56,862 bases of DNA from Candidatus Woesearchaeota archaeon (GCA_047603125.1 JBLKOU010000003.1:1-56862), one strand, 5' to 3'. Numbered from the stretch's first letter, positions 1-56,862 are shown. Numbers and translations: made by a program. Notes: a model not told the origin generated them from the sequence alone.

Positions 1-45
1 TTTTAAAGAAAATTATATAAATAATTCTGTTCTCCCCCTATAGTA

Positions 46-1089
46 ATGGCAAAAGAAATACTTCCACACGAATATTTAAGACCATCACGGCCTATTAACT
101 GGAGAGATATGGAATTATACTCACCGATTGAAGTGCTAGGAGCCTTAAATCCCGAAATTGCAGGAGTTGCATATGCGAGAAAAGAGGGATTAATGGATAA
201 TGGGCTTCTCCCATATGTGGCAGCCTTTAGAGAACGACAAACTGAAGAGAAAGGACAGATTTTAGACTATATGCTTGGCAGATTCAAAATTGAATCCGAT
301 GAAAGACAAAGGGGTGTTATAGCAAAGACTGCTGAACGACTCGAGCAATTACGAAGCGAAGGTTTTGTCAAAGGAGTAGAAATTTCACAAGCAGGCCAAA
401 ATTATCGAAGTGATAGGTTTGCACAATCTACAGATTTTGCAAATATTCTACACGCACAAACACAACAAGCAACATCAGCAAATGATTTACAAGCAAGGAT
501 GGCTGAGGTTCAAGCTTCAGTCAATCTAGCAAGGCATCATTCCGATAACATGCTTGCTGCACGTAAACTTGAATATGAATTAGGAAGAGAAACCTGGGAA
601 AGGAGAAATGAATTGGAATTACGCTTATCTAAAAATAAATTAAAAGCAGTTGATCTTGAAGCACAAGCAAACCAACGAGCAGTTTTTTTTACTGAGACAA
701 TGCGCGCATTAACTGATACTACTAAGTCCAAAAATGAGCTGCAAGCGTCTCTTGCACAAGCCGACGCTCTGGTTCGAACTTCCGAATACGAATACTTGGC
801 AAAGTGTGAAGAAGCATTAAATTTGAGAAAAATAGAAAACAAAAGAATTAAATCTGCAAATATAATTGCGTATTTAGAGGCGAAAAAACAGATTATCCTC
901 GCTCAATATGATTTAGAGAGGACTGCACTGGTTCAGTCTGCGCTCCTAGGTGCAACAACCGTTGATGCAGCAAAAAAAATGATGCCTGAAGTGCTAAAGT
1001 ATCTCCATAAAACACAAAAATCTAAAGTAAGAATTAAACTTACATCAGAACATACTGGAGATATAGAGTTCGTAGTTAATGCAGAGTAA
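46..1089 (+). CDS. Hypothetical protein, largely alpha-helical/coiled-coil
   Basis: 347-aa ORF rich in A/E/K/L/Q/R. TATA-like TTATATAA about 25 bp upstream of the ATG. Confidence 0.7.
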   Translation: MAKEILPHEYLRPSRPINWRDMELYSPIEVLGALNPEIAGVAYARKEGLMDNGLLPYVAAFRERQTEEKGQILDYMLGRFKIESDERQRGVIAKTAERLEQLRSEGFVKGVEISQAGQNYRSDRFAQSTDFANILHAQTQQATSANDLQARMAEVQASVNLARHHSDNMLAARKLEYELGRETWERRNELELRLSKNKLKAVDLEAQANQRAVFFTETMRALTDTTKSKNELQASLAQADALVRTSEYEYLAKCEEALNLRKIENKRIKSANIIAYLEAKKQIILAQYDLERTALVQSALLGATTVDAAKKMMPEVLKYLHKTQKSKVRIKLTSEHTGDIEFVVNAE

Positions 1090-1146
1090 CTTCCACATTT
1101 GAATAAAAATCGTTTCAAAAAAAGTCATAAAAATAAATTTAATTTC

Positions 1147-1650
1147 TCAAACTCTCTCTAAAATAAAATCTGCTCGGTCTTTTGGGGCTAATCTTGGTAC
1201 TGAAATTGGTTTGTATCCACAACTCTGATACGCATCACGGATTGCGTCATGCAGACCGCCTGTGTCTTCAGTAAAACCAACCGGTGGTTCAAACAAAAAG
1301 ACACGATGATATCTCCCAGATAATGGGTTTTCTTGGAGTTCTGGAATTATTTGCTCACCAGATCTTGCCAGATAAGCCAAACCATCAGGTAAGCCACCTA
1401 CTTGAAAAGAAAAATCCAAACTTGATGGAATATGTTTCTCCCAGTCTAATTGAGTCTGCGCCACAAGACGTTGAAATCCATATTGATCATTCTCAGGTAA
1501 ACGAGGTTTTTTTCCGTTTGCTTGCCCATTAAGCACAAAAGGAGCAACTTCTGACATTGTAAAATAACCCACTTCTCTAAATTTTTCAAGAACGCCAGTT
1601 TTTCCAACACCTTTCGCCCCCGTTAACACAATTTTTTGAACCATTTTCAT
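1147..1650 (-). CDS. AAA_28 / NadR-like P-loop NTPase
   Basis: N-terminal IVLTGAKGVGKT Walker A, plus GLPDGLAY and YHRVFLFEP motifs typical of AAA_28. Confidence 0.7.
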   Translation of the reverse strand: MKMVQKIVLTGAKGVGKTGVLEKFREVGYFTMSEVAPFVLNGQANGKKPRLPENDQYGFQRLVAQTQLDWEKHIPSSLDFSFQVGGLPDGLAYLARSGEQIIPELQENPLSGRYHRVFLFEPPVGFTEDTGGLHDAIRDAYQSCGYKPISVPRLAPKDRADFILERV

Positions 1651-1725
1651 TTACAAAACCTGTTCGAGTATTTATAGTTATATGTTTTTGAATAGATTGT
1701 TTGGGAGAGTGAGATATTTTGAGCT

Positions 1726-2511
1726 TTATTTTTTATAAATTCCTTCAAGACCCTTATTTCTATGTGAAATTAAGTCCTTTAATAGTCCAAAAGGTTGCAT
1801 TGTCAAAGTAGAGCAATAAATATCGGAATCCGAAACTGTTAAGTTAAGTACCATATCCGCAATTTCTTTAGTTTGAAGACCCCTTTCGCACAATTTTGTA
1901 AAGGTTTGAAGTTCATTAGGTAAAGTCCCCGGAGTAGTTAAAAAACTCGTATCAGTCATTCCAATATTAAGATTAATAATTTTTATGTTGTAAGGAATTA
2001 CTTCTTGTTTGACACCCTCTAAAAAAATTCTTGTCGCTTCTTTTGAAGCAGCATAAAATGAAGTAAATGGATTGGAATCTTTAGAAGGCGCAGAATCAAT
2101 ATAAAGTACAACGCCCGATTGTTGAGACTTCATAACTGGAATTGTTTGCTTAACGACATTCATAGCTCCAAAAGTGTTAACCCTAAACATCTCTTCTACT
2201 TTGCTTAAACAAGCATTGTGAGCGAGCGAATAGTATCCTATTCCAGCATTTATTACACAAACATCTATTCCTCCTTGTTTTTCTTTTTGCCTTTCAACTA
2301 TACTACTAACTTTTTCATAATCATTAACATGGGAGTGGTCGACTAAGAGATAACCCATTTCTAATTCCCTGGAAAAGTCTTTTCTTAAACTATTCACCGA
2401 CTTTTCTCTTGAAGAAAAAGTTGAAACATAATTACCTCTGCTCAAAGCCTCATCAACAATGGCACGACCAATGCCTCTCGTTCCACCACTGACAAGAAAT
2501 CTTTTTTTCAT
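1726..2511 (-). CDS. Short-chain dehydrogenase/reductase (SDR)
   Basis: SGGTRGIG Rossmann motif, INAG, and YAASK (YxxxK) catalytic motif. ATG at 2511 directly follows the radical SAM stop. Confidence 0.9.
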   Translation of the reverse strand: MKKRFLVSGGTRGIGRAIVDEALSRGNYVSTFSSREKSVNSLRKDFSRELEMGYLLVDHSHVNDYEKVSSIVERQKEKQGGIDVCVINAGIGYYSLAHNACLSKVEEMFRVNTFGAMNVVKQTIPVMKSQQSGVVLYIDSAPSKDSNPFTSFYAASKEATRIFLEGVKQEVIPYNIKIINLNIGMTDTSFLTTPGTLPNELQTFTKLCERGLQTKEIADMVLNLTVSDSDIYCSTLTMQPFGLLKDLISHRNKGLEGIYKK

Positions 2512-2512
2512 T

Positions 2513-3478
2513 TTAGGCCACATAATGTTTATTTCCAGTTACTACTTTTGGCAACTGCGTAATGGGCTTTGCATACTTGTCGATTACATCCCATCCTTTA
2601 TGCAAAAGTTCAGGTGAACCCACAGAACCGTCAATATAAAACCTATTTCCTCCTTGCAAGCTTTTTGGAGCAAATATCGGTAATGATGTTTGTTTATCTG
2701 CAAACCAATTCTCATTCTGTTGAACGGTATCTTTACTCATTGACTTTCGAAACATTTGTGCACTATCATTATCTCCATAAATGAAAATAGGCAAGTCCGC
2801 AAAAACTATCTGTTTGGGATAAAGTTGTTTCGTTTCATTTGCAGTATCACGCAAGTTTTTCCAAGAAGTATACAAGGTTTCTGCCCGATGATTAACTAAA
2901 GGCATAAGCATTATTCTATCTAAATTCGGAAATTTTTCAATCAAATTGGGATCAACAGTTTCTTTTCTTCCTATAGCACTACTTATTGCATGAACATATT
3001 CTGGTTGAAGATTTATTGGAAAACCTTGATTATTTCCTGCATCATGATGAACATCGTATGAAAGACCTACAGAGAGTATACCCTCTTTAACAAAATCTTG
3101 TAAACCATGTATTAATGGAAAGCTTCCGTTCGTCTGTATATGTGCTTTTTGTATATCTGGACGATTCTCTAAAATTCTAGCGATTTGTTCTTGACTCGTA
3201 TAATTTGCAGGTTCTCCTAAACCTATAAAAAAAGTCGGTGTATTTTCTGGCAGATGAGAAATTAATAAGTCAGCTAAATTCTCAGGTGCACTTCTCCTAT
3301 CCTTATGCAAACGCTCACTAACAATACATGCAGGGCAGTGGTAATTACACCCTGGCGCTATTTCTACTGACGAAAATGAATCTATTTGGGATTGAAATTC
3401 TACTCCTTTGTACATTACTTCCCCCGATGGATTCCGTTTAAGTATAGGAAACATTTCCGTTCCCGTTACAAACGACAT
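2513..3478 (-). CDS. Radical SAM protein of unknown function
   Basis: GCNYHCPAC (CxxxCxxC), GLGEP, IQTNGS and LSYD motifs. Confidence 0.8.
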   Translation of the reverse strand: MSFVTGTEMFPILKRNPSGEVMYKGVEFQSQIDSFSSVEIAPGCNYHCPACIVSERLHKDRRSAPENLADLLISHLPENTPTFFIGLGEPANYTSQEQIARILENRPDIQKAHIQTNGSFPLIHGLQDFVKEGILSVGLSYDVHHDAGNNQGFPINLQPEYVHAISSAIGRKETVDPNLIEKFPNLDRIMLMPLVNHRAETLYTSWKNLRDTANETKQLYPKQIVFADLPIFIYGDNDSAQMFRKSMSKDTVQQNENWFADKQTSLPIFAPKSLQGGNRFYIDGSVGSPELLHKGWDVIDKYAKPITQLPKVVTGNKHYVA

Positions 3479-3596
3479 GTTCTTTACCTCCGTAAATTTC
3501 GTAGTAAGGGGAAGTCAATATTCAAATATAATTTAGATTCTCAAAAATCTTATATTTTTACAAAACATTTATAAAGTTTATAAATACTCAACCATC

Positions 3597-4481
3597 ATGG
3601 CCTACTTAGACCAAAAAGACAAAATTATACTCGAACACCTTTTTCAAAACGCAACCTTAAGTACAAAAGAACTAGCCAAATACGCCAAAATCACACAACC
3701 TGCTACATTTATGCGTCTTAAAAGACTCGAAAAAGAACAATTCATTGAGCGCTATGACGCAATTATTAATGAAAACAGTCTCAATGTAATAAAAAAAGGA
3801 TACCTCTGCACCTTGACAAATGAACGGATAAAAAATAGACCTGAGTGCATCTCACTCATACACAATATTGGCATATATACACACCACATCGTGTGTTGGT
3901 TTAAAAATAAAAAACAACAAGAGGAGTTTGAATTACTTTTACCAAAAAACAGATATGAATACCAAGTCAAACACACACATATTCAAACCCCACTCTTATT
4001 TGATATTCAATTAAAAAAACAACGAATACAACCTAAAGTCAAACCATTTTCTTTTGATCAACATGACTGTCAACTCTTAAAAGCACTCTGTCAAGGCGGA
4101 GCAAGAAAAACCTTAAGAGAACTCCAAGTTCAAACCAATCTCCCGCTCACAACTTTACAATTTAGAAAAAAACGACTCATACAAAATGGATATATTACCT
4201 ACTTTGTTGCACAACCTGGAATGGGTGCATTGCACCTCAAAGTTCATTATTTTATAATTGACACAAAAGCCACAAAAAAACCACAAGCAAAAAAAATGGT
4301 TTTTTATGAAAAGACAACTTCGGGTTATCTAATTTGTTTTCTCTCCCAAGACTCAGATGATTATTTTTCTACATTACGTGAACTCTATACACAATACCAA
4401 AACGATTGGACTACACACATCCTTTTAACAAATGATGGTTATTCTCATCTGAATAGATATCCCTTTGAGTTTTTGTTGTGA
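3597..4481 (+). CDS. Tandem Lrp/AsnC-type wHTH transcriptional regulator
   Basis: Two repeats of a DxxDxxIL...HTH...RLKRL / RKKRL AsnC-like module. Divergent from the radical SAM gene. Confidence 0.75.
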   Translation: MAYLDQKDKIILEHLFQNATLSTKELAKYAKITQPATFMRLKRLEKEQFIERYDAIINENSLNVIKKGYLCTLTNERIKNRPECISLIHNIGIYTHHIVCWFKNKKQQEEFELLLPKNRYEYQVKHTHIQTPLLFDIQLKKQRIQPKVKPFSFDQHDCQLLKALCQGGARKTLRELQVQTNLPLTTLQFRKKRLIQNGYITYFVAQPGMGALHLKVHYFIIDTKATKKPQAKKMVFYEKTTSGYLICFLSQDSDDYFSTLRELYTQYQNDWTTHILLTNDGYSHLNRYPFEFLL

Positions 4482-4515
4482 GAAGAAAGTTACTGCGCAT
4501 ACTCAACAATTAAGC

Positions 4516-4564
4516 AGTCTTCTAAAAAGACTAAAAAACCACAAAATAGTCTTCTGAAAAGACT
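4516..4564. promoter_or_regulatory. Pair of palindromic operator-like sites AGTCT-N7-AGACT upstream of the ATPase gene
   Basis: AGTCTTCTAAAAAGACT (4516-4532) and AGTCTTCTGAAAAGACT (4548-4564), 32 bp apart, just before the TATA-like TTTAAAT. Confidence 0.5.
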
Positions 4565-4597
4565 AAATATTTAAATGAGTACCTGCACCCGTAACTA

Positions 4598-5842
4598 ATG
4601 AAAGAAATATTCAAACAACTAATATCTGATTTTCATGAAAAAGGTATTCCTGAAGTATTACTGAGAAAAGTGCAACTACCTTTACATTCAAAAAAAATTG
4701 TCTCAGTTATAGGCCCACGAAGATCCGGTAAAACCTCTTTGTTTTTTCAAACAATGACGCAAATAAAGGATATAACCGATATATTATATTTGAACTTTGA
4801 AAACGAATCATTTACAATAAATAAAAATGATTTTCAAAAACTTGTTGACGCTTATTTTGAATTATATCCCCATAAAAAAACGTTTTATCTTTTCTTGGAT
4901 GAAATTCAAGAAATAGAGGGTTGGGAAAAATTTGTAAGAAGAATATATGACACAGTTACACAGAACATTTTCATAACGGGTTCTTCCTCTAAACTGCTTT
5001 CAAAAGAAATTGCGACTTCATTGCGAGGAAGATCTATTACATATGAATTATATCCACTCTCATTTGAAGAATTTACTGCCTTTCAAAACATTACTCCATC
5101 CTTACATTCAACAAGAGGGAGAGCTTTATTAAAGAATTCTTTTGAAAAGTTCATGGAAATAGGGGGGTTTCCTGAGCTATTACTAAACAAACCGGAATTT
5201 AGAAAAAAAACTATTCAGGATTATATGCACGTAATGCTTTTAAAAGATGTTATTGAAAGACACGATATTCGGAATTCTCATGCAGTAAGAGCTTTTTTTG
5301 ATAAATGTATTTGGCAATTTGCAAGAGAATATTCTGTAAATAAATTTTATAATGAACTTAAATCATTAGGGGTTAAAATTTCTAAAGAAACACTATATGA
5401 TTACATTGCCTATTTTGAAGAAGCATATATAGTACTCCCACTATATAATGCAGGTTATTCTTCAGAAGTTCATAAATTGTATCTTGTTGATCATTCATTT
5501 TCAACATTTAGTTTAAAGAAAACATCCGAAGATAAAGGTTTCTTATTAGAAAACATTGTTTTTGTTGAATTAAAAAGAAAAGAATGCGATTTGTTTTATG
5601 ATAAACGTAATTGTGAATGTGATTTCATTATTAGAGATGGAAATAAAGTGACCGGCACTATTCAAGTTTGCTACACTTTAGACGAAACTAATAAGAAAAG
5701 AGAGATAAATGGACTGCTTGAAGCGTGTAAAACATATAAACTGAAAAAAGGATTATTATTAACATTCGAACAAGAAGAAGAGTTTGTACAAGATGGAGTG
5801 ACAATAATTGTTAAGCCCGTGTGGAAATGGTTGCTTGAATAA
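4598..5842 (+). CDS. AAA_14 + DUF4143 ATP-binding protein
   Basis: GPRRSGKT Walker A, LFLDEIQ Walker B, ITGSSS, GGFPE, LENIVF, ECDF and IQVC motifs. Confidence 0.9.
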   Translation: MKEIFKQLISDFHEKGIPEVLLRKVQLPLHSKKIVSVIGPRRSGKTSLFFQTMTQIKDITDILYLNFENESFTINKNDFQKLVDAYFELYPHKKTFYLFLDEIQEIEGWEKFVRRIYDTVTQNIFITGSSSKLLSKEIATSLRGRSITYELYPLSFEEFTAFQNITPSLHSTRGRALLKNSFEKFMEIGGFPELLLNKPEFRKKTIQDYMHVMLLKDVIERHDIRNSHAVRAFFDKCIWQFAREYSVNKFYNELKSLGVKISKETLYDYIAYFEEAYIVLPLYNAGYSSEVHKLYLVDHSFSTFSLKKTSEDKGFLLENIVFVELKRKECDLFYDKRNCECDFIIRDGNKVTGTIQVCYTLDETNKKREINGLLEACKTYKLKKGLLLTFEQEEEFVQDGVTIIVKPVWKWLLE

Positions 5843-6397
5843 TTACTCAACATACCCATTCTCTTTTAAGAAAGCTAACACTTGTTCAAAAGCGGATTGT
5901 AATGGAGGAAATTCTTGAAAATATTTTTCTTTTTTACTGCGCAAAAATGATTCAGACCAGCCTTTCCAATCATCTTTATAATCCATTTCATGAATCATCG
6001 GATCTAATGCATCAATAGCTTTTGCAAAGCGTGCCTCGGCAGTTTTTTGAGATTCAAACTCATCGAATAAGTTGACAAATTTATTATTTAAAGATATTGG
6101 TAAAAACTGCGACAAATGGTTTTTTGCATCTTGCTCACTTTTCTCTTTTCCAAATGTCCCAAAATCTGGATGCAAAGGATAATCTCCCGATTCAATCTCA
6201 ATAACATCATGGTACATTAACAATTCATACACTTTTAATCGATCTAAACCTAAATCATAATGAGAAAGAAAATAATCTGCTAATAACAAACAACTCCAAG
6301 TATGCTCTGCCGGGCTTTCTTTACGCGTATCAACAGAATTTAATCGTTGTACGCGTTTTAGCTGATTTATTGTTCGAAACTTTTGAATGTCGCTCAT
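5843..6397 (-). CDS. HD-domain hydrolase (HDDC2/YfbR-like 5'-deoxynucleotidase family)
   Basis: LKRVQR, ESPAEHTW, YHDVIE and EARFAKAIDALD motifs. Confidence 0.85.
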   Translation of the reverse strand: MSDIQKFRTINQLKRVQRLNSVDTRKESPAEHTWSCLLLADYFLSHYDLGLDRLKVYELLMYHDVIEIESGDYPLHPDFGTFGKEKSEQDAKNHLSQFLPISLNNKFVNLFDEFESQKTAEARFAKAIDALDPMIHEMDYKDDWKGWSESFLRSKKEKYFQEFPPLQSAFEQVLAFLKENGYVE

Positions 6398-6443
6398 AAA
6401 CTTAGAAGAACACTCCCCTTTAATAAAAATTGTGCATATTAAG

Positions 6444-6626
6444 TTTTAGACAGAAGCAAATTATGTGAAAATCCGTGTGTTTTTCACATTTAGTACCAAA
6501 AGGCGAATTCTCATTATAATGCGGCGATCTTCGAACAGTGGTTCATCTTGCGAATTTCTCCGGCGCGCAACTCCTCGAAATTCTGATTTTGCGCCAAGGC
6601 ATTATAATTTTTTATTGTCGCTAACT
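6444..6626 (+). repeat. Structured intergenic element, subfamily B, copy 1 (core 6513-6608)
   Basis: Near-identical to 55273-55499. ATTATAATGC/GCATTATAAT stem, GGCG/CGCC helix, AAG bulge, GAAC/GTTC and GAATTTC/GAAATTC hairpins. Confidence 0.85.
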
Positions 6627-6628
6627 TA

Positions 6629-7162
6629 TTAAGATGTAATCAACGCTTTTAATTTTTGGAGCGCTAATGCACGATGACTTATTTGTGACTTTTCTTTACG
6701 ACTCAACTCAGCAAATGTTTTTTCAAAACCATCAGGCAAAAATATTGAATCAAAGCCAAAAGCTTGACTCCCTCTGGGTGGAACAATAGTCCCTGAAACC
6801 TCTGCACGAAGTATATGCGTCGTTTCTCCATCAAAATAGCCTATGTGACAAACGGCTTTTGCACGATGATCGGAATAGCGAGTAACAATTTTGGAAATTT
6901 GCTGACAAGAAAGGCTTTGTAAAAACCATTTAACTAAAGGACCGGGAAACCCATTCAAACAAGAAATCTCCAAACTCACATCCTCGCAAAAAAAAGGTTC
7001 AGATAATTGTCCTTGAGCTACGAAAAGCTTTTGCTCGATTATTTTTTGTGCATCGAGCTCTTGAATTTCTGGAAGATCAATCTTTTTTTGCTCAACATTC
7101 ACAAAAATTTCTTTGACCTCAAGAAACTTTTTTTGGTTGCCGGTTAGAAAATACAGCGTCAT
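6629..7162 (-). CDS. rdgB: Non-canonical purine NTP pyrophosphatase (Ham1/RdgB/ITPase)
   Basis: TGNQKKF, LPEIQ, EDVSL, GFPGP, FGFDSIF and SHR motifs. Confidence 0.92.
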   Translation of the reverse strand: MTLYFLTGNQKKFLEVKEIFVNVEQKKIDLPEIQELDAQKIIEQKLFVAQGQLSEPFFCEDVSLEISCLNGFPGPLVKWFLQSLSCQQISKIVTRYSDHRAKAVCHIGYFDGETTHILRAEVSGTIVPPRGSQAFGFDSIFLPDGFEKTFAELSRKEKSQISHRALALQKLKALITS

Positions 7163-7611
7163 TTTTTTATAATCTTATCCAACTCTTGTGCGAACTCATC
7201 AATATCAGAAAATTCCCTATACACTGAGGCAAAGCGAATAAACGCAACCTTATCTAATTTGCGCAATTGTCGCATAACCATATTACCAATTTTTTTTGAT
7301 GGAATTTCTACAGAATCCATATTACGCAGCTTTGCTTCTACTTCATCTACAATTGCAACCATTTGATCATAAGAAATTGGGCGTTTATGGCAGGAAACTT
7401 GAATACCCTTGAGAACATTCTGTCTATCAAAAGAAACACGCTTACCATCTTTTTTAATAACAATGAGTTCTACTTCTTCCACACGCTCGTATGTTGTAAA
7501 GCGCTTCCCACATTTTAAGCATTCCCTACGACGACGCGTTGCAGTCTCATCGGGTGTTTCACGCTTATCAGTAACTTTATGCTCGTTTGAACCACAATAG
7601 GGGCATTTCAT
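7159..7611 (-). CDS. nrdR: Transcriptional repressor NrdR
   Basis: MKCPYC...RRRRECLKCGKRFTTYE zinc ribbon, ATP cone, and LDKVAFIRFASVYREF. Confidence 0.95.
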   Translation of the reverse strand: MKCPYCGSNEHKVTDKRETPDETATRRRRECLKCGKRFTTYERVEEVELIVIKKDGKRVSFDRQNVLKGIQVSCHKRPISYDQMVAIVDEVEAKLRNMDSVEIPSKKIGNMVMRQLRKLDKVAFIRFASVYREFSDIDEFAQELDKIIKK

Positions 7612-7772
7612 TCGTATTTTCCTTTGACCTTAAATTCTGGTGAGTTTAAGACACGTGTGTAATCCTGATAAAAGAGTTTTTTTTGGAATTGGCGAATATA
7701 TGCACGGTACAAAAGAATCCGAGCTATGAAAAATCCTACAAACATCCATAAAATAATTGTTGTCGCCTCCAT
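7608..7772 (-). CDS. Small membrane-anchored protein (54 aa, below the ORF-track cutoff)
   Basis: Read by hand: MEATTIILWMFVGFFIARILLYRAYIRQFQKKLFYQDYTRVLNSPEFKVKGKYE. Its stop overlaps the nrdR start (ATGA), and a TATA-like box lies upstream. Confidence 0.7.
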   Translation of the reverse strand: MEATTIILWMFVGFFIARILLYRAYIRQFQKKLFYQDYTRVLNSPEFKVKGKYE

Positions 7773-7881
7773 GTATATACTGATAATTGGGTCGTTTAAA
7801 AACTTTTTGAAGGTTTTAGAATGCCCAGAAAGTAAAAATAAGACCCTTTACACTAGGTTCCTAGCAGTCTTGGACAGAAAT

Positions 7882-8000
7882 GGCTTCATCCGAAAATTAT
7901 TTTTCAAAAAGAGCACGCAGATTTTGCTCAAGAGTCCCACTTTGAGAATCGTGCGAAAATTTGGCTGCAAGGTGCTCTTTCTCTTTTTTTGGATGAAGCC
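7882..8000 (+). repeat. Structured intergenic element, subfamily A, copy 1 (shortest)
   Basis: Outer IR GGCTTCATCC/GGATGAAGCC, stem AAAGAGCAC/GTGCTCTTT, GCAG/CTGC helix with AAG bulge, CTCAA/TTGAG hairpin. Confidence 0.85.
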
Positions 8001-8045
8001 CTGAGAAGCAGAATATTTATAAATCAAACAGATTTGCTTGCTTTT

Positions 8046-8237
8046 ATGGGAAGAATCCGAACAAAATTAGTAAAACGTTTAACAAATGACGTATTCAAAA
8101 ACATTGAACTGACTGATGATTTTGCAAAGAATAAGCAACTCATGGGTAAGCATGTCAAAACAGAATCAAAGAAAATGCGAAATGTCTTAGCAGGATATGG
8201 CGTTCAATTAGCAAAATTAAAAGCAAGACAACCATAA
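8046..8237 (+). CDS. rps17e: 30S ribosomal protein S17e
   Basis: MGRIRTKLVKR...TDDFAKNK...SKKMRNVLAGY. TATA box near 8016 fits a leaderless start at 8046. Confidence 0.93.
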   Translation: MGRIRTKLVKRLTNDVFKNIELTDDFAKNKQLMGKHVKTESKKMRNVLAGYGVQLAKLKARQP

Positions 8238-8254
8238 CTTCTTATCGCTTTTTT

Positions 8255-8328
8255 GACCCTGTAACATAGCCTGGATAGTGTGCATGGTTGCGGACCTTGT
8301 GGCCCGGGTTCGAATCCCGGCAGGGTCA
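8255..8328 (+). tRNA. tRNA-Arg(GCG)
   Basis: Acceptor GACCCTG/CAGGGTC, anticodon loop TT-GCG-GA, T arm CCGGG-TTCGAAT-CCCGG. CCA not encoded. Confidence 0.93.
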
Positions 8329-8332
8329 TTTT

Positions 8333-8743
8333 TTACGTAAAAATGAGAGTGCTCAAGTATAAACCGAGCAGAATAGAACAGAAAAGAACACCGCAACTAA
8401 TAAGATTGAGTTTTTGAGATTCTTTTGCGACTCTTGTTTTATAGATTGATTTTGTCAGTAAAACTAAACCAATAAACCAAACAATAATATTTATTACCGG
8501 GATAATACTTGTTACAAGAGAAAAAAGGTTTGCATGCAAAGACATTTTTGCAAGCGGAATTTTTGTAAATTTCTCAAAATAATCATGATGTTTGAGTATA
8601 GCAATGTAACTTAGTGCCGCTAAACCAATGATTAACACAGTAATAGAGAACCCTTCCCAACCAAACTGAGCTGTTGCATATAGTATAGAAATAACTGCCG
8701 CTGCAAGAATAAACCAGCGCTCATAGGTTGTTTTTTGAATCAT
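8333..8743 (-). CDS. Hypothetical membrane protein (about 4 TM helices)
   Basis: Hydrophobic segments. Start moved to MIQK (8743). Confidence 0.65.
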   Translation of the reverse strand: MIQKTTYERWFILAAAVISILYATAQFGWEGFSITVLIIGLAALSYIAILKHHDYFEKFTKIPLAKMSLHANLFSLVTSIIPVINIIVWFIGLVLLTKSIYKTRVAKESQKLNLISCGVLFCSILLGLYLSTLIFT

Positions 8744-8842
8744 AAGGGTATTTATATAGTGTAGTCTTAAAAACATATCGTTTTTTTTTACAAATCTGAA
8801 ACCAAACATTTATAAAACAACTGAGAGCCCTTCTACTTATTT

Positions 8843-8916
8843 GGCCCCATAGCATAGGCTGGATAGTGTACCGGGCTTCGGACCCGGTGACCTGGGTTCG
8901 AATCCCAGTGGGGTCA
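8843..8916 (+). tRNA. tRNA-Arg(TCG)
   Basis: Acceptor GGCCCCA/TGGGGTC, anticodon stem CCGGG/CCCGG with loop CT-TCG-GA, T arm CTGGG-TTCGAAT-CCCAG. Confidence 0.95.
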
Positions 8917-8970
8917 TTTCTTAACGCACAAACCAATTACTCTTTTAAATGGGTGCACGCTTACAGGTGT

Positions 8971-9393
8971 ATGAATGAACAACTTGTGCAATATGCCCAG
9001 ATTTTAACGCAGGCTCCAACACGTTGGGATATGCTCACGACATTAACTGAAATTGGTAAAGATTTGCCAGGATGTGAGCGCAGTGAGCAAAATAAAGTTC
9101 CACATTGCTTATCTTCTGTGTTTTTGGATGTTCGTATACAAGATAATAAAATCAAGATACATATCGATGCAGATGCTCATATTATTCGCGGCTATGCAAA
9201 AATACTCTATGATGCATTTGATAACATGCCCGTTAAAGACTTTCTACAATCAGCATCAACGGACATTAAAGAATTTGTTGAAAAAACACAAATAAATTCA
9301 AGCTTTCTTTCATCTCGGGCTAATTCATTTGGGACAATTTTTCTTTATCTACAAAAAAAAGTTCAAGAACGTGGACAAGCACCAAATGTATAA
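8971..9393 (+). CDS. sufE: SufE-family Fe-S metabolism protein
   Basis: LTEIGKDLP, NKVPHCLSSVFL (conserved Cys), DADAHIIRGY and LSSRANSF motifs. Confidence 0.8.
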   Translation: MNEQLVQYAQILTQAPTRWDMLTTLTEIGKDLPGCERSEQNKVPHCLSSVFLDVRIQDNKIKIHIDADAHIIRGYAKILYDAFDNMPVKDFLQSASTDIKEFVEKTQINSSFLSSRANSFGTIFLYLQKKVQERGQAPNV

Positions 9394-9821
9394 TAGGCAA
9401 TTCTGGGATCATCACAAATTTCACAAGGGTCGGAAGCTTGAACTGCACAAGGCTCCGCCACACATTGTACGCTCTGATTATACCACCCACACACCGGTTG
9501 TATTCTCTCTTGACATTCTAGAGATATATCTTCACAAGACTGAGGCGTAGGAGTTGCATCAAGAACGCAGCCACACCCCGTATGATCAAAGAAGGGATAG
9601 CCAACAGGGCATGAAAATTGTGCAACCCGGCATTCTTGAAGATTCTGACTTCGATATTCTTTTTGAACATCTTCTATGAAAATAGTTGAGCGAACATGGC
9701 ACTGTGCTGGAAATGTTTCTTGTACCTCGTAACCTTCTTGCACACATTGTTCGAATGAATCAATTGATGTGCAGCCTACAAGGACAAATACTGCCACTAT
9801 ACACAAAACGCGAATATGCAT
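9363..9821 (-). CDS. Secreted/lipoprotein-like Cys-rich protein with a Kazal-like C-terminus
   Basis: Signal peptide ending LVGC, SFEQCVQEGYEVQETFPAQC module, and IQPVCG...PCEIC...GAC. Confidence 0.65.
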   Translation of the reverse strand: MHIRVLCIVAVFVLVGCTSIDSFEQCVQEGYEVQETFPAQCHVRSTIFIEDVQKEYRSQNLQECRVAQFSCPVGYPFFDHTGCGCVLDATPTPQSCEDISLECQERIQPVCGWYNQSVQCVAEPCAVQASDPCEICDDPRIAYYTFGACPRS

Positions 9822-9959
9822 ATATTCTTTAGGAACGATTTTCTTTATTAATGTGTTCATTTTTGAAGCCAGATCTAAGAGCAAAAAGATACTGGGTGCT
9901 TTACTCATATGATTTTTCAAATAAATTTTATATATTATTCAAGAAATATAACAATCAAC

Positions 9960-10331
9960 ATGAAACTTCATCATTGCGCTTACAAAATTTCAAAAGGTAA
10001 CTCTGATTTAATGCAGCATTTTTGTGAATTTCTAGGAGCAAAATTAATCTGGGAAGGGCATGATAAAGGAAGAGAAATCGCCATGCAATTTCATAATTTT
10101 ACCATCCAATTCTCAGAAATGAATGAAAAACCAGTTTCATCTAAAAACAAGCAAGAAACTCATTTAGCTTTTTCTTCAAAAAATCCAAAAGCAGATATTT
10201 CTCAAATAAAACATTGGTTTGAAAAAAATAATGTTGAAACAAAAATTGGAAAATGGTCAGAAACAGAATTATGGATTGATTGCCCTTCTATTTTCATAAA
10301 TTTTGTGATTGAAATCTTATATACTGATTAA
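9960..10331 (+). CDS. VOC/glyoxalase-like protein
   Basis: MKLHHCAY, ETHLAF and FVIEI metal-binding pattern. Confidence 0.7.
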   Translation: MKLHHCAYKISKGNSDLMQHFCEFLGAKLIWEGHDKGREIAMQFHNFTIQFSEMNEKPVSSKNKQETHLAFSSKNPKADISQIKHWFEKNNVETKIGKWSETELWIDCPSIFINFVIEILYTD

Positions 10332-10382
10332 CAAAATTATGTCTATACCACACGACCCCATTTTATAGTAATATAATTGAAA

Positions 10383-10820
10383 TCAACTTATCGTTTGCGT
10401 GAAACGTCCAGTTTGTGTGTGAGAAACCAAGGAATCAGGATTTGTGTAATTGAATTCTATTGTCGTGCGTAAAACACCGCCATCAAGCGAACATGCCCTC
10501 GTGTACAAAGCAGACTCTCCCGGACTTAATGAAGAAGGACCTGTGAGAAGACCGCATTCAGGTATAGTAACTTGTACTTGTGTCAACTCAATGGGATAGG
10601 TGTTTTGCAAAAATAAATCAACTGTTTGCCCATCTGCACGAGATTCTGCACATATAATACCAGAAGTAAATTCACAAGTATTTGTATGAACGATGCTTAA
10701 ATCAAATACGCCCGTATATAAAAGCGTACCGAGTGCGAGCAATATTATGGAAAATGCCCAGCCATATGTAATTAAAAACTCAATTGCTGCCTGTCCTTTT
10801 TGTAAACGTCTCATTTTCAT
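10383..10820 (-). CDS. Type IV pilin (class III signal peptide)
   Basis: KG/QAAIEFLITYGWA followed by a hydrophobic helix. Confidence 0.85.
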   Translation of the reverse strand: MKMRRLQKGQAAIEFLITYGWAFSIILLALGTLLYTGVFDLSIVHTNTCEFTSGIICAESRADGQTVDLFLQNTYPIELTQVQVTIPECGLLTGPSSLSPGESALYTRACSLDGGVLRTTIEFNYTNPDSLVSHTQTGRFTQTIS

Positions 10821-11830
10821 AGTATTGTGTAAAACACCCCTTCTAAAACCCAGCGCAAGAGTAAAAACAAGCCCAATGATACTGCAAAAAAGATCGGACT
10901 ATTTTTGAGTGCGCCGTATGCATTTCCATTTTTTATCGCTGAAATAATAACACAAGAAACAACTGATGTTAAAGCCAGCATAATAACACTAAAAATAAAA
11001 AAGTCACTTTGTGATATTGCACTTGAGGAGATTGCTATTGATATTCCAACTGATGAAGAACCTGCACTTGTCGATATCTGATCTCCAAAGGATTGAATAA
11101 TTGTTAACAATTGTCCGGCTATTGCAAAAAGCGTTGGTGCAGCAATAATAACCGCAAACCCTATAAAAATAATATATGCTGTGACATTTGCAACCATACT
11201 TTGCTTTCGAAGTTCTATGTCTTCTAAATTAAGAGCAATATTTTCTAATAAATCTCCTATCTCACTACCAGCATTCATCCCCTCTATTATCAAACTCATG
11301 GATCGTTTTAAAATTTTTGAATCATATTTTTTTCCCAGATCCGTAAGAGCCTGTGTTAAGTCATGACCAATCATCGATTTTTTTGCAACTTGTTCAATTT
11401 CTTTTGAAAGAATACCAAATTGCGAACGTGCACTTCGCCAGAGTGCTTGGTCAACTGTCATCCCTGCACGTATATTGGCAGCCACCACATGTAAGAATTC
11501 AGGGAAATGTTTTTCGATAACTTCTCTTCGCCGAGTTATTAATAAATCAATGTAAACAAAGGAACCAAGAGTAAACGTGAGAAGTAAAAACGGATATATA
11601 AGTATGGCGCACAGAAGAAATACCCACAGATAATAAAGTACTGGCGCTTCTCCTAAATAAAAGCCAACGGTAAGAATGTAAATAAGTGCACTACTTAGTA
11701 TTGCCAACCATTGAATTGTTGCAAAAAATTTTTTATGGGAAATTTCAAATCCTGCTATTTCTAAACGGGATGCAATCTTTTTTTTCAAAAATGCTTCTCT
11801 TTTTTTCTTTCGAATACTATACGCTCTCAC
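10817..11830 (-). CDS. Type IV pilus platform membrane protein (T2SSF/TadC-like)
   Basis: FPEFLHVVAANIRAGMTVDQAL...FGILSKE T2SSF motif, with TM segments. Confidence 0.88.
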   Translation of the reverse strand: MRAYSIRKKKREAFLKKKIASRLEIAGFEISHKKFFATIQWLAILSSALIYILTVGFYLGEAPVLYYLWVFLLCAILIYPFLLLTFTLGSFVYIDLLITRRREVIEKHFPEFLHVVAANIRAGMTVDQALWRSARSQFGILSKEIEQVAKKSMIGHDLTQALTDLGKKYDSKILKRSMSLIIEGMNAGSEIGDLLENIALNLEDIELRKQSMVANVTAYIIFIGFAVIIAAPTLFAIAGQLLTIIQSFGDQISTSAGSSSVGISIAISSSAISQSDFFIFSVIMLALTSVVSCVIISAIKNGNAYGALKNSPIFFAVSLGLFLLLRWVLEGVFYTIL

Positions 11831-12642
11831 ATATCCACCGCCGGTCTTGCACTCATAATAACAGTGTAAAAAAATAATTGTACTATAATAACAAACGAAC
11901 CAATGCCCAATAATGCAGACAATGTTAATTGAATATCAGCAAAAGAAACTAAGACAATGAGTATCACCATCCCTAATGAAGGAAAAATTACAGCAATCAT
12001 TAAATAAAACATGGCAATGGGATTTAATTTTTTTCCATACCGTTCTACCTCAACAAGTTGCATTTTATTTATTTGCTCAAGGACAGTTGTGAGAGAAAGC
12101 GCAATATCAGCACCTGTTTGCAGGGAATTTGCAATTTGCCACATCACTTTTTGAAAATTCTCAGAAGGGTTTAGAACAATTGCTTTTGTAATTGCTTCAT
12201 CAAGGCTTGTTCCTAAATCAACATCATCGATTATTTTTTGAAAATATTGGCCGACGCCATCAAAGTCGCGCGCGGCATTTTGTAAAATGGTATAGATAGG
12301 AATACCGGACTTTATTTGAACAATAAAAAATTTCCCTACAAATAAAATATCTCGATCAATTTGCTTTTTCTTTTGTAATAATTGTTTATCGGGCTGCTTG
12401 AGAAAACTCAAAAATGTTATTATAAAAAAAACTGGCAAAATAGGAACTAAAATCCACAGAGACTTTCCAAAAGCTGATATAATAAAAAATAAACTCAAGC
12501 CCATACCAAGAGCTGCATAAATGCTAACTAAAAAAACACGGCGAATAAATTGTGCAGGCGTAAACTCTAACTGAGCTCTTTGTAAAGATGGTCCAAGAGC
12601 AGGAAATTTTTTTGCTAATTTATGATAAAATGCATGCACCAT
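11827..12642 (-). CDS. Type IV pilus platform membrane protein (T2SSF/TadB-like)
   Basis: IKSGIP...DVDLGTSLDEAI...NSLQTGAD, with TM segments. Confidence 0.88.
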   Translation of the reverse strand: MVHAFYHKLAKKFPALGPSLQRAQLEFTPAQFIRRVFLVSIYAALGMGLSLFFIISAFGKSLWILVPILPVFFIITFLSFLKQPDKQLLQKKKQIDRDILFVGKFFIVQIKSGIPIYTILQNAARDFDGVGQYFQKIIDDVDLGTSLDEAITKAIVLNPSENFQKVMWQIANSLQTGADIALSLTTVLEQINKMQLVEVERYGKKLNPIAMFYLMIAVIFPSLGMVILIVLVSFADIQLTLSALLGIGSFVIIVQLFFYTVIMSARPAVDM

Positions 12643-14163
12643 TTAGGAATCCTCACGAACTTTTGCAAGTAATGCTTGTGAATCTTCATAATATTCTGCC
12701 ATTAACAAACTTATCTTTTCAATATCATTAATATCATTTTTCACAATATAACGTAATACTTCTTCTTTTTCTTTTAATTGTGTGAGTAACTGTTTTTTGG
12801 ACACTCCTGAAAAAATTTGTAACGTTTCAAATAAGACCTTTGGTTCCTGAACTTGTTTGAGTTTATCTGTTTCCGGATCATAGCGAAAGAGTACTGTTGC
12901 ATCCCCCGATTTAGAAATTTCTGCAATCTCAAATGTTCGCCGAAACCCAGTTCGTCTATTTCTATATTGTACAATGACAAGTGAGAGAGCAGGAATCATT
13001 GTTTTTGGAACATTAATCGGCGCATTTGTTAAGCGGGTAACCGTCTCATGGGCAGTATTTGCGTGCACAGTTGCATAAACTGAGTGCCCTGTGTGAATTG
13101 CTTCAAATAATACTTCTGCTTCTGCAGGCTTTCTAATTTCCCCAACAATTACTCTATCTGGGCGCATACGCAAAGAATTTTGCAATAAATTGAGCATGGT
13201 AACACCACCACGACCCTCTGCATTTGGCAATCGCGTTAACATAGGAACCCAATGAAAAAAATCGGGAAGCTTAATTTCACGTGTATCCTCAATTGAAATA
13301 ACACGCTGACTTAATGGAAAAAAGTTAGATAAAATGTTTAACATACTTGTTTTACCTGAAGCCGTCCCTCCCGCGATCAGAAGGGATAATTCATATTGAA
13401 TTGCATGCCATAATAGCGCAGCTGCTTGCACACTAATCGTATTATGTGAGAGAAAATCACAAATAGTCCATGGTTTTGCAGAAAATTTTCGAATAGTAAT
13501 AGTATTTCCTTCGTTAGAAATCGGCATCAATGTCGCATTCACACGGTCTCCGACATTTATCGTCACATCTAAGAGAGGTTCAAGAACTGAAATTTGCCTT
13601 CCGACTTTTCGACCAATTGTCGTAGCCAGATAGCGAATTTGATCCTCGCTTCCAATAGTAATATTTGTCTTTAGCCAACCATGTCTTCTATGATATACCC
13701 AAACTGGCATTTTTGAACCATTGACGGCAATCTCTTCTAGACCTTGATCACTCATTAAAATTTCAACTTCCCCTAACCCTATACTTCGCAATAATACATA
13801 GGATACAAAAAAATCAATGTCTTCTGTTGCAGCCGTTGGAAAATATTTTTTCACCAATTTTTCAATTTCTTTTGCAAACACTGCTTGAACATCATCATGC
13901 TTTTGTGTTAAATCCGTTATCTGAATAGAGCCTAAATTCACCGACTTAACTAATTGTTGGCGAATATTTTCTAGAATAACAAGAGTATTTTTTCCAATAC
14001 TTGGAATTGACACATCATAGAGGCGCACAAATGCACCTTCTTTTTTGTAAACTGTAATTTGTAAAGGAATACTTCGACACCGTACTTCATACGAATCAAT
14101 GACAGTAATTTTATCAGACGAATCACCTTGTGGCGTTCCAAGAGAACCAGAAAAATCAGCCAT
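12643..14163 (-). CDS. Type IV pilus assembly ATPase (CpaF/TadA/VirB11 family)
   Basis: GGTASGKT, IEDTRE, LRMRPDRVIVGE and HTGHSVYATVHA motifs. Start moved to MADF because the longer ORF overlaps the upstream gene. Confidence 0.92.
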   Translation of the reverse strand: MADFSGSLGTPQGDSSDKITVIDSYEVRCRSIPLQITVYKKEGAFVRLYDVSIPSIGKNTLVILENIRQQLVKSVNLGSIQITDLTQKHDDVQAVFAKEIEKLVKKYFPTAATEDIDFFVSYVLLRSIGLGEVEILMSDQGLEEIAVNGSKMPVWVYHRRHGWLKTNITIGSEDQIRYLATTIGRKVGRQISVLEPLLDVTINVGDRVNATLMPISNEGNTITIRKFSAKPWTICDFLSHNTISVQAAALLWHAIQYELSLLIAGGTASGKTSMLNILSNFFPLSQRVISIEDTREIKLPDFFHWVPMLTRLPNAEGRGGVTMLNLLQNSLRMRPDRVIVGEIRKPAEAEVLFEAIHTGHSVYATVHANTAHETVTRLTNAPINVPKTMIPALSLVIVQYRNRRTGFRRTFEIAEISKSGDATVLFRYDPETDKLKQVQEPKVLFETLQIFSGVSKKQLLTQLKEKEEVLRYIVKNDINDIEKISLLMAEYYEDSQALLAKVREDS

Positions 14164-14260
14164 CTTGGTCGTACCAGTATTTTTTCGTAATGACTTTTTA
14201 TAGAGATGCTCAGCTCGTTGCTTTTTTGAAACATTTGTGATTGTTTCTATGGACTGATCA

Positions 14261-15526
14261 TCAAGATCTCTTTTTTGCTGTTTTTTTCGTACTCTTGACG
14301 TTTTTTTTGCTGACTTTTTTTGTGGCACGTTGTTGTTCCTCTTTTTTTTGTATTGCGGCTTTATTCCAATCAAGCAATGCAGTTAATTTTTCAATATGTT
14401 TTTTAAAAAAAGACCGCTTTGATGTAATCGTGCTAATTTGTGCATTCATCCGATCAAGTTCTTTTTGGTATTCAGCAGTCCCCATACTTAAATCTAAAAG
14501 TTTGGACTGTCTTTTTAAATTCTCTATTTCCGAGCGCAATTCCACTTCCTCATGACCAATGATGTTTAAAATTTCATGAATATCTTTTTTATGACTAAAT
14601 AATTCTCGAAAGTGAATTGGCAATTCTTTGAGTTCTTTTTCTTTTTTTGTCAGCGACTTTTCATGCTGCGTCATCTTTTCAAAAATATTTTGCTGCAGGC
14701 GGCCTATTTCTTTTTCATACCCTTTATTTTCAAGTAAAATTTCTTGTAATTGCGTGTGTTCCTTTTCCAGCTCATCTTTGAGTAAGTCATGCTTTTTTTG
14801 AATTTCAAACACATGATCTTCAGTTTGTAAAAGTTGTTTTGCCCGCTCATCAACTTGTGTTTGAATTTGTGAGCTCAACTCCTGTACTTGTTTTAATCTC
14901 TGTTGCAACTCTTTTTCTTGGTGTTTTACTTTATCTAGAAATCGTCTACTTTTTAGAAAGACTTCTTGATCTTTATCAAGCTCTTTTTTTGCCTGTGTAT
15001 ACTCTTTAATGTAATTTGTTTTTACATGATCAATATGACTTTCAATGTCTTTAATTTTGCTATAAGATGATTCTTTTGCCTGAATAAGTTTTTTGTCAAG
15101 TTCTTCTTTTTTCTTTTCTATTTCTTGCAATTGCGATAATTCATCTTCAACAACATGCATCTTTTTATCAACATTTCCTTCTAAATTCTTTATGATATCC
15201 ACGACATAATTAATCTTTTTATCCAATTCATTAAAATAACTCTCCGCACCTTCGAGTTTCTTGCTAAATAATTCTTTTTGAGACATAAAATCAGTCACTT
15301 TTGACTTGAGCGTATCTTTTGACATCTCTTTTTTTACCAGTGTTGTAGAACGAAGACCATATTCTATTGCAACAATCTGTTGATCTTCAAGAATATGCGT
15401 CCACTCTTCAACAGTTTGAATAGGAAGTGCGAGCCTTTTTGCTGCATCTTTGAGTGTGATTTTTCCATACTCATTTACTAGCGCAACTAATTTGTCTACC
15501 GTTGTATCAATATGCTTAGATCTCAT
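14261..15526 (-). CDS. Coiled-coil protein with an N-terminal winged-helix-like domain
   Basis: TTVDKLVALV...ITLKDAAKRL...VEEWTHILED followed by about 300 aa of heptad-rich sequence. Confidence 0.7.
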   Translation of the reverse strand: MRSKHIDTTVDKLVALVNEYGKITLKDAAKRLALPIQTVEEWTHILEDQQIVAIEYGLRSTTLVKKEMSKDTLKSKVTDFMSQKELFSKKLEGAESYFNELDKKINYVVDIIKNLEGNVDKKMHVVEDELSQLQEIEKKKEELDKKLIQAKESSYSKIKDIESHIDHVKTNYIKEYTQAKKELDKDQEVFLKSRRFLDKVKHQEKELQQRLKQVQELSSQIQTQVDERAKQLLQTEDHVFEIQKKHDLLKDELEKEHTQLQEILLENKGYEKEIGRLQQNIFEKMTQHEKSLTKKEKELKELPIHFRELFSHKKDIHEILNIIGHEEVELRSEIENLKRQSKLLDLSMGTAEYQKELDRMNAQISTITSKRSFFKKHIEKLTALLDWNKAAIQKKEEQQRATKKVSKKNVKSTKKTAKKRS

Positions 15527-15660
15527 TGTTCCTACACAGCAATGTAAAAGAAAACACCGTTTATATAGTTTATGATACTCTTATGTGATAGTCACAGTCC
15601 GCGACGCTTGGAAAACCCTCTTATTCTCAATTACACACAGTATTTTTGTCATCACAAATG

Positions 15661-16647
15661 TTATTCATAAACAAACGCATCTAACTGATAGAGTTCGAGT
15701 CTACTTACGCCCAAACTTGATTGATTATCAAGTCGAAAAATGCTTGGCATATTGCTAAATTCATATACAGGAAGTGCGCCTGTAGAAAAATACAAAAAGT
15801 CAACATTCGTCCGACCACTATCTATTGGCATATAGAGCGATAAATATGCTTTATCGACTAAACTTTCAATACCTGTCTGGTCCATGCTTGGCGTTAGATC
15901 TCCTTCTAAGCGCATTAAAAAATTTGGAGCACCCGCAAACGAGACATAGTATTGCTGTGTCACGTGATCTTGAAGATTTGAGCTATCCCCACCCACAACA
16001 AACATACCATCATGAGGCGTTTGATTAATAACAGAAAAAATCTGATTTGTCGTACCAACAATATACACAGGATCCAAAAAACCAACAATAGGCACTTGTG
16101 CTGTGGCAGAAAAACTCCGATTCCACGTTGCTTGTGTTATTGTATCCGTAAAATTTGCAATGAAAGAAACGCTTATATCAATCACCCAAGGCTGTGTTTG
16201 TTCAATAGCAATCTCGGGAACGGTATGTTCAAAAAGAATATTTCTTTGTTGGGCTTGCATTGAAACTTTATCAAGCCAATCACTAAAGGTGTTATTTTCC
16301 ATTAAAAAGACTGACTCACCGTCAATCGTTCCTTCAAACATGAGTTCTTGCAATGTATCTTGTGCAGAGTCAACGTAATCTAGTTGATTTTCAATATGTT
16401 GAATTGTTGAAATAACGGCACGAAACCCCGCCGTATAAAGCGCAAATTCTCCATCGTGTCCAACATTATCAATAAAGGCATTCACACTGACCAAGCGATT
16501 CGACGAAACTGAATATGAAGCAGTGTTTGAGAGCGAGTCTTGTAAGACAATCAAGGAAAAAATAAAACCAAGAATAAATATTGCTGATACTGTAAAAAAG
16601 ATAGCTTTCTTTTTAATAACACCCTTCATCTGTTTTTTTAATCCCAT
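15661..16647 (-). CDS. Pilus-associated protein with a class III-like signal
   Basis: KKKA/IFFTVSAIFIL hydrophobic N-terminus. Last gene of the minor-pilin run. Confidence 0.7.
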   Translation of the reverse strand: MGLKKQMKGVIKKKAIFFTVSAIFILGFIFSLIVLQDSLSNTASYSVSSNRLVSVNAFIDNVGHDGEFALYTAGFRAVISTIQHIENQLDYVDSAQDTLQELMFEGTIDGESVFLMENNTFSDWLDKVSMQAQQRNILFEHTVPEIAIEQTQPWVIDISVSFIANFTDTITQATWNRSFSATAQVPIVGFLDPVYIVGTTNQIFSVINQTPHDGMFVVGGDSSNLQDHVTQQYYVSFAGAPNFLMRLEGDLTPSMDQTGIESLVDKAYLSLYMPIDSGRTNVDFLYFSTGALPVYEFSNMPSIFRLDNQSSLGVSRLELYQLDAFVYE

Positions 16648-18581
16648 ACTCTCACCTCAACAAGTGCAGGGCCCCAGAGTGAGGGCACATTTGTTATTGA
16701 ATTACTTGTGACTGTTATGTCATCAGATTCAATAAAACCCTCCATTACCTGTGCTAATCTATCAAGGGCATCTTGATTTGCTTCTTCCAATGTATCAAAT
16801 GGTTGGCCATATCCAACATAGGCAGGAATATAAAATTCAGATAAAACCCATGATAAATCAGCGACAAATTCATTTGTTCCAACATCATCACGAGCTCGAA
16901 CATAGTTTTGAACAGAAGGTGACAAGGCAAACAATGAATTATCCAGATAAATGGCAGTTGGAATAATACGTGCGCCAGGAGAGCGATACACTTGTGTTTG
17001 AGGAGGGTCATATATATCCGCCCACACAGTTGCCAAGTTTGAGTATCGCTGCGTTAAATACACAAATACATCTCCCTTTTGCACTGCCTGCGACGGAAAT
17101 GTAAACGAAACTTGCATGTCTGAACTATCAGGAGGTTCAAAAAATGTTCGTTGTGAAACTTTCACTGTTCCCGGAGGTATTGGATTAGCTGGCAGAGTAT
17201 AGTTTACTTCAATATACGATGAACCTTGCGGGTCGTTAATTGGATCGCTGTAGAGACGAACCCAATCTGAGCCCCACACTACATCGCCATAATTGTTAAA
17301 ATACACACCAACTACATTCGTTCCCGAAACTAAGTGATTTTCAAAAAAGGATGTATCATAGGAATAAATAGGATTTGGATCAGGACTCGGATCATTATCA
17401 ACAGGCTGTACACTATTGACAAATAAGATATAATCATAGTCATTTGGCAAACGATAATTCCCATTCCAGTCAAGAAATGTACAACGCCGATTTGAAATAT
17501 AATACGCTTGACAATTTGGGAAATTCAAATTATAATTTCGCACATTATTTGCAACAACTTGCATGTTTACATCAATGTCAGTTGCACCTTCAGGTATAAA
17601 AAACGGAAGTGTTGACCACACACCGGCTTTGAAATTTCCCTGCTCAAAACTTTCAATATTATCAAAATAATACCGTTTGCTTACTTGCTGTTCTTGAACA
17701 GCAAACTCTAACTCTTGTGAATACTCAATAACAATTTGCATACCTGGATGTGTATGGGCATTATAATGGTTCATATTGAGGTGCATCCAAAATTCATTCA
17801 TGTCTGAAACAACACAGGAGGTTATGTCTTTGACTGCGACATCACCCTGATCATCATACCACCAATCAAAATCTCGATTATCAAAATAACATTGTCCTTG
17901 ATTCATATCGACTTGAACAGAATTTGTACTGCCATGTTTATGAACAGACATAATTAGTTGGGCAGAATGAATTGTCTTTCCTGTCAAATCAAAAAATTTT
18001 GTCATTTCCATATGTCCTGCGTGCCACCCTGCTCCAAGGGGCGATATATCAACGATTTTTGTTCCATTGCCTCGCACTTGATTTGCACGTGCATTTGCGA
18101 TAAAACCACGAACGGGTTTATTTTTTTCAATCCCTGAAATAATACGCCACTCAACTGACTGACTGTTTTGTGCAGGCGTCGTGCGAACAAAAACTGGTTC
18201 CTGTTCGATCCACAAGCCAAGATTATATTTATCCAAAGGTTGTTGATCAACTATTGATTCTAATATATCATATGCGAGCGCGTCTTCACCCCGAGACCAC
18301 AACACTGTTATTAATGAGAGAACATTACCATCAGTATCCACAATTTTTCCATCATTTACTCCCGAAACAATCGGGACATTTCCCTGTTCATATAACTCTT
18401 GTACAGATAATACTTCTAAGACATTCATCACATCTGTTGCAATAATTTGTGTATGCGAGTAAACAATTGATGAACTGGAAGAAAAATAAAATAAAGACAA
18501 GCCTGCAATTAAAAGAATTGCAAACAATAATGCATCAAGTAAAAAATAAATTCCTTTTTTTCTTGCTTGAATTATTGCCAT
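16638..18581 (-). CDS. Large pilin-like / putative tip adhesin (class III signal)
   Basis: KKG/IYFLLDALL signal, beta-rich extracellular region, C-terminal WGPALVEVRVW. Confidence 0.7.
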   Translation of the reverse strand: MAIIQARKKGIYFLLDALLFAILLIAGLSLFYFSSSSSIVYSHTQIIATDVMNVLEVLSVQELYEQGNVPIVSGVNDGKIVDTDGNVLSLITVLWSRGEDALAYDILESIVDQQPLDKYNLGLWIEQEPVFVRTTPAQNSQSVEWRIISGIEKNKPVRGFIANARANQVRGNGTKIVDISPLGAGWHAGHMEMTKFFDLTGKTIHSAQLIMSVHKHGSTNSVQVDMNQGQCYFDNRDFDWWYDDQGDVAVKDITSCVVSDMNEFWMHLNMNHYNAHTHPGMQIVIEYSQELEFAVQEQQVSKRYYFDNIESFEQGNFKAGVWSTLPFFIPEGATDIDVNMQVVANNVRNYNLNFPNCQAYYISNRRCTFLDWNGNYRLPNDYDYILFVNSVQPVDNDPSPDPNPIYSYDTSFFENHLVSGTNVVGVYFNNYGDVVWGSDWVRLYSDPINDPQGSSYIEVNYTLPANPIPPGTVKVSQRTFFEPPDSSDMQVSFTFPSQAVQKGDVFVYLTQRYSNLATVWADIYDPPQTQVYRSPGARIIPTAIYLDNSLFALSPSVQNYVRARDDVGTNEFVADLSWVLSEFYIPAYVGYGQPFDTLEEANQDALDRLAQVMEGFIESDDITVTSNSITNVPSLWGPALVEVRVWD

Positions 18582-19048
18582 ACAATCACCTGTAATTGAA
18601 TAACGTGTGCATCTAAAAATGCGAGTCGAGTAACAGAAAACTGCGTTGTTGCATTTATCGGCTGCTCTCCGACAAATGAAATCCCATTAAATTCTACAGG
18701 CACATCGTTTTCCACAAAACGAATCCAATAGGAATAACTGCTGGGAAGATATGCGTCTAATTGACTTTGATCAAATTCATAAAACGCTTGTATTTTTTGC
18801 TCATCGAGTGTTTTATTAGAAAGTAAGCCTATTTTTTCAATCGTACCATCTGTCCAATCGGCAGGCTGACCTTGTTGAAGCAACTGCTCGCTTAAAAAAT
18901 ACGCCTCACTAATCATCGCTTTTGAATATGGTGTCGTAGTTGCGAATACACCTGAAAATTGAAAGACTGCAAATAAGACGACACTCACAACAACAAGGGC
19001 TAATAAAAAGTCAATATGCCAAATTTGTCCTTTATTTTTTGCTTTCAC
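18572..19048 (-). CDS. Minor pilin (class III signal)
   Basis: KG/QIWHIDFLLA and GQPADW motifs. Confidence 0.8.
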   Translation of the reverse strand: MKAKNKGQIWHIDFLLALVVVSVVLFAVFQFSGVFATTTPYSKAMISEAYFLSEQLLQQGQPADWTDGTIEKIGLLSNKTLDEQKIQAFYEFDQSQLDAYLPSSYSYWIRFVENDVPVEFNGISFVGEQPINATTQFSVTRLAFLDAHVIQLQVIVWQ

Positions 19049-19428
19049 TGTACTTGCAACCCCGACTCTTCTTTTATGACTGTGAATGTCTTTTCTTGTG
19101 TCTGACCCACTACTCCTACAATGGGAAGAATAATTTGAATCGAGTCTGAAAACACATACATATTCGATTGTAAAATCTCAAATGTATACTCTCTTCCAGC
19201 AATTGTTTGTGGAAGCTCAATTGTTTTTGTAAACCCTTCACTCATCGTTGCTAGAACAAATAAGTCATACTGAATATTTTGTGCAAATACTTCAAATGCT
19301 TCATAGGCAAGCTGATCTTGGGTGTTTTGCTGTTCATAAAAAACAAAGAATGCAACAATACTAAAGATGACTATGCTCACACCCACATACACAATGAATT
19401 CTGTTAAAACTTGACCTCTTTTTTTCAT
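19045..19428 (-). CDS. Minor pilin (class III signal)
   Basis: KRG/QVLTEF and ELPQTIAGREY motifs. Confidence 0.8.
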   Translation of the reverse strand: MKKRGQVLTEFIVYVGVSIVIFSIVAFFVFYEQQNTQDQLAYEAFEVFAQNIQYDLFVLATMSEGFTKTIELPQTIAGREYTFEILQSNMYVFSDSIQIILPIVGVVGQTQEKTFTVIKEESGLQVQ

Positions 19429-19835
19429 ATTTGCTCTATTTGTACATGATTATCAAATGCTGTTACTCTCAATGTTTTTGTTCCACGTTGTGCATCAATT
19501 GTTCCTTGTAATGGCACTGTAGAAAAAAAGACAATATCATTGAGACCTCCTGACGTGTGCATTCGCGCAGTGATAGTATTTTGTGCAATAAGTATTTGAT
19601 CCACATTTGTTGGAAGTGTAATTGTTATAACACGAAAAGAATTCGGTCCAATTCCATAAACAAGTTGTGATTGCTCAACTATGGACTGTAGAGAACTCTG
19701 CACCTGGTTTTCTCGAACACTCTGCTCAAAATCTGAAAAGGATAAAAATGCTAATGCTGCTGCCCCTAAAATAGCAATAAGTGCAAAACCCATTAAAAGA
19801 AGATACTCAATACTTACCTGACCTCTTTTTTGCAT
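19425..19835 (-). CDS. Minor pilin (class III signal)
   Basis: KRG/QVSIEYLL and VYGIGPNS motifs. Confidence 0.82.
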   Translation of the reverse strand: MQKRGQVSIEYLLLMGFALIAILGAAALAFLSFSDFEQSVRENQVQSSLQSIVEQSQLVYGIGPNSFRVITITLPTNVDQILIAQNTITARMHTSGGLNDIVFFSTVPLQGTIDAQRGTKTLRVTAFDNHVQIEQI

Positions 19836-19941
19836 GAATGTGTAAGAGAAGACATTGTTTAAAAAACTTGTTACATTGCGTGCCTACTCTAAAAATAAGA
19901 AATAACAACCTATTTAAGTAATTCTTTTTTGAGCACTTTTG

Positions 19942-20754
19942 ATGAGTATTCCAAAAATCGTTTTTTTCTACGGAAAAGAAGACCCGGCAGGAAAAAACCT
20001 GGCTAAACACCTGAAAGAGCAATGCCCTGACACATATCTAATACATGAACTAGACTCATCTCCAGTTCACGCCGAACATGTTGATCAAAACATTGATTGT
20101 GACATCTGTATTTTTTTAACAAAACATGATTCAGTTTCGGGCATTCCGTCGCTCTGCATCCACACACAGGGTAATTGGAGTTCCAATGATTTAGGAGGCA
20201 ATCCTTTTGAGATAGGCGTTTGCCCTGTAGTATTAAAGAACCTCATTTACCGGAACTTAGTTGCACAAAATAAAAAACATCAACTTGGTTTTGATGTTGT
20301 TCATGAAGCAACGCATCACGGTCCCAGTTTAGAAAAACCAACGATTTTTGTCGAAATTGGCTCGACAAAAAAAGAATGGGTTCGAGATGACGCCGCATCT
20401 TGTGTTATTCAGGCTCTTTTGTGCGCACTTGAGAAATATTCAGGAGAAAAAGAAACTGGTATTCCAGTCGTTTTTGGAATAGGGGGAAATCATACTTGTT
20501 CTCATTTTAATCGATTAAGTGCTGAAGGCAAAATTCTTCTCTCCCATGTAGTTCCCAATTATAAAATAGATGAGTTTACAAGTGAGATGATGCAGCAGGG
20601 ACTTACGCGCAGCACACTCAAAGCGCAAGCTATGATTGATTGGAAAGCACTAAAAAGCTCCCAACGCCAAAAGATTATTCACTGGCTGGAACAGATGGAG
20701 GAGTCTTATATTCGCCTTGATCATTTTAAAAAACAGCAAGATAACTTACAATAG
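19942..20754 (+). CDS. dtdA: D-aminoacyl-tRNA deacylase (archaeal DTD2)
   Basis: DPAG, TKH, HTQGNW, EATHHGP, FVEIGS, GIGGNH and IDWK motifs. Confidence 0.9.
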   Translation: MSIPKIVFFYGKEDPAGKNLAKHLKEQCPDTYLIHELDSSPVHAEHVDQNIDCDICIFLTKHDSVSGIPSLCIHTQGNWSSNDLGGNPFEIGVCPVVLKNLIYRNLVAQNKKHQLGFDVVHEATHHGPSLEKPTIFVEIGSTKKEWVRDDAASCVIQALLCALEKYSGEKETGIPVVFGIGGNHTCSHFNRLSAEGKILLSHVVPNYKIDEFTSEMMQQGLTRSTLKAQAMIDWKALKSSQRQKIIHWLEQMEESYIRLDHFKKQQDNLQ

Positions 20755-20794
20755 GCCTTTTAATAGATTTGACGTTTTAAACCTGCGACTCATT

Positions 20795-20997
20795 GACAGT
20801 GTTTGAATATCGTTATAAGCACTATTTCCTTGGTGAAATGTCAGAAATCGAGTGATTGTTGAACAATATCTTTGTTCAACATCGTTGGAAAAATCATTTT
20901 CCAACGTTTCATGCAACGAAGATTTCGCGAATAGACAGCCGTCGCAAAATCACCGAAATAGTGCGTTTTATGTATCAGACTAAGTTCAAACACTGTC
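20795..20997 (-). repeat. Structured intergenic element, subfamily C (core 20819-20964)
   Basis: Outer IR GACAGTGTTTGAA/TTCAAACACTGTC. On the minus strand: GCACTATTTC-GGTG...GCGAAATC...GATTTCTGAC-ATTT-CACC-AAG-GAAATAGTGC, with two inner hairpins. Confidence 0.8.
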
Positions 20998-21003
20998 GAC
21001 TCA

Positions 21004-21390
21004 TTACTCATTTATTGCTCTATAGACGAGTCTGGCACTTCTCGGTAAATCATTTATAAGATAGTTTATTGTAATTTCATCTTCTAATGCATCACAAGTC
21101 AATGTCGCCATTCTTCCTGGTTCGAAAACTTGTTGCTGTGCTTGACAGTACGAAAGTTCTGTAATCTGAATTGGATATGCGGCCAAATTTTGAATAACAA
21201 GTATAACTTGATTATTTTGTCGTGAAAATTCAACGCAGGTCATATCCGCTGAATCAAGATAACAACGATCGGGTAAAAAAGAATCAGGGCTGAGTACACC
21301 AAAGTACGCAAAGCCTAATGTAAAAAAAAGAAGACCAACTAAACTCACGCTCAATACTGCAACAATAACAATAATGAGCACTTTATCCAT
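21004..21390 (-). CDS. Pilin-like membrane protein lacking a class III cleavage site
   Basis: AYFGVLSPDSFLPDRC...MTC pilin-type motif after a long hydrophobic N-terminus. Confidence 0.65.
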   Translation of the reverse strand: MDKVLIIVIVAVLSVSLVGLLFFTLGFAYFGVLSPDSFLPDRCYLDSADMTCVEFSRQNNQVILVIQNLAAYPIQITELSYCQAQQQVFEPGRMATLTCDALEDEITINYLINDLPRSARLVYRAINE

Positions 21391-21392
21391 GA

Positions 21393-22016
21393 CTATTTAC
21401 TCCCCGTGAAAAAAATATCACTCAAGTCCACATCAGCTTCGGCAGGCTGTTCTTTTTTTTCTAGCTCCTGTTCTGCTTCTTGCGTCTCAACCTCATCAAG
21501 GGGTGTTCGTGTTTGTATGAAGTCAAGTTCATTTTTTACTTGAGCTTTTTCAACAGATTGCGTTTGTTGCGCAGGTTGTTCTATAAGCTCATCAACAATG
21601 AGCTCATCAGTCGTTGGGTTGTCTTTTTCTTCTTGAACATCTTGACGTAATAATTGCTTAATCTGTTCTTGTAAAGCAGTAATGTTTTGGTGATGTGTTT
21701 GATGCAATTTCGCATTTTCTTCTTTAAGCTCATGCACTTGTTCTTGCAAGGATTGAATATGTGTGGCATGCTCGTCTACTTTTTTATGCAAATGTGTCTG
21801 CGGTTGTGCGCGCTCAGGTCGTTTATTTAATGTTTCTAAGCCAGCATCTACATCCATAGATTCAGAAATGGAATCCACATATTTTTTTTGTTCAGACTCT
21901 CCAAACATCATACTTTCTGCCAATCTTCTAGCATCCATTTTAGTCAAAGCGAGTCCTCGCTTGAGAAGTTGATCCGTTAAATCATTAAGTTGTTGTTCTT
22001 GTTCGACTGCAATCAT
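21393..22016 (-). CDS. Hypothetical acidic coiled-coil protein
   Basis: N-terminal LLKRGLALTKMDARRLAE helix and C-terminal VDLSDIFFTG. Confidence 0.65.
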   Translation of the reverse strand: MIAVEQEQQLNDLTDQLLKRGLALTKMDARRLAESMMFGESEQKKYVDSISESMDVDAGLETLNKRPERAQPQTHLHKKVDEHATHIQSLQEQVHELKEENAKLHQTHHQNITALQEQIKQLLRQDVQEEKDNPTTDELIVDELIEQPAQQTQSVEKAQVKNELDFIQTRTPLDEVETQEAEQELEKKEQPAEADVDLSDIFFTGSK

Positions 22017-22325
22017 AGTTTCACCAATTTTGTAGTATACTAATTCGTATACTCATATATAAATGTATGTTTTTTGGACATCTTGAGAATTCTCCCACTA
22101 TGTATTTACTCATTGGTTTTAGACTGAACAGTGGTTTATTTTGATATAAGGATGTTGTACTACAACTAGTCGAGAGTTTTTGAAGTCTTGCAAATGCTTT
22201 TAAAGAATGTTTTTATCCCCTCCTATACCGTTACTATATACGTAAAGTAGAGACCTAAAAATAAGAACATTTATAAACAAAGGCTTATTTGTAACTACTT
22301 ACGAATACTATATTCAGGGGGTATT

Positions 22326-23822
22326 ATGATAATGAAAAAACAAATAGTATTGATTGCCTTACTGGTTCTAGGATTAAGTATGGGCGCATTTGCACAAAGC
22401 GAGTTTTCCGTTGGCACAGTTACTGTTGATGGACGAGGCTCGTCTGATACAAATGCGGTCGAACGAAGTAATCCACAACCATATGGCATTCGAGACCGAA
22501 TTGACGACCAACGCGAACTTAATTATGTTCGATTCTTAATTCCAGTAACAGCTGTTAATGGAACGATAGAAGTACAAAATGTTCAATTTCTTAATCAAGG
22601 AGACTTTGACTACTCAAATTTGGGAAGTGAATTTCCTGCAAATGAACATGTTTTCAGAGTAACACTGCCAAGCTCACCTATCGAGAATGGTTCAACTGCA
22701 AACATTCGAGTAGATGTGCTCGTACCTTCAAATCTTGATGCTGTTGACACATCACTTCGACGAATTGCACACGATGTAAATTTTCGTGTTACAACAAACG
22801 CGAGTGGAACTGCACAAAGAGAAGCATCCTCAGCATTTTATGTAACAAATAATTTACAACTTGATTCACGAGTTGATATTGTTTCACCAACACATAGCAT
22901 CCGATGTCGAACACGGGACGGTTCAATCCGATTAGACTGTGACCGAGATTTAGATGAAATGGTTCCTGGAGAAGATTTCAACTTACGAATGGAAGTGCTC
23001 AACAGATTCTCACGAACTAGTGATGTTGAGTTTGACGATGTTCTTATCGATATCTTAGACTCACGTGATGTAGAAGCACGAGACAATAGCTTTCGAGAAA
23101 CACTTCGAGCTGGTGAAGATATTCAATACGATATCTTGTTCCGTGTAGATTCAAGAATCAGAGACAGAGATCAAGAAACAATTACTATCACTGCTGAAGG
23201 TCTTGACATTAATGGTGCACGACATGGATTTGAATACGAATTTACTGTGCGATTTCGCGTACCTGACTATGATCTAGAAATTCGACAATTGCAATTAACA
23301 CCGACACAACTTTGTGCAGGAGACTTTGCAACAGTTCGATACGAATTAGAAAATAAGGGTTCTCGAAATCAAGACAATGTCCGTATTCAATTAGAAAATA
23401 CTGTTCTAGGCTTAGATGAATTAGAACAACGTATTCGAATAGACGATTACGACAGTCGTGATAATGACCATACAGGTTCATTTGATTTTGTTGTTCCAAG
23501 CGATGCAACTCCTCGGACATATCCGTTAGTTTTCACGGTGTTCCATAGAGACCGGGATAGCAATAACGCAGTTATGCGAGAAACACTGAATCTACAAGTT
23601 CAAGACTGTTCACCACAACCCGAACAACCAGTGGATGAAAACGGAAATGATACTATTGACGTGCAACCACCGGCAGAAGAACAACCAAGAACACAACCAA
23701 CTGTTGTTGCCACTCCAACACAAGCAAGTGACAATAATGTTGCCATTATTGGTTTGAGTGTACTACTTGTACTCTTGTTTGTCATTGTGGTGATTTTATT
23801 TGTGTATATCCTGCGCAAATAA
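22326..23822 (+). CDS. Secreted surface/S-layer-like protein with Ig/CARDB-like domains and a C-terminal TM anchor
   Basis: Signal peptide, YELENKGS and VPSDATPRTY motifs, P/T-rich linker, TM helix plus RK tail. Poly-T tract follows. Confidence 0.75.
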   Translation: MIMKKQIVLIALLVLGLSMGAFAQSEFSVGTVTVDGRGSSDTNAVERSNPQPYGIRDRIDDQRELNYVRFLIPVTAVNGTIEVQNVQFLNQGDFDYSNLGSEFPANEHVFRVTLPSSPIENGSTANIRVDVLVPSNLDAVDTSLRRIAHDVNFRVTTNASGTAQREASSAFYVTNNLQLDSRVDIVSPTHSIRCRTRDGSIRLDCDRDLDEMVPGEDFNLRMEVLNRFSRTSDVEFDDVLIDILDSRDVEARDNSFRETLRAGEDIQYDILFRVDSRIRDRDQETITITAEGLDINGARHGFEYEFTVRFRVPDYDLEIRQLQLTPTQLCAGDFATVRYELENKGSRNQDNVRIQLENTVLGLDELEQRIRIDDYDSRDNDHTGSFDFVVPSDATPRTYPLVFTVFHRDRDSNNAVMRETLNLQVQDCSPQPEQPVDENGNDTIDVQPPAEEQPRTQPTVVATPTQASDNNVAIIGLSVLLVLLFVIVVILFVYILRK

Positions 23823-23896
23823 CTTTTTTCTTTTTTATTTTTCTTATTTTCTAATAGTAATAAACCATTATAAAGGTGATTTGTTCTACTTTAGGT

Positions 23897-24700
23897 ATGG
23901 ATTTTAAAATAGAGAAAAAGGTGCAACCCTCTCAAAAAGATAAATATCACGAACAAGTTCTTACTACCGCTTACTCTTTTGCTAAAGAAGCATATGGCGA
24001 ATTTAAAGAATTTACAAAAGCAATTGTTCTTTTTGGAAGTGCTTCGCGAAAAACCAATGATGAACAAAGCGATATCGATATTTTAATTATTCTTGATGAT
24101 ACACAAATTGTCCTCTCAAAAGAAGTCATGGAAACGTATAAAATTATCTGTGCAAGACTCATACAAAAAATATCCCCACAAATTCACGTTACCACACTCA
24201 AATATTCCACCTTTTTTGACTATGCTCGACAAGGAGATCCCATTGCGATTAATATTTTACGAGATGGTGTTGCACTTGTCGATACAGGAGTGTTTGATCC
24301 ACTTCAAGTATTACTCTATACAGGAAAGATACGCCCAACAGAAGAGAGTATTTGGAACTACTATCATCGTGCAACACGCACACTACACAATTCTCGCTGG
24401 CATCTTCACCGTGCAATAGAAGACTTATATTGGGCCGTGACAGACGCAGCACATGCAGCACTTATGAAAGCGGGAGTCATGCCGCCAACGCCCGAACATA
24501 TTTCAACACTTGTTCACAAACACCTTGTTTCCAAAAAAATTCTCACAACAGAGCATGTAAAAACGATTGAACTGTTCTATACACTTCATAAAAAGATGGA
24601 ACATAAAGAACTAGGTCATGTGCATAGTTCACAATACGAAAAATATTACGGATATGCTACTCGTGTAGTGGAGCAAGTAGAGCGCTATCTTGAGCAATAA
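23897..24700 (+). CDS. Nucleotidyltransferase (MNT) - HEPN fusion protein
   Basis: LFGSASR...SDIDILII motif, then an HEPN-like DLYWAVTDAAHAAL...KKMEH. Confidence 0.8.
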   Translation: MDFKIEKKVQPSQKDKYHEQVLTTAYSFAKEAYGEFKEFTKAIVLFGSASRKTNDEQSDIDILIILDDTQIVLSKEVMETYKIICARLIQKISPQIHVTTLKYSTFFDYARQGDPIAINILRDGVALVDTGVFDPLQVLLYTGKIRPTEESIWNYYHRATRTLHNSRWHLHRAIEDLYWAVTDAAHAALMKAGVMPPTPEHISTLVHKHLVSKKILTTEHVKTIELFYTLHKKMEHKELGHVHSSQYEKYYGYATRVVEQVERYLEQ

Positions 24701-25472
24701 TATACATGAGCTCTCCTTGATACATTTTTTTCTTCCAAACGAAGGCTAATCTTGTAAGAACCTTCTCAAACCACGAAATCGTTGTTCGCTTCATTACTTG
24801 CCCCTTTACATTTTGTAAAGGAAATGAAGCAACGATAATTTTTGCTTGAATGGCTTGTAAAATATCATAGGAACAATACAAGCGCTGTGTTTCAAAAGTG
24901 TCAAAGCATTTGAGTGCCAAGCACAAATCAAAATTTCCTAAACTTGTTATTTTTTTATGCTCACGGACACAATCAAACGCAACTGCCGTATATGAATGTA
25001 ATCTATGAAACGCAAAATATTGCAACAACAAGTCACAATCTTTCAAACTTAATTCATTTGCGACATAACGAATAGAAGGATAGTATTGAGAAATTTTAAT
25101 GGGATTCATCCCCGCAGCCAGATCAAGAACGGAATCGGGTTTAAACGCGTCAAAAATATCCTGCAAAAAAGCATCATAATATCCTTGACGCTCCTTTGTT
25201 GAAAGATGACTCATCACTAAGGATTGTGCATCTTCTATAGAACGTTTTGTGATACGTGAAGGTATTTGAAACACTGAATAAATATCCCGTGTTTTAGCAC
25301 GGACATGTTTGATGATTTCTTTTATACTCTTTGGACTAAAATCACGCACTTTCGGATTTAATCGAACATATTCTGTTGCTAGTTGTTCAATAAGATGCTC
25401 ACTTAAATTCGTATACTCTTTTTTTTGTTGAACACCCTCAATTATTTGCAGGAGATGTGTGGGCGAAATCAT
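24657..25472 (-). CDS. FmrO/ArmA/Rmt-family 16S rRNA (m7G1405) methyltransferase homolog
   Basis: HLSTKER, SVLDLAAGMNP, DLCLALKCFDTFE and IVASFP match the family HxSTxER / LDxxxGxNP / LK / VSFP motifs. Confidence 0.8.
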   Translation of the reverse strand: MISPTHLLQIIEGVQQKKEYTNLSEHLIEQLATEYVRLNPKVRDFSPKSIKEIIKHVRAKTRDIYSVFQIPSRITKRSIEDAQSLVMSHLSTKERQGYYDAFLQDIFDAFKPDSVLDLAAGMNPIKISQYYPSIRYVANELSLKDCDLLLQYFAFHRLHSYTAVAFDCVREHKKITSLGNFDLCLALKCFDTFETQRLYCSYDILQAIQAKIIVASFPLQNVKGQVMKRTTISWFEKVLTRLAFVWKKKMYQGELMYIIAQDSALLAPLHE

Positions 25473-27550
25473 TCTAATCGAGTTCCAGACCACGGCTTCC
25501 AGTCATCGCTATCAGGAGCATATCCTTGGAAAATAAAATTTGGTTTATTACCCGCACCCATGGAGTAATTTTCAATTTGACTAAATTGGGAACTTGGATT
25601 GAGCCAAGCATTAGTCCCTTGCGCATACGTGGACGTTCCTGCCATTTTCCACGCTTCAAATATACCCGCATTATGTCCTGCTGCAAAACCACCCTCGGCC
25701 TGTATTTTCCCACTATAACCGTGTTTTTTTAAAATCTTCATCACTTCTTTTACCGGCGCATTTCCTTGTCCGGGAGCTAAATGCGCATCGTCATATCCGA
25801 AGTTATCTGCTAAGTGTACATTTCCTATAATATTATCTTTTGCTAAATCTTCAACCTGCTCAGTAAACCATTTATTATAACGCTTTGTCCACTCGTCTTC
25901 ATTTTCTCCGTCCTTTTTCTTAAAATGTTTCTTCCACATATTTAAGTGTCCCGTATCAAGTGTCGCTCCAATATGGTCTTGCGCTTCTTTTTCTGCCTGC
26001 GCTTTTGAGACTCCGTTTTTTTCCATAAGTTCTTGTGCAAATGCATCCCGAGCCTGCGTGACAAGTGTTTTGAGTTCTTGCGGGTGTGAACCATAATCTT
26101 GTCCCTGCATTGTAGGGTAAATATTTTCTAGGTTAATCTGAATAGGTTTTATATCATCATTGGGTCTTTTCTCCCTTGCAGACTTTGTTTTTTCTCTTGC
26201 ATACCGTGCTAATTCCACCACGGACTTTTTGTTTTTTTCTAGTCCATATTTTTCAACTGTTTCTGCATGATTAATACGTTGAATCAACTCAAAAGCTTGC
26301 TTTCTGCCACCCGAAGCAGTCTCCCGACCATAAAGAATTCTTCTTCTATTATCATCAAGTTGTTCTTGTAAAAATTCAATAGGATCTTTTGTTTCTGGTG
26401 GAATTAAGTCGTTAGCACCCCCTATCGTCTTTTTCTGTAACTCCCATTCCTCCTCACTTAGATTCTTCTTTAAATTTTTATAGAACTTTAGTGCCTTTAT
26501 AATCTTCTCTCTTTGTTTTAATCCTACAGTGTATGATGATTCCAACTCTCTAGCCTGACCTAGTGTTTGCTGCACTTGTCCATACGCTTGTTCCTTGAAA
26601 AATTCTTTTAACGTTTCTTCCATTATTTTTTCTTCTTCCACAATACCTTTTTTTTTTAATTTTTCTTTATGGTCATCGTAAAACTCACCAAATGTTTTTT
26701 TTTCAAATTGTATATTTCCGTTTTTTTCCTCAAATAATTGAATTTGTGCTTCTTTTTTTTCTTCTTCAGTGAGAAATTCAAACTTTTCCTCAGGTGACAT
26801 TTTTTCTTCCCATTTATCCCTATACTTCTCTTCTATTTTTTTTCTTGTTACAATATCTGTCACCATTACATCATCATACACAGGTTTACCCTCGTCATCA
26901 CGAAGAATTTCTTTTTCACCATCTTCATTCTTTTTATACACAGGAATACGAATTTCTTCATCCTCTTTCACACCTTTAATTAATTGCCCCGTTTTAGAAT
27001 CAACAAGAATATACTGCGCATCCTGATCCTCCTTATCGTGACCTTCAAACTGATATTCTTGACCTTCTCTATTGTAGCCACCCACACGTTTTGAACCAAT
27101 AGTTCGAGGAAACTCACCCGTATGCACAACAACCGAACCCCCACCAACTGCTTCTGCTGCAAAATCAACTGCCTTTTGCACTTCTTCAATATTTCGTCTT
27201 CGCTGCTCTTCAGTAAATCCATCTCGACCCAAACCAGATAACGTAACATTTGGAGAAGCATGAGTTTGCACATCTACCGTTCCTTTATTAACACGTATAA
27301 TCTCGCGAATAGCTTCACGTTGATTTTGATCAAACTGCTCAAAAGTAGGCGCTTGAGGGTTTCCTCTACCCGTTCCTGGCGCACATATCTCAATTGTCCC
27401 TGCACCCATTCGAATTGCAGATTGAATGGCACCTGTTGGAGAAGGATTGGACTGATCAACCCATTTTGTCGTACCAATTGTGCGAATGCCAAATATTGGT
27501 TCACTTGTACTCTCATCCTTATAATAATTATCCGACATTTTTTCTCTCAC
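25469..27550 (-). CDS. Xylose-isomerase/EndoIV-like metal TIM-barrel protein with a large charged insertion
   Basis: THAS, VVHTGE, LEN, LDTGH, VHLADNFGYDDAHLAPG and AEG ligands. About 300 aa of E/K-rich sequence sits between the barrel halves. Confidence 0.75.
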   Translation of the reverse strand: MREKMSDNYYKDESTSEPIFGIRTIGTTKWVDQSNPSPTGAIQSAIRMGAGTIEICAPGTGRGNPQAPTFEQFDQNQREAIREIIRVNKGTVDVQTHASPNVTLSGLGRDGFTEEQRRRNIEEVQKAVDFAAEAVGGGSVVVHTGEFPRTIGSKRVGGYNREGQEYQFEGHDKEDQDAQYILVDSKTGQLIKGVKEDEEIRIPVYKKNEDGEKEILRDDEGKPVYDDVMVTDIVTRKKIEEKYRDKWEEKMSPEEKFEFLTEEEKKEAQIQLFEEKNGNIQFEKKTFGEFYDDHKEKLKKKGIVEEEKIMEETLKEFFKEQAYGQVQQTLGQARELESSYTVGLKQREKIIKALKFYKNLKKNLSEEEWELQKKTIGGANDLIPPETKDPIEFLQEQLDDNRRRILYGRETASGGRKQAFELIQRINHAETVEKYGLEKNKKSVVELARYAREKTKSAREKRPNDDIKPIQINLENIYPTMQGQDYGSHPQELKTLVTQARDAFAQELMEKNGVSKAQAEKEAQDHIGATLDTGHLNMWKKHFKKKDGENEDEWTKRYNKWFTEQVEDLAKDNIIGNVHLADNFGYDDAHLAPGQGNAPVKEVMKILKKHGYSGKIQAEGGFAAGHNAGIFEAWKMAGTSTYAQGTNAWLNPSSQFSQIENYSMGAGNKPNFIFQGYAPDSDDWKPWSGTRLE

Positions 27551-29040
27551 CAGCTAAACATTCCATGTGCTTTTTTGTAATTTTTAAAACATTGGTATGC
27601 AACAAATTTGGCATCACCTTCAGCATCTTTTTTTGAAGGCACTTTTTCTTTTTTCTCACCAACATACCATTTGTAGACTTTTTTTACAGGAACAATAGGT
27701 TCAACTATTTCATACATTCCTTTAAAGGGTAGTACAAGTAAATCCGTCGCGCTTTCACTCGACTCTGGCTCCTTTTTTTCTTCTTTTTCTTCTGGCTTTT
27801 TTTTGGTTTCAAAATCAGTCTCACCAGCTTCTTTTAAGAAACGTTCAAACTCCTCACCTAAATGATCAAGCGCATCAGTAACACCCTGACTGAAATGCTT
27901 GAGTGTGTCCAATGTCTCTTTTTCTCTGTATTTTCTATAATTATCAATTTGTTCTTGCGTCCATCCGTATGCACGAATAGTACATTCTGTTCTTCCAACA
28001 TGTATAACACCGCGATGTTCTTTTGGATAGGTATGAACTGATGGTTTTGAGCGAAATTCAAATGTGAACAATAAAACTGAATATACATCTTTTTTGTATG
28101 ATTTTTCTTTATCAGAATTCATTTCTTTTGGAGGTCTTGCAGCAATTGTTTCAATTTCAATCATGGACGTTTCAAAAGACTGAATAAGAAGCGGGTCGTC
28201 CATGTGTTTTTCATGAAACCCTAAGCGTTCTAAATTTTTTAAATATGGTCGAAGCCATTGCATATACATGCGAATTGTTTGATAATGCTGGCGCAAGTAG
28301 CCAAGCTGAAATTTTTTCTTGTTTATGAGTTCTGCATAAGTATGTTTTTTCCACTGTAAAAATTGATGTAGTTTTTTTCGAAGTGCCATTAGTACCGTTT
28401 CGTTAAAATCACTATCTTTTATAATTTTTTCAATATCTTCTTCACTTTCAACTGGCGCTGCACCAAAAAACAAATCAGGTAATACTGTAAAACCAACCTT
28501 TTGTGCCATCCCTATGACAGAACCTGGATTTTGTGAGCCGCCTTCGACCATAGAAACCCAAATATCACGCAATGTCGCTTCGGCATGTTTTCGCGCACTC
28601 ACTTCTTTTTCTTTGTCATACGAATCAATATAATATCCTAATCGCTCTTCTACTTGGCGAAGCTCACGAACCAGTGCAAAAATGTCTTTGACCAATTTTC
28701 CAATAGTTGCCATATAATTAGAAACATTTCCTTGTTGTGCACCCAAACGCTGTTGCATATCACCAAAAACTTGTGATGCTGCACTTGCGGCATGCGTATC
28801 GATTATTTTTAGTAAAACAGGCATATCAAAATCATTATGTGCATGCCCCACAATCCAATAATACATATTTTCGACAGTATGACTCTCGGACTCAAAATCA
28901 ATACGATATCTTCGTGCTGGTTTAGGATATCCAGTATAAACTTTTACGTCTTTTCGAACTTCAATCTGTTCAAAATCTTTAAAACCTGCATCTTCTAAGC
29001 GCTGTTTTATATCGCTTTCATGTGTTAATGTTGCTCTCAT
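27547..29040 (-). CDS. Conserved hypothetical protein (497 aa)
   Basis: Long ORF coupled to the TIM-barrel gene (GTGA overlap). No family recognised. Confidence 0.75.
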   Translation of the reverse strand: MRATLTHESDIKQRLEDAGFKDFEQIEVRKDVKVYTGYPKPARRYRIDFESESHTVENMYYWIVGHAHNDFDMPVLLKIIDTHAASAASQVFGDMQQRLGAQQGNVSNYMATIGKLVKDIFALVRELRQVEERLGYYIDSYDKEKEVSARKHAEATLRDIWVSMVEGGSQNPGSVIGMAQKVGFTVLPDLFFGAAPVESEEDIEKIIKDSDFNETVLMALRKKLHQFLQWKKHTYAELINKKKFQLGYLRQHYQTIRMYMQWLRPYLKNLERLGFHEKHMDDPLLIQSFETSMIEIETIAARPPKEMNSDKEKSYKKDVYSVLLFTFEFRSKPSVHTYPKEHRGVIHVGRTECTIRAYGWTQEQIDNYRKYREKETLDTLKHFSQGVTDALDHLGEEFERFLKEAGETDFETKKKPEEKEEKKEPESSESATDLLVLPFKGMYEIVEPIVPVKKVYKWYVGEKKEKVPSKKDAEGDAKFVAYQCFKNYKKAHGMFSW

Positions 29041-29043
29041 GGT

Positions 29044-29307
29044 TTATTGTTTGTGTAGTATGACGATGTTTCCGATGCTACGAACAAGTGTTGCACCTGT
29101 TTTTTGGCAAATTTCTTGACAGAGACTCTGTTTATCAAATTCATCAAGGCAATTTTTGAGAAATTTTACTTTTATGAGCTTTCTCTTCTTTAAATGTTTA
29201 GACAATTCCTCAACTACTGCAGGAGTAATCGCTTGTTTTCCTATCTGTAAAATGGGTTTTAATGAATGGGACTGCTCGATATACTCCTTTTTTTGCAATG
29301 AATTCAT
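29044..29307 (-). CDS. yhbY: YhbY/CRM RNA-binding protein
   Basis: HSLKPILQIGKQ, KLIKVK and LVRSIGNIVIL motifs. Confidence 0.88.
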   Translation of the reverse strand: MNSLQKKEYIEQSHSLKPILQIGKQAITPAVVEELSKHLKKRKLIKVKFLKNCLDEFDKQSLCQEICQKTGATLVRSIGNIVILHKQ

Positions 29308-29380
29308 AGTGTTATTATGAAAAACGGTATTTATAAAGGTGATGTGTTTTTTAGGTATGTAGGGAAATTGAAAGAAATAA

Positions 29381-29515
29381 GCAATATTACCTTGATGCCT
29401 CATTACGACATGGCGCGATTGTTTGAAAGCTTCTTTCAAACTTGAGGATGAAAATCCGAAAATATGCAGCGCCTCGTCGGCAAGATACGCAACTCCAAAT
29501 CAGTCGTAATATTGC
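29381..29515 (-). repeat. Structured intergenic element, subfamily D
   Basis: GCAATATTAC/GTAATATTGC stem with AAG before the 3' arm (minus strand). Contains a 53-nt module matching 49089-49141 in reverse. Confidence 0.75.
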
Positions 29516-29584
29516 TAAAAAATAAAAATTCGATTTTTTACACAAACCCGTGTTTTTTGGGTTTGTGGGAAATTTGTTTTTTAA

Positions 29585-29690
29585 AAAAGAGCACGCAGAT
29601 TTGGCTCAAGAGTCCCACTTTGAGAATCGTGCAAAAATTTGGCTGCAGATAATCACCAAATTTTCTGATTTTACTGCAAGGTGCTCTTTT
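29585..29690 (+). repeat. Structured intergenic element, subfamily A, copy 2
   Basis: AAAAGAGCAC-GCAG...CTCAAGAGTCCCACTTTGAG...AAAATTTGG/CCAAATTTT-CTGAT...CTGC-AAG-GTGCTCTTTT. Confidence 0.85.
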
Positions 29691-29748
29691 TCTTCTTTTT
29701 AGAAAAAATCTCGTGTTTGTAATAACGTCGCGAACTCAAGACAGCTAT

Positions 29749-30549
29749 TTATCTTGCAAATTTTTCAGGCTCACGCACAATCTTACAACCACCAGTTGGA
29801 AGCTGGCGAATATACTCATCTAAATCACCACCACCAAAAATAGTGCGTAATTGTTTTGCTATTTCACTTGTTTTTGTATCTCCTTGCACAATACGAACAA
29901 AGGCAGTAGTATGCTTTTTAATAGAATCTTGGGTTCCGACATGCACACGAAATTGATCATCAACACCTATACAAAAATCCATTTGTACTTGATAATAGGT
30001 TGTTTTCCCTCGAATCACAAATGAACCACGGGACAAAGATTCTCCTGCTTGTGCTTGTTTGCTTACTTGTTCAGGCAATACACTAAAGACATCAATACTA
30101 GAGAGCTTCATCTGCCATGCACGAGAATAGACAATAGTCAATGTTGCAACTTCTTGACGTACTTGCTCATCAATTTGCTGACTGTCAGCTTTTATTACAA
30201 AAAATGGAGAACCAGCCATATCTGTGTGAAAAACAAGATCACCTGTTTGCGTGTGTTTTTTTATGACAATTTCATTTGTTGTTGCATCTCGCCCGCCTAT
30301 AACAAGCATTCCATTTGAGGCATAAAACCAGCGAAATTTTTCATACCACTCGCGCTTTCGTTTTTTTTCCACAACTTGTTGTATTTGTTCTTTTTGCTGC
30401 TCTTTTTTTTCTAATACGCTGAGTTTTTGCTGTGTTTTTGCAAGAATTTTTTGAATACTCTCAATTTTTTTCTTTGATTTCTTCGCTTTTTCAAAATAGA
30501 TTGATGCGTTTTCATGAACTGACTTTCGCATATCAAGAGTGAATTTCAT
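29749..30549 (-). CDS. NFACT RNA-binding domain (DUF814) protein, short RqcH-like form
   Basis: ENASIYFEKAKK, WYEKFRWF, GGRDATTNE, FHTD and GSFVIRG motifs. Confidence 0.88.
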   Translation of the reverse strand: MKFTLDMRKSVHENASIYFEKAKKSKKKIESIQKILAKTQQKLSVLEKKEQQKEQIQQVVEKKRKREWYEKFRWFYASNGMLVIGGRDATTNEIVIKKHTQTGDLVFHTDMAGSPFFVIKADSQQIDEQVRQEVATLTIVYSRAWQMKLSSIDVFSVLPEQVSKQAQAGESLSRGSFVIRGKTTYYQVQMDFCIGVDDQFRVHVGTQDSIKKHTTAFVRIVQGDTKTSEIAKQLRTIFGGGDLDEYIRQLPTGGCKIVREPEKFAR

Positions 30550-30579
30550 ATCAAAAGAAAAGAAGTAATTGTTTAAAAA

Positions 30580-31380
30580 TTATTGGATTTGACGTCCTTC
30601 TTGCTGTGTAAACTCAAACACTGCATTTTTTGCATCTTCATATGTTTCACGAATTGGTTGTATTGCCTGTTGGAGTATTTTTTGCGCATGCTTAAAATCC
30701 TCAGTCACAATACGAAAAACATAATTTCCGCCGCCGCCATATGTCACATGCAAATTTTTTGTATCAGAATTCATTGCCTGCGTAACAGCTTCACGAACTT
30801 TGAATAATCCATCACCTGCAAAAGAAATAAGTTTTAGTTTTGCAACTATTTCTACTTTTGGCGGTTTAATTCGAGATTTTACAAGCTCTAAAAATAATTT
30901 GTGCTTGGCTGGCGAGAGTCCGCTTTTTTTTAAATCATAGATTCCCTGCACATATTCACGGCAAGCCTGATAAATGAATTCATAGTCTTTTGCAATTGCT
31001 TCATGCATTTGCGTAATGACTGCTTTCATATCTAATTTTTGTTCTTTGCAAAATAATTCTAATAATTTCTCAACAGATTGTTCTTGCTTAATATGATTAC
31101 TAAATTGCATTCGTAAACTTTCGCCAACTCGACGAAGCGATACATCAATATGACCGCGCCGTTCATTGTAAGAGAGAACTTTACAAATAATTTGTTTTCC
31201 TTCTTTTACATAATCGCGTAAATTTCGAATACGGCCAGGAGAAACTTCCGAGATGTGTAAAATTGCTGAACGATTCCCGTATTGATTCAGTACTACAAAA
31301 ACAGAATGTGACATAATCTTGGTCACAGTACATAACACAATTTCTCCCTCACTTGGGGAACCTGGTTTTTGATAAATCAT
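30580..31380 (-). CDS. eif2a: Translation initiation factor 2 subunit alpha
   Basis: S1 domain LHISEVSPGRIRNLRDYVKEG...IDVSLRRV. Follows L44e-S27e as in the conserved archaeal cluster. Confidence 0.92.
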   Translation of the reverse strand: MIYQKPGSPSEGEIVLCTVTKIMSHSVFVVLNQYGNRSAILHISEVSPGRIRNLRDYVKEGKQIICKVLSYNERRGHIDVSLRRVGESLRMQFSNHIKQEQSVEKLLELFCKEQKLDMKAVITQMHEAIAKDYEFIYQACREYVQGIYDLKKSGLSPAKHKLFLELVKSRIKPPKVEIVAKLKLISFAGDGLFKVREAVTQAMNSDTKNLHVTYGGGGNYVFRIVTEDFKHAQKILQQAIQPIRETYEDAKNAVFEFTQQEGRQIQ

Positions 31381-31388
31381 AATGATTG

Positions 31389-31571
31389 TTAGGAAACGAT
31401 TTCAAGTGTCTTTGCAATCATTTTTACTGTGCTCGCTTGCGGTTTTGCTAAAACTTCGCCACAAACTGTACATGAAACAGTAGTTGCTGCTTTTGTGTAA
31501 ATAATTTGTTCATTATTACACTTTGGACACTGAACCTTGACAAATTTTGCTTGAGGTTGTTTGATTTTCAT
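31389..31571 (-). CDS. rps27e: 30S ribosomal protein S27e
   Basis: FVKVQCPKCNNEQII...CTVCG zinc finger. Confidence 0.93.
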   Translation of the reverse strand: MKIKQPQAKFVKVQCPKCNNEQIIYTKAATTVSCTVCGEVLAKPQASTVKMIAKTLEIVS

Positions 31572-31589
31572 TGAATACACCTTATATAT

Positions 31590-31901
31590 CTAGACAAATT
31601 CCAGCTTTTTTGCTCGAATTGGGCTTTTTTTTCCAAATGTTTTTTTCGTTTCTTGACACTCAAAGCGAATATCCACTTTTTTTGAACGCTTTTTCCCAGT
31701 CATTTTAAACTTATTTACGGGTGGACGTGAACCATATCTGCCTAAATTTCCTGTTCCTTTTCCAAAACCAGTTCGAACTTTTTGAAATTTACCCATGGGT
31801 GCTGCAGTTCCGGCCGTACGCTTTTTTGCTTGAACGACTTTTACATCTACATGTTTTCGCAAAAACGGGTTATACCGTCGTATAATTTTTGGAATTTTCA
31901 T
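31590..31901 (-). CDS. rpl44e: 50S ribosomal protein L44e
   Basis: MKIPKIIRRYNP...H...K...SKKVDIRFEC. Zinc ligands partly lost. Expected position in the cluster. Confidence 0.88.
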   Translation of the reverse strand: MKIPKIIRRYNPFLRKHVDVKVVQAKKRTAGTAAPMGKFQKVRTGFGKGTGNLGRYGSRPPVNKFKMTGKKRSKKVDIRFECQETKKTFGKKSPIRAKKLEFV

Positions 31902-31982
31902 AGGAAAACGGATTTTGGACGCCTTTATAAATATTTCGCACGAAAAGACTCTCCGTAAGTCAAAATGCAAAAAATCTACCCA

Positions 31983-32675
31983 TTACTGGGGCTCAGAAAC
32001 CGCCTTCTCTTCTTGAATAGGCTCGATTCTCTTTGATTCTAATAAAATAGACGCAAGATCCTTTGGAAGCTCTATTTGTTGATTCTGTGAAAATGGACCA
32101 TAGGTTTCCATATCAGGCCCGACAAGTTCAGGAATGTCTTCTAGGCATACGTACATTGTGCTCTCATTTGGAGAATTTCCAGATTCTTTACCTTTGGATT
32201 GCTCGCTGGTTTGCTCTTTTTCTAGCTCATCGATAGTCTGACCACTTGGGTGGCGTAATTCAAAGATGTTTTCAATTATTGTCGCTCGTTGTTGTGTGCA
32301 GATATCAACTAATTGTTGAAAAAAAGAGCGCTCTTGATCCAAAAGATTACTCGTATCTATAACATTTGAGCGCGTTCGGCTCTTACTGAGTGCAAGATGA
32401 ATTATCTTTTTCTCTCGTCGGTCATACAGCTCTTCAATGAGTTTTTTTGCATTTTTGAGCTGGAGCACCACATCATCATACTGGGACGACCCAAACAAGG
32501 AATCTGTTTGCTTTGCCTTATCCAGAGCGACTTTTTTAGATTGTAAATAGAATATGATATCTGCAAAAAATGATTCAGGAAGCTTTTGTAAACTTGCATC
32601 TGTTGCTTCTGTTCGAACATAATCGAAAAGCTTCTCATATGTAATATTGGTCTGTTTCGTACTCATTTCCCCCAC
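31983..32675 (-). CDS. DNA replication complex GINS subunit (Gins51-type)
   Basis: LQKLPESFF, LYDRREKKII, NLLDQE, and B-domain IPELVGPDMETYGPF...LPKDLA. Confidence 0.88.
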   Translation of the reverse strand: MGEMSTKQTNITYEKLFDYVRTEATDASLQKLPESFFADIIFYLQSKKVALDKAKQTDSLFGSSQYDDVVLQLKNAKKLIEELYDRREKKIIHLALSKSRTRSNVIDTSNLLDQERSFFQQLVDICTQQRATIIENIFELRHPSGQTIDELEKEQTSEQSKGKESGNSPNESTMYVCLEDIPELVGPDMETYGPFSQNQQIELPKDLASILLESKRIEPIQEEKAVSEPQ

Positions 32676-32788
32676 TGTAATGAAATGGCTTGCATTTATA
32701 TAAATATATGTTTATGAGAATCCAAAAACAGGTATTTTCACGTTCTCATTCAATAGTTTTAAAAACTTGCTGTTACTCTCCTCAGGAT

Positions 32789-33850
32789 ATGTTTACTATA
32801 TTTCTTTCAAAGGCACAAAAAGCGCATATTCAGGTGTATGAGAAGCTTGTAAGCTCAACCTATGTTAAGCAAATCCGAGCTCTCCTTCGAGCAAATAAAG
32901 TTGGCGTTGTATATCAAACAACAAAATTAGGATTTGTTAGTGACCAAAAATATCCACAACTGCATAAAATATCCGAGCATGTCAGTGACCAAGAAATAGA
33001 TGAAATCAATTCTGCAACAAAACAAGCCGTCTACTCACAATTATATAAAGAATTTGCACCACAAGCACCCAACTATATTGCACGCATTATAGCACCAGAA
33101 ATTACACACCTTGATGGCTTAAAAGAACTCCTCACACTGCAACTATTTAGTGAACAAGCACATATTTTAATAATCGGAGATCATGGTGCAGACCATGTCC
33201 AAATCGTTCGCCAGAGCACACAACTTCATCCACAAGGGCTTTTTTGCCCGGTCAAAGCACTCTACAAAGAAAAACAACAGCTCAAGGCACTCTTGACAAA
33301 TGCTGATGAGGGAGTTGTTACCATTATTGATTATGAACTTCTCGATGCTCAAGATCGAAAAACAATTGAGCAGACCATTACTCGCCAATATATTCAAAAG
33401 GGACCACATCGCCATGATGTGCGAGCGCAATTATTAGGGGTGAGTTCTCCAGTAGGAAAACAATTTGTTGGCTCCATGCTCTCGACACTCAAAAACCAAT
33501 TGCCAAAACATCGGGAGTTTTTTTCTTTGCAAGTGTGTATTCGACTCAAAACAAAGCATCCAAATTCGTTCGAACCTAAAACAGTCTCAATTGAGCAAAA
33601 AGAATTTATTCGAGACTATATTTTATATGCACAAAGTACAATCGTCGACTTTCCTGCACCGCTACAAGAAACGGTGGTTAAGTGGGTTTCCCAATATGAT
33701 GATTCTCAAAAGATTATTGAAAAGCATCCCCTGCTTGCAAAAACGATTATCTTATTAGCAAAAGGACGCGCACGAACGGAATTGCGAAAAGTGGTGACAA
33801 AAAAAGATGTTGAACAAGTTTGTGCACTTTTAGAGACAATTTTTGAATAG
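32789..33850 (+). CDS. Degenerate MCM-family AAA domain protein (probably inactive)
   Basis: IAPEI...KELLTLQLF...HILIIGD...ALLTNADEGVVTID...DR follows MCM motif order. Walker A reads GDHGADH and SRFD is absent. Confidence 0.65.
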   Translation: MFTIFLSKAQKAHIQVYEKLVSSTYVKQIRALLRANKVGVVYQTTKLGFVSDQKYPQLHKISEHVSDQEIDEINSATKQAVYSQLYKEFAPQAPNYIARIIAPEITHLDGLKELLTLQLFSEQAHILIIGDHGADHVQIVRQSTQLHPQGLFCPVKALYKEKQQLKALLTNADEGVVTIIDYELLDAQDRKTIEQTITRQYIQKGPHRHDVRAQLLGVSSPVGKQFVGSMLSTLKNQLPKHREFFSLQVCIRLKTKHPNSFEPKTVSIEQKEFIRDYILYAQSTIVDFPAPLQETVVKWVSQYDDSQKIIEKHPLLAKTIILLAKGRARTELRKVVTKKDVEQVCALLETIFE

Positions 33851-33868
33851 GTTGTGTGTTTTTAAAAA

Positions 33869-34321
33869 CTAAATTTTTAACCGAATTTTATTAATTAATG
33901 GATTTTGTAAGGAATGAATTTTATTTTTACAAAATAATACGAATGAAAGTAACTCGTCATAATTAAAATCAACAGGTATATTCTTCAAATAATATTGATT
34001 ATCTATCCGTAGCTGCTTATCTACTTTTAATGTATTATACGCATCAGGCGGAAAAATCTCAAATTCTTTTAAATATCGAATTAATTCAATAGTACAGTCA
34101 TGAATTTCACACTTAATACCTATTTTCATACATATCGCATATACGGCAAAATATTGCGCATAGTACTTTTTTATGGCTTTCCACATGTTCGAATTTTCAG
34201 CATCATCTAAAGAAGAAAGAGTTTCTTGAGCACTTTTAATATATTCATTCGCTAAGTTATTATTTGGGTCAATCAATGCCAGACCTTGTTTTTGCTTTTT
34301 ACACCAGTTTATAGTAACCAT
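33869..34321 (-). CDS. HEPN domain protein (toxin-like)
   Basis: YYAQYFAVYA, CEIHDCT and LRIDNQYY motifs. Paired with an MNT gene. Confidence 0.8.
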   Translation of the reverse strand: MVTINWCKKQKQGLALIDPNNNLANEYIKSAQETLSSLDDAENSNMWKAIKKYYAQYFAVYAICMKIGIKCEIHDCTIELIRYLKEFEIFPPDAYNTLKVDKQLRIDNQYYLKNIPVDFNYDELLSFVLFCKNKIHSLQNPLINKIRLKI

Positions 34322-34851
34322 TTAACAACCTGTTCAACACTTGAAACAATTATGTGTTTTTTTTGTATTTCCTGTTTTAACGGTAACTGTATTTCTTTTA
34401 AATTATTTACTCTCAAAAAATGTATTTTTTTTCGGTATTTTTTTTCTAATGATGTAATTTCAATTTTTTCTAAGCAAAGTATGTCAATATCCCGGGCTTT
34501 TGAAAAATCAATAACCGTTGAACCAAAAAGCAGTAATGGCTGATCAGTTAACTTATGTAAATCAGATATTAATTCTTTTAGAAGGGGATTCTTTGTTTTT
34601 TTAATCAAAAATTCTTTTTCGGCAACCGATAAATAATCTATTAGTAATGAAAACTCACTATTTATTTCATACAATGTTAGCCTTCCTTTTTGGCTCATTT
34701 TTAAAAAGCCTTCCTGTGCGAAGGCGTTGAGAATATTTCTCACAGTAGTATGGTTCTCACCGACTTGTCTTGAAATATCTTGTAAATGTAAAGCATCGCG
34801 TGTGAATAAAAACGGTTCTACATAATTCCATTTTGTCATTTTTTTGACCAT
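34309..34851 (-). CDS. wHTH + minimal nucleotidyltransferase (antitoxin-like)
   Basis: N-terminal HTH (LHLQDISRQVGENHTTV) and LLFGS...DIDIL. Confidence 0.8.
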   Translation of the reverse strand: MVKKMTKWNYVEPFLFTRDALHLQDISRQVGENHTTVRNILNAFAQEGFLKMSQKGRLTLYEINSEFSLLIDYLSVAEKEFLIKKTKNPLLKELISDLHKLTDQPLLLFGSTVIDFSKARDIDILCLEKIEITSLEKKYRKKIHFLRVNNLKEIQLPLKQEIQKKHIIVSSVEQVVKWLL

Positions 34852-34918
34852 ATTGTCAAATATGTGACGATATTATATAAATGTTTTTACTCTACGAGAT
34901 TCTCGTACCTACGAAAAA

Positions 34919-35080
34919 TCAAACGAGTAGCTGTGCAAACCCTTTCAGAGGAGCACTACCTTCTTTAACAAGATTACCATTTTTTAAAACAAAAACATAG
35001 TCTGCAATTTGCATTGCTTGCTTAATATTTTGCTCAACGAGAATTATTGTTTTTTCTTTTGCTAATGCTCGTAAGTGTAA
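34919..35080 (-). pseudogene. C-terminal fragment of a LivF-type ABC ATPase
   Basis: Read by hand: LHLRALAKEKTIILVEQNIKQAMQIADYVFVLKNGNLVKEG. No N-terminal half. Confidence 0.75.
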
Positions 35081-35261
35081 CTTATCAAAACGAAGAAGAG
35101 CTGCTAAGACTCTTTTTTAGTATCCATCAATAGGTAAGAGAAGAACTTTTTTACATAATTGTCTATTTTTATAGACAGGCGTCTAAATTTTTAGACAGTT
35201 GAGCTATTGAAGCCCTTCATTATCGAAAATAGTAAATCTAATTGTATCTGGACAAAGTGTC

Positions 35262-35474
35262 TTAATTCAGGACGACTTTAAGAAGATATAAATAAAAGTT
35301 ACTCAAAAAATACATAGCAAAAAAAGACTTTCCTGCTCTTCTTGGACCAATTATGACTTTAATAAGATCATTATCTAAGACTAAGTGAGACGCTCTTTCT
35401 ACATATTTTTCTTGTAATTTGCTATTTTTTTCTCTCTTTTGGAGCAAAAGTATGTCTTTTATTTTGTCTAGCAT
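35262..35474 (-). pseudogene. N-terminal fragment of an AAA_14 ATPase
   Basis: YVER...LIKVIIGPRRAGKS followed by premature termination. Confidence 0.75.
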
Positions 35475-36250
35475 AATGTATTGTAATGTAAAATAGTTTG
35501 AAAAAAATTGCAATATATTACAAATTTAACGCAAAATTTTATATTCCTACATCCAAAATACGTCTCATGAAGGGATTTGTGCTTCATAACTGCTTTATAA
35601 GAATCTTCCAGAATAACTTTCCCATTACCCATCAAAACGACTTTGTCAGCAATAGCGGCAAAATCTAAGTCGTGCTCAATCAATACAATAGTCTCTCCTT
35701 CATCTCTAAGAGAAACAAGCAAATAAGAAATCTTCTTTCTCATACTGGGTGTAACACCAGCAATCGGTTCATCAAGTAGCAACACTGCATGCGGTTGCAA
35801 TACAGCGCGTGCTATTTCGACCAATCGCTTTTGCCCATAAGAAAGATCCCTACAAAGCACATCTTTTTTATTGAGTAACCCAATCTTTTTCAGAATGGAA
35901 GTAACATCATACTTTTTCACAGAAAAAGAGCGAAAAAAAGAAAAGGGATGCTCAGCCAAAGACAAATTCTCAAAAACAGTCATATTATCAAATAAAGACG
36001 CTCGTTGAAAAACACGAGATATCTTACGACCACGTTTATAGGTAAAAGAATGAGACATATCAACATCATCAATACATACTGAGCCTGAATCTTGACGCAA
36101 AGAACCAGCAATTATATTGAATAATGTTGTTTTTCCACACCCATTTGGACCAATAAGAGCAGTGATTTTACCTTGAGGAAATCTAAGAGAAATATCTCTA
36201 TTTGCATGTATTCCTCCAAATCGTTTTGAAATATTTTTTATTGTTATCAT
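35468..36250 (-). CDS. livG: LivG-type branched-chain amino acid ABC ATPase (possibly decaying)
   Basis: KRFGG, GPNGCGKT, LSYGQKRLVEIARA, LLDEP and IEHD. Reads about 27 aa past the usual ETYFG end. Confidence 0.8.
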   Translation of the reverse strand: MITIKNISKRFGGIHANRDISLRFPQGKITALIGPNGCGKTTLFNIIAGSLRQDSGSVCIDDVDMSHSFTYKRGRKISRVFQRASLFDNMTVFENLSLAEHPFSFFRSFSVKKYDVTSILKKIGLLNKKDVLCRDLSYGQKRLVEIARAVLQPHAVLLLDEPIAGVTPSMRKKISYLLVSLRDEGETIVLIEHDLDFAAIADKVVLMGNGKVILEDSYKAVMKHKSLHETYFGCRNIKFCVKFVIYCNFFQTILHYNTLC

Positions 36251-37443
36251 TCTAATAACCACTTCCATACTGGTTTTACGATAATTTTAATACCTTTAAC
36301 CGTAAATGTATCTTCTTGCTTATAAGTTAAAAGTAAACCTTCCTTTAATTTATGTGCAGAACATACTTCAATCAACCCATTGAATTCACGATTTTGATTG
36401 TCTGAATTTAAATTATAACATACTTGTATTGCTTGAGTGATTTTAAGACCTTCTTTTACTACAAAATCACATTCATGTATCTTATGAAAATAATAAATAT
36501 CTTCAGTATGTTTTCTTAAATGCAAAAAGACAATATTTTCTAGAAATCTTCCTACGTCAGCAGACGTTCTAAACGAAACTTGATTAGCCAGTCCCGTATC
36601 AATAACATATATTTTTTTATCGTTTCGAGATTGTTTTTTTAAGGAATAATCGAATTTATGAACAACAAAAACTACGTATGCTTGTTCTAATGCGTCAATT
36701 ATGTCAATAACAGTATTAACGGAAACGGTTCCTAACATTCTTGCAATCTGAGTAAATGATAGAGGTTTTGCGATATTACTTAATAAAAATACCATAATTT
36801 CTCTGACTATTTTTTCTTCCCGTATGTTTCTTCGTATAATGACATCTTTGTAGATTATATCATCAACAAGGTTCTTTAAAATGCGTACATCTCTTTTTAA
36901 AACATACTCAGGCATTCCCCCATGTTGCACATACAACTCAAATTGTGCTAACGATGGTTTTTTATTTGAAACAGAACAAAACTCCCTAAAACTAAATGGA
37001 AATAATTCATGTTTAATATTGCGTCCGGTAAGTCTAGTACCAAGCTCTTTACTCATAAGCGTGGCATTAGAACCAGTAATAAAAACATCTTTTCCTGCAT
37101 CCAATAATTGACGAACGTATATTTCCCAACCGGTCACATTTTGAACCTCATCGAAAAAATAAATCTCGGACTGATTTTCTTGTGTGAAAATCAAATCAAG
37201 TTTTGTAAAATCTTCTGCCTGAAAAGAAGTTAGATTAATATCCTCAAAAAGTATGTAATTAACTTCTTTTCCTTCGAGGTGTTGTTTAAGTAATGTTGAC
37301 TTTCCACACCTTCGCACACCCGTAATAATATATGCGAATTTTTTAAGAGGTTTTACATAAAAATCTCGCTTAACTCCTAAATCTTCATTCATAAGCTTTT
37401 TCTGCTTTCGAAATATATTACGCAAAGTTTCACTTGGTATCAT
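36247..37443 (-). CDS. AAA_14 + DUF4143 ATP-binding protein
   Basis: GVRRCGKS, FFDEVQ, ITGSNA, GGMPE and LENIVF. Same C-terminal IIVKPVWKWLLE as 4598-5842. Confidence 0.9.
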   Translation of the reverse strand: MIPSETLRNIFRKQKKLMNEDLGVKRDFYVKPLKKFAYIITGVRRCGKSTLLKQHLEGKEVNYILFEDINLTSFQAEDFTKLDLIFTQENQSEIYFFDEVQNVTGWEIYVRQLLDAGKDVFITGSNATLMSKELGTRLTGRNIKHELFPFSFREFCSVSNKKPSLAQFELYVQHGGMPEYVLKRDVRILKNLVDDIIYKDVIIRRNIREEKIVREIMVFLLSNIAKPLSFTQIARMLGTVSVNTVIDIIDALEQAYVVFVVHKFDYSLKKQSRNDKKIYVIDTGLANQVSFRTSADVGRFLENIVFLHLRKHTEDIYYFHKIHECDFVVKEGLKITQAIQVCYNLNSDNQNREFNGLIEVCSAHKLKEGLLLTYKQEDTFTVKGIKIIVKPVWKWLLE

Positions 37444-37763
37444 GGTAGTTATACAGTAAGGACTTATTTATATATTTATGCATCATATTTAACAAAATCG
37501 TGCACTGTGATGAATGATTAGACTATTGTACCAATTATGTTGCAAAAACGTCTCTTTGTCTTAATAACGTTTGCTACCGCCGTAACGTTTCTTAATTGAA
37601 GCGTTATTGTTCATTGTAACAATTTTAAACAGAAAAAAGAAAATTAGTTTTTACGCATCCGTTTGTTTCGGCGTATTTCCTTTTAAAATTTTGAAATTTG
37701 TAAGTAAAAAACTTGAGAAAGAAATGAGAAAACTGCGTGAGCTCACCTCCAGCCACGCAGATT

Positions 37764-37859
37764 CTAGATTAGTCTTTGCTGGGCTAAAGCCCACTTGTTC
37801 TTTTGGATGTAATTTTTAACTACTTCCGAACTCACGTTTCCAACACTACGAAATATACC
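37764..37859 (-). pseudogene. tnpA: IS200 Y1 transposase, C-terminal part
   Basis: Read by hand: GIFRSVGNVSSEVVKNYIQKNKWALAQQRLI*, with the SVG motif and catalytic Tyr in NYI. Confidence 0.8.
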
Positions 37860-38095
37860 ACATCCCGAAGGGTGATGCTTCAACACGAATCAGCTTTAAC
37901 AGAAAATTGTTTTCTTATAGAGTTCAAGGTAATAGCGGAAGGTACGACAAAAAAACAATCGGAATTTTACAAAAATATGAGAAACCAGTTAGATCGTGCG
38001 TCATTTTTGACGAAGTCAAAATTACACAAGTGAAAAATCTATGTAGAGAATTCAAAATCGCTGCTCAATTCTACAAAGTGGAAAAAATTAATTAA
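37860..38095 (+). pseudogene. 5'-truncated small protein inside tnpA (possible VapD/Cas2-like ferredoxin fold)
   Basis: Open frame ...STRISFNRKLFSYRVQGNSGRYDKKTIGILQKYEKPVRSCVIF...FYKVEKIN* with no upstream ATG. The fold is a guess. Confidence 0.45.
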
Positions 38096-38098
38096 TAA

Positions 38099-38338
38099 TT
38101 ATCCGACACAGCAGTGCGGGCAAGAAACAAATAAATGAACATGATCGTCCATTATTTTGTGCGTAAACAGATCTATGCTATGACGTTCACATATCCATTT
38201 TACTGCTTCATGCATCAGCTCACGCTGATGCTCCTGTCTAAAGACAGGATTTCTATATTTTGGCAACAATACAACACGATACCAATTTTGCCCAACTTTG
38301 TGTCAAAAACTTTTTAGATTAGAGTTTTCACCATTCAT
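38099..38338 (-). pseudogene. tnpA: IS200 Y1 transposase, N-terminal part with in-frame stop
   Basis: Read by hand: MNGENSNLKSF*HKVGQNWYRVVLLPKYRNPVF...IMDDHVHLFVSCP, carrying the HUH motif and PKYR. Confidence 0.85.
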
Positions 38339-38453
38339 TTGCTTTAGTCTCCACGCAACATCTAGTTGCATGCAAGGCACGGTGTTCTGTGCCTTTTTAT
38401 TTTTTTACAAAAAATAAAGAAAACCCTAAAGGGTTTCTCCACCCGACATCCCG

Positions 38454-38732
38454 CTAAAGCGCGCTAAAGACCGGATGTATCGTGGAACCTAAAATATAAT
38501 AATGAAATAAAAAACCTATTATCAGAGAAATGAGAAGTGAAAAACCAATTGCTGGGATTATCGACACATGTTTTGATACAGCAAAAAACGCATAACCTGC
38601 AATTGCAATCATTCCCCCATGTGCAAAATGAACAATTTTATTGGTTGAATACACTATAGAAAACCCATAGGCAATAAGCGCATAAATTCCTGCCGCAATG
38701 AGTGAATTGAGTATTATTTGTACAAATGCCAT
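38454..38732 (-). pseudogene. livH: LivH-type ABC permease, truncated after about 80 aa
   Basis: QIILNSLIAAGIYALIAYGFSIVY...HFAHGG, then runs into the IS-end hairpins. Confidence 0.8.
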
Positions 38733-38821
38733 GGACTACAAACATTTTAGGAAATGTCATTTATAAATATTCACACATACTCAAAATGTCTGCGACCAAT
38801 CTTTCTGGTTCGCATACCAAC

Positions 38822-39184
38822 TCAATTCCATTTTTCAATTATTTCTACTGCTAATTGTTCATATGCCCGGCACATTTTCTTAAAATCACGAGCAACATAT
38901 ACAGGAGATATTTGACCTACATACCAAGCCTCTTTACTCACTAATAATTGAACACGCTCTCGCTCTACAATTTTTTTTGTGGTCGCTGCAAAATCGTCAT
39001 TTGAACATCTTCCACAGCAAAGCTGCGCTAAGTCATTGAGTGAAATACCAAACCCATGTGGTTGAGGTAAGCCTTGCGTTCGCCAAAGCTCATATATTGG
39101 CATTCTGTTTTTATGAGCAGACTCATATGCGCACATTAATAGCTTCATATCCGGAGAAAACGGCGAAGTAAAAATCATCTCCAA
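38822..39184 (-). CDS. Hypothetical protein
   Basis: 120-aa ORF overlapping the kae1 stop. Confidence 0.5.
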   Translation of the reverse strand: MEMIFTSPFSPDMKLLMCAYESAHKNRMPIYELWRTQGLPQPHGFGISLNDLAQLCCGRCSNDDFAATTKKIVERERVQLLVSKEAWYVGQISPVYVARDFKKMCRAYEQLAVEIIEKWN

Positions 39185-40155
39185 TTCACCTCAACCTCGT
39201 CTGTTCGAAGATACGGGTCAATAAATGCTTTTTCTACAGGAGTTTGATGACCTGCTTGATACATTAATAACCCCAAATGCGCAATCATTGCCGCATTATC
39301 TACATTGTATTGATTTTCCAGAGCAAATGATTTAGCACCTCGTGGTTCACACATTTGTTGCATCATCTCTTGTAAGCGTGTATTACAGGCAACACCACCA
39401 CCAAGCACAATTTCATTTTTTTGACAATGAGCAAGCGCCCGCTCACTTACTTCAGTTAGCATAGCAAAAATTGTTTCTTGTATAGAATAGCATAAATCTT
39501 CAAGAGGATACTTTCCCGAATCCCATTTTTGCTTGACATTTGTTAGCAACCCACCAAAACTCACATCCATTCCTTTCACTACATAGGGAAGTGCAATATA
39601 TGTTTTTGACTTTTGTGCTAATTGTGCAATTTTAGGACCGCCAGGAAATCCTAACCCAACGTGGCGAGCAAAACTATCAAGAAAATTTCCTATGCCAATG
39701 TCAAGCGTTTCTCCAAAAATACGATACCGGCCTTGTACGTACGCAATTATTTGTGTGTTTGCACCACTTGCATACACTAAAATTGGATCTTTGGCTTTTG
39801 TTAACAATCGACCTATTTCTAAGTGGGCAATGCAATGATTCACGCCGACTAATGGTTTATTGTGCAATAACGCCAATGATTTTGCAACACCTGCGCCAAC
39901 GCGAAGCATGTGACCAATGCCTGGCGATTGTGAGAAGGAAATAATATCAACTTGATCTATTGTCACATTTGCTTGTTTGAGCGCATCTTGTAAAATCGTA
40001 TCACAAATTTGCACATGGTGTTCTGCAACTTGCACAGGAATCATCCCGCCATCTTGTGTCACAAATGCTTTTTTACAATTACTTTTGATTTTCTTTCCGT
40101 CAATGACTGCTACACCAAAAGTATGTGCTGTTGACTCAATACCTAAACAAATCAT
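39175..40155 (-). CDS. kae1: KEOPS t6A tRNA threonylcarbamoyltransferase Kae1
   Basis: LGIESTAHT, VNHCIAHLE, SGANTQ, GETLDIGIGN, GGVACN and DNAAMIA motifs. Confidence 0.95.
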   Translation of the reverse strand: MICLGIESTAHTFGVAVIDGKKIKSNCKKAFVTQDGGMIPVQVAEHHVQICDTILQDALKQANVTIDQVDIISFSQSPGIGHMLRVGAGVAKSLALLHNKPLVGVNHCIAHLEIGRLLTKAKDPILVYASGANTQIIAYVQGRYRIFGETLDIGIGNFLDSFARHVGLGFPGGPKIAQLAQKSKTYIALPYVVKGMDVSFGGLLTNVKQKWDSGKYPLEDLCYSIQETIFAMLTEVSERALAHCQKNEIVLGGGVACNTRLQEMMQQMCEPRGAKSFALENQYNVDNAAMIAHLGLLMYQAGHQTPVEKAFIDPYLRTDEVEVNWR

Positions 40156-40207
40156 AGGCACAGTAAATCATAACCCATATAAAAAGATTCGCTAGAAATG
40201 TAAAACC

Positions 40208-40438
40208 CTACTTCTTCCTTCCGCGCGTCATTTCAACTCGGCAGATGTCTCCTTGTTTATCGATATAATACAAGAATCCTGACTCCTTTTTCAAACCAAC
40301 TTGTTTGACTTTTTGAGAACCTTTCACACGCGTTGCACCACGCGCCATACTCGAGCGAGAAATGTCTCCATCTTTGTCAATGAAGTAGAGAAAACCGGAC
40401 TCCCTGACAATGCCAGTCTGTTTGACTTTTTGAGACAT
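40208..40438 (-). CDS. Small basic protein made of two tandem repeats, putative nucleic-acid-binding (CC1-like?)
   Basis: SQKVKQxGxxxESGFLY(F/Y)IDKxGDIxRxxMxRG occurs twice. Confidence 0.7.
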   Translation of the reverse strand: MSQKVKQTGIVRESGFLYFIDKDGDISRSSMARGATRVKGSQKVKQVGLKKESGFLYYIDKQGDICRVEMTRGRKK

Positions 40439-40492
40439 GGTATATTTACAAATAAATGAGTTTAAATAGTTTTTGCTTTACTCGACGAGAAA

Positions 40493-41866
40493 TCACACAA
40501 ACAACCAAATCGGCAAAAAGACGGAACCGACGAGCAACATATATACAAACGCAATCAAAAAAGCGGGCAAAAATGGGATTCCTATTTTTACTTGCATTGT
40601 TGAAATTGATGTCTTTTTGAGTGTGTCAATTTGTTCTTGTGTAACCCCTAAATCCTTAGGTGAGCAAAGGCGTGTGTGCGTGAATGAGATTCCGTTTTCT
40701 TTGAGAATATGCGCCAGTTTTTCCTGTTCCATCGTTTTTGCATGTTCACTCCCCTTTTTTAGAATATCATAAGCTTGCGAGAGTGTTTTTGCTTGAAAAA
40801 AGCGTTTTCGTGCATCAGCATATTTTTCATTTTCTTGCCACATCTGCCAGCGTATTGAAATTTGTTTACTAATCGATTGATTGTGCAGGAGTATTTGCTG
40901 ATATATACGGTGCATTTCGTATTCGCATTGCTCTTGTGCTTTTTTGAGAAATGCCGCTTTTCGCTTCTTTTTTACTTTTGAAAACCACTTTGGAAAAAAC
41001 TGAGGTAAATCAAATGTTCTATACCACGAGAGCACACTATCGTAGATAAATTCTTGTAAAAACCATTGTTTTTGTAGTGCTAATACTCTTTGTTCGAGTG
41101 TTTTTGGTGCTTGTTGCTCTTGTTTGAGCCAGACATCTTTTTGAATCCACTCGCCCGGTGTGAGTTTATCAATTGTCCATGTTTGTATCATACAAGATGA
41201 TTCGACACTTTTTGCAAACAAGACGATAAAATATCCCACAAGTATACTGAGCGCAATGGAGATGAGCGCAATTGATGGTGCTACAAATAAATCAGAATTT
41301 GTGCCTTGCGCCCAAAAGACAAACACTGCACTGGCTAAAAAAAAACCATAGATGCCATATCGTATACGTGAATATGCTTTCCAATTTTTTGCAAAATCAG
41401 GGATGAACAGTCTATATTTTATTATGGCAAGAACAAAAGACCACAAAATTGCATATATCGCCCCGAACAAAAAGATGTTTAAGACAAACATCGGCATAAA
41501 TAAAATCCCTTGCTCAACAAGTGCCTGTGGCAAAAGTTGTTCTATGCCAAAAAACCACGATTGTAAAGAAAATAATTCATACGTTGGCAAAGCGCCACCA
41601 ATGGCGGCAAGCATTTTGACATCTCCTCCGCCCCATTGACCAGTCATGTACAACAAATAGCCAAAAAAATAGAATACGAGTGCACCCGCAACCCCTGCAA
41701 AAAAAATAAACCAATCTTGCATAAGGATGGCAAAAATGAGACGCACACCAATAACAGCGTAAAAAAGACCATACGTTATGTAATCTGCAACTTCGCGTTT
41801 TTGTAAGTCCGTAATACTCCCTATAAGAAGAGCAATAAAGCACAATGCAACAAGTATTTCAAACAT
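40493..41866 (-). CDS. Prepilin/preflagellin peptidase (A24, FlaK/PibD-like) with a large insertion
   Basis: GSITDLQKREV (Asp1), WGGGDVK (Asp2) and C-terminal GIPFLPAF. Confidence 0.88.
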   Translation of the reverse strand: MFEILVALCFIALLIGSITDLQKREVADYITYGLFYAVIGVRLIFAILMQDWFIFFAGVAGALVFYFFGYLLYMTGQWGGGDVKMLAAIGGALPTYELFSLQSWFFGIEQLLPQALVEQGILFMPMFVLNIFLFGAIYAILWSFVLAIIKYRLFIPDFAKNWKAYSRIRYGIYGFFLASAVFVFWAQGTNSDLFVAPSIALISIALSILVGYFIVLFAKSVESSCMIQTWTIDKLTPGEWIQKDVWLKQEQQAPKTLEQRVLALQKQWFLQEFIYDSVLSWYRTFDLPQFFPKWFSKVKKKRKAAFLKKAQEQCEYEMHRIYQQILLHNQSISKQISIRWQMWQENEKYADARKRFFQAKTLSQAYDILKKGSEHAKTMEQEKLAHILKENGISFTHTRLCSPKDLGVTQEQIDTLKKTSISTMQVKIGIPFLPAFLIAFVYMLLVGSVFLPIWLFV

Positions 41867-41898
41867 AAAAGAAAAAAGAGAAACTCGTATATAAAAAG

Positions 41899-42279
41899 TT
41901 ATTCAACGAGAACGCCATTGACTACGCCAAACTGACCCGGTCTTGATGTTATTTTTACAGTACCTGCAGACGTTTTTACAATAGTTCCTTTGTTTATAAT
42001 ATTTCGAACTTCATAGTTTTTGTTTGCTTGGTTTGTAATTACCGACTCGATTTGCGCTTTCACGACTGTTTTCTTTTTTGTATCAGTAACATAAATTGTT
42101 TTTGCACTTAAGAGTTTAAATTTCGTATTTCCACCAATAGTGCGAACAGAACGTTTTTTATCAACATCAACTTTTGGTAGCAGAGCATCATTTACTCTTG
42201 CATATTGACGTGCTTTTCTATACATTCGTTTGCGTCCACCGGATGCTTTTCTCAAACTCTGTGTTCGATCATTTGCCAT
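41899..42279 (-). CDS. rps8e: 30S ribosomal protein S8e
   Basis: RKASGG, VRTIGGN, RNIINKGTI and ITSRPGQFGVVNG motifs. Confidence 0.95.
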   Translation of the reverse strand: MANDRTQSLRKASGGRKRMYRKARQYARVNDALLPKVDVDKKRSVRTIGGNTKFKLLSAKTIYVTDTKKKTVVKAQIESVITNQANKNYEVRNIINKGTIVKTSAGTVKITSRPGQFGVVNGVLVE

Positions 42280-42401
42280 GGAAATCGAAAATCGCGACCC
42301 ATTTATAAAGATTACCATATTTGAATTTAACAGAAACATAACCTTTTTAAAGCACCCATGAATTCGTGATATATCGTTACGAGGTAACGGGGGATTTTAT
42401 C

Positions 42402-42626
42402 ATGGAAACGTCACGACCATTAGATGCTCTCAACGCAGCACGAAATAAGCGCGTAATTGTTGAGCTCAAAAACGGAAAACAACTAATTGGAACACTTAAA
42501 GCTTTTGATATTCATATCAATGTATCATTGGACGACGCTGAAGAAAGAGAAAACGGCGAAGTAAAACGAAAAATCGGATCCACATTCATTCGAGGCGATA
42601 CGATTATTTTAATAACGATAGCATAG
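42402..42626 (+). CDS. Sm-like (SmAP1/Lsm) protein
   Basis: RPLDAL, GTLKAFDIHIN and FIRGD motifs. Directly upstream of L37e, as is usual in archaea. Confidence 0.93.
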   Translation: METSRPLDALNAARNKRVIVELKNGKQLIGTLKAFDIHINVSLDDAEERENGEVKRKIGSTFIRGDTIILITIA

Positions 42627-42636
42627 GCACGAAACC

Positions 42637-42798
42637 ATGAGTAAAGGAACTGCATCACAGGGTAAGCACGGACGAAGCAAAAATCACATTATTTGTCGAC
42701 GTTGCGGTGCTCATGCAATGCATAAAACAACAGGTATTTGTGCATCATGTGGTTTTGGTCGCTCTGCAAAGATGCGATCATATGCCTGGCAAAAGTAA
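42637..42798 (+). CDS. rpl37e: 50S ribosomal protein L37e (missing from the ORF track)
   Basis: Read by hand: MSKGTASQGKHGRSKNHIICRRCGAHAMHKTTGICASCGFGRSAKMRSYAWQK. Confidence 0.95.
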   Translation: MSKGTASQGKHGRSKNHIICRRCGAHAMHKTTGICASCGFGRSAKMRSYAWQK

Positions 42799-42884
42799 AT
42801 ACTATCTGACAAGTCTTTTCACAACCGAAAATCTTTCAATTTTTTCTTCAATTATTTTTTAAAAAGACTCTCCATTCTAAACCT

Positions 42885-43145
42885 ATGGCATTATATGAGA
42901 TTCGAACACTCTATTCAGCAATAAAAACCTATACATTTGTTTTTGGCCTCGGGGTAGCATCAGGAATGTACTTAGGATACCAAGTATTTCACCCGAAAGA
43001 GTTTCGCCTTGAAACTCCACCTAAAAAAATCCAGAAATCAAATAAAGACCAAGTACTTTACTATTTGCATGAACGAGAAGCTGCTCGAACTTATCAAAGA
43101 AAAGAACCCATATGCAAATATCCCAAAGATACAAAAAGCATATGA
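42885..43145 (+). CDS. Small protein with an N-terminal TM helix
   Basis: FVFGLGVASGMYLGY. TATA-like box about 25 bp upstream. The 3' end overlaps the RSH start. Confidence 0.45.
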   Translation: MALYEIRTLYSAIKTYTFVFGLGVASGMYLGYQVFHPKEFRLETPPKKIQKSNKDQVLYYLHEREAARTYQRKEPICKYPKDTKSI

Positions 43146-44976
43146 GTTTGCAAAAAAGGCTCACGAGGGGCAAAAAAGAAAAACTGGAGAGGATTTTATT
43201 ACGCACCCCCTCGAAGTCGTGAGTGTTCTTGTCAAACATAATTATACAAATACAAGTACTATTTGTGCTGCACTTTTGCACGATACCATCGAGGACACGA
43301 CAAGCACAATTGAGCAAATCGAGCAAGAGTTTAGCTCTAAAGTCTCAAACATTGTCGACGGATTAACAAAAATTGATAAAACACAAATTAGCTTTGAAAA
43401 ATACAAGGCGGAGAATCTTCGAAAGATTATTCTTGCAAGTGCAAAGGATATTCGTGTCATCATAGTGAAATTTGCAGATAGAATTGCGAATTTACAAACA
43501 TTGAGTACCTTTCGCATTGAAAAACAAAAAAGAATTGCCCAAGACACACTTACTGTGTATTCACCAATTGCTGAGAAAATGGGTATGTATCATATGAAAG
43601 CAGAGTTAGAAGATGCTGCCTTTTTATATTTACACCCGAAATTTTACAATTATATTAAAGAAAACATTGTACACACACATGAACAGCGTGAGCTTAAAAC
43701 AAATGAACTTATCACAATTTTAAAAGAATTCTTACAAAAGAAAAATATACCCGCGCAAATTCAAGGAAGGGCAAAGCATTATTATTCAATTTATAAAAAA
43801 ATGATTGAGGAAAATAAACCATTTTCAGCAATTTATGATTTATACGGTATTCGTATCATTGTAGAGCACGAATCAGAATGCTATCAAGTTCATGAATGTC
43901 TTCTTGATCTTTGGACACCTGTTGAACATCGATTTAAAGATTATATTAAAAAACCAAAGCCTAATGGATATCAATCACTTCATGAAAATTTTCTTTTTGA
44001 AGATAGAATGATTGAAGTGCAAATTCGAACAAGGGAAATGGATTACCTTGCTGAAAATGGTCCTGCAACACATTGGAGATATAAAGGGATTAATAGAGAT
44101 AAACAATTTGAACGAAAACTCTCCTGGCTTCGACAAATTCTTGACTGGAAAAGACAAAATGCACCACTCAAGCCCGAACTACAAAATATTGATGTTGATA
44201 TTTTTAAAAATGAAGTAATCGTTATCACACCTAAAGGCGACCCGATTCTTCTTAAAGAAAAATCCACACCTATAGACTTTGCCTACGCTATACACTCTAA
44301 AATTGGAGACCATTTAAAATCAGCATATGTCAATGATTCTATTGTTTCACTTTCCCATGAGCTCAAAAGTGGCGACATTGTTCGGATTGAAACAACAAAT
44401 AAGGCAACGGTTAATTCGTCGTGGCTTTCCATAGTCAAAACCAATCAAGCCGTGTATAAGATACGAAGAGCACTCTCTATAGATGCAGATAAAACGAAGA
44501 AAAAGTCCGCACCCGATATATCCAATGTCTATAATACTTTGCAAACATTTCGAAAATTAATAAAATCTAAAAACATAAAACTCTCTAAATGCTGCAATCC
44601 AAAAGAGATGGATGCAATTGTTGCATTTTATACAAAAGATAAGAAGAGCATCACAGTCCACAAACTTAATTGCCCCCACCAATACTCGCTCAACCCAAAA
44701 AATAAAGTTATCTTGCAAAAAACAGTGCATAAAAAGAAAAGTCAGTATTATCTGGATATTCTTATTGAGGAACGACCCGGTCTGCTTGTCGATGTTTTAA
44801 AAAATGTCTTGGAACATAAAATTCACATACACTCCATTACATCAAAAGATGCAAATCAATCAATACTTGTGAGCTTAACAATTTCAAAAACATCAAAAGA
44901 ACTTATTGAAAGGGCAGCAAAAGAGCTTCGAAAAATGGAAGGTATCGCTGATATTAAAATAAGCGACAAAGAATGA
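43069..44976 (+). CDS. rel: Long RelA/SpoT homolog, (p)ppGpp synthetase/hydrolase
   Basis: HD (LLHDTIEDT), synthetase (GRAKHYYSIYKK, RFKDY, NGYQSLH, EVQIRT), TGS (FAYAIHSKIG), CC/ZFD (KCCNP...HKLNC) and ACT (RPGLL). Confidence 0.93.
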   Translation: MNEKLLELIKEKNPYANIPKIQKAYEFAKKAHEGQKRKTGEDFITHPLEVVSVLVKHNYTNTSTICAALLHDTIEDTTSTIEQIEQEFSSKVSNIVDGLTKIDKTQISFEKYKAENLRKIILASAKDIRVIIVKFADRIANLQTLSTFRIEKQKRIAQDTLTVYSPIAEKMGMYHMKAELEDAAFLYLHPKFYNYIKENIVHTHEQRELKTNELITILKEFLQKKNIPAQIQGRAKHYYSIYKKMIEENKPFSAIYDLYGIRIIVEHESECYQVHECLLDLWTPVEHRFKDYIKKPKPNGYQSLHENFLFEDRMIEVQIRTREMDYLAENGPATHWRYKGINRDKQFERKLSWLRQILDWKRQNAPLKPELQNIDVDIFKNEVIVITPKGDPILLKEKSTPIDFAYAIHSKIGDHLKSAYVNDSIVSLSHELKSGDIVRIETTNKATVNSSWLSIVKTNQAVYKIRRALSIDADKTKKKSAPDISNVYNTLQTFRKLIKSKNIKLSKCCNPKEMDAIVAFYTKDKKSITVHKLNCPHQYSLNPKNKVILQKTVHKKKSQYYLDILIEERPGLLVDVLKNVLEHKIHIHSITSKDANQSILVSLTISKTSKELIERAAKELRKMEGIADIKISDKE

Positions 44977-44980
44977 TATG

Positions 44981-45250
44981 TTACCTATCCTCATACACAC
45001 CAGAGCGCTTATTCGTATTAATAATATATTCAATTTGATGCCTCACATCTTTTGGAGGTGCATCAAGTATTGCCTCGACATTTTGACGAAGTGTCCCAAC
45101 AGTCGCATAATTTGGCGAATGATATGTTATCGGGAATGTTTGGCCAGTTGGCAATCGAACTACATCTTTTGGCTGTCCGTAGCGGCATCCCATTATAAAG
45201 CTTGTTGCAAGGCCAGTCGTTAGTAATCCTAATTTAATGATTGATTTCAT
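44981..45250 (-). CDS. Small protein with an N-terminal TM/signal helix
   Basis: LGLLTTGLATSFIMGCRYG. Confidence 0.55.
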   Translation of the reverse strand: MKSIIKLGLLTTGLATSFIMGCRYGQPKDVVRLPTGQTFPITYHSPNYATVGTLRQNVEAILDAPPKDVRHQIEYIINTNKRSGVYEDR

Positions 45251-45446
45251 GATATAACCTCATAATTTGATGCGCATTGTAGATATGCTGGCGTTCATAT
45301 TGAGTGGGCTCAGGTGGCTGATATTTATCATAGATTGCTCGCAGCATCGTCTGATCGGTTGTGCCAAAATAAAATCCCGATACAAATGATGTCGTAGCTG
45401 CTAAAGAGCGCGATAAAAACATTGAACGAACGGATTTTTTCATCAT
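45234..45446 (-). CDS. Small protein with an N-terminal TM/signal helix
   Basis: SLAATTSFVSGFYFG. Overlaps the next gene. Confidence 0.5.
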   Translation of the reverse strand: MMKKSVRSMFLSRSLAATTSFVSGFYFGTTDQTMLRAIYDKYQPPEPTQYERQHIYNAHQIMRLYHEINH

Positions 45447-45503
45447 ATCCGAGAATACTCATTCCATCCTTAAAAAATGTGGGTTAAGAAAATTGAAAAA
45501 TTT

Positions 45504-45788
45504 TCAATCTTTTTCAAAAGAAACATGTAACACTGGACCTTCTTGTGTTATTTCAATAGCTTTAAGATTTCGAAAAACAAGATCATTGCCTTCTAAATAG
45601 TATTGAACTACTGCCGAGTCAAATTCAACACGCTCAATATTTGGAAATTCAAGCTCTTTTGTTGGAAAATCTCCACCGCGAAGAGGATGTGTTCCATTAA
45701 AAAGCTTAAAAAAAGCAGTCTTAAAGTCGTGTTCTGGCTTTTGTCTTGGCTTTCTTCCAATCATAAGTGTTTTTGCTTCGTGTCGCAT
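45504..45788 (-). CDS. Hypothetical protein
   Basis: 94-aa ORF with a YYLEGNDL motif and an upstream TATA-like box. Confidence 0.65.
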   Translation of the reverse strand: MRHEAKTLMIGRKPRQKPEHDFKTAFFKLFNGTHPLRGGDFPTKELEFPNIERVEFDSAVVQYYLEGNDLVFRNLKAIEITQEGPVLHVSFEKD

Positions 45789-45895
45789 AAATGTAATAGT
45801 TGGAATCTAATTTAAAAAGGTATTCATTACACTGTGAGTTTCACACATAATATTTATAAATCAAGAACACATTGTCTAATTGTGATACATAACGC

Positions 45896-47164
45896 ATGAG
45901 TATAGAAATTATTCTCCTCATACTATTAGTGCTTCTTTCCGGTTTTTTTTCAGGAATTGAAGCCGCATTTTTCTCAGTTTCAAAATTAGATATAAAGAGA
46001 CTTGTACGAAAAAAAGTACGATATGCAAAGACACTACAAAAACTCAAAGAAGATACGCACCGTTTTATCATAACTGTTCTCATCGGAAATAATCTTGTCA
46101 ATATCGGGGCAACAGCACTTGCAACAAAAATTGCACTCGATATGTTCGGATCTCCAGGAATTGCAATTTCCACGGGTGTCATGACACTTGTCGTTTTGAT
46201 CGGGGGAGAAATTATCCCAAAATCGTTTTGCGCATATTACTCCAGACGTGTCGCTCTTTTTACGGCACCAATTATTGACACTCTTGCAAAAGTTCTTTTT
46301 CCAATCATTAGTTTTTTTGATTTTGTTACGCGAGGATTCTTATACCTTCTTGGTGTAAAAAAAACAACCAAGCAAACCATTACAGAAGAAGCAATAAAAG
46401 AACTTGCACAAATTAGCGTACAAGACGGCGGTATCAATAAAAATGAGCACGAACTCATCTCAAATGTCTTTGAATTTGATGAAACGATTATTCGTGAAAT
46501 TATGACTCCTAAAGAAACCAGCGAAATTGTTTCCATTAATACGCCACTTGAAAAAGTACTTGAGCTCATGAATAAAACAGGCTTTTCACGAATACCTGTT
46601 TATGAAAAAAATAGAGATACTATTGTGGGTGTAATTCATATAAAAGCAATTGTTGATTCCCTTGTAAATAAAAAGGAGGCAAACCTTCGAGGGCTGATGA
46701 GTGAACCATATTTTGTTCCAGACCAAAAAAAAATTAAAACCCTTCTTTCTAACTTTCGAAAAAGACAAACACATATGGCAATTGTCGTTAATGAATATGG
46801 TTCTTTTGTTGGTATTATTACCATTGAAGATGTTCTTGAAGAATTAGTCGGAGAAATTGATGATGAAACAGACAGAGACCAACACGAACCAATAGTACAA
46901 ATAAGTGAAGGCGTCTATAAGGTTCTTGGAGATTGTGAGATTGAACTTCTCAATGAACAATTACACACACGTCTGGAAAACGATATTACTTTTAATACTA
47001 TTAGTGGGCTCATACTCAATAAACTAGGCCGCATTCCAAAACCACAAGAAAAAATAGATATAAACTCTCTTCGTATCATTGTTACCAAAGCAACATCTTC
47101 ACAAATAATGGAATTGCGTGTGCATAAAAAGGGAATAAGAAAATCTAAGAATATAAGTCAATAA
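45896..47164 (+). CDS. Hemolysin/CNNM-CBS-CorC family protein
   Basis: SGFFSGIEAA, LIGNNLVN, GEIIPK, FSRIPV, VVNEYG and TIEDVLEELVGEI motifs. Confidence 0.93.
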   Translation: MSIEIILLILLVLLSGFFSGIEAAFFSVSKLDIKRLVRKKVRYAKTLQKLKEDTHRFIITVLIGNNLVNIGATALATKIALDMFGSPGIAISTGVMTLVVLIGGEIIPKSFCAYYSRRVALFTAPIIDTLAKVLFPIISFFDFVTRGFLYLLGVKKTTKQTITEEAIKELAQISVQDGGINKNEHELISNVFEFDETIIREIMTPKETSEIVSINTPLEKVLELMNKTGFSRIPVYEKNRDTIVGVIHIKAIVDSLVNKKEANLRGLMSEPYFVPDQKKIKTLLSNFRKRQTHMAIVVNEYGSFVGIITIEDVLEELVGEIDDETDRDQHEPIVQISEGVYKVLGDCEIELLNEQLHTRLENDITFNTISGLILNKLGRIPKPQEKIDINSLRIIVTKATSSQIMELRVHKKGIRKSKNISQ

Positions 47165-48200
47165 ATAAACTTGCCCAAAGCATTCCCTCATCACATTGAT
47201 ACAGTGTTCGTTTATAGGGGTTTTTTCCATCAAAAACTTCTAAAAATGTTTTATGTGTTGAAACTTGATCGGCAATGTTTTTCAAATATGTTTTTGCCAA
47301 TTTCGGATCATAGTCTTTTACAACTTGAATATAGCAGAGCCCTAAATGAATCCAATTTGTTGTTTGTTCATAATCGCTTGCTAAAAAAGAAAATATATTT
47401 TTCGAACCACCTTTTTCCCCCACATACTTTAAAGGAAGTGGATCATCTAATTTTCTTGCACGTATTTTTTTTTGTAGAGTCATCCACCGTGTTCTTTCTT
47501 GCACCATACCAACATAAAAAGGAAAAACCTGAGCATCTGAACAAAATTGTGTGCTTTTCGTTAAATCATTTCTATAATACGTGCCAGTCCAGAATTCTTT
47601 TTCAAAGGCTTCTTTTGAAATATATTTTGTTACTGTAAATTGCAATTTTCTCATATGCTCAATTGCAAAATAAGCCATCGCATTATCATAGCTTGCACTT
47701 TTTCTTTTATAGTGATCTCGCATACCTGAAAATGAACGTTTTTTTGTCACTAATCCATCTTCTATAAATGCCTCAAACACCCCTACTTGTTCTTGTAAAA
47801 AATCTCGATATGTTTCTACAAGTTGCTTATCGTCAAGAACAGACAAGCTGTAAAATAAAAACGCAAACGAATCTATAGCCGTAGTAAAATAATCAACGCA
47901 GCGTCCATCTTTTGTAATACTGGTTGTTATCTTTTTTTCTTTTTTGTAGGAACGTAAGGCAAAGTGCAATGTCTCTCTCACTTGTGAGCGATATCCTTGG
48001 TTTAGGAGTGCTTGAGCACAAATACCAAAATCTCGAATGTAAAACTCTTGAAAATGACCCAGTGATGTCTGAAAATAATGACCATTAAAACACTGCTCCA
48101 CAATCTGGCGACAAATCTGTATTGGATCCCCGCTAAATTGAGTGAAGGGTTTTTTTCTTCTCTTAAACATTCGCCATCCTGATTCGAGATACGGGTGCAT
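47145..48200 (-). CDS. Putative six-hairpin glycosidase-like protein
   Basis: GHFQEFYIRDFG N-terminal motif, WIHLG, FLEVFD and EGMLWA. The fold is inferred. Confidence 0.55.
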   Translation of the reverse strand: MHPYLESGWRMFKRRKKPFTQFSGDPIQICRQIVEQCFNGHYFQTSLGHFQEFYIRDFGICAQALLNQGYRSQVRETLHFALRSYKKEKKITTSITKDGRCVDYFTTAIDSFAFLFYSLSVLDDKQLVETYRDFLQEQVGVFEAFIEDGLVTKKRSFSGMRDHYKRKSASYDNAMAYFAIEHMRKLQFTVTKYISKEAFEKEFWTGTYYRNDLTKSTQFCSDAQVFPFYVGMVQERTRWMTLQKKIRARKLDDPLPLKYVGEKGGSKNIFSFLASDYEQTTNWIHLGLCYIQVVKDYDPKLAKTYLKNIADQVSTHKTFLEVFDGKNPYKRTLYQCDEGMLWASLFIDLYS

Positions 48201-48254
48201 ATAGACTCTTTTAGCAAAAATGTTTATAAAAGTAGTCGTTTTTTGAATCACTAA

Positions 48255-48347
48255 ACCCTTGTCGTATAGTCTGGATAGTACAAGGCCCTCCTATGGCATA
48301 CATTGCGAAGTAAGGCTTAGACCCGGGTTCGAATCCCGGCGAGGGTA
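48255..48347 (+). tRNA. tRNA-Arg(CCT) with a 19-nt intron at 37/38 (48294-48312)
   Basis: Acceptor ACCCTTG/CGAGGGT, anticodon stem AGGCC/GGCTT, CT-CCT-A-[TGGCATACATTGCGAAGTA]-A, T arm CCGGG-TTCGAAT-CCCGG. Confidence 0.9.
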
Positions 48348-48545
48348 TTTTACTAAGGGATTCGAACATCTGCGTAATCAAAGATTACTTGACTTTCTCG
48401 TTACACTCGAAAGAATCCCGGCGAGGGTATTTTACTAAGGGATTCGAACATCTGCGTAATCAAAGATTACTTGACTTTCTCGTTACACTCGAAAGAATCC
48501 CGGCGAGGGTATTTTACTAAGGGATTCGAACATCTGCGTAATCAA
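48331..48545 (+). repeat. 82-bp tandem repeat (2.6 copies) beginning with the tRNA 3' end
   Basis: Identical units start at 48331, 48413 and 48495 (GAATCCCGGCGAGGGTA...). Confidence 0.92.
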
Positions 48546-48577
48546 CATAGAGAATCTTAAAAAAATAAGAAAAAAAA

Positions 48578-48925
48578 TTAAAAAGTTAAATATTTTGATG
48601 CAAAACCACCAATAACCGGAATGTCTTTTTGATTCAAGTTAATAGCGTTAATAAGACCAATTATCCAAAGAATAAACAATCCAACTTGAATTAATAAGGC
48701 TATTGGTACAACGAGAATTAACCCTAACCCGAATGTCACTATTCCAATAATTGTTGATAATATTGAAATAACGAATCCTGCAATAAACGAAATAATCAAA
48801 AGATTTAACGCTTGTTTTACATGAAACTTTGTCTTTGTGTTTTGTGCTTTTTTATCGACAAAATACCAAATTATCCCAACAAGTATATAGGATAAGGCAC
48901 TGACGACTTTGTCATTTTGACCCAT
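48578..48925 (-). CDS. DUF4870-like membrane protein
   Basis: ALSY, FHVKQALNL and IIGLINA...IPVIG motifs. Confidence 0.8.
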   Translation of the reverse strand: MGQNDKVVSALSYILVGIIWYFVDKKAQNTKTKFHVKQALNLLIISFIAGFVISILSTIIGIVTFGLGLILVVPIALLIQVGLFILWIIGLINAINLNQKDIPVIGGFASKYLTF

Positions 48926-49009
48926 GTTTTTTCCCCCTTGCTTCATATGTTCGAAGCAAAACCATACCGTCTAATATGGATAATCCTTTATAACTATTTT
49001 GGTTATATG

Positions 49010-49199
49010 GGCGTCATCCAATATTCTTCAAAAAGAGCACGCAGATTTTGCTCAAGAGTCCCACTTTGAGAATCGTGCGAAAATTCGTCTGCAACTTTTC
49101 GGATTTTCATCCTCAAGTTTGAAAGAGGCTTTCAAACAATCACCGAATTTTCTGATCTTGCTGCAAGGTGCTCTTCTTTATTCTTTTTTGTATAAAGCC
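49010..49199 (+). repeat. Structured intergenic element, subfamily A, copy 3 (longest; core 49031-49175)
   Basis: Same core as 7908-7980 plus an internal two-hairpin insert (includes GTTTGAAAG/CTTTCAAAC). Outer IR decayed. Confidence 0.85.
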
Positions 49200-49208
49200 A
49201 GTTGTGCA

Positions 49209-49820
49209 TCAAATCAATGCCAAAACTCCGTTAATAATAAACTGAATACCAACGACAAGAACGAGTAACCCCATAATCTGATCAATTATCTTTCTCCCGT
49301 TTTTCCCAATAAATTTGAGAACAATAGAAGAATTGCTTAAAATTAAAAATGAAACATAACAAACTGCCATAATTGCACTTATAAGCGTCAACATTTGTAA
49401 AACACCTGTTGCTTGCGCCATTAAAACTATTGTTGCTGTCATTGCTCCAGGACCTGAAAGCATGGGAATTGCTAAAGGAATAAGTGAGAGATCTTGAAGA
49501 TTTCTAGGCTTATGAGCATGCTTTCGCTCATCATCCGCATTTGTCAACATCATAAATGCAATACGTATGATTAAAAGACCCCCTGCAATTCTAAAAGCCT
49601 CAATAGTAATTGAAAAAAAAGAAAGTATGAGATTTCCTGCCATACTAAAGACAATAAGAACACACGCTGCTGTTATTGCTGCATTTTTTGCAATATGGCG
49701 TTTTTGGGCAGGTGTTGCGCTTTTTGCAAGTGTTAAAAATATTGAAGACGTACTAAATGGGTTCATAATAGTAAACAAAGAAGAAAAACAAAGACCAAAA
49801 AAAGCAAGTAGTTCAATCAT
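49209..49820 (-). CDS. marC: MarC family membrane protein
   Basis: IMNPF, FRIAGG, IPLAIPMLSGPGA and IMGLL motifs. Confidence 0.9.
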   Translation of the reverse strand: MIELLAFFGLCFSSLFTIMNPFSTSSIFLTLAKSATPAQKRHIAKNAAITAACVLIVFSMAGNLILSFFSITIEAFRIAGGLLIIRIAFMMLTNADDERKHAHKPRNLQDLSLIPLAIPMLSGPGAMTATIVLMAQATGVLQMLTLISAIMAVCYVSFLILSNSSIVLKFIGKNGRKIIDQIMGLLVLVVGIQFIINGVLALI

Positions 49821-49955
49821 AGGTGGTTTTCAGGATTTAGCCTTTTTAAACATTTTTGATTTCGGGAGTATTTGGAAGAAAAGACTGAGCACTACTGCAC
49901 CCTCACATTAAATGACATAAACTATGAATTTATACAAATAGTATTGTAACAATAT

Positions 49956-50570
49956 CTACTTATAATCAAAACGTCCACAAGCAAGCACACACACATAGGT
50001 TGATAGTTCTCGAGGTTTTGAAAACATTCTTGGGTGAACACATTTTGGAAAATCAAATTCAGTATGAAAGCCTCGCAGTTCATGCTGATTATTTGCAATC
50101 AGACCTAAACGATTTTGATTTCTATATGCAAAAAATGTTGCAGGAATTTCTGATGAAGTATCATGAGATACATAACCAATTGCAAGCCACTTATTTGCAA
50201 CAAGTAATGTCCCTTTTCTGTGAGGGAAAAATCTTCGTGTATCGAGTATCGAGAAAACGTCTTGTACTTGACTCAAATTGAGAGGAAATGATTGATCGTT
50301 GAGTGCTGATTCTAAAACATCAGTTAAACTGGTCTGTATAAGTTCATATTTGCGATGAAAAAGCGGACTATACGCACTTGTTACTATTCGCTTTGCTTTC
50401 TCCAATGGCGCTGTTTGTACTGATTTTTGTGATCCAAATACCATAAGTAAATGATAAGAGGAAGATGAACTATTTATTTGTTTCTTTTTTTGCAAATAAG
50501 TGTATACTGAGTCGACTCGCAATCCTACCGCGTAAATCAATTTTGCAACAATGTTAATAAATGATGACAT
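49956..50570 (-). CDS. Hypothetical protein
   Basis: 204-aa ORF with no recognised motif. Confidence 0.45.
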   Translation of the reverse strand: MSSFINIVAKLIYAVGLRVDSVYTYLQKKKQINSSSSSYHLLMVFGSQKSVQTAPLEKAKRIVTSAYSPLFHRKYELIQTSLTDVLESALNDQSFPLNLSQVQDVFSILDTRRFFPHRKGTLLVANKWLAIGYVSHDTSSEIPATFFAYRNQNRLGLIANNQHELRGFHTEFDFPKCVHPRMFSKPRELSTYVCVLACGRFDYK

Positions 50571-50582
50571 TTTTCTTATACT

Positions 50583-51686
50583 ATGCTCTCAGAAAAGTAC
50601 AAAAAACAACTTGAACACCAAGGATATAGTATTGTTGGAGATCATAGTGCGGTAAAAACATGCGGTTGGACAAAAAGCATGATCCGAGGACACGGCGGAT
50701 GCTATAAACTCACTTTTTATGGAATTATGAGTCATCAGTGCATGCAAATGTCAACAAGTCTGAGTTGTGCAAATAGATGTACATTTTGTTGGCGAGGATA
50801 TAAGGCGCCAGTTTCTAAAGGATGGAAATGGAAAACAGATGATCCAGTATTTATTGTAAATGAAAGCAAAAAAGCACATCATAAACAACTCACCGGCTTT
50901 GGTGGCTCACAGAGTGCAAGAAAAGCTCTTTACAAGGGCTCAAAAACAATTAAGCATGTCGCACTCTCACTTACAGGAGAACCATTACAATATCCTCGCA
51001 TGAATGAATCTATTGATGAATTTCACAGACAAGGAATTTCAACATTTTTAGTTACGAATGCACAATTCCCTGAAGAACTTGAGCAATTAAAACCCGTCAC
51101 ACAATTATATTTAAGTATTGATGCGCCAAATGAACAACTTCTTAAAATTGTCGACGTCCCGTTATTTTCAGATTTCTGGCAACGACAACAAGCTTGTCTT
51201 GATATTCTTGCAAAAAAACCATCACGAACAACCATACGCCTTACTATCATAAAAGGCATTAATGATACTGATTTACCAGGATACGCTTCTCTGATTAACC
51301 GCGGAGATCCCGATTTTATAGAAGTAAAAGGCTATATGCACATTGGTGAATCCCAGCTTCGACTAGAACGAAAACACATGCCCATGCATGAAGAAGTTGT
51401 TGCGTTTTCTCAAGCACTTGAAAAATATCTTCCTGAATACGAACTTGTAACTGAGCATGTTCCGTCCAGTGTCGTATTATTTGCAAAAAAACGCTTCAAA
51501 AAAAATGGTGAGTGGTATACTTGGATTGATTTTGATAAATTTTTTACACTTGCACAAGAATCAACACCACCAAACGCTGATGACTATATTCGAAAAACAC
51601 CAAAGGTTGGCTTTAGTGGAAAAACAACACAGGACTATTTTCAAACAGTGATTAAACGAAAAGAATTACAAAAGAAAAAAAACTAG
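50583..51686 (+). CDS. taw1: 4-demethylwyosine synthase Taw1/TYW1
   Basis: HSAVKTCGWT, CYKLTFYGI, CANRCTFCWR, ALSLTGEP and FIEVKGY motifs. Confidence 0.95.
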   Translation: MLSEKYKKQLEHQGYSIVGDHSAVKTCGWTKSMIRGHGGCYKLTFYGIMSHQCMQMSTSLSCANRCTFCWRGYKAPVSKGWKWKTDDPVFIVNESKKAHHKQLTGFGGSQSARKALYKGSKTIKHVALSLTGEPLQYPRMNESIDEFHRQGISTFLVTNAQFPEELEQLKPVTQLYLSIDAPNEQLLKIVDVPLFSDFWQRQQACLDILAKKPSRTTIRLTIIKGINDTDLPGYASLINRGDPDFIEVKGYMHIGESQLRLERKHMPMHEEVVAFSQALEKYLPEYELVTEHVPSSVVLFAKKRFKKNGEWYTWIDFDKFFTLAQESTPPNADDYIRKTPKVGFSGKTTQDYFQTVIKRKELQKKKN

Positions 51687-52018
51687 TGGTTCTTAGCATA
51701 CGCAAGTAAATTATCTCGAAGTGTTTTTGAATAATTAGCAACGCCATTATGAACTGTTATAGCAGCATATAATCTTTTATCTGGCATAGAAGAAATGGTT
51801 ACATATCTTGGAGATTGTTCCAGTTTTTTATGCTCAAGTTGTAGCTGTGTGACGTTCATACTTTCTATTTTATACGATTGTCTACTTGTTGTGTCTAACC
51901 AAAGACCTGGATATGGATTTTGACGTTTGTGCTTCAAAAAGGAGCCTACTAATTTTACAACATCATCTACCGAAGTTCCACCTTCAAATTCAATGCAATT
52001 ATCACCACTTGGCTTCAT
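51683..52018 (-). CDS. Hypothetical protein
   Basis: 111-aa ORF with an upstream TATA-like box. Confidence 0.55.
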   Translation of the reverse strand: MKPSGDNCIEFEGGTSVDDVVKLVGSFLKHKRQNPYPGLWLDTTSRQSYKIESMNVTQLQLEHKKLEQSPRYVTISSMPDKRLYAAITVHNGVANYSKTLRDNLLAYAKNH

Positions 52019-52081
52019 GTAGGTGTGAAAAAAAGGGCTCTTTATAAAGCTTTCGCAGCGTTACTACTTTTCAGGGACTTT

Positions 52082-52714
52082 TTATTCGTAAAACTCTAAT
52101 TTATCATCTGTTAAAATCCCTTTTTTTAGCGCAACCGGACGCCACGTATCTTCCACAAGTGAAGCATCTAGCCAAGCTGCAAGCTCACGAGGATTGCCAA
52201 TTGTTGCTGACAACCCAATAATTTGTGCTTTTGGTAATTGTGTTTTTAAAATCGTTAAAACAATCTCTAATGTCGGGCCACGCATGGAGTCATGGAGTTG
52301 GTGAATTTCATCTACAACAATACAGCCCACATCATGTATCCAAGGTGTATGATGGCGTAAAAGCGAGTCTAATTTTTCGCTCGTTGTTATTATCAAATCA
52401 TACTGCTCTAAATACGAATCTGTCGCATCAACGTCCCCTATTGATCGCGCTATTGCAAAATCATACGTTTTTTTAAAAGAATGATACTTCTCATTGGCAA
52501 GAGCTTTTAGAGGAACAATGTAGATTGCCTTCTTCTTTTTGCCAAAAATTGCATCTAAAAATGCCAATTCTCCAACAAACGTCTTTCCAGATGCCGTTGG
52601 CGTGCAAATAAGAAGGTTCTCTCCTGCAAATAACCCTGCATCTACTGCCTTTTGCTGACTAGGTCGAAGAGTATCATGCACTAAGAATGGCCGTATATGT
52701 GTGGGAATCTCCAT
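52082..52714 (-). CDS. Stand-alone N-terminal RecA domain of a Hel308/Ski2-like helicase
   Basis: PTASGKT, PLKALANEK, TSEKLD, DEIH and LSAT. Stops shortly after WRPV. Confidence 0.8.
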   Translation of the reverse strand: MEIPTHIRPFLVHDTLRPSQQKAVDAGLFAGENLLICTPTASGKTFVGELAFLDAIFGKKKKAIYIVPLKALANEKYHSFKKTYDFAIARSIGDVDATDSYLEQYDLIITTSEKLDSLLRHHTPWIHDVGCIVVDEIHQLHDSMRGPTLEIVLTILKTQLPKAQIIGLSATIGNPRELAAWLDASLVEDTWRPVALKKGILTDDKLEFYE

Positions 52715-52782
52715 ATTTAGTGTGAAACATGTATCATTTATAAGTGCATAGTTTTTTAAATTGAAAAAACCAGTATTCTTGT

Positions 52783-53157
52783 GTGATTGAAGATAAAGAT
52801 ATTTCAAGTAGAGAAGAACGAATTATCGAAAAAGAAGCTACAATTCAATCTGATCGCTTCGGTCTTATGGGACTTCGCGTGATCTCTATAGCTTTTTGCG
52901 TAGTCGCACTTCTTCGAATTCTTATGATTGGTTTGGAATTATTTGGTCTTTTACTTGCCGGTGCAGGAGTTTTATTTTATTTACTCGCACACCATGTATC
53001 TCGACGGGAAGAGCCAACACAAGAAGAACGAGATTTTGAAAAACGTGCACAAAAAATGCACATCTTTGCTTCTATATTAAATGGATTTCGCGAAGATAAA
53101 ACCGAAAAAGAGTTTATTGCAAAAAAGAAAAAGAAATCATTTTTTCAGCAGAATTGA
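52783..53157 (+). CDS. Hypothetical membrane protein (2 TM)
   Basis: Two hydrophobic helices with charged termini. Confidence 0.55.
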   Translation: MIEDKDISSREERIIEKEATIQSDRFGLMGLRVISIAFCVVALLRILMIGLELFGLLLAGAGVLFYLLAHHVSRREEPTQEERDFEKRAQKMHIFASILNGFREDKTEKEFIAKKKKKSFFQQN

Positions 53158-53331
53158 ATCTCGGCTGTAAACTCATTATTCATCTAAACAGAAAATCAGC
53201 GATAGGGAGTGTCCGGAAAAGAAGAAAAATTGCAGGCACTTCGCGGCAAAAAAGACAGCTGTCGCGAAATCCGAAAAGTTGCAAAGAAATCCAAATGCTT
53301 TTTCGTGTCATTTGAGACATACTCAAGCATA

Positions 53332-53484
53332 GGCTTTATCCAATAGTTGTTTTTCAAAAAAGAGCACGCAGACTTGGCTCAAGAGTCCCACTTTGAGAAG
53401 TATGCGAAAATTCGCTTGTATGAAGCAGCGAATTTTCTGACTTTATTGCAAGGTGCTCTTTTTTCTTATTTTTTTGATGAAGCC
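53332..53484 (+). repeat. Structured intergenic element, subfamily A, copy 4
   Basis: AAGAGCAC-GCAG...GAAAATTCGCT/AGCGAATTTTC-TGAC...TTGC-AAG-GTGCTCTT. Outer IR GGCTTTATC/GATGAAGCC. Confidence 0.85.
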
Positions 53485-53529
53485 CAAGTGATAAGAACTT
53501 TTAAAAAGATTGCCTCTTGAACTCTTTGT

Positions 53530-54024
53530 ATGTTAGAAGCATATGAAAAATTACAAAAAAGTGAAGAGTTTGAAAAAACAGATTTGACAGGTTTTGAACT
53601 CGTACATTGTTTTTGCATGAAATCACCTCAAATTCAACATCCACCATGGCAATTTGGCTATTATCATTTAGATAAACAACAAATGATTGAGTTTCACGTC
53701 CATGATTCAAAGATTGAAATCATGCATAATTCTGAATTGCTCAAAGATCCAAATACGCAACTTCTTGCACTCTCCCTTGACGGTGTTTTGTCTCAGCAAG
53801 AGATTGAAGAAAAAACAATTGCATTTCTCGAAAAGACATATACCCACGCACACACACAAACAAAAATACTGCTCTTACAAAATATTGCTGAATTTGGAAT
53901 TGTGTGGAATGTGACGTATATATTAATCACTTGGCAAACAGTTAATGTCAAGTTTGATGCAAAGACGGGTGAAGTAAAGGCGCACGCAATCCAAAATTTA
54001 CTTGATACAAAACAGGGGAATTAG
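53530..54024 (+). CDS. Conserved hypothetical protein (PepSY-like C-terminus)
   Basis: WQFGYY, VWNVT and VKFDAKTGEV motifs. Confidence 0.7.
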   Translation: MLEAYEKLQKSEEFEKTDLTGFELVHCFCMKSPQIQHPPWQFGYYHLDKQQMIEFHVHDSKIEIMHNSELLKDPNTQLLALSLDGVLSQQEIEEKTIAFLEKTYTHAHTQTKILLLQNIAEFGIVWNVTYILITWQTVNVKFDAKTGEVKAHAIQNLLDTKQGN

Positions 54025-54039
54025 CGAAATATCAACTTT

Positions 54040-54333
54040 TTAGAGGTACGGTTTTGGCAACCCTCGAGAAAGAAGAAAATTATAAACACGTGGGCGCGTA
54101 TCTTCTAAAGCAAACATCATTTTTCTATACTGTAAAGCGAGTGTACTGCGTTTCGCATAAAATCGCATTGTATCTACGATAGTCCCACCAGGCAATGGTC
54201 TTGCGAAAACACGTGTTCGCATTCGCTCCCATTTTCTTCGATCTTTCGGATAGCTTTCTTCTAAAACCGAAGTAGAAAAAACAGGCTCAATACCCTTGTA
54301 AGAACTTCTCTCAAAACATCCTTCTAAAGACAT
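54040..54333 (-). CDS. Hypothetical protein
   Basis: 97-aa ORF with a TATA-like box about 25 bp upstream. Confidence 0.5.
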   Translation of the reverse strand: MSLEGCFERSSYKGIEPVFSTSVLEESYPKDRRKWERMRTRVFARPLPGGTIVDTMRFYAKRSTLALQYRKMMFALEDTRPRVYNFLLSRGLPKPYL

Positions 54334-54556
54334 AGGTATGATTTCTCTTCAACGTATATAAATATTTCGTCAATTAAATTTTCTCAAAAATATCTTCGCA
54401 ACTGAAAACCATAGCTTCAAACAGTTACTTTGCATCTTATGAGATTTTATAAATCAAAATTACCAAAGTTATACTATGACATATACAGCAAAAATGGGGT
54501 GCAAAGAGATGACAAAGACAAAAGGATTAACTGATTTTATTGATGATGATTGCGAG

Positions 54557-54838
54557 TCATGACCATCTAATTTTTTCTAATTCTCCACGGACGCTTAATT
54601 CATTTGAAGCGCCCAAAAGAGAAAATACTTTACTTCTTAATGCGCGTGTTTTTTGTGGACTGTAAATATGCGAAATAATATTATCACAAATAGTATCTGC
54701 AAGCATTGCTTTTTGTTTTGAAGTCAATAATTTGAGAGGAGGGTCTAATTCAAGGGCTTTCATTTCTCGTAAAATAAGAAAGCTTGCGCTTGGACCTACA
54801 AGTTTTTCTAAATAAACAACAAGTGGATGACTACTCAT
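54557..54838 (-). CDS. Hypothetical helical protein
   Basis: LEKLVGPSASFLI. Overlaps the CBS gene stop. Confidence 0.55.
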   Translation of the reverse strand: MSSHPLVVYLEKLVGPSASFLILREMKALELDPPLKLLTSKQKAMLADTICDNIISHIYSPQKTRALRSKVFSLLGASNELSVRGELEKIRWS

Positions 54839-55226
54839 AGGAAAAAACAGAACGCGCCAAATGCTTGAGTAAATCCGACTCTGCGACAATACCAACAAGT
54901 CGTTGTTTTTGTAAAATAGGAACTTTTTTTATTTTCTTTGCGATAATAAGATGCGCGATTTGAACATCGGTTTGAGTTATATCGCCACAAATTACTGGAG
55001 AAGTCATCACTTGTGATATTTTGGTTGTTGTGGGTAAACCCTTGACAACAACCCTATCGACTAAATCTCGCTCACTAAAGACGCCTAATACATGTTTGTT
55101 TTTATCAATAATGACTACCGTACTTGTCTTTTGCTTTTTGAGAATTTTACATGCCCCAAGAACCGTTATATTTGCAGAACATGTTGCCACCTTTGTGCGC
55201 ATCACTTCACGTACATTCATCGCCAT
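54831..55226 (-). CDS. CBS-pair protein
   Basis: VREVM, GVFSERDL, VMTSPV and KVPI...LVGIV motifs. Confidence 0.9.
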   Translation of the reverse strand: MAMNVREVMRTKVATCSANITVLGACKILKKQKTSTVVIIDKNKHVLGVFSERDLVDRVVVKGLPTTTKISQVMTSPVICGDITQTDVQIAHLIIAKKIKKVPILQKQRLVGIVAESDLLKHLARSVFSYE

Positions 55227-55272
55227 ATTCGTATTTGAGAATGCTGTGATTAAAAAGTTTGTGTTAGAAAAA

Positions 55273-55499
55273 TTTTAGACAGAAGTAAAATTATGTGAAA
55301 ATCTGTGTTTTTTTCACATTTAGAATTCACTTTTTCTATGTTTAAAAGCATATTTTTCTCATTGAGTACCTAATGGCGAATTCCAATTATAATGCGGCGA
55401 TCTTCGAACAGCGGTTCATCTTGCGAATTTCTCCGGTGCGCAACTCCTCGAAATTCTGATTCTGCGCCAAGGCATTATAACTTGTTATTATCGTTAACT
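55273..55499 (+). repeat. Structured intergenic element, subfamily B, copy 2 (core 55386-55480)
   Basis: Matches 6444-6626 except for an insertion of about 42 bp near 55323-55365 and scattered substitutions. Confidence 0.85.
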
Positions 55500-55536
55500 A
55501 GAAAAGAGAAAAAGAAAAGAAAAAAATCCTTAGAAT

Positions 55537-56133
55537 CTAAGGATAAATTGTTTCTCGAGCACCAAACATAACTTGAGGAGTTTGCAAATTCAGAGTCATT
55601 GCAGCTCCTGTTTTTGGTACAAAGCTTACTCGAAGTGGTGCTGCTTCTTGGATTGCTTCAGGCAATAAGAAGCAAAGCTCTAATACATCCCCTTGTTGAA
55701 GGTATGCATCGTCTCCACCATCAGCAGTGCCACCTTTTGTAAAGATGGAACCATAGACGCCATCAAGTTCAGTTACGTTTGTACAATTCGCTGTTTGATT
55801 ATAGTTTAAGCTTAATCGTGACGAAAATGTATCAACTTGTAAGAGAGCGTCTGCCAATCGAATTGGCTCACTTCCTGCTGCGAGTCGCACTTTAAAGAAC
55901 GAATGATTATATGTTCTATTACTTGCGTTGTTGTTTGTGTCTACCACGTACATTTGAATTGGCACAATCGTTGTTGAAACCTGTGAACGTGTTTGAGAAC
56001 CAGTCTCAAGTGCTTTTGATTGAAGACTACTTGATGTTTGAATCAATACTCCTGCTGCAACTGCTGCAACTAAGATCATTGAAATAAACAAAATTAGTGT
56101 TCCAATTCCTGCTTCTGCTTTTTTCTGTTTCAT
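55537..56133 (-). CDS. flaB: Archaellin (archaeal flagellin)
   Basis: [38 protein letters not shown] and YLQQGD motifs. Confidence 0.9.
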   Translation of the reverse strand: MKQKKAEAGIGTLILFISMILVAAVAAGVLIQTSSSLQSKALETGSQTRSQVSTTIVPIQMYVVDTNNNASNRTYNHSFFKVRLAAGSEPIRLADALLQVDTFSSRLSLNYNQTANCTNVTELDGVYGSIFTKGGTADGGDDAYLQQGDVLELCFLLPEAIQEAAPLRVSFVPKTGAAMTLNLQTPQVMFGARETIYP

Positions 56134-56143
56134 TTTGTATCAC

Positions 56144-56752
56144 CTAAGGGAATAAGTACACCGTTTGAGACGTCATCACAGATGGTGCAGTCATACTCGC
56201 ACTTGTAATGGATCCTGTTCGTGGAATGAATGTAATTTCAACAGTTTCGTCTTCGCTTACAGCTCGTGGAGCAGCAAAACAAACTGAGACGACATCGCCT
56301 GAAACCAAATATCCTTCCAGATTATTTGTACCTGTCAATAAGTAGTCAACCGTAAATTCTGATTGAGAAGAGATACTACTCAACTCATCACAACTACCTA
56401 CTCCACCATATGTTAATGATGATGCGTTTTGCGAATTTACAACAAATTCGAAAACACCGTCTTCTAGTTTAATAACGCCGCTGCCCGGGACTAATTTCAT
56501 CTCAACAGCAAACTGTTCAATATTGTTGTCTGAAGATGCATCCTGTGCATAGACTGTTAAAAACTGAACAGATGTTGCTACCTGATCTTTTGACTGCGAT
56601 GCTGTGGCAAGTGCTTTTGTTTGCAAACTATTTGCTGTTTGAATCAATACACCTGCTGCAATCGCCGCCACAAGAATCATTGCTATAAATAGAACCAATG
56701 TTCCTATGCCTGCTTCGGCACGTTTATGCAGTTTTAACATTTCTATATTCAC
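56144..56752 (-). CDS. flaB: Archaellin (archaeal flagellin)
   Basis: [35 protein letters not shown] and YLVSGD motifs. Confidence 0.9.
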
Positions 56753-56862
56753 CTCATACCTAGCATTTTAAATATGCTCTAGGGTATTTTTCACACTACT
56801 AGTATTTAAATGTTTTCACTGATTTAAGCTACCTTTTTAAATAAACTGACCGAAAATGTATA

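What the first reader, a model, noticed from the sequence alone, without database searches (positions are those of the whole stretch)
6513..55480. A dispersed family of structure-conserved, sequence-divergent intergenic elements (stem / AAG bulge / 4-bp helix / multi-hairpin junction)
Seen: eight intergenic elements in four sequence subfamilies fold the same way. Subfamily A (7908, 29585, 49031, 53357; +) reads GAGCAC-GCAG...CTGC-AAG-GTGCTC. B (6513, 55386; +) reads TAATGC-GGCG...CGCC-AAG-GCATTA. C (20819-20964; -) reads CTATTTC-GGTG...CACC-AAG-GAAATAG. D (29381-29515; -) reads ATATTAC-GA...TC-AAG-GTAATAT and is degenerate. The closing stems are unrelated in sequence yet fully complementary, and the unpaired AAG is invariant. 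The full-length A, B and C copies also share a GAT-initiated hairpin arm followed by GC(G/A)AA-[stem]-TTCTGAY. Orientation is independent of flanking transcription: copies sit in convergent, divergent and co-directional gaps, on either strand. Inference: a non-autonomous mobile ssDNA/RNA element family (REP/REPIN/PATE-like, possibly moved by an HUH transposase such as the IS200 TnpA seen at 38 kb), or a multi-copy structured ncRNA class. I do not recognise it as a described family.
Basis: partly seen in the sequence, partly recalled or inferred. Interest (0 to 1): 0.85.

Follow-up and report, generated by a model that had tools for sequence, protein, structure and literature searches.

The report
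MITE family with a shared Y-shaped core
The eight elements belong to a family of about 110 small non-coding transposons that fill this tiny lake bacterium's intergenic DNA; all are built around one conserved Y-shaped palindromic core that relatives also carry at the end of a full transposase-bearing insertion sequence.

Summary
A covariance model built from 22 copies finds all 8 reported elements in the window and 109 copies in the 1.12-Mb genome. It also finds 2-38 copies in 6 of 9 other genomes of the same family, and 45 copies on metagenome contigs. Stems P1, P2 and P4 covary strongly: 91% of cells are paired, against 58-60% in shuffles and 33-43% with slid partners. The C|G junction, CAAGG, the TGA after P4 and a 10-nt loop stay nearly constant.

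The HUH/IS200 mechanism is not supported. Copies carry subfamily-specific terminal inverted repeats and target-site duplications (3 bp in 16 of 17; 9 bp exact in 9 of 24; 8 bp in 2 of 2). Orientation shows no bias to GC skew or genes. The only Y1 transposase is a truncated fragment.

These are MITEs. In two relatives and one metagenome contig the same core lies between an ISH3-like DDE transposase gene and the right inverted repeat. This genome holds deleted remnants of that IS.

Pairing is almost strictly Watson-Crick: G-T about equals A-C at about 2%, against 8% G-U in this genome's tRNAs. That favours a DNA-level role over an RNA gene. The core's function remains inferred. No Rfam match was found.

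The parts
6491..6627 (+). B-type element: core 6513-6608, with an outer left repeat starting at 6491 and a right repeat ending about 6627
   Evidence: CM hit, 84.3 bits. Outer repeats read. The right repeat was located at 6627.
7882..8000 (+). A-type element, 75-nt deleted core (7907-7981) inside an A shell (inverted repeats at 7882 and 8000)
   Evidence: CM hit, 43.5 bits. Inverted-repeat positions. Sequence. Two other 75-nt copies are in the genome.
20787..21006 (-). C-type element, long form: core 20819-20964, inverted repeats 20795-20807 and 20986-20998, with an 8-bp target duplication at 20787-20794 and 20999-21006
   Evidence: CM hit, 65.9 bits. Sequence. Flanks. The same shell with exact 8-bp duplications occurs in 2 of 2 other scored copies.
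29381..29515 (-). D-type core carrying the 42-nt optional arm; it lacks the TGA after P4
   Evidence: CM hit, 38.3 bits, E 1.4e-8. At least 7 D copies in the genome.
29585..29690 (+). A-type core, basic 106-nt form; outer shell degenerate
   Evidence: CM hit, 84.3 bits. Flanks show no recognisable outer repeats.
49010..49199 (+). A-type element, long form: core 49031-49177 with the 42-nt arm in loop L4 (49097-49138), diverged outer repeats at 49010-49019 and 49190-49199
   Evidence: CM hit, 65.1 bits. Sequence. BLAST of this copy finds 46 matches in the genome. Arm census.
53332..53485 (+). A-type element: core 53358-53462, outer repeats at 53332-53341 and 53476-53485
   Evidence: CM hit, 83.1 bits. 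Inverted repeat located. Sequence. The flanking 9-mers match only 4 of 9 as scored.
55364..55500 (+). B-type element: core 55386-55481 with outer repeats. It is preceded by a further repeated module at 55273-55363.
   Evidence: CM hit, 81 bits. Sequence. Flanks shared with other B copies. An RNA-library contig covers 55276-55481 without a difference.
38117..38290 (-). Truncated Y1 (IS200-type) transposase fragment; not part of the element family
   Evidence: PF01797 match to profile positions 4-60 of 121, and the only match in the genome. The ORF is 56 aa.

Best explanation
The elements are MITEs: short, non-coding deletion derivatives of insertion sequences that were cut and pasted as double-stranded DNA by DDE-type transposases.

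Shown:
- Each copy is a long imperfect palindrome.
- Its tip is a conserved core of about 90 nt: P1, an AAG bulge, a 4-bp P2, then a three-way junction with hairpins P3 and P4. P4 is capped by a nearly invariant 10-nt loop, L4.
- Its base is a pair of subfamily-specific terminal inverted repeats, flanked by a duplication of fixed length (3, 8 or 9 bp).
- In relatives, the same core lies in the sense direction between the transposase gene and the right inverted repeat of a 1.27-kb ISH3-like IS.
- This genome keeps internally deleted remnants of that IS.
- A congeneric pair of species differs by presence or absence of the element at orthologous sites.

Inferred:
- The A, B, C and E shells descend from related IS elements that are missing from these fragmented assemblies.
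- The core is the only part shared by all lineages. Its stems are kept by almost purely Watson-Crick compensation, whatever the orientation to genes.
- From this I infer that the core is a cis-acting signal that works as folded DNA (a hairpin or cruciform) and that lineages must keep it to go on propagating.
- What reads the core is unknown.

The confidence given (0.7) is for the whole statement. I put the mobile-DNA (MITE/IS-derived) identity alone at about 0.85-0.9, and the DNA-level cis-signal role of the core at about 0.4.
For: Copy number and spread:
- 109 CM matches in the 1.116-Mb genome.
- 2-38 copies in 6 of 9 other genomes of the family, and 0 of 31 genomes of other families in a first sample.
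- 1-3 copies in 4 of 150 genomes of a wider sample of the order.

Target duplications:
- E/B shell: exact 3-bp duplication in 16 of 17 copies, against 1 exact among the 16 controls scored.
- A shell: exact 9-bp duplication in 9 of 24 copies, and 12 of 24 with at most 1 mismatch. Controls gave 0 and 1.
- C shell: exact 8-bp duplication in 2 of 2 copies, plus the window copy by reading.
- The same E/B-type and C-type shells recur in G007, with 3-bp and roughly 8-bp duplications.

Link to a full IS:
- The core lies 35 nt inside the end of an IS with a 390-aa DDE_Tnp_1 protein in G007. Its best NCBIfam match is ISH3 (E 5e-31).
- The core is at the same place in G005 and on metagenome contig L158.
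- The G007 and G005 cores differ by compensatory changes.
- Remnants in this genome lie at C42, C48 and C58.

Empty sites: 2 of 2 testable G008 loci lack the element in the congeneric G003.

Near-identical E copies indicate a recent burst.

DNA-level pairing:
- 1404 Watson-Crick, 32 G-T and 44 A-C cells.
- 922, 15 and 17 in the metagenome set.
- This genome's 32 tRNAs have 640 Watson-Crick and 56 G-U pairs.

Orientation is random to genes (25 vs 26; 13 vs 15) and to GC skew (47 vs 51).
Against: - No transposase of families PF01609, PF00665 or PF13358 is found in this assembly.
- No autonomous partner with the A, C or E/B ends was found here or in five relatives. For those shells the parent IS is assumed.
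- Three duplication lengths imply several transposases, yet one core is shared. Simple descent from one IS does not explain that.
- Homologous transposases in 15 genomes of other families show no core (best E 0.088).
- G008-type and metagenome copies have no outer repeats. Each has its own P1 and P4 sequence, still paired. That pattern fits selection on each copy, or on a structure-reading machinery, better than ordinary MITE decay.
- The same 42-nt arm sits in loop L4 of at least 6 otherwise unrelated subfamilies, and never elsewhere. This is unexplained.
- A T-rich tract follows P1' in many copies, and RNA-library contigs cover three kinds of copy. An RNA role is therefore not excluded.
Confidence: 0.7

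Rival explanations
1. The core is a structured RNA that works in the transcript. It could be a 3' element of the transposase mRNA (terminator, stabiliser or protein-binding site) or a self-processing RNA. MITEs would carry it only by descent.
For: - The core is in the sense direction, downstream of the transposase, in 3 of 3 IS copies.
- P1' is followed by a T-rich tract in many copies.
- The conserved unpaired nucleotides (loop L4, TGA, AAG) resemble a tertiary or protein-binding motif.
- Optional hairpin arms occur in L4, as in expandable RNAs.
- RNA-library contigs cover the B copy at 55276-55481 without a difference, and also A- and D-type copies.
Against: - G-U pairs are 2.2% and 1.6% of pairs and are no commoner than A-C mismatches. 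The same genome's tRNAs have 8%.
- Orientation is random with respect to neighbouring genes, both in this genome and in the shell-less lineage.
- No Rfam family matches, even at E<=10.
- No consistent promoter-like site lies in the cores of the 8-kb stretch scanned.
- Contigs from an RNA library do not show transcription, and DNA carry-over is possible.
Confidence: 0.2
2. The core, bounded by P1, is a mobile unit in its own right. Its ends are read by shape rather than by sequence. It has landed in, or been captured by, other palindromic MITEs and the end of an IS, and these then amplified it as a passenger.
For: - Shell-less copies exist (G008 and metagenomes), with no pairing beyond P1.
- 4 of 50 such copies have 7-nt-or-longer direct repeats directly flanking the core. 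Permutations give a mean of 0.98, and 2 of 300 reach 4.
- P1, P2 and P4 differ in nearly every G008 copy yet stay paired.
- Shells with three duplication lengths share only the core.
- The 42-nt arm is found only in L4, in one orientation, across subfamilies.
Against: - No empty shell lacking a core was found.
- Shell type and core type are inherited together across genera. For example, C shells in G000 and G007 have the same P2 and P4.
- No enzyme is identified.
- The two empty-site comparisons show extra inserted bases and no clean duplication.
- The 4-of-50 signal is small.
Confidence: 0.15
3. REP/REPIN- or PATE-like single-strand DNA elements moved by an HUH (Y1) transposase.
For: - The elements are hairpin-rich, with strict Watson-Crick pairing compatible with folded single-stranded DNA.
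- A Y1_Tnp fragment lies in the window.
Against: - Fixed-length target duplications and terminal inverted repeats are present. From recalled family knowledge, IS200/IS605 elements and REPs make neither.
- There is no orientation bias to GC skew (47 vs 51).
- The Y1 gene is truncated and single.
- Y1_Tnp is present in G004, which has no copies, and was not found in five genomes with 10-38 copies.
Confidence: 0.03

Closest known systems
Bacterial MITEs (for example Correia elements of Neisseria, RUP of Streptococcus pneumoniae, Nezha of cyanobacteria; named from recall)
   Same: They are short, non-coding, intergenic and multi-copy. They have terminal inverted repeats and target-site duplications, fold into a long hairpin, and occur as recent near-identical bursts.
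   Different: Here, subfamilies with unrelated inverted repeats and three duplication lengths share one internal three-way-junction core. Its loops are conserved and its stems compensate across genera. I know of no described MITE family with that property. Three paper searches listed nothing matching; I saw only the search listings and abstract starts.
ISH3-family / IS4-superfamily insertion sequences (DDE_Tnp_1)
   Same: The full-length element in G007 is 1268 bp. It has 14-16-bp inverted repeats and one 390-aa ORF with a DDE_Tnp_1 domain. Its best NCBIfam match is ISH3.
   Different: The score is below the family cut-off (107.9 vs 225 bits). It carries a conserved structured module between the gene and the right end. 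That module was not detected next to homologous transposases of other families of the order.
REP/REPIN elements with RAYT transposases
   Same: They are abundant intergenic palindromes whose hairpin is maintained while the sequence drifts.
   Different: The elements here make target duplications, have terminal inverted repeats, show no strand bias, and have no co-occurring Y1 gene.
Integron attC sites
   Same: Both are structure-conserved and sequence-divergent, with an extrahelical bulge on one strand and a variable terminal structure.
   Different: The elements here are dispersed, in both orientations, not in cassette arrays. The conserved letters (C|G, CAAGG, TGA, loop L4) are not, as I recall them, the attC core sites. 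Integrase genes were not searched for.
T- or Y-shaped terminal palindromes of parvovirus-type DNA (shape analogy only, recalled)
   Same: Both form a three-way junction from nested DNA palindromes kept strictly Watson-Crick.
   Different: Those are ends of linear single-stranded genomes copied by hairpin transfer. Here the palindrome is internal to a chromosomal transposon, and no Rep-type gene is linked to it.

Membership tests
MITE | Short (under about 300 bp) with no coding capacity | tested here: met
   Cores are 75-148 nt and whole elements about 120-220 nt. 7 of 109 copies overlap a called ORF by more than 30 nt.
MITE | Terminal inverted repeats | tested here: met
   A, C and E/B shells were read. 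Both repeats were found in 24, 2 and 17 copies respectively by strict matching. 66 of 109 copies were not assigned to one of these three shells.
MITE | Target-site duplication of fixed length | tested here: met
   3 bp: 16 of 17 exact. 9 bp: 9 of 24 exact and 12 of 24 with at most 1 mismatch. 8 bp: 2 of 2. Controls: 1 of 16, 0, and 0.
MITE | Cognate autonomous IS with the same ends | tested here: inconclusive
   Met for the H type only. The IS occurs in G007, G005 and L158, and the remnants in this genome share its right end. It was not found for the A, C or E/B shells. The assemblies are fragmented.
MITE | Insertion polymorphism between related genomes | tested here: met
   G008 has 36 copies and the congeneric G003 has 0. 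2 of 2 alignable loci are empty in G003.
REP/REPIN-RAYT | Co-occurring intact Y1 (RAYT) gene | tested here: not met
   This genome has only a fragment covering profile positions 4-60 of 121. In the family, Y1_Tnp is found in G004 (0 copies) and G002 (2 copies), and not in G001 or G005-G008.
IS200/IS605-derived PATE | No inverted repeats, no duplication, and strand-biased insertion | tested here: not met
   Inverted repeats and duplications are present. Orientation against GC skew is 47 vs 51.
Any Rfam family (including self-cleaving ribozyme classes) | Covariance-model match | tested here: not met
   The gathering-threshold scan of the window finds 3 tRNAs only. Scans at E<=10 over an A copy and a B copy give only chance-level rows, with a best E of 0.83.
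ISH3 family (the IS found in relatives) | Transposase reaches the family model's cut-off | tested here: inconclusive
   NF033541 is the best hit at E 5.1e-31, but 107.9 bits is below the 225-bit cut-off. PF01609 is above its cut-off.
Structured ncRNA gene family | Wobble-tolerant covariation and orientation tied to transcription | tested here: not met
   G-U 32 vs A-C 44 among 1559 cells, and 15 vs 17. The tRNAs have 56 G-U against 640 Watson-Crick pairs. Orientation is 25 vs 26 and 13 vs 15.

The most novel reading that the evidence does not exclude
The transposition machinery of this lineage reads a folded DNA three-way junction (the invariant C|G / CAAGG hinge and the 10-nt L4 loop) rather than the sequence of the inverted repeats. 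Ends and stems would then be free to drift as long as they pair. That would make this a structure-guided DDE transposon system, or a new kind of hairpin element, in which a bare core of about 100 nt is the minimal mobile unit and L4 is a recognition or recombination site.
Probability: 0.2. Interest if true: 0.8.

Novelty: new variant of a known kind. Interest (0 to 1): 0.55.

Why it matters
About 1% of a 1.1-Mb streamlined genome consists of one repeat family, and that family breaks the assembly at many contig ends.

The family is a natural experiment. Dozens of lineages keep one Y-shaped fold while nearly every paired base changes. The fold is tied physically to a DDE transposase gene.

If the fold is needed in cis, it would be a rare case of a DDE insertion sequence that depends on an internal DNA structure. 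If it is only a passenger, it still gives a clean marker for tracing IS-to-MITE decay and horizontal spread among uncultured small-genome lake bacteria.

The covariance model can also be used to mask these repeats and to improve binning and assembly of such genomes.

Tried and rejected
Rejected or without result:
- Known RNA families: no Rfam match.
- Hammerhead, twister-type, C/D-box and bulge-helix-bulge readings. I considered these from recalled consensus features and dropped them because the order of stems and junction strands does not fit. This was recall, not a test beyond Rfam.
- HUH link: rejected.
- Reverse transcriptase link: PF00078 is found in G007 only, so it shows no association.
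- Autonomous partners for the A, C and E/B shells: inverted repeats occur only at MITE spacing in this genome and in five relatives. No PF01609, PF00665 or PF13358 is found in this assembly.
- Search for the IS in metagenome contigs by protein: nothing.
- Cores next to homologous transposases of other families: none.
- A G002 DDE_Tnp_1 gene has no core nearby.
- Two inverted cores 3.1 kb apart in G087 flank ordinary genes (TsaD and others), not a transposon.
- Promoter scan: no consistent site in the cores.
- L4 pseudoknot with the junction strands: looked at by eye and not supported by the divergent copies.
- Phage and plasmid collections: no match.
- Naming the organism: one distant protein hit and an Atlas look-up gave no lineage name.
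- Reads: only contigs were available. No contig skips a whole element in 46000-55900, so there is no empty-site evidence there. The internal joints reflect short and long L4 forms of other copies. The RNA-library contigs show presence only.
- Papers: three searches listed nothing on such a family. I saw only listings and abstract starts and read no paper. Supplements were not consulted.
- Structure prediction, complex prediction and the large protein searches were not used.

Limits:
- Gene calls for the orientation counts are my own ORF heuristic.
- The A3 and A6 alignments are fitted to the model, which favours pairing.
- The genome search scored only part of the candidates, so copy numbers in relatives are lower bounds.

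Full report
**What is there**

The window is contig C25 of a 1,115,666-bp assembly. It has 70 contigs, 36.4% G+C and a bacterial SSU rRNA. The organism is held by lake-water metagenome runs of two coded studies.

The eight elements lie at the stated places. Aligned, the basic form is 86-106 nt. In order it contains:
- P1, a 10-bp stem that ends in an invariant C-G pair;
- P2, a 4-bp stem that starts with an invariant G-C pair;
- a short A/T-rich strand;
- hairpin P3;
- a strand ending in GC;
- P4, a stem of about 11 bp;
- loop L4, with consensus YTGCATRAATC;
- the 3' strand of P4, followed by TGA and five variable bases;
- the 3' strand of P2, the AAG bulge, and the 3' strand of P1.

Long forms carry two extra hairpins inside L4. 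Folded alone as DNA, six copies give P1 and P4 in every case, with z-scores from -1.4 to -7.6. A P3 hairpin of at least 4 bp is predicted in 80 of 99 distinct segments.

**More than chance, and a real family**

- An exact scan gives 102 hits against 17 in a shuffled genome.
- RNAalifold on 22 representatives predicts 24 pairs, 18 of them with double changes.
- On 66 copies from five genera, 91.2% of cells pair. Shuffles give 57.8% (0 of 500 reach the observed value) and slid partners give 36-42%.
- A pattern covering only L4 to CAAGG pulled 80 listed metagenome contigs. 41 of them hold 45 full cores, with 91.6% pairing against 60.2% in shuffles. The C-G and G-C hinge pairs are present in 43 of 43 distinct copies.
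- No Rfam family matches.

**They are transposed DNA with inverted repeats and duplications**

Every subfamily continues outward from P1 into its own terminal inverted repeats.

| Shell | Copies with both repeats | Duplication length | Exact | At most 1 mismatch | Control |
|---|---|---|---|---|---|
| E/B | 17 | 3 bp | 16 | 16 | 1 exact among 16 controls scored |
| A | 24 | 9 bp | 9 | 12 | 0 exact, 1 with at most 1 mismatch |
| C | 2 | 8 bp | 2 | 2 | 0 |

- The window's C copy also has an 8-bp duplication, by reading.
- 66 of 109 copies were not assigned to one of these three shells by my strict matching.
- The E/B-type and C-type shells, with the same duplication lengths, recur in G007. A GGC-type shell with a 9-bp duplication occurs in G005.
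- About 15 to 19 E copies are almost identical over about 150 bp, which indicates a recent burst.
- Copies lie in intergenic DNA: 7 of 109 overlap an ORF by more than 30 nt.
- They favour divergent gaps (34) over convergent gaps (2). In co-directional gaps they point either way (25 vs 26).
- There is no bias to GC skew (47 vs 51) or to the local gene strand (51 vs 47).
- G008 has 36 copies and the congeneric G003 has none. At both loci that could be aligned, G003 has the flanks joined without the element.

**Link to a full insertion sequence**

- A search for PF01609 across the family finds three genes.
- Two of them, in G007 and G005 (different genera), have an R1 match of 74.5 and 69.9 bits at the same place. 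It is on the same strand as the gene and ends 35 nt from the end of the element.
- The G007 element is 1268 bp. It has 14-16-bp inverted repeats and one 390-aa ORF. The best NCBIfam match is ISH3, below its cut-off.
- The ORF runs into the core in G007 and stops inside it on contig L158, so the core is not conserved coding sequence.
- A third copy, with a 385-aa DDE_Tnp_1 ORF, the core and the same right end, lies on metagenome contig L158.
- The G007 and G005 cores differ in P1 and P4 by paired changes.
- This genome has two H-type cores followed by that right end (C42, C48). It also has a remnant in which N- and C-terminal transposase pieces are joined without the catalytic part (C58). This is a stage between IS and MITE.
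- Transposase homologues in 15 genomes of other families have no detectable core.

**What the HUH idea fails on**

- The Y1_Tnp match at 38117-38290 covers less than half of the profile. It is a 56-aa ORF and the only such match in the genome.
- Across the family it does not follow the element.
- Reverse transcriptase occurs in G007 only.

**DNA or RNA?**

- In 1559 stem cells there are 1404 Watson-Crick, 32 G-T, 44 A-C and 79 other cells.
- The metagenome set gives 922, 15, 17 and 57.
- In this genome's own copies, P1 and P2 give 27 G-T and 36 A-C.
- The 32 tRNAs of the same genome have 56 G-U beside 640 Watson-Crick pairs. ARAGORN's brackets do not show mismatches, so only the G-U share can be compared.
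- Wobble pairs are thus about four times rarer than in a real RNA of this cell, and no commoner than the mismatch that is their mirror on the other strand.
- Together with the random orientation, this points to pairing kept at the DNA level.
- It does not prove it. A T-rich tract follows P1' in many copies, the core is sense to the transposase in 3 of 3 IS copies, and contigs of one RNA library cover three kinds of copy.

**What remains odd**

1. Shells with three duplication lengths share only the core. From recall, subgroups of the IS5 family differ in duplication length in just this way (3, 8 and 9 bp), so diverged relatives of one superfamily are a possible source. I could not test this.
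2. In G008 and in most metagenome copies there is no pairing beyond P1. Each copy also has its own P1 and P4, still paired. 4 of 50 such copies have direct repeats of at least 7 nt right at the core's edges. Permutations give a mean of 0.98, and 2 of 300 reach 4.
3. One 42-nt two-hairpin arm, 88-98% alike, was found 43 times by BLAST. It sits at the same point of L4, in the same orientation, in at least 6 subfamilies whose stems are unrelated. 34 of the 43 lie inside listed CM hits. By inspection, the other 9 lie in D-type or truncated cores.

These three points keep open the bolder reading: that the fold itself is what the machinery recognises, and that the bare core can move.

**Distribution**

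- Within the family, 6 of 9 other genomes hold the core.
- In a wider sample of the order, 4 of 150 other genomes, from four other families, hold 1-3 copies each, next to ordinary genes.
- None was found in phage or plasmid collections.

**Verdict**

This is a real, well-delimited and previously uncatalogued MITE superfamily derived from DDE insertion sequences. It is unusual in being defined by a conserved Y-shaped DNA palindrome rather than by its ends.

- The mobile-DNA identity is well supported.
- The cis-acting role of the core is inference.
- The HUH mechanism is rejected, and the ncRNA-gene reading is disfavoured.

Noticed in passing
window 48255-48347 (+): tRNA-Arg(CCT) is 93 nt long, with about 19 extra bases right after the anticodon loop position. 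This is unusual for a bacterial tRNA-Arg. It could be a small intervening sequence or an odd extra arm.
   Followed up: no
G000 contigs C21, C43, C53, C55, C69 (right flanks listed): A second palindromic repeat of about 50 nt has inserted into the right arm of several A-, B- and J-type elements. It starts TTGAGAGTTTCGCGGG and ends CAAACTCTCAA. This is a separate small repeat family nested in the first.
   Followed up: no
window 6440-6490 and 55273-55363: A further repeated module lies upstream of B-type copies and is shared with copies on C9, C16, C45 and C55. The 55.3-kb copy has an extra segment of about 42 nt. The best promoter-like match of the 8-kb scan lies in it, on the minus strand at 55299-55272.
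   Followed up: partly
window 55553-55900: An RNA-library contig of 1006 nt (depth 42.5) begins at 55553 directly after adapter letters. It lies over the ORF at 55537-56133(-). This may mark an end of an abundant transcript.
   Followed up: no
L037 (G005:C28), transposase gene: The G005 copy of the IS transposase has two in-frame TGA codons. One homologue in G145 has one. These are probably decayed copies. An alternative code was not tested.
   Followed up: no
G000 contig ends (for example C8:36-190, C33:95-243, C67:123-272, C16:206-354): Many contigs of the assembly end in or next to a copy of the element, so the family is a main cause of the assembly's fragmentation.
   Followed up: no
J-type copies on G000 C58, C67, C53: J-type elements are flanked on both sides by similar stretches of about 15 nt (TTTTTCGGACAT-like, part of a palindrome). 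This suggests insertion into yet another repeat, or a preferred target.
   Followed up: no
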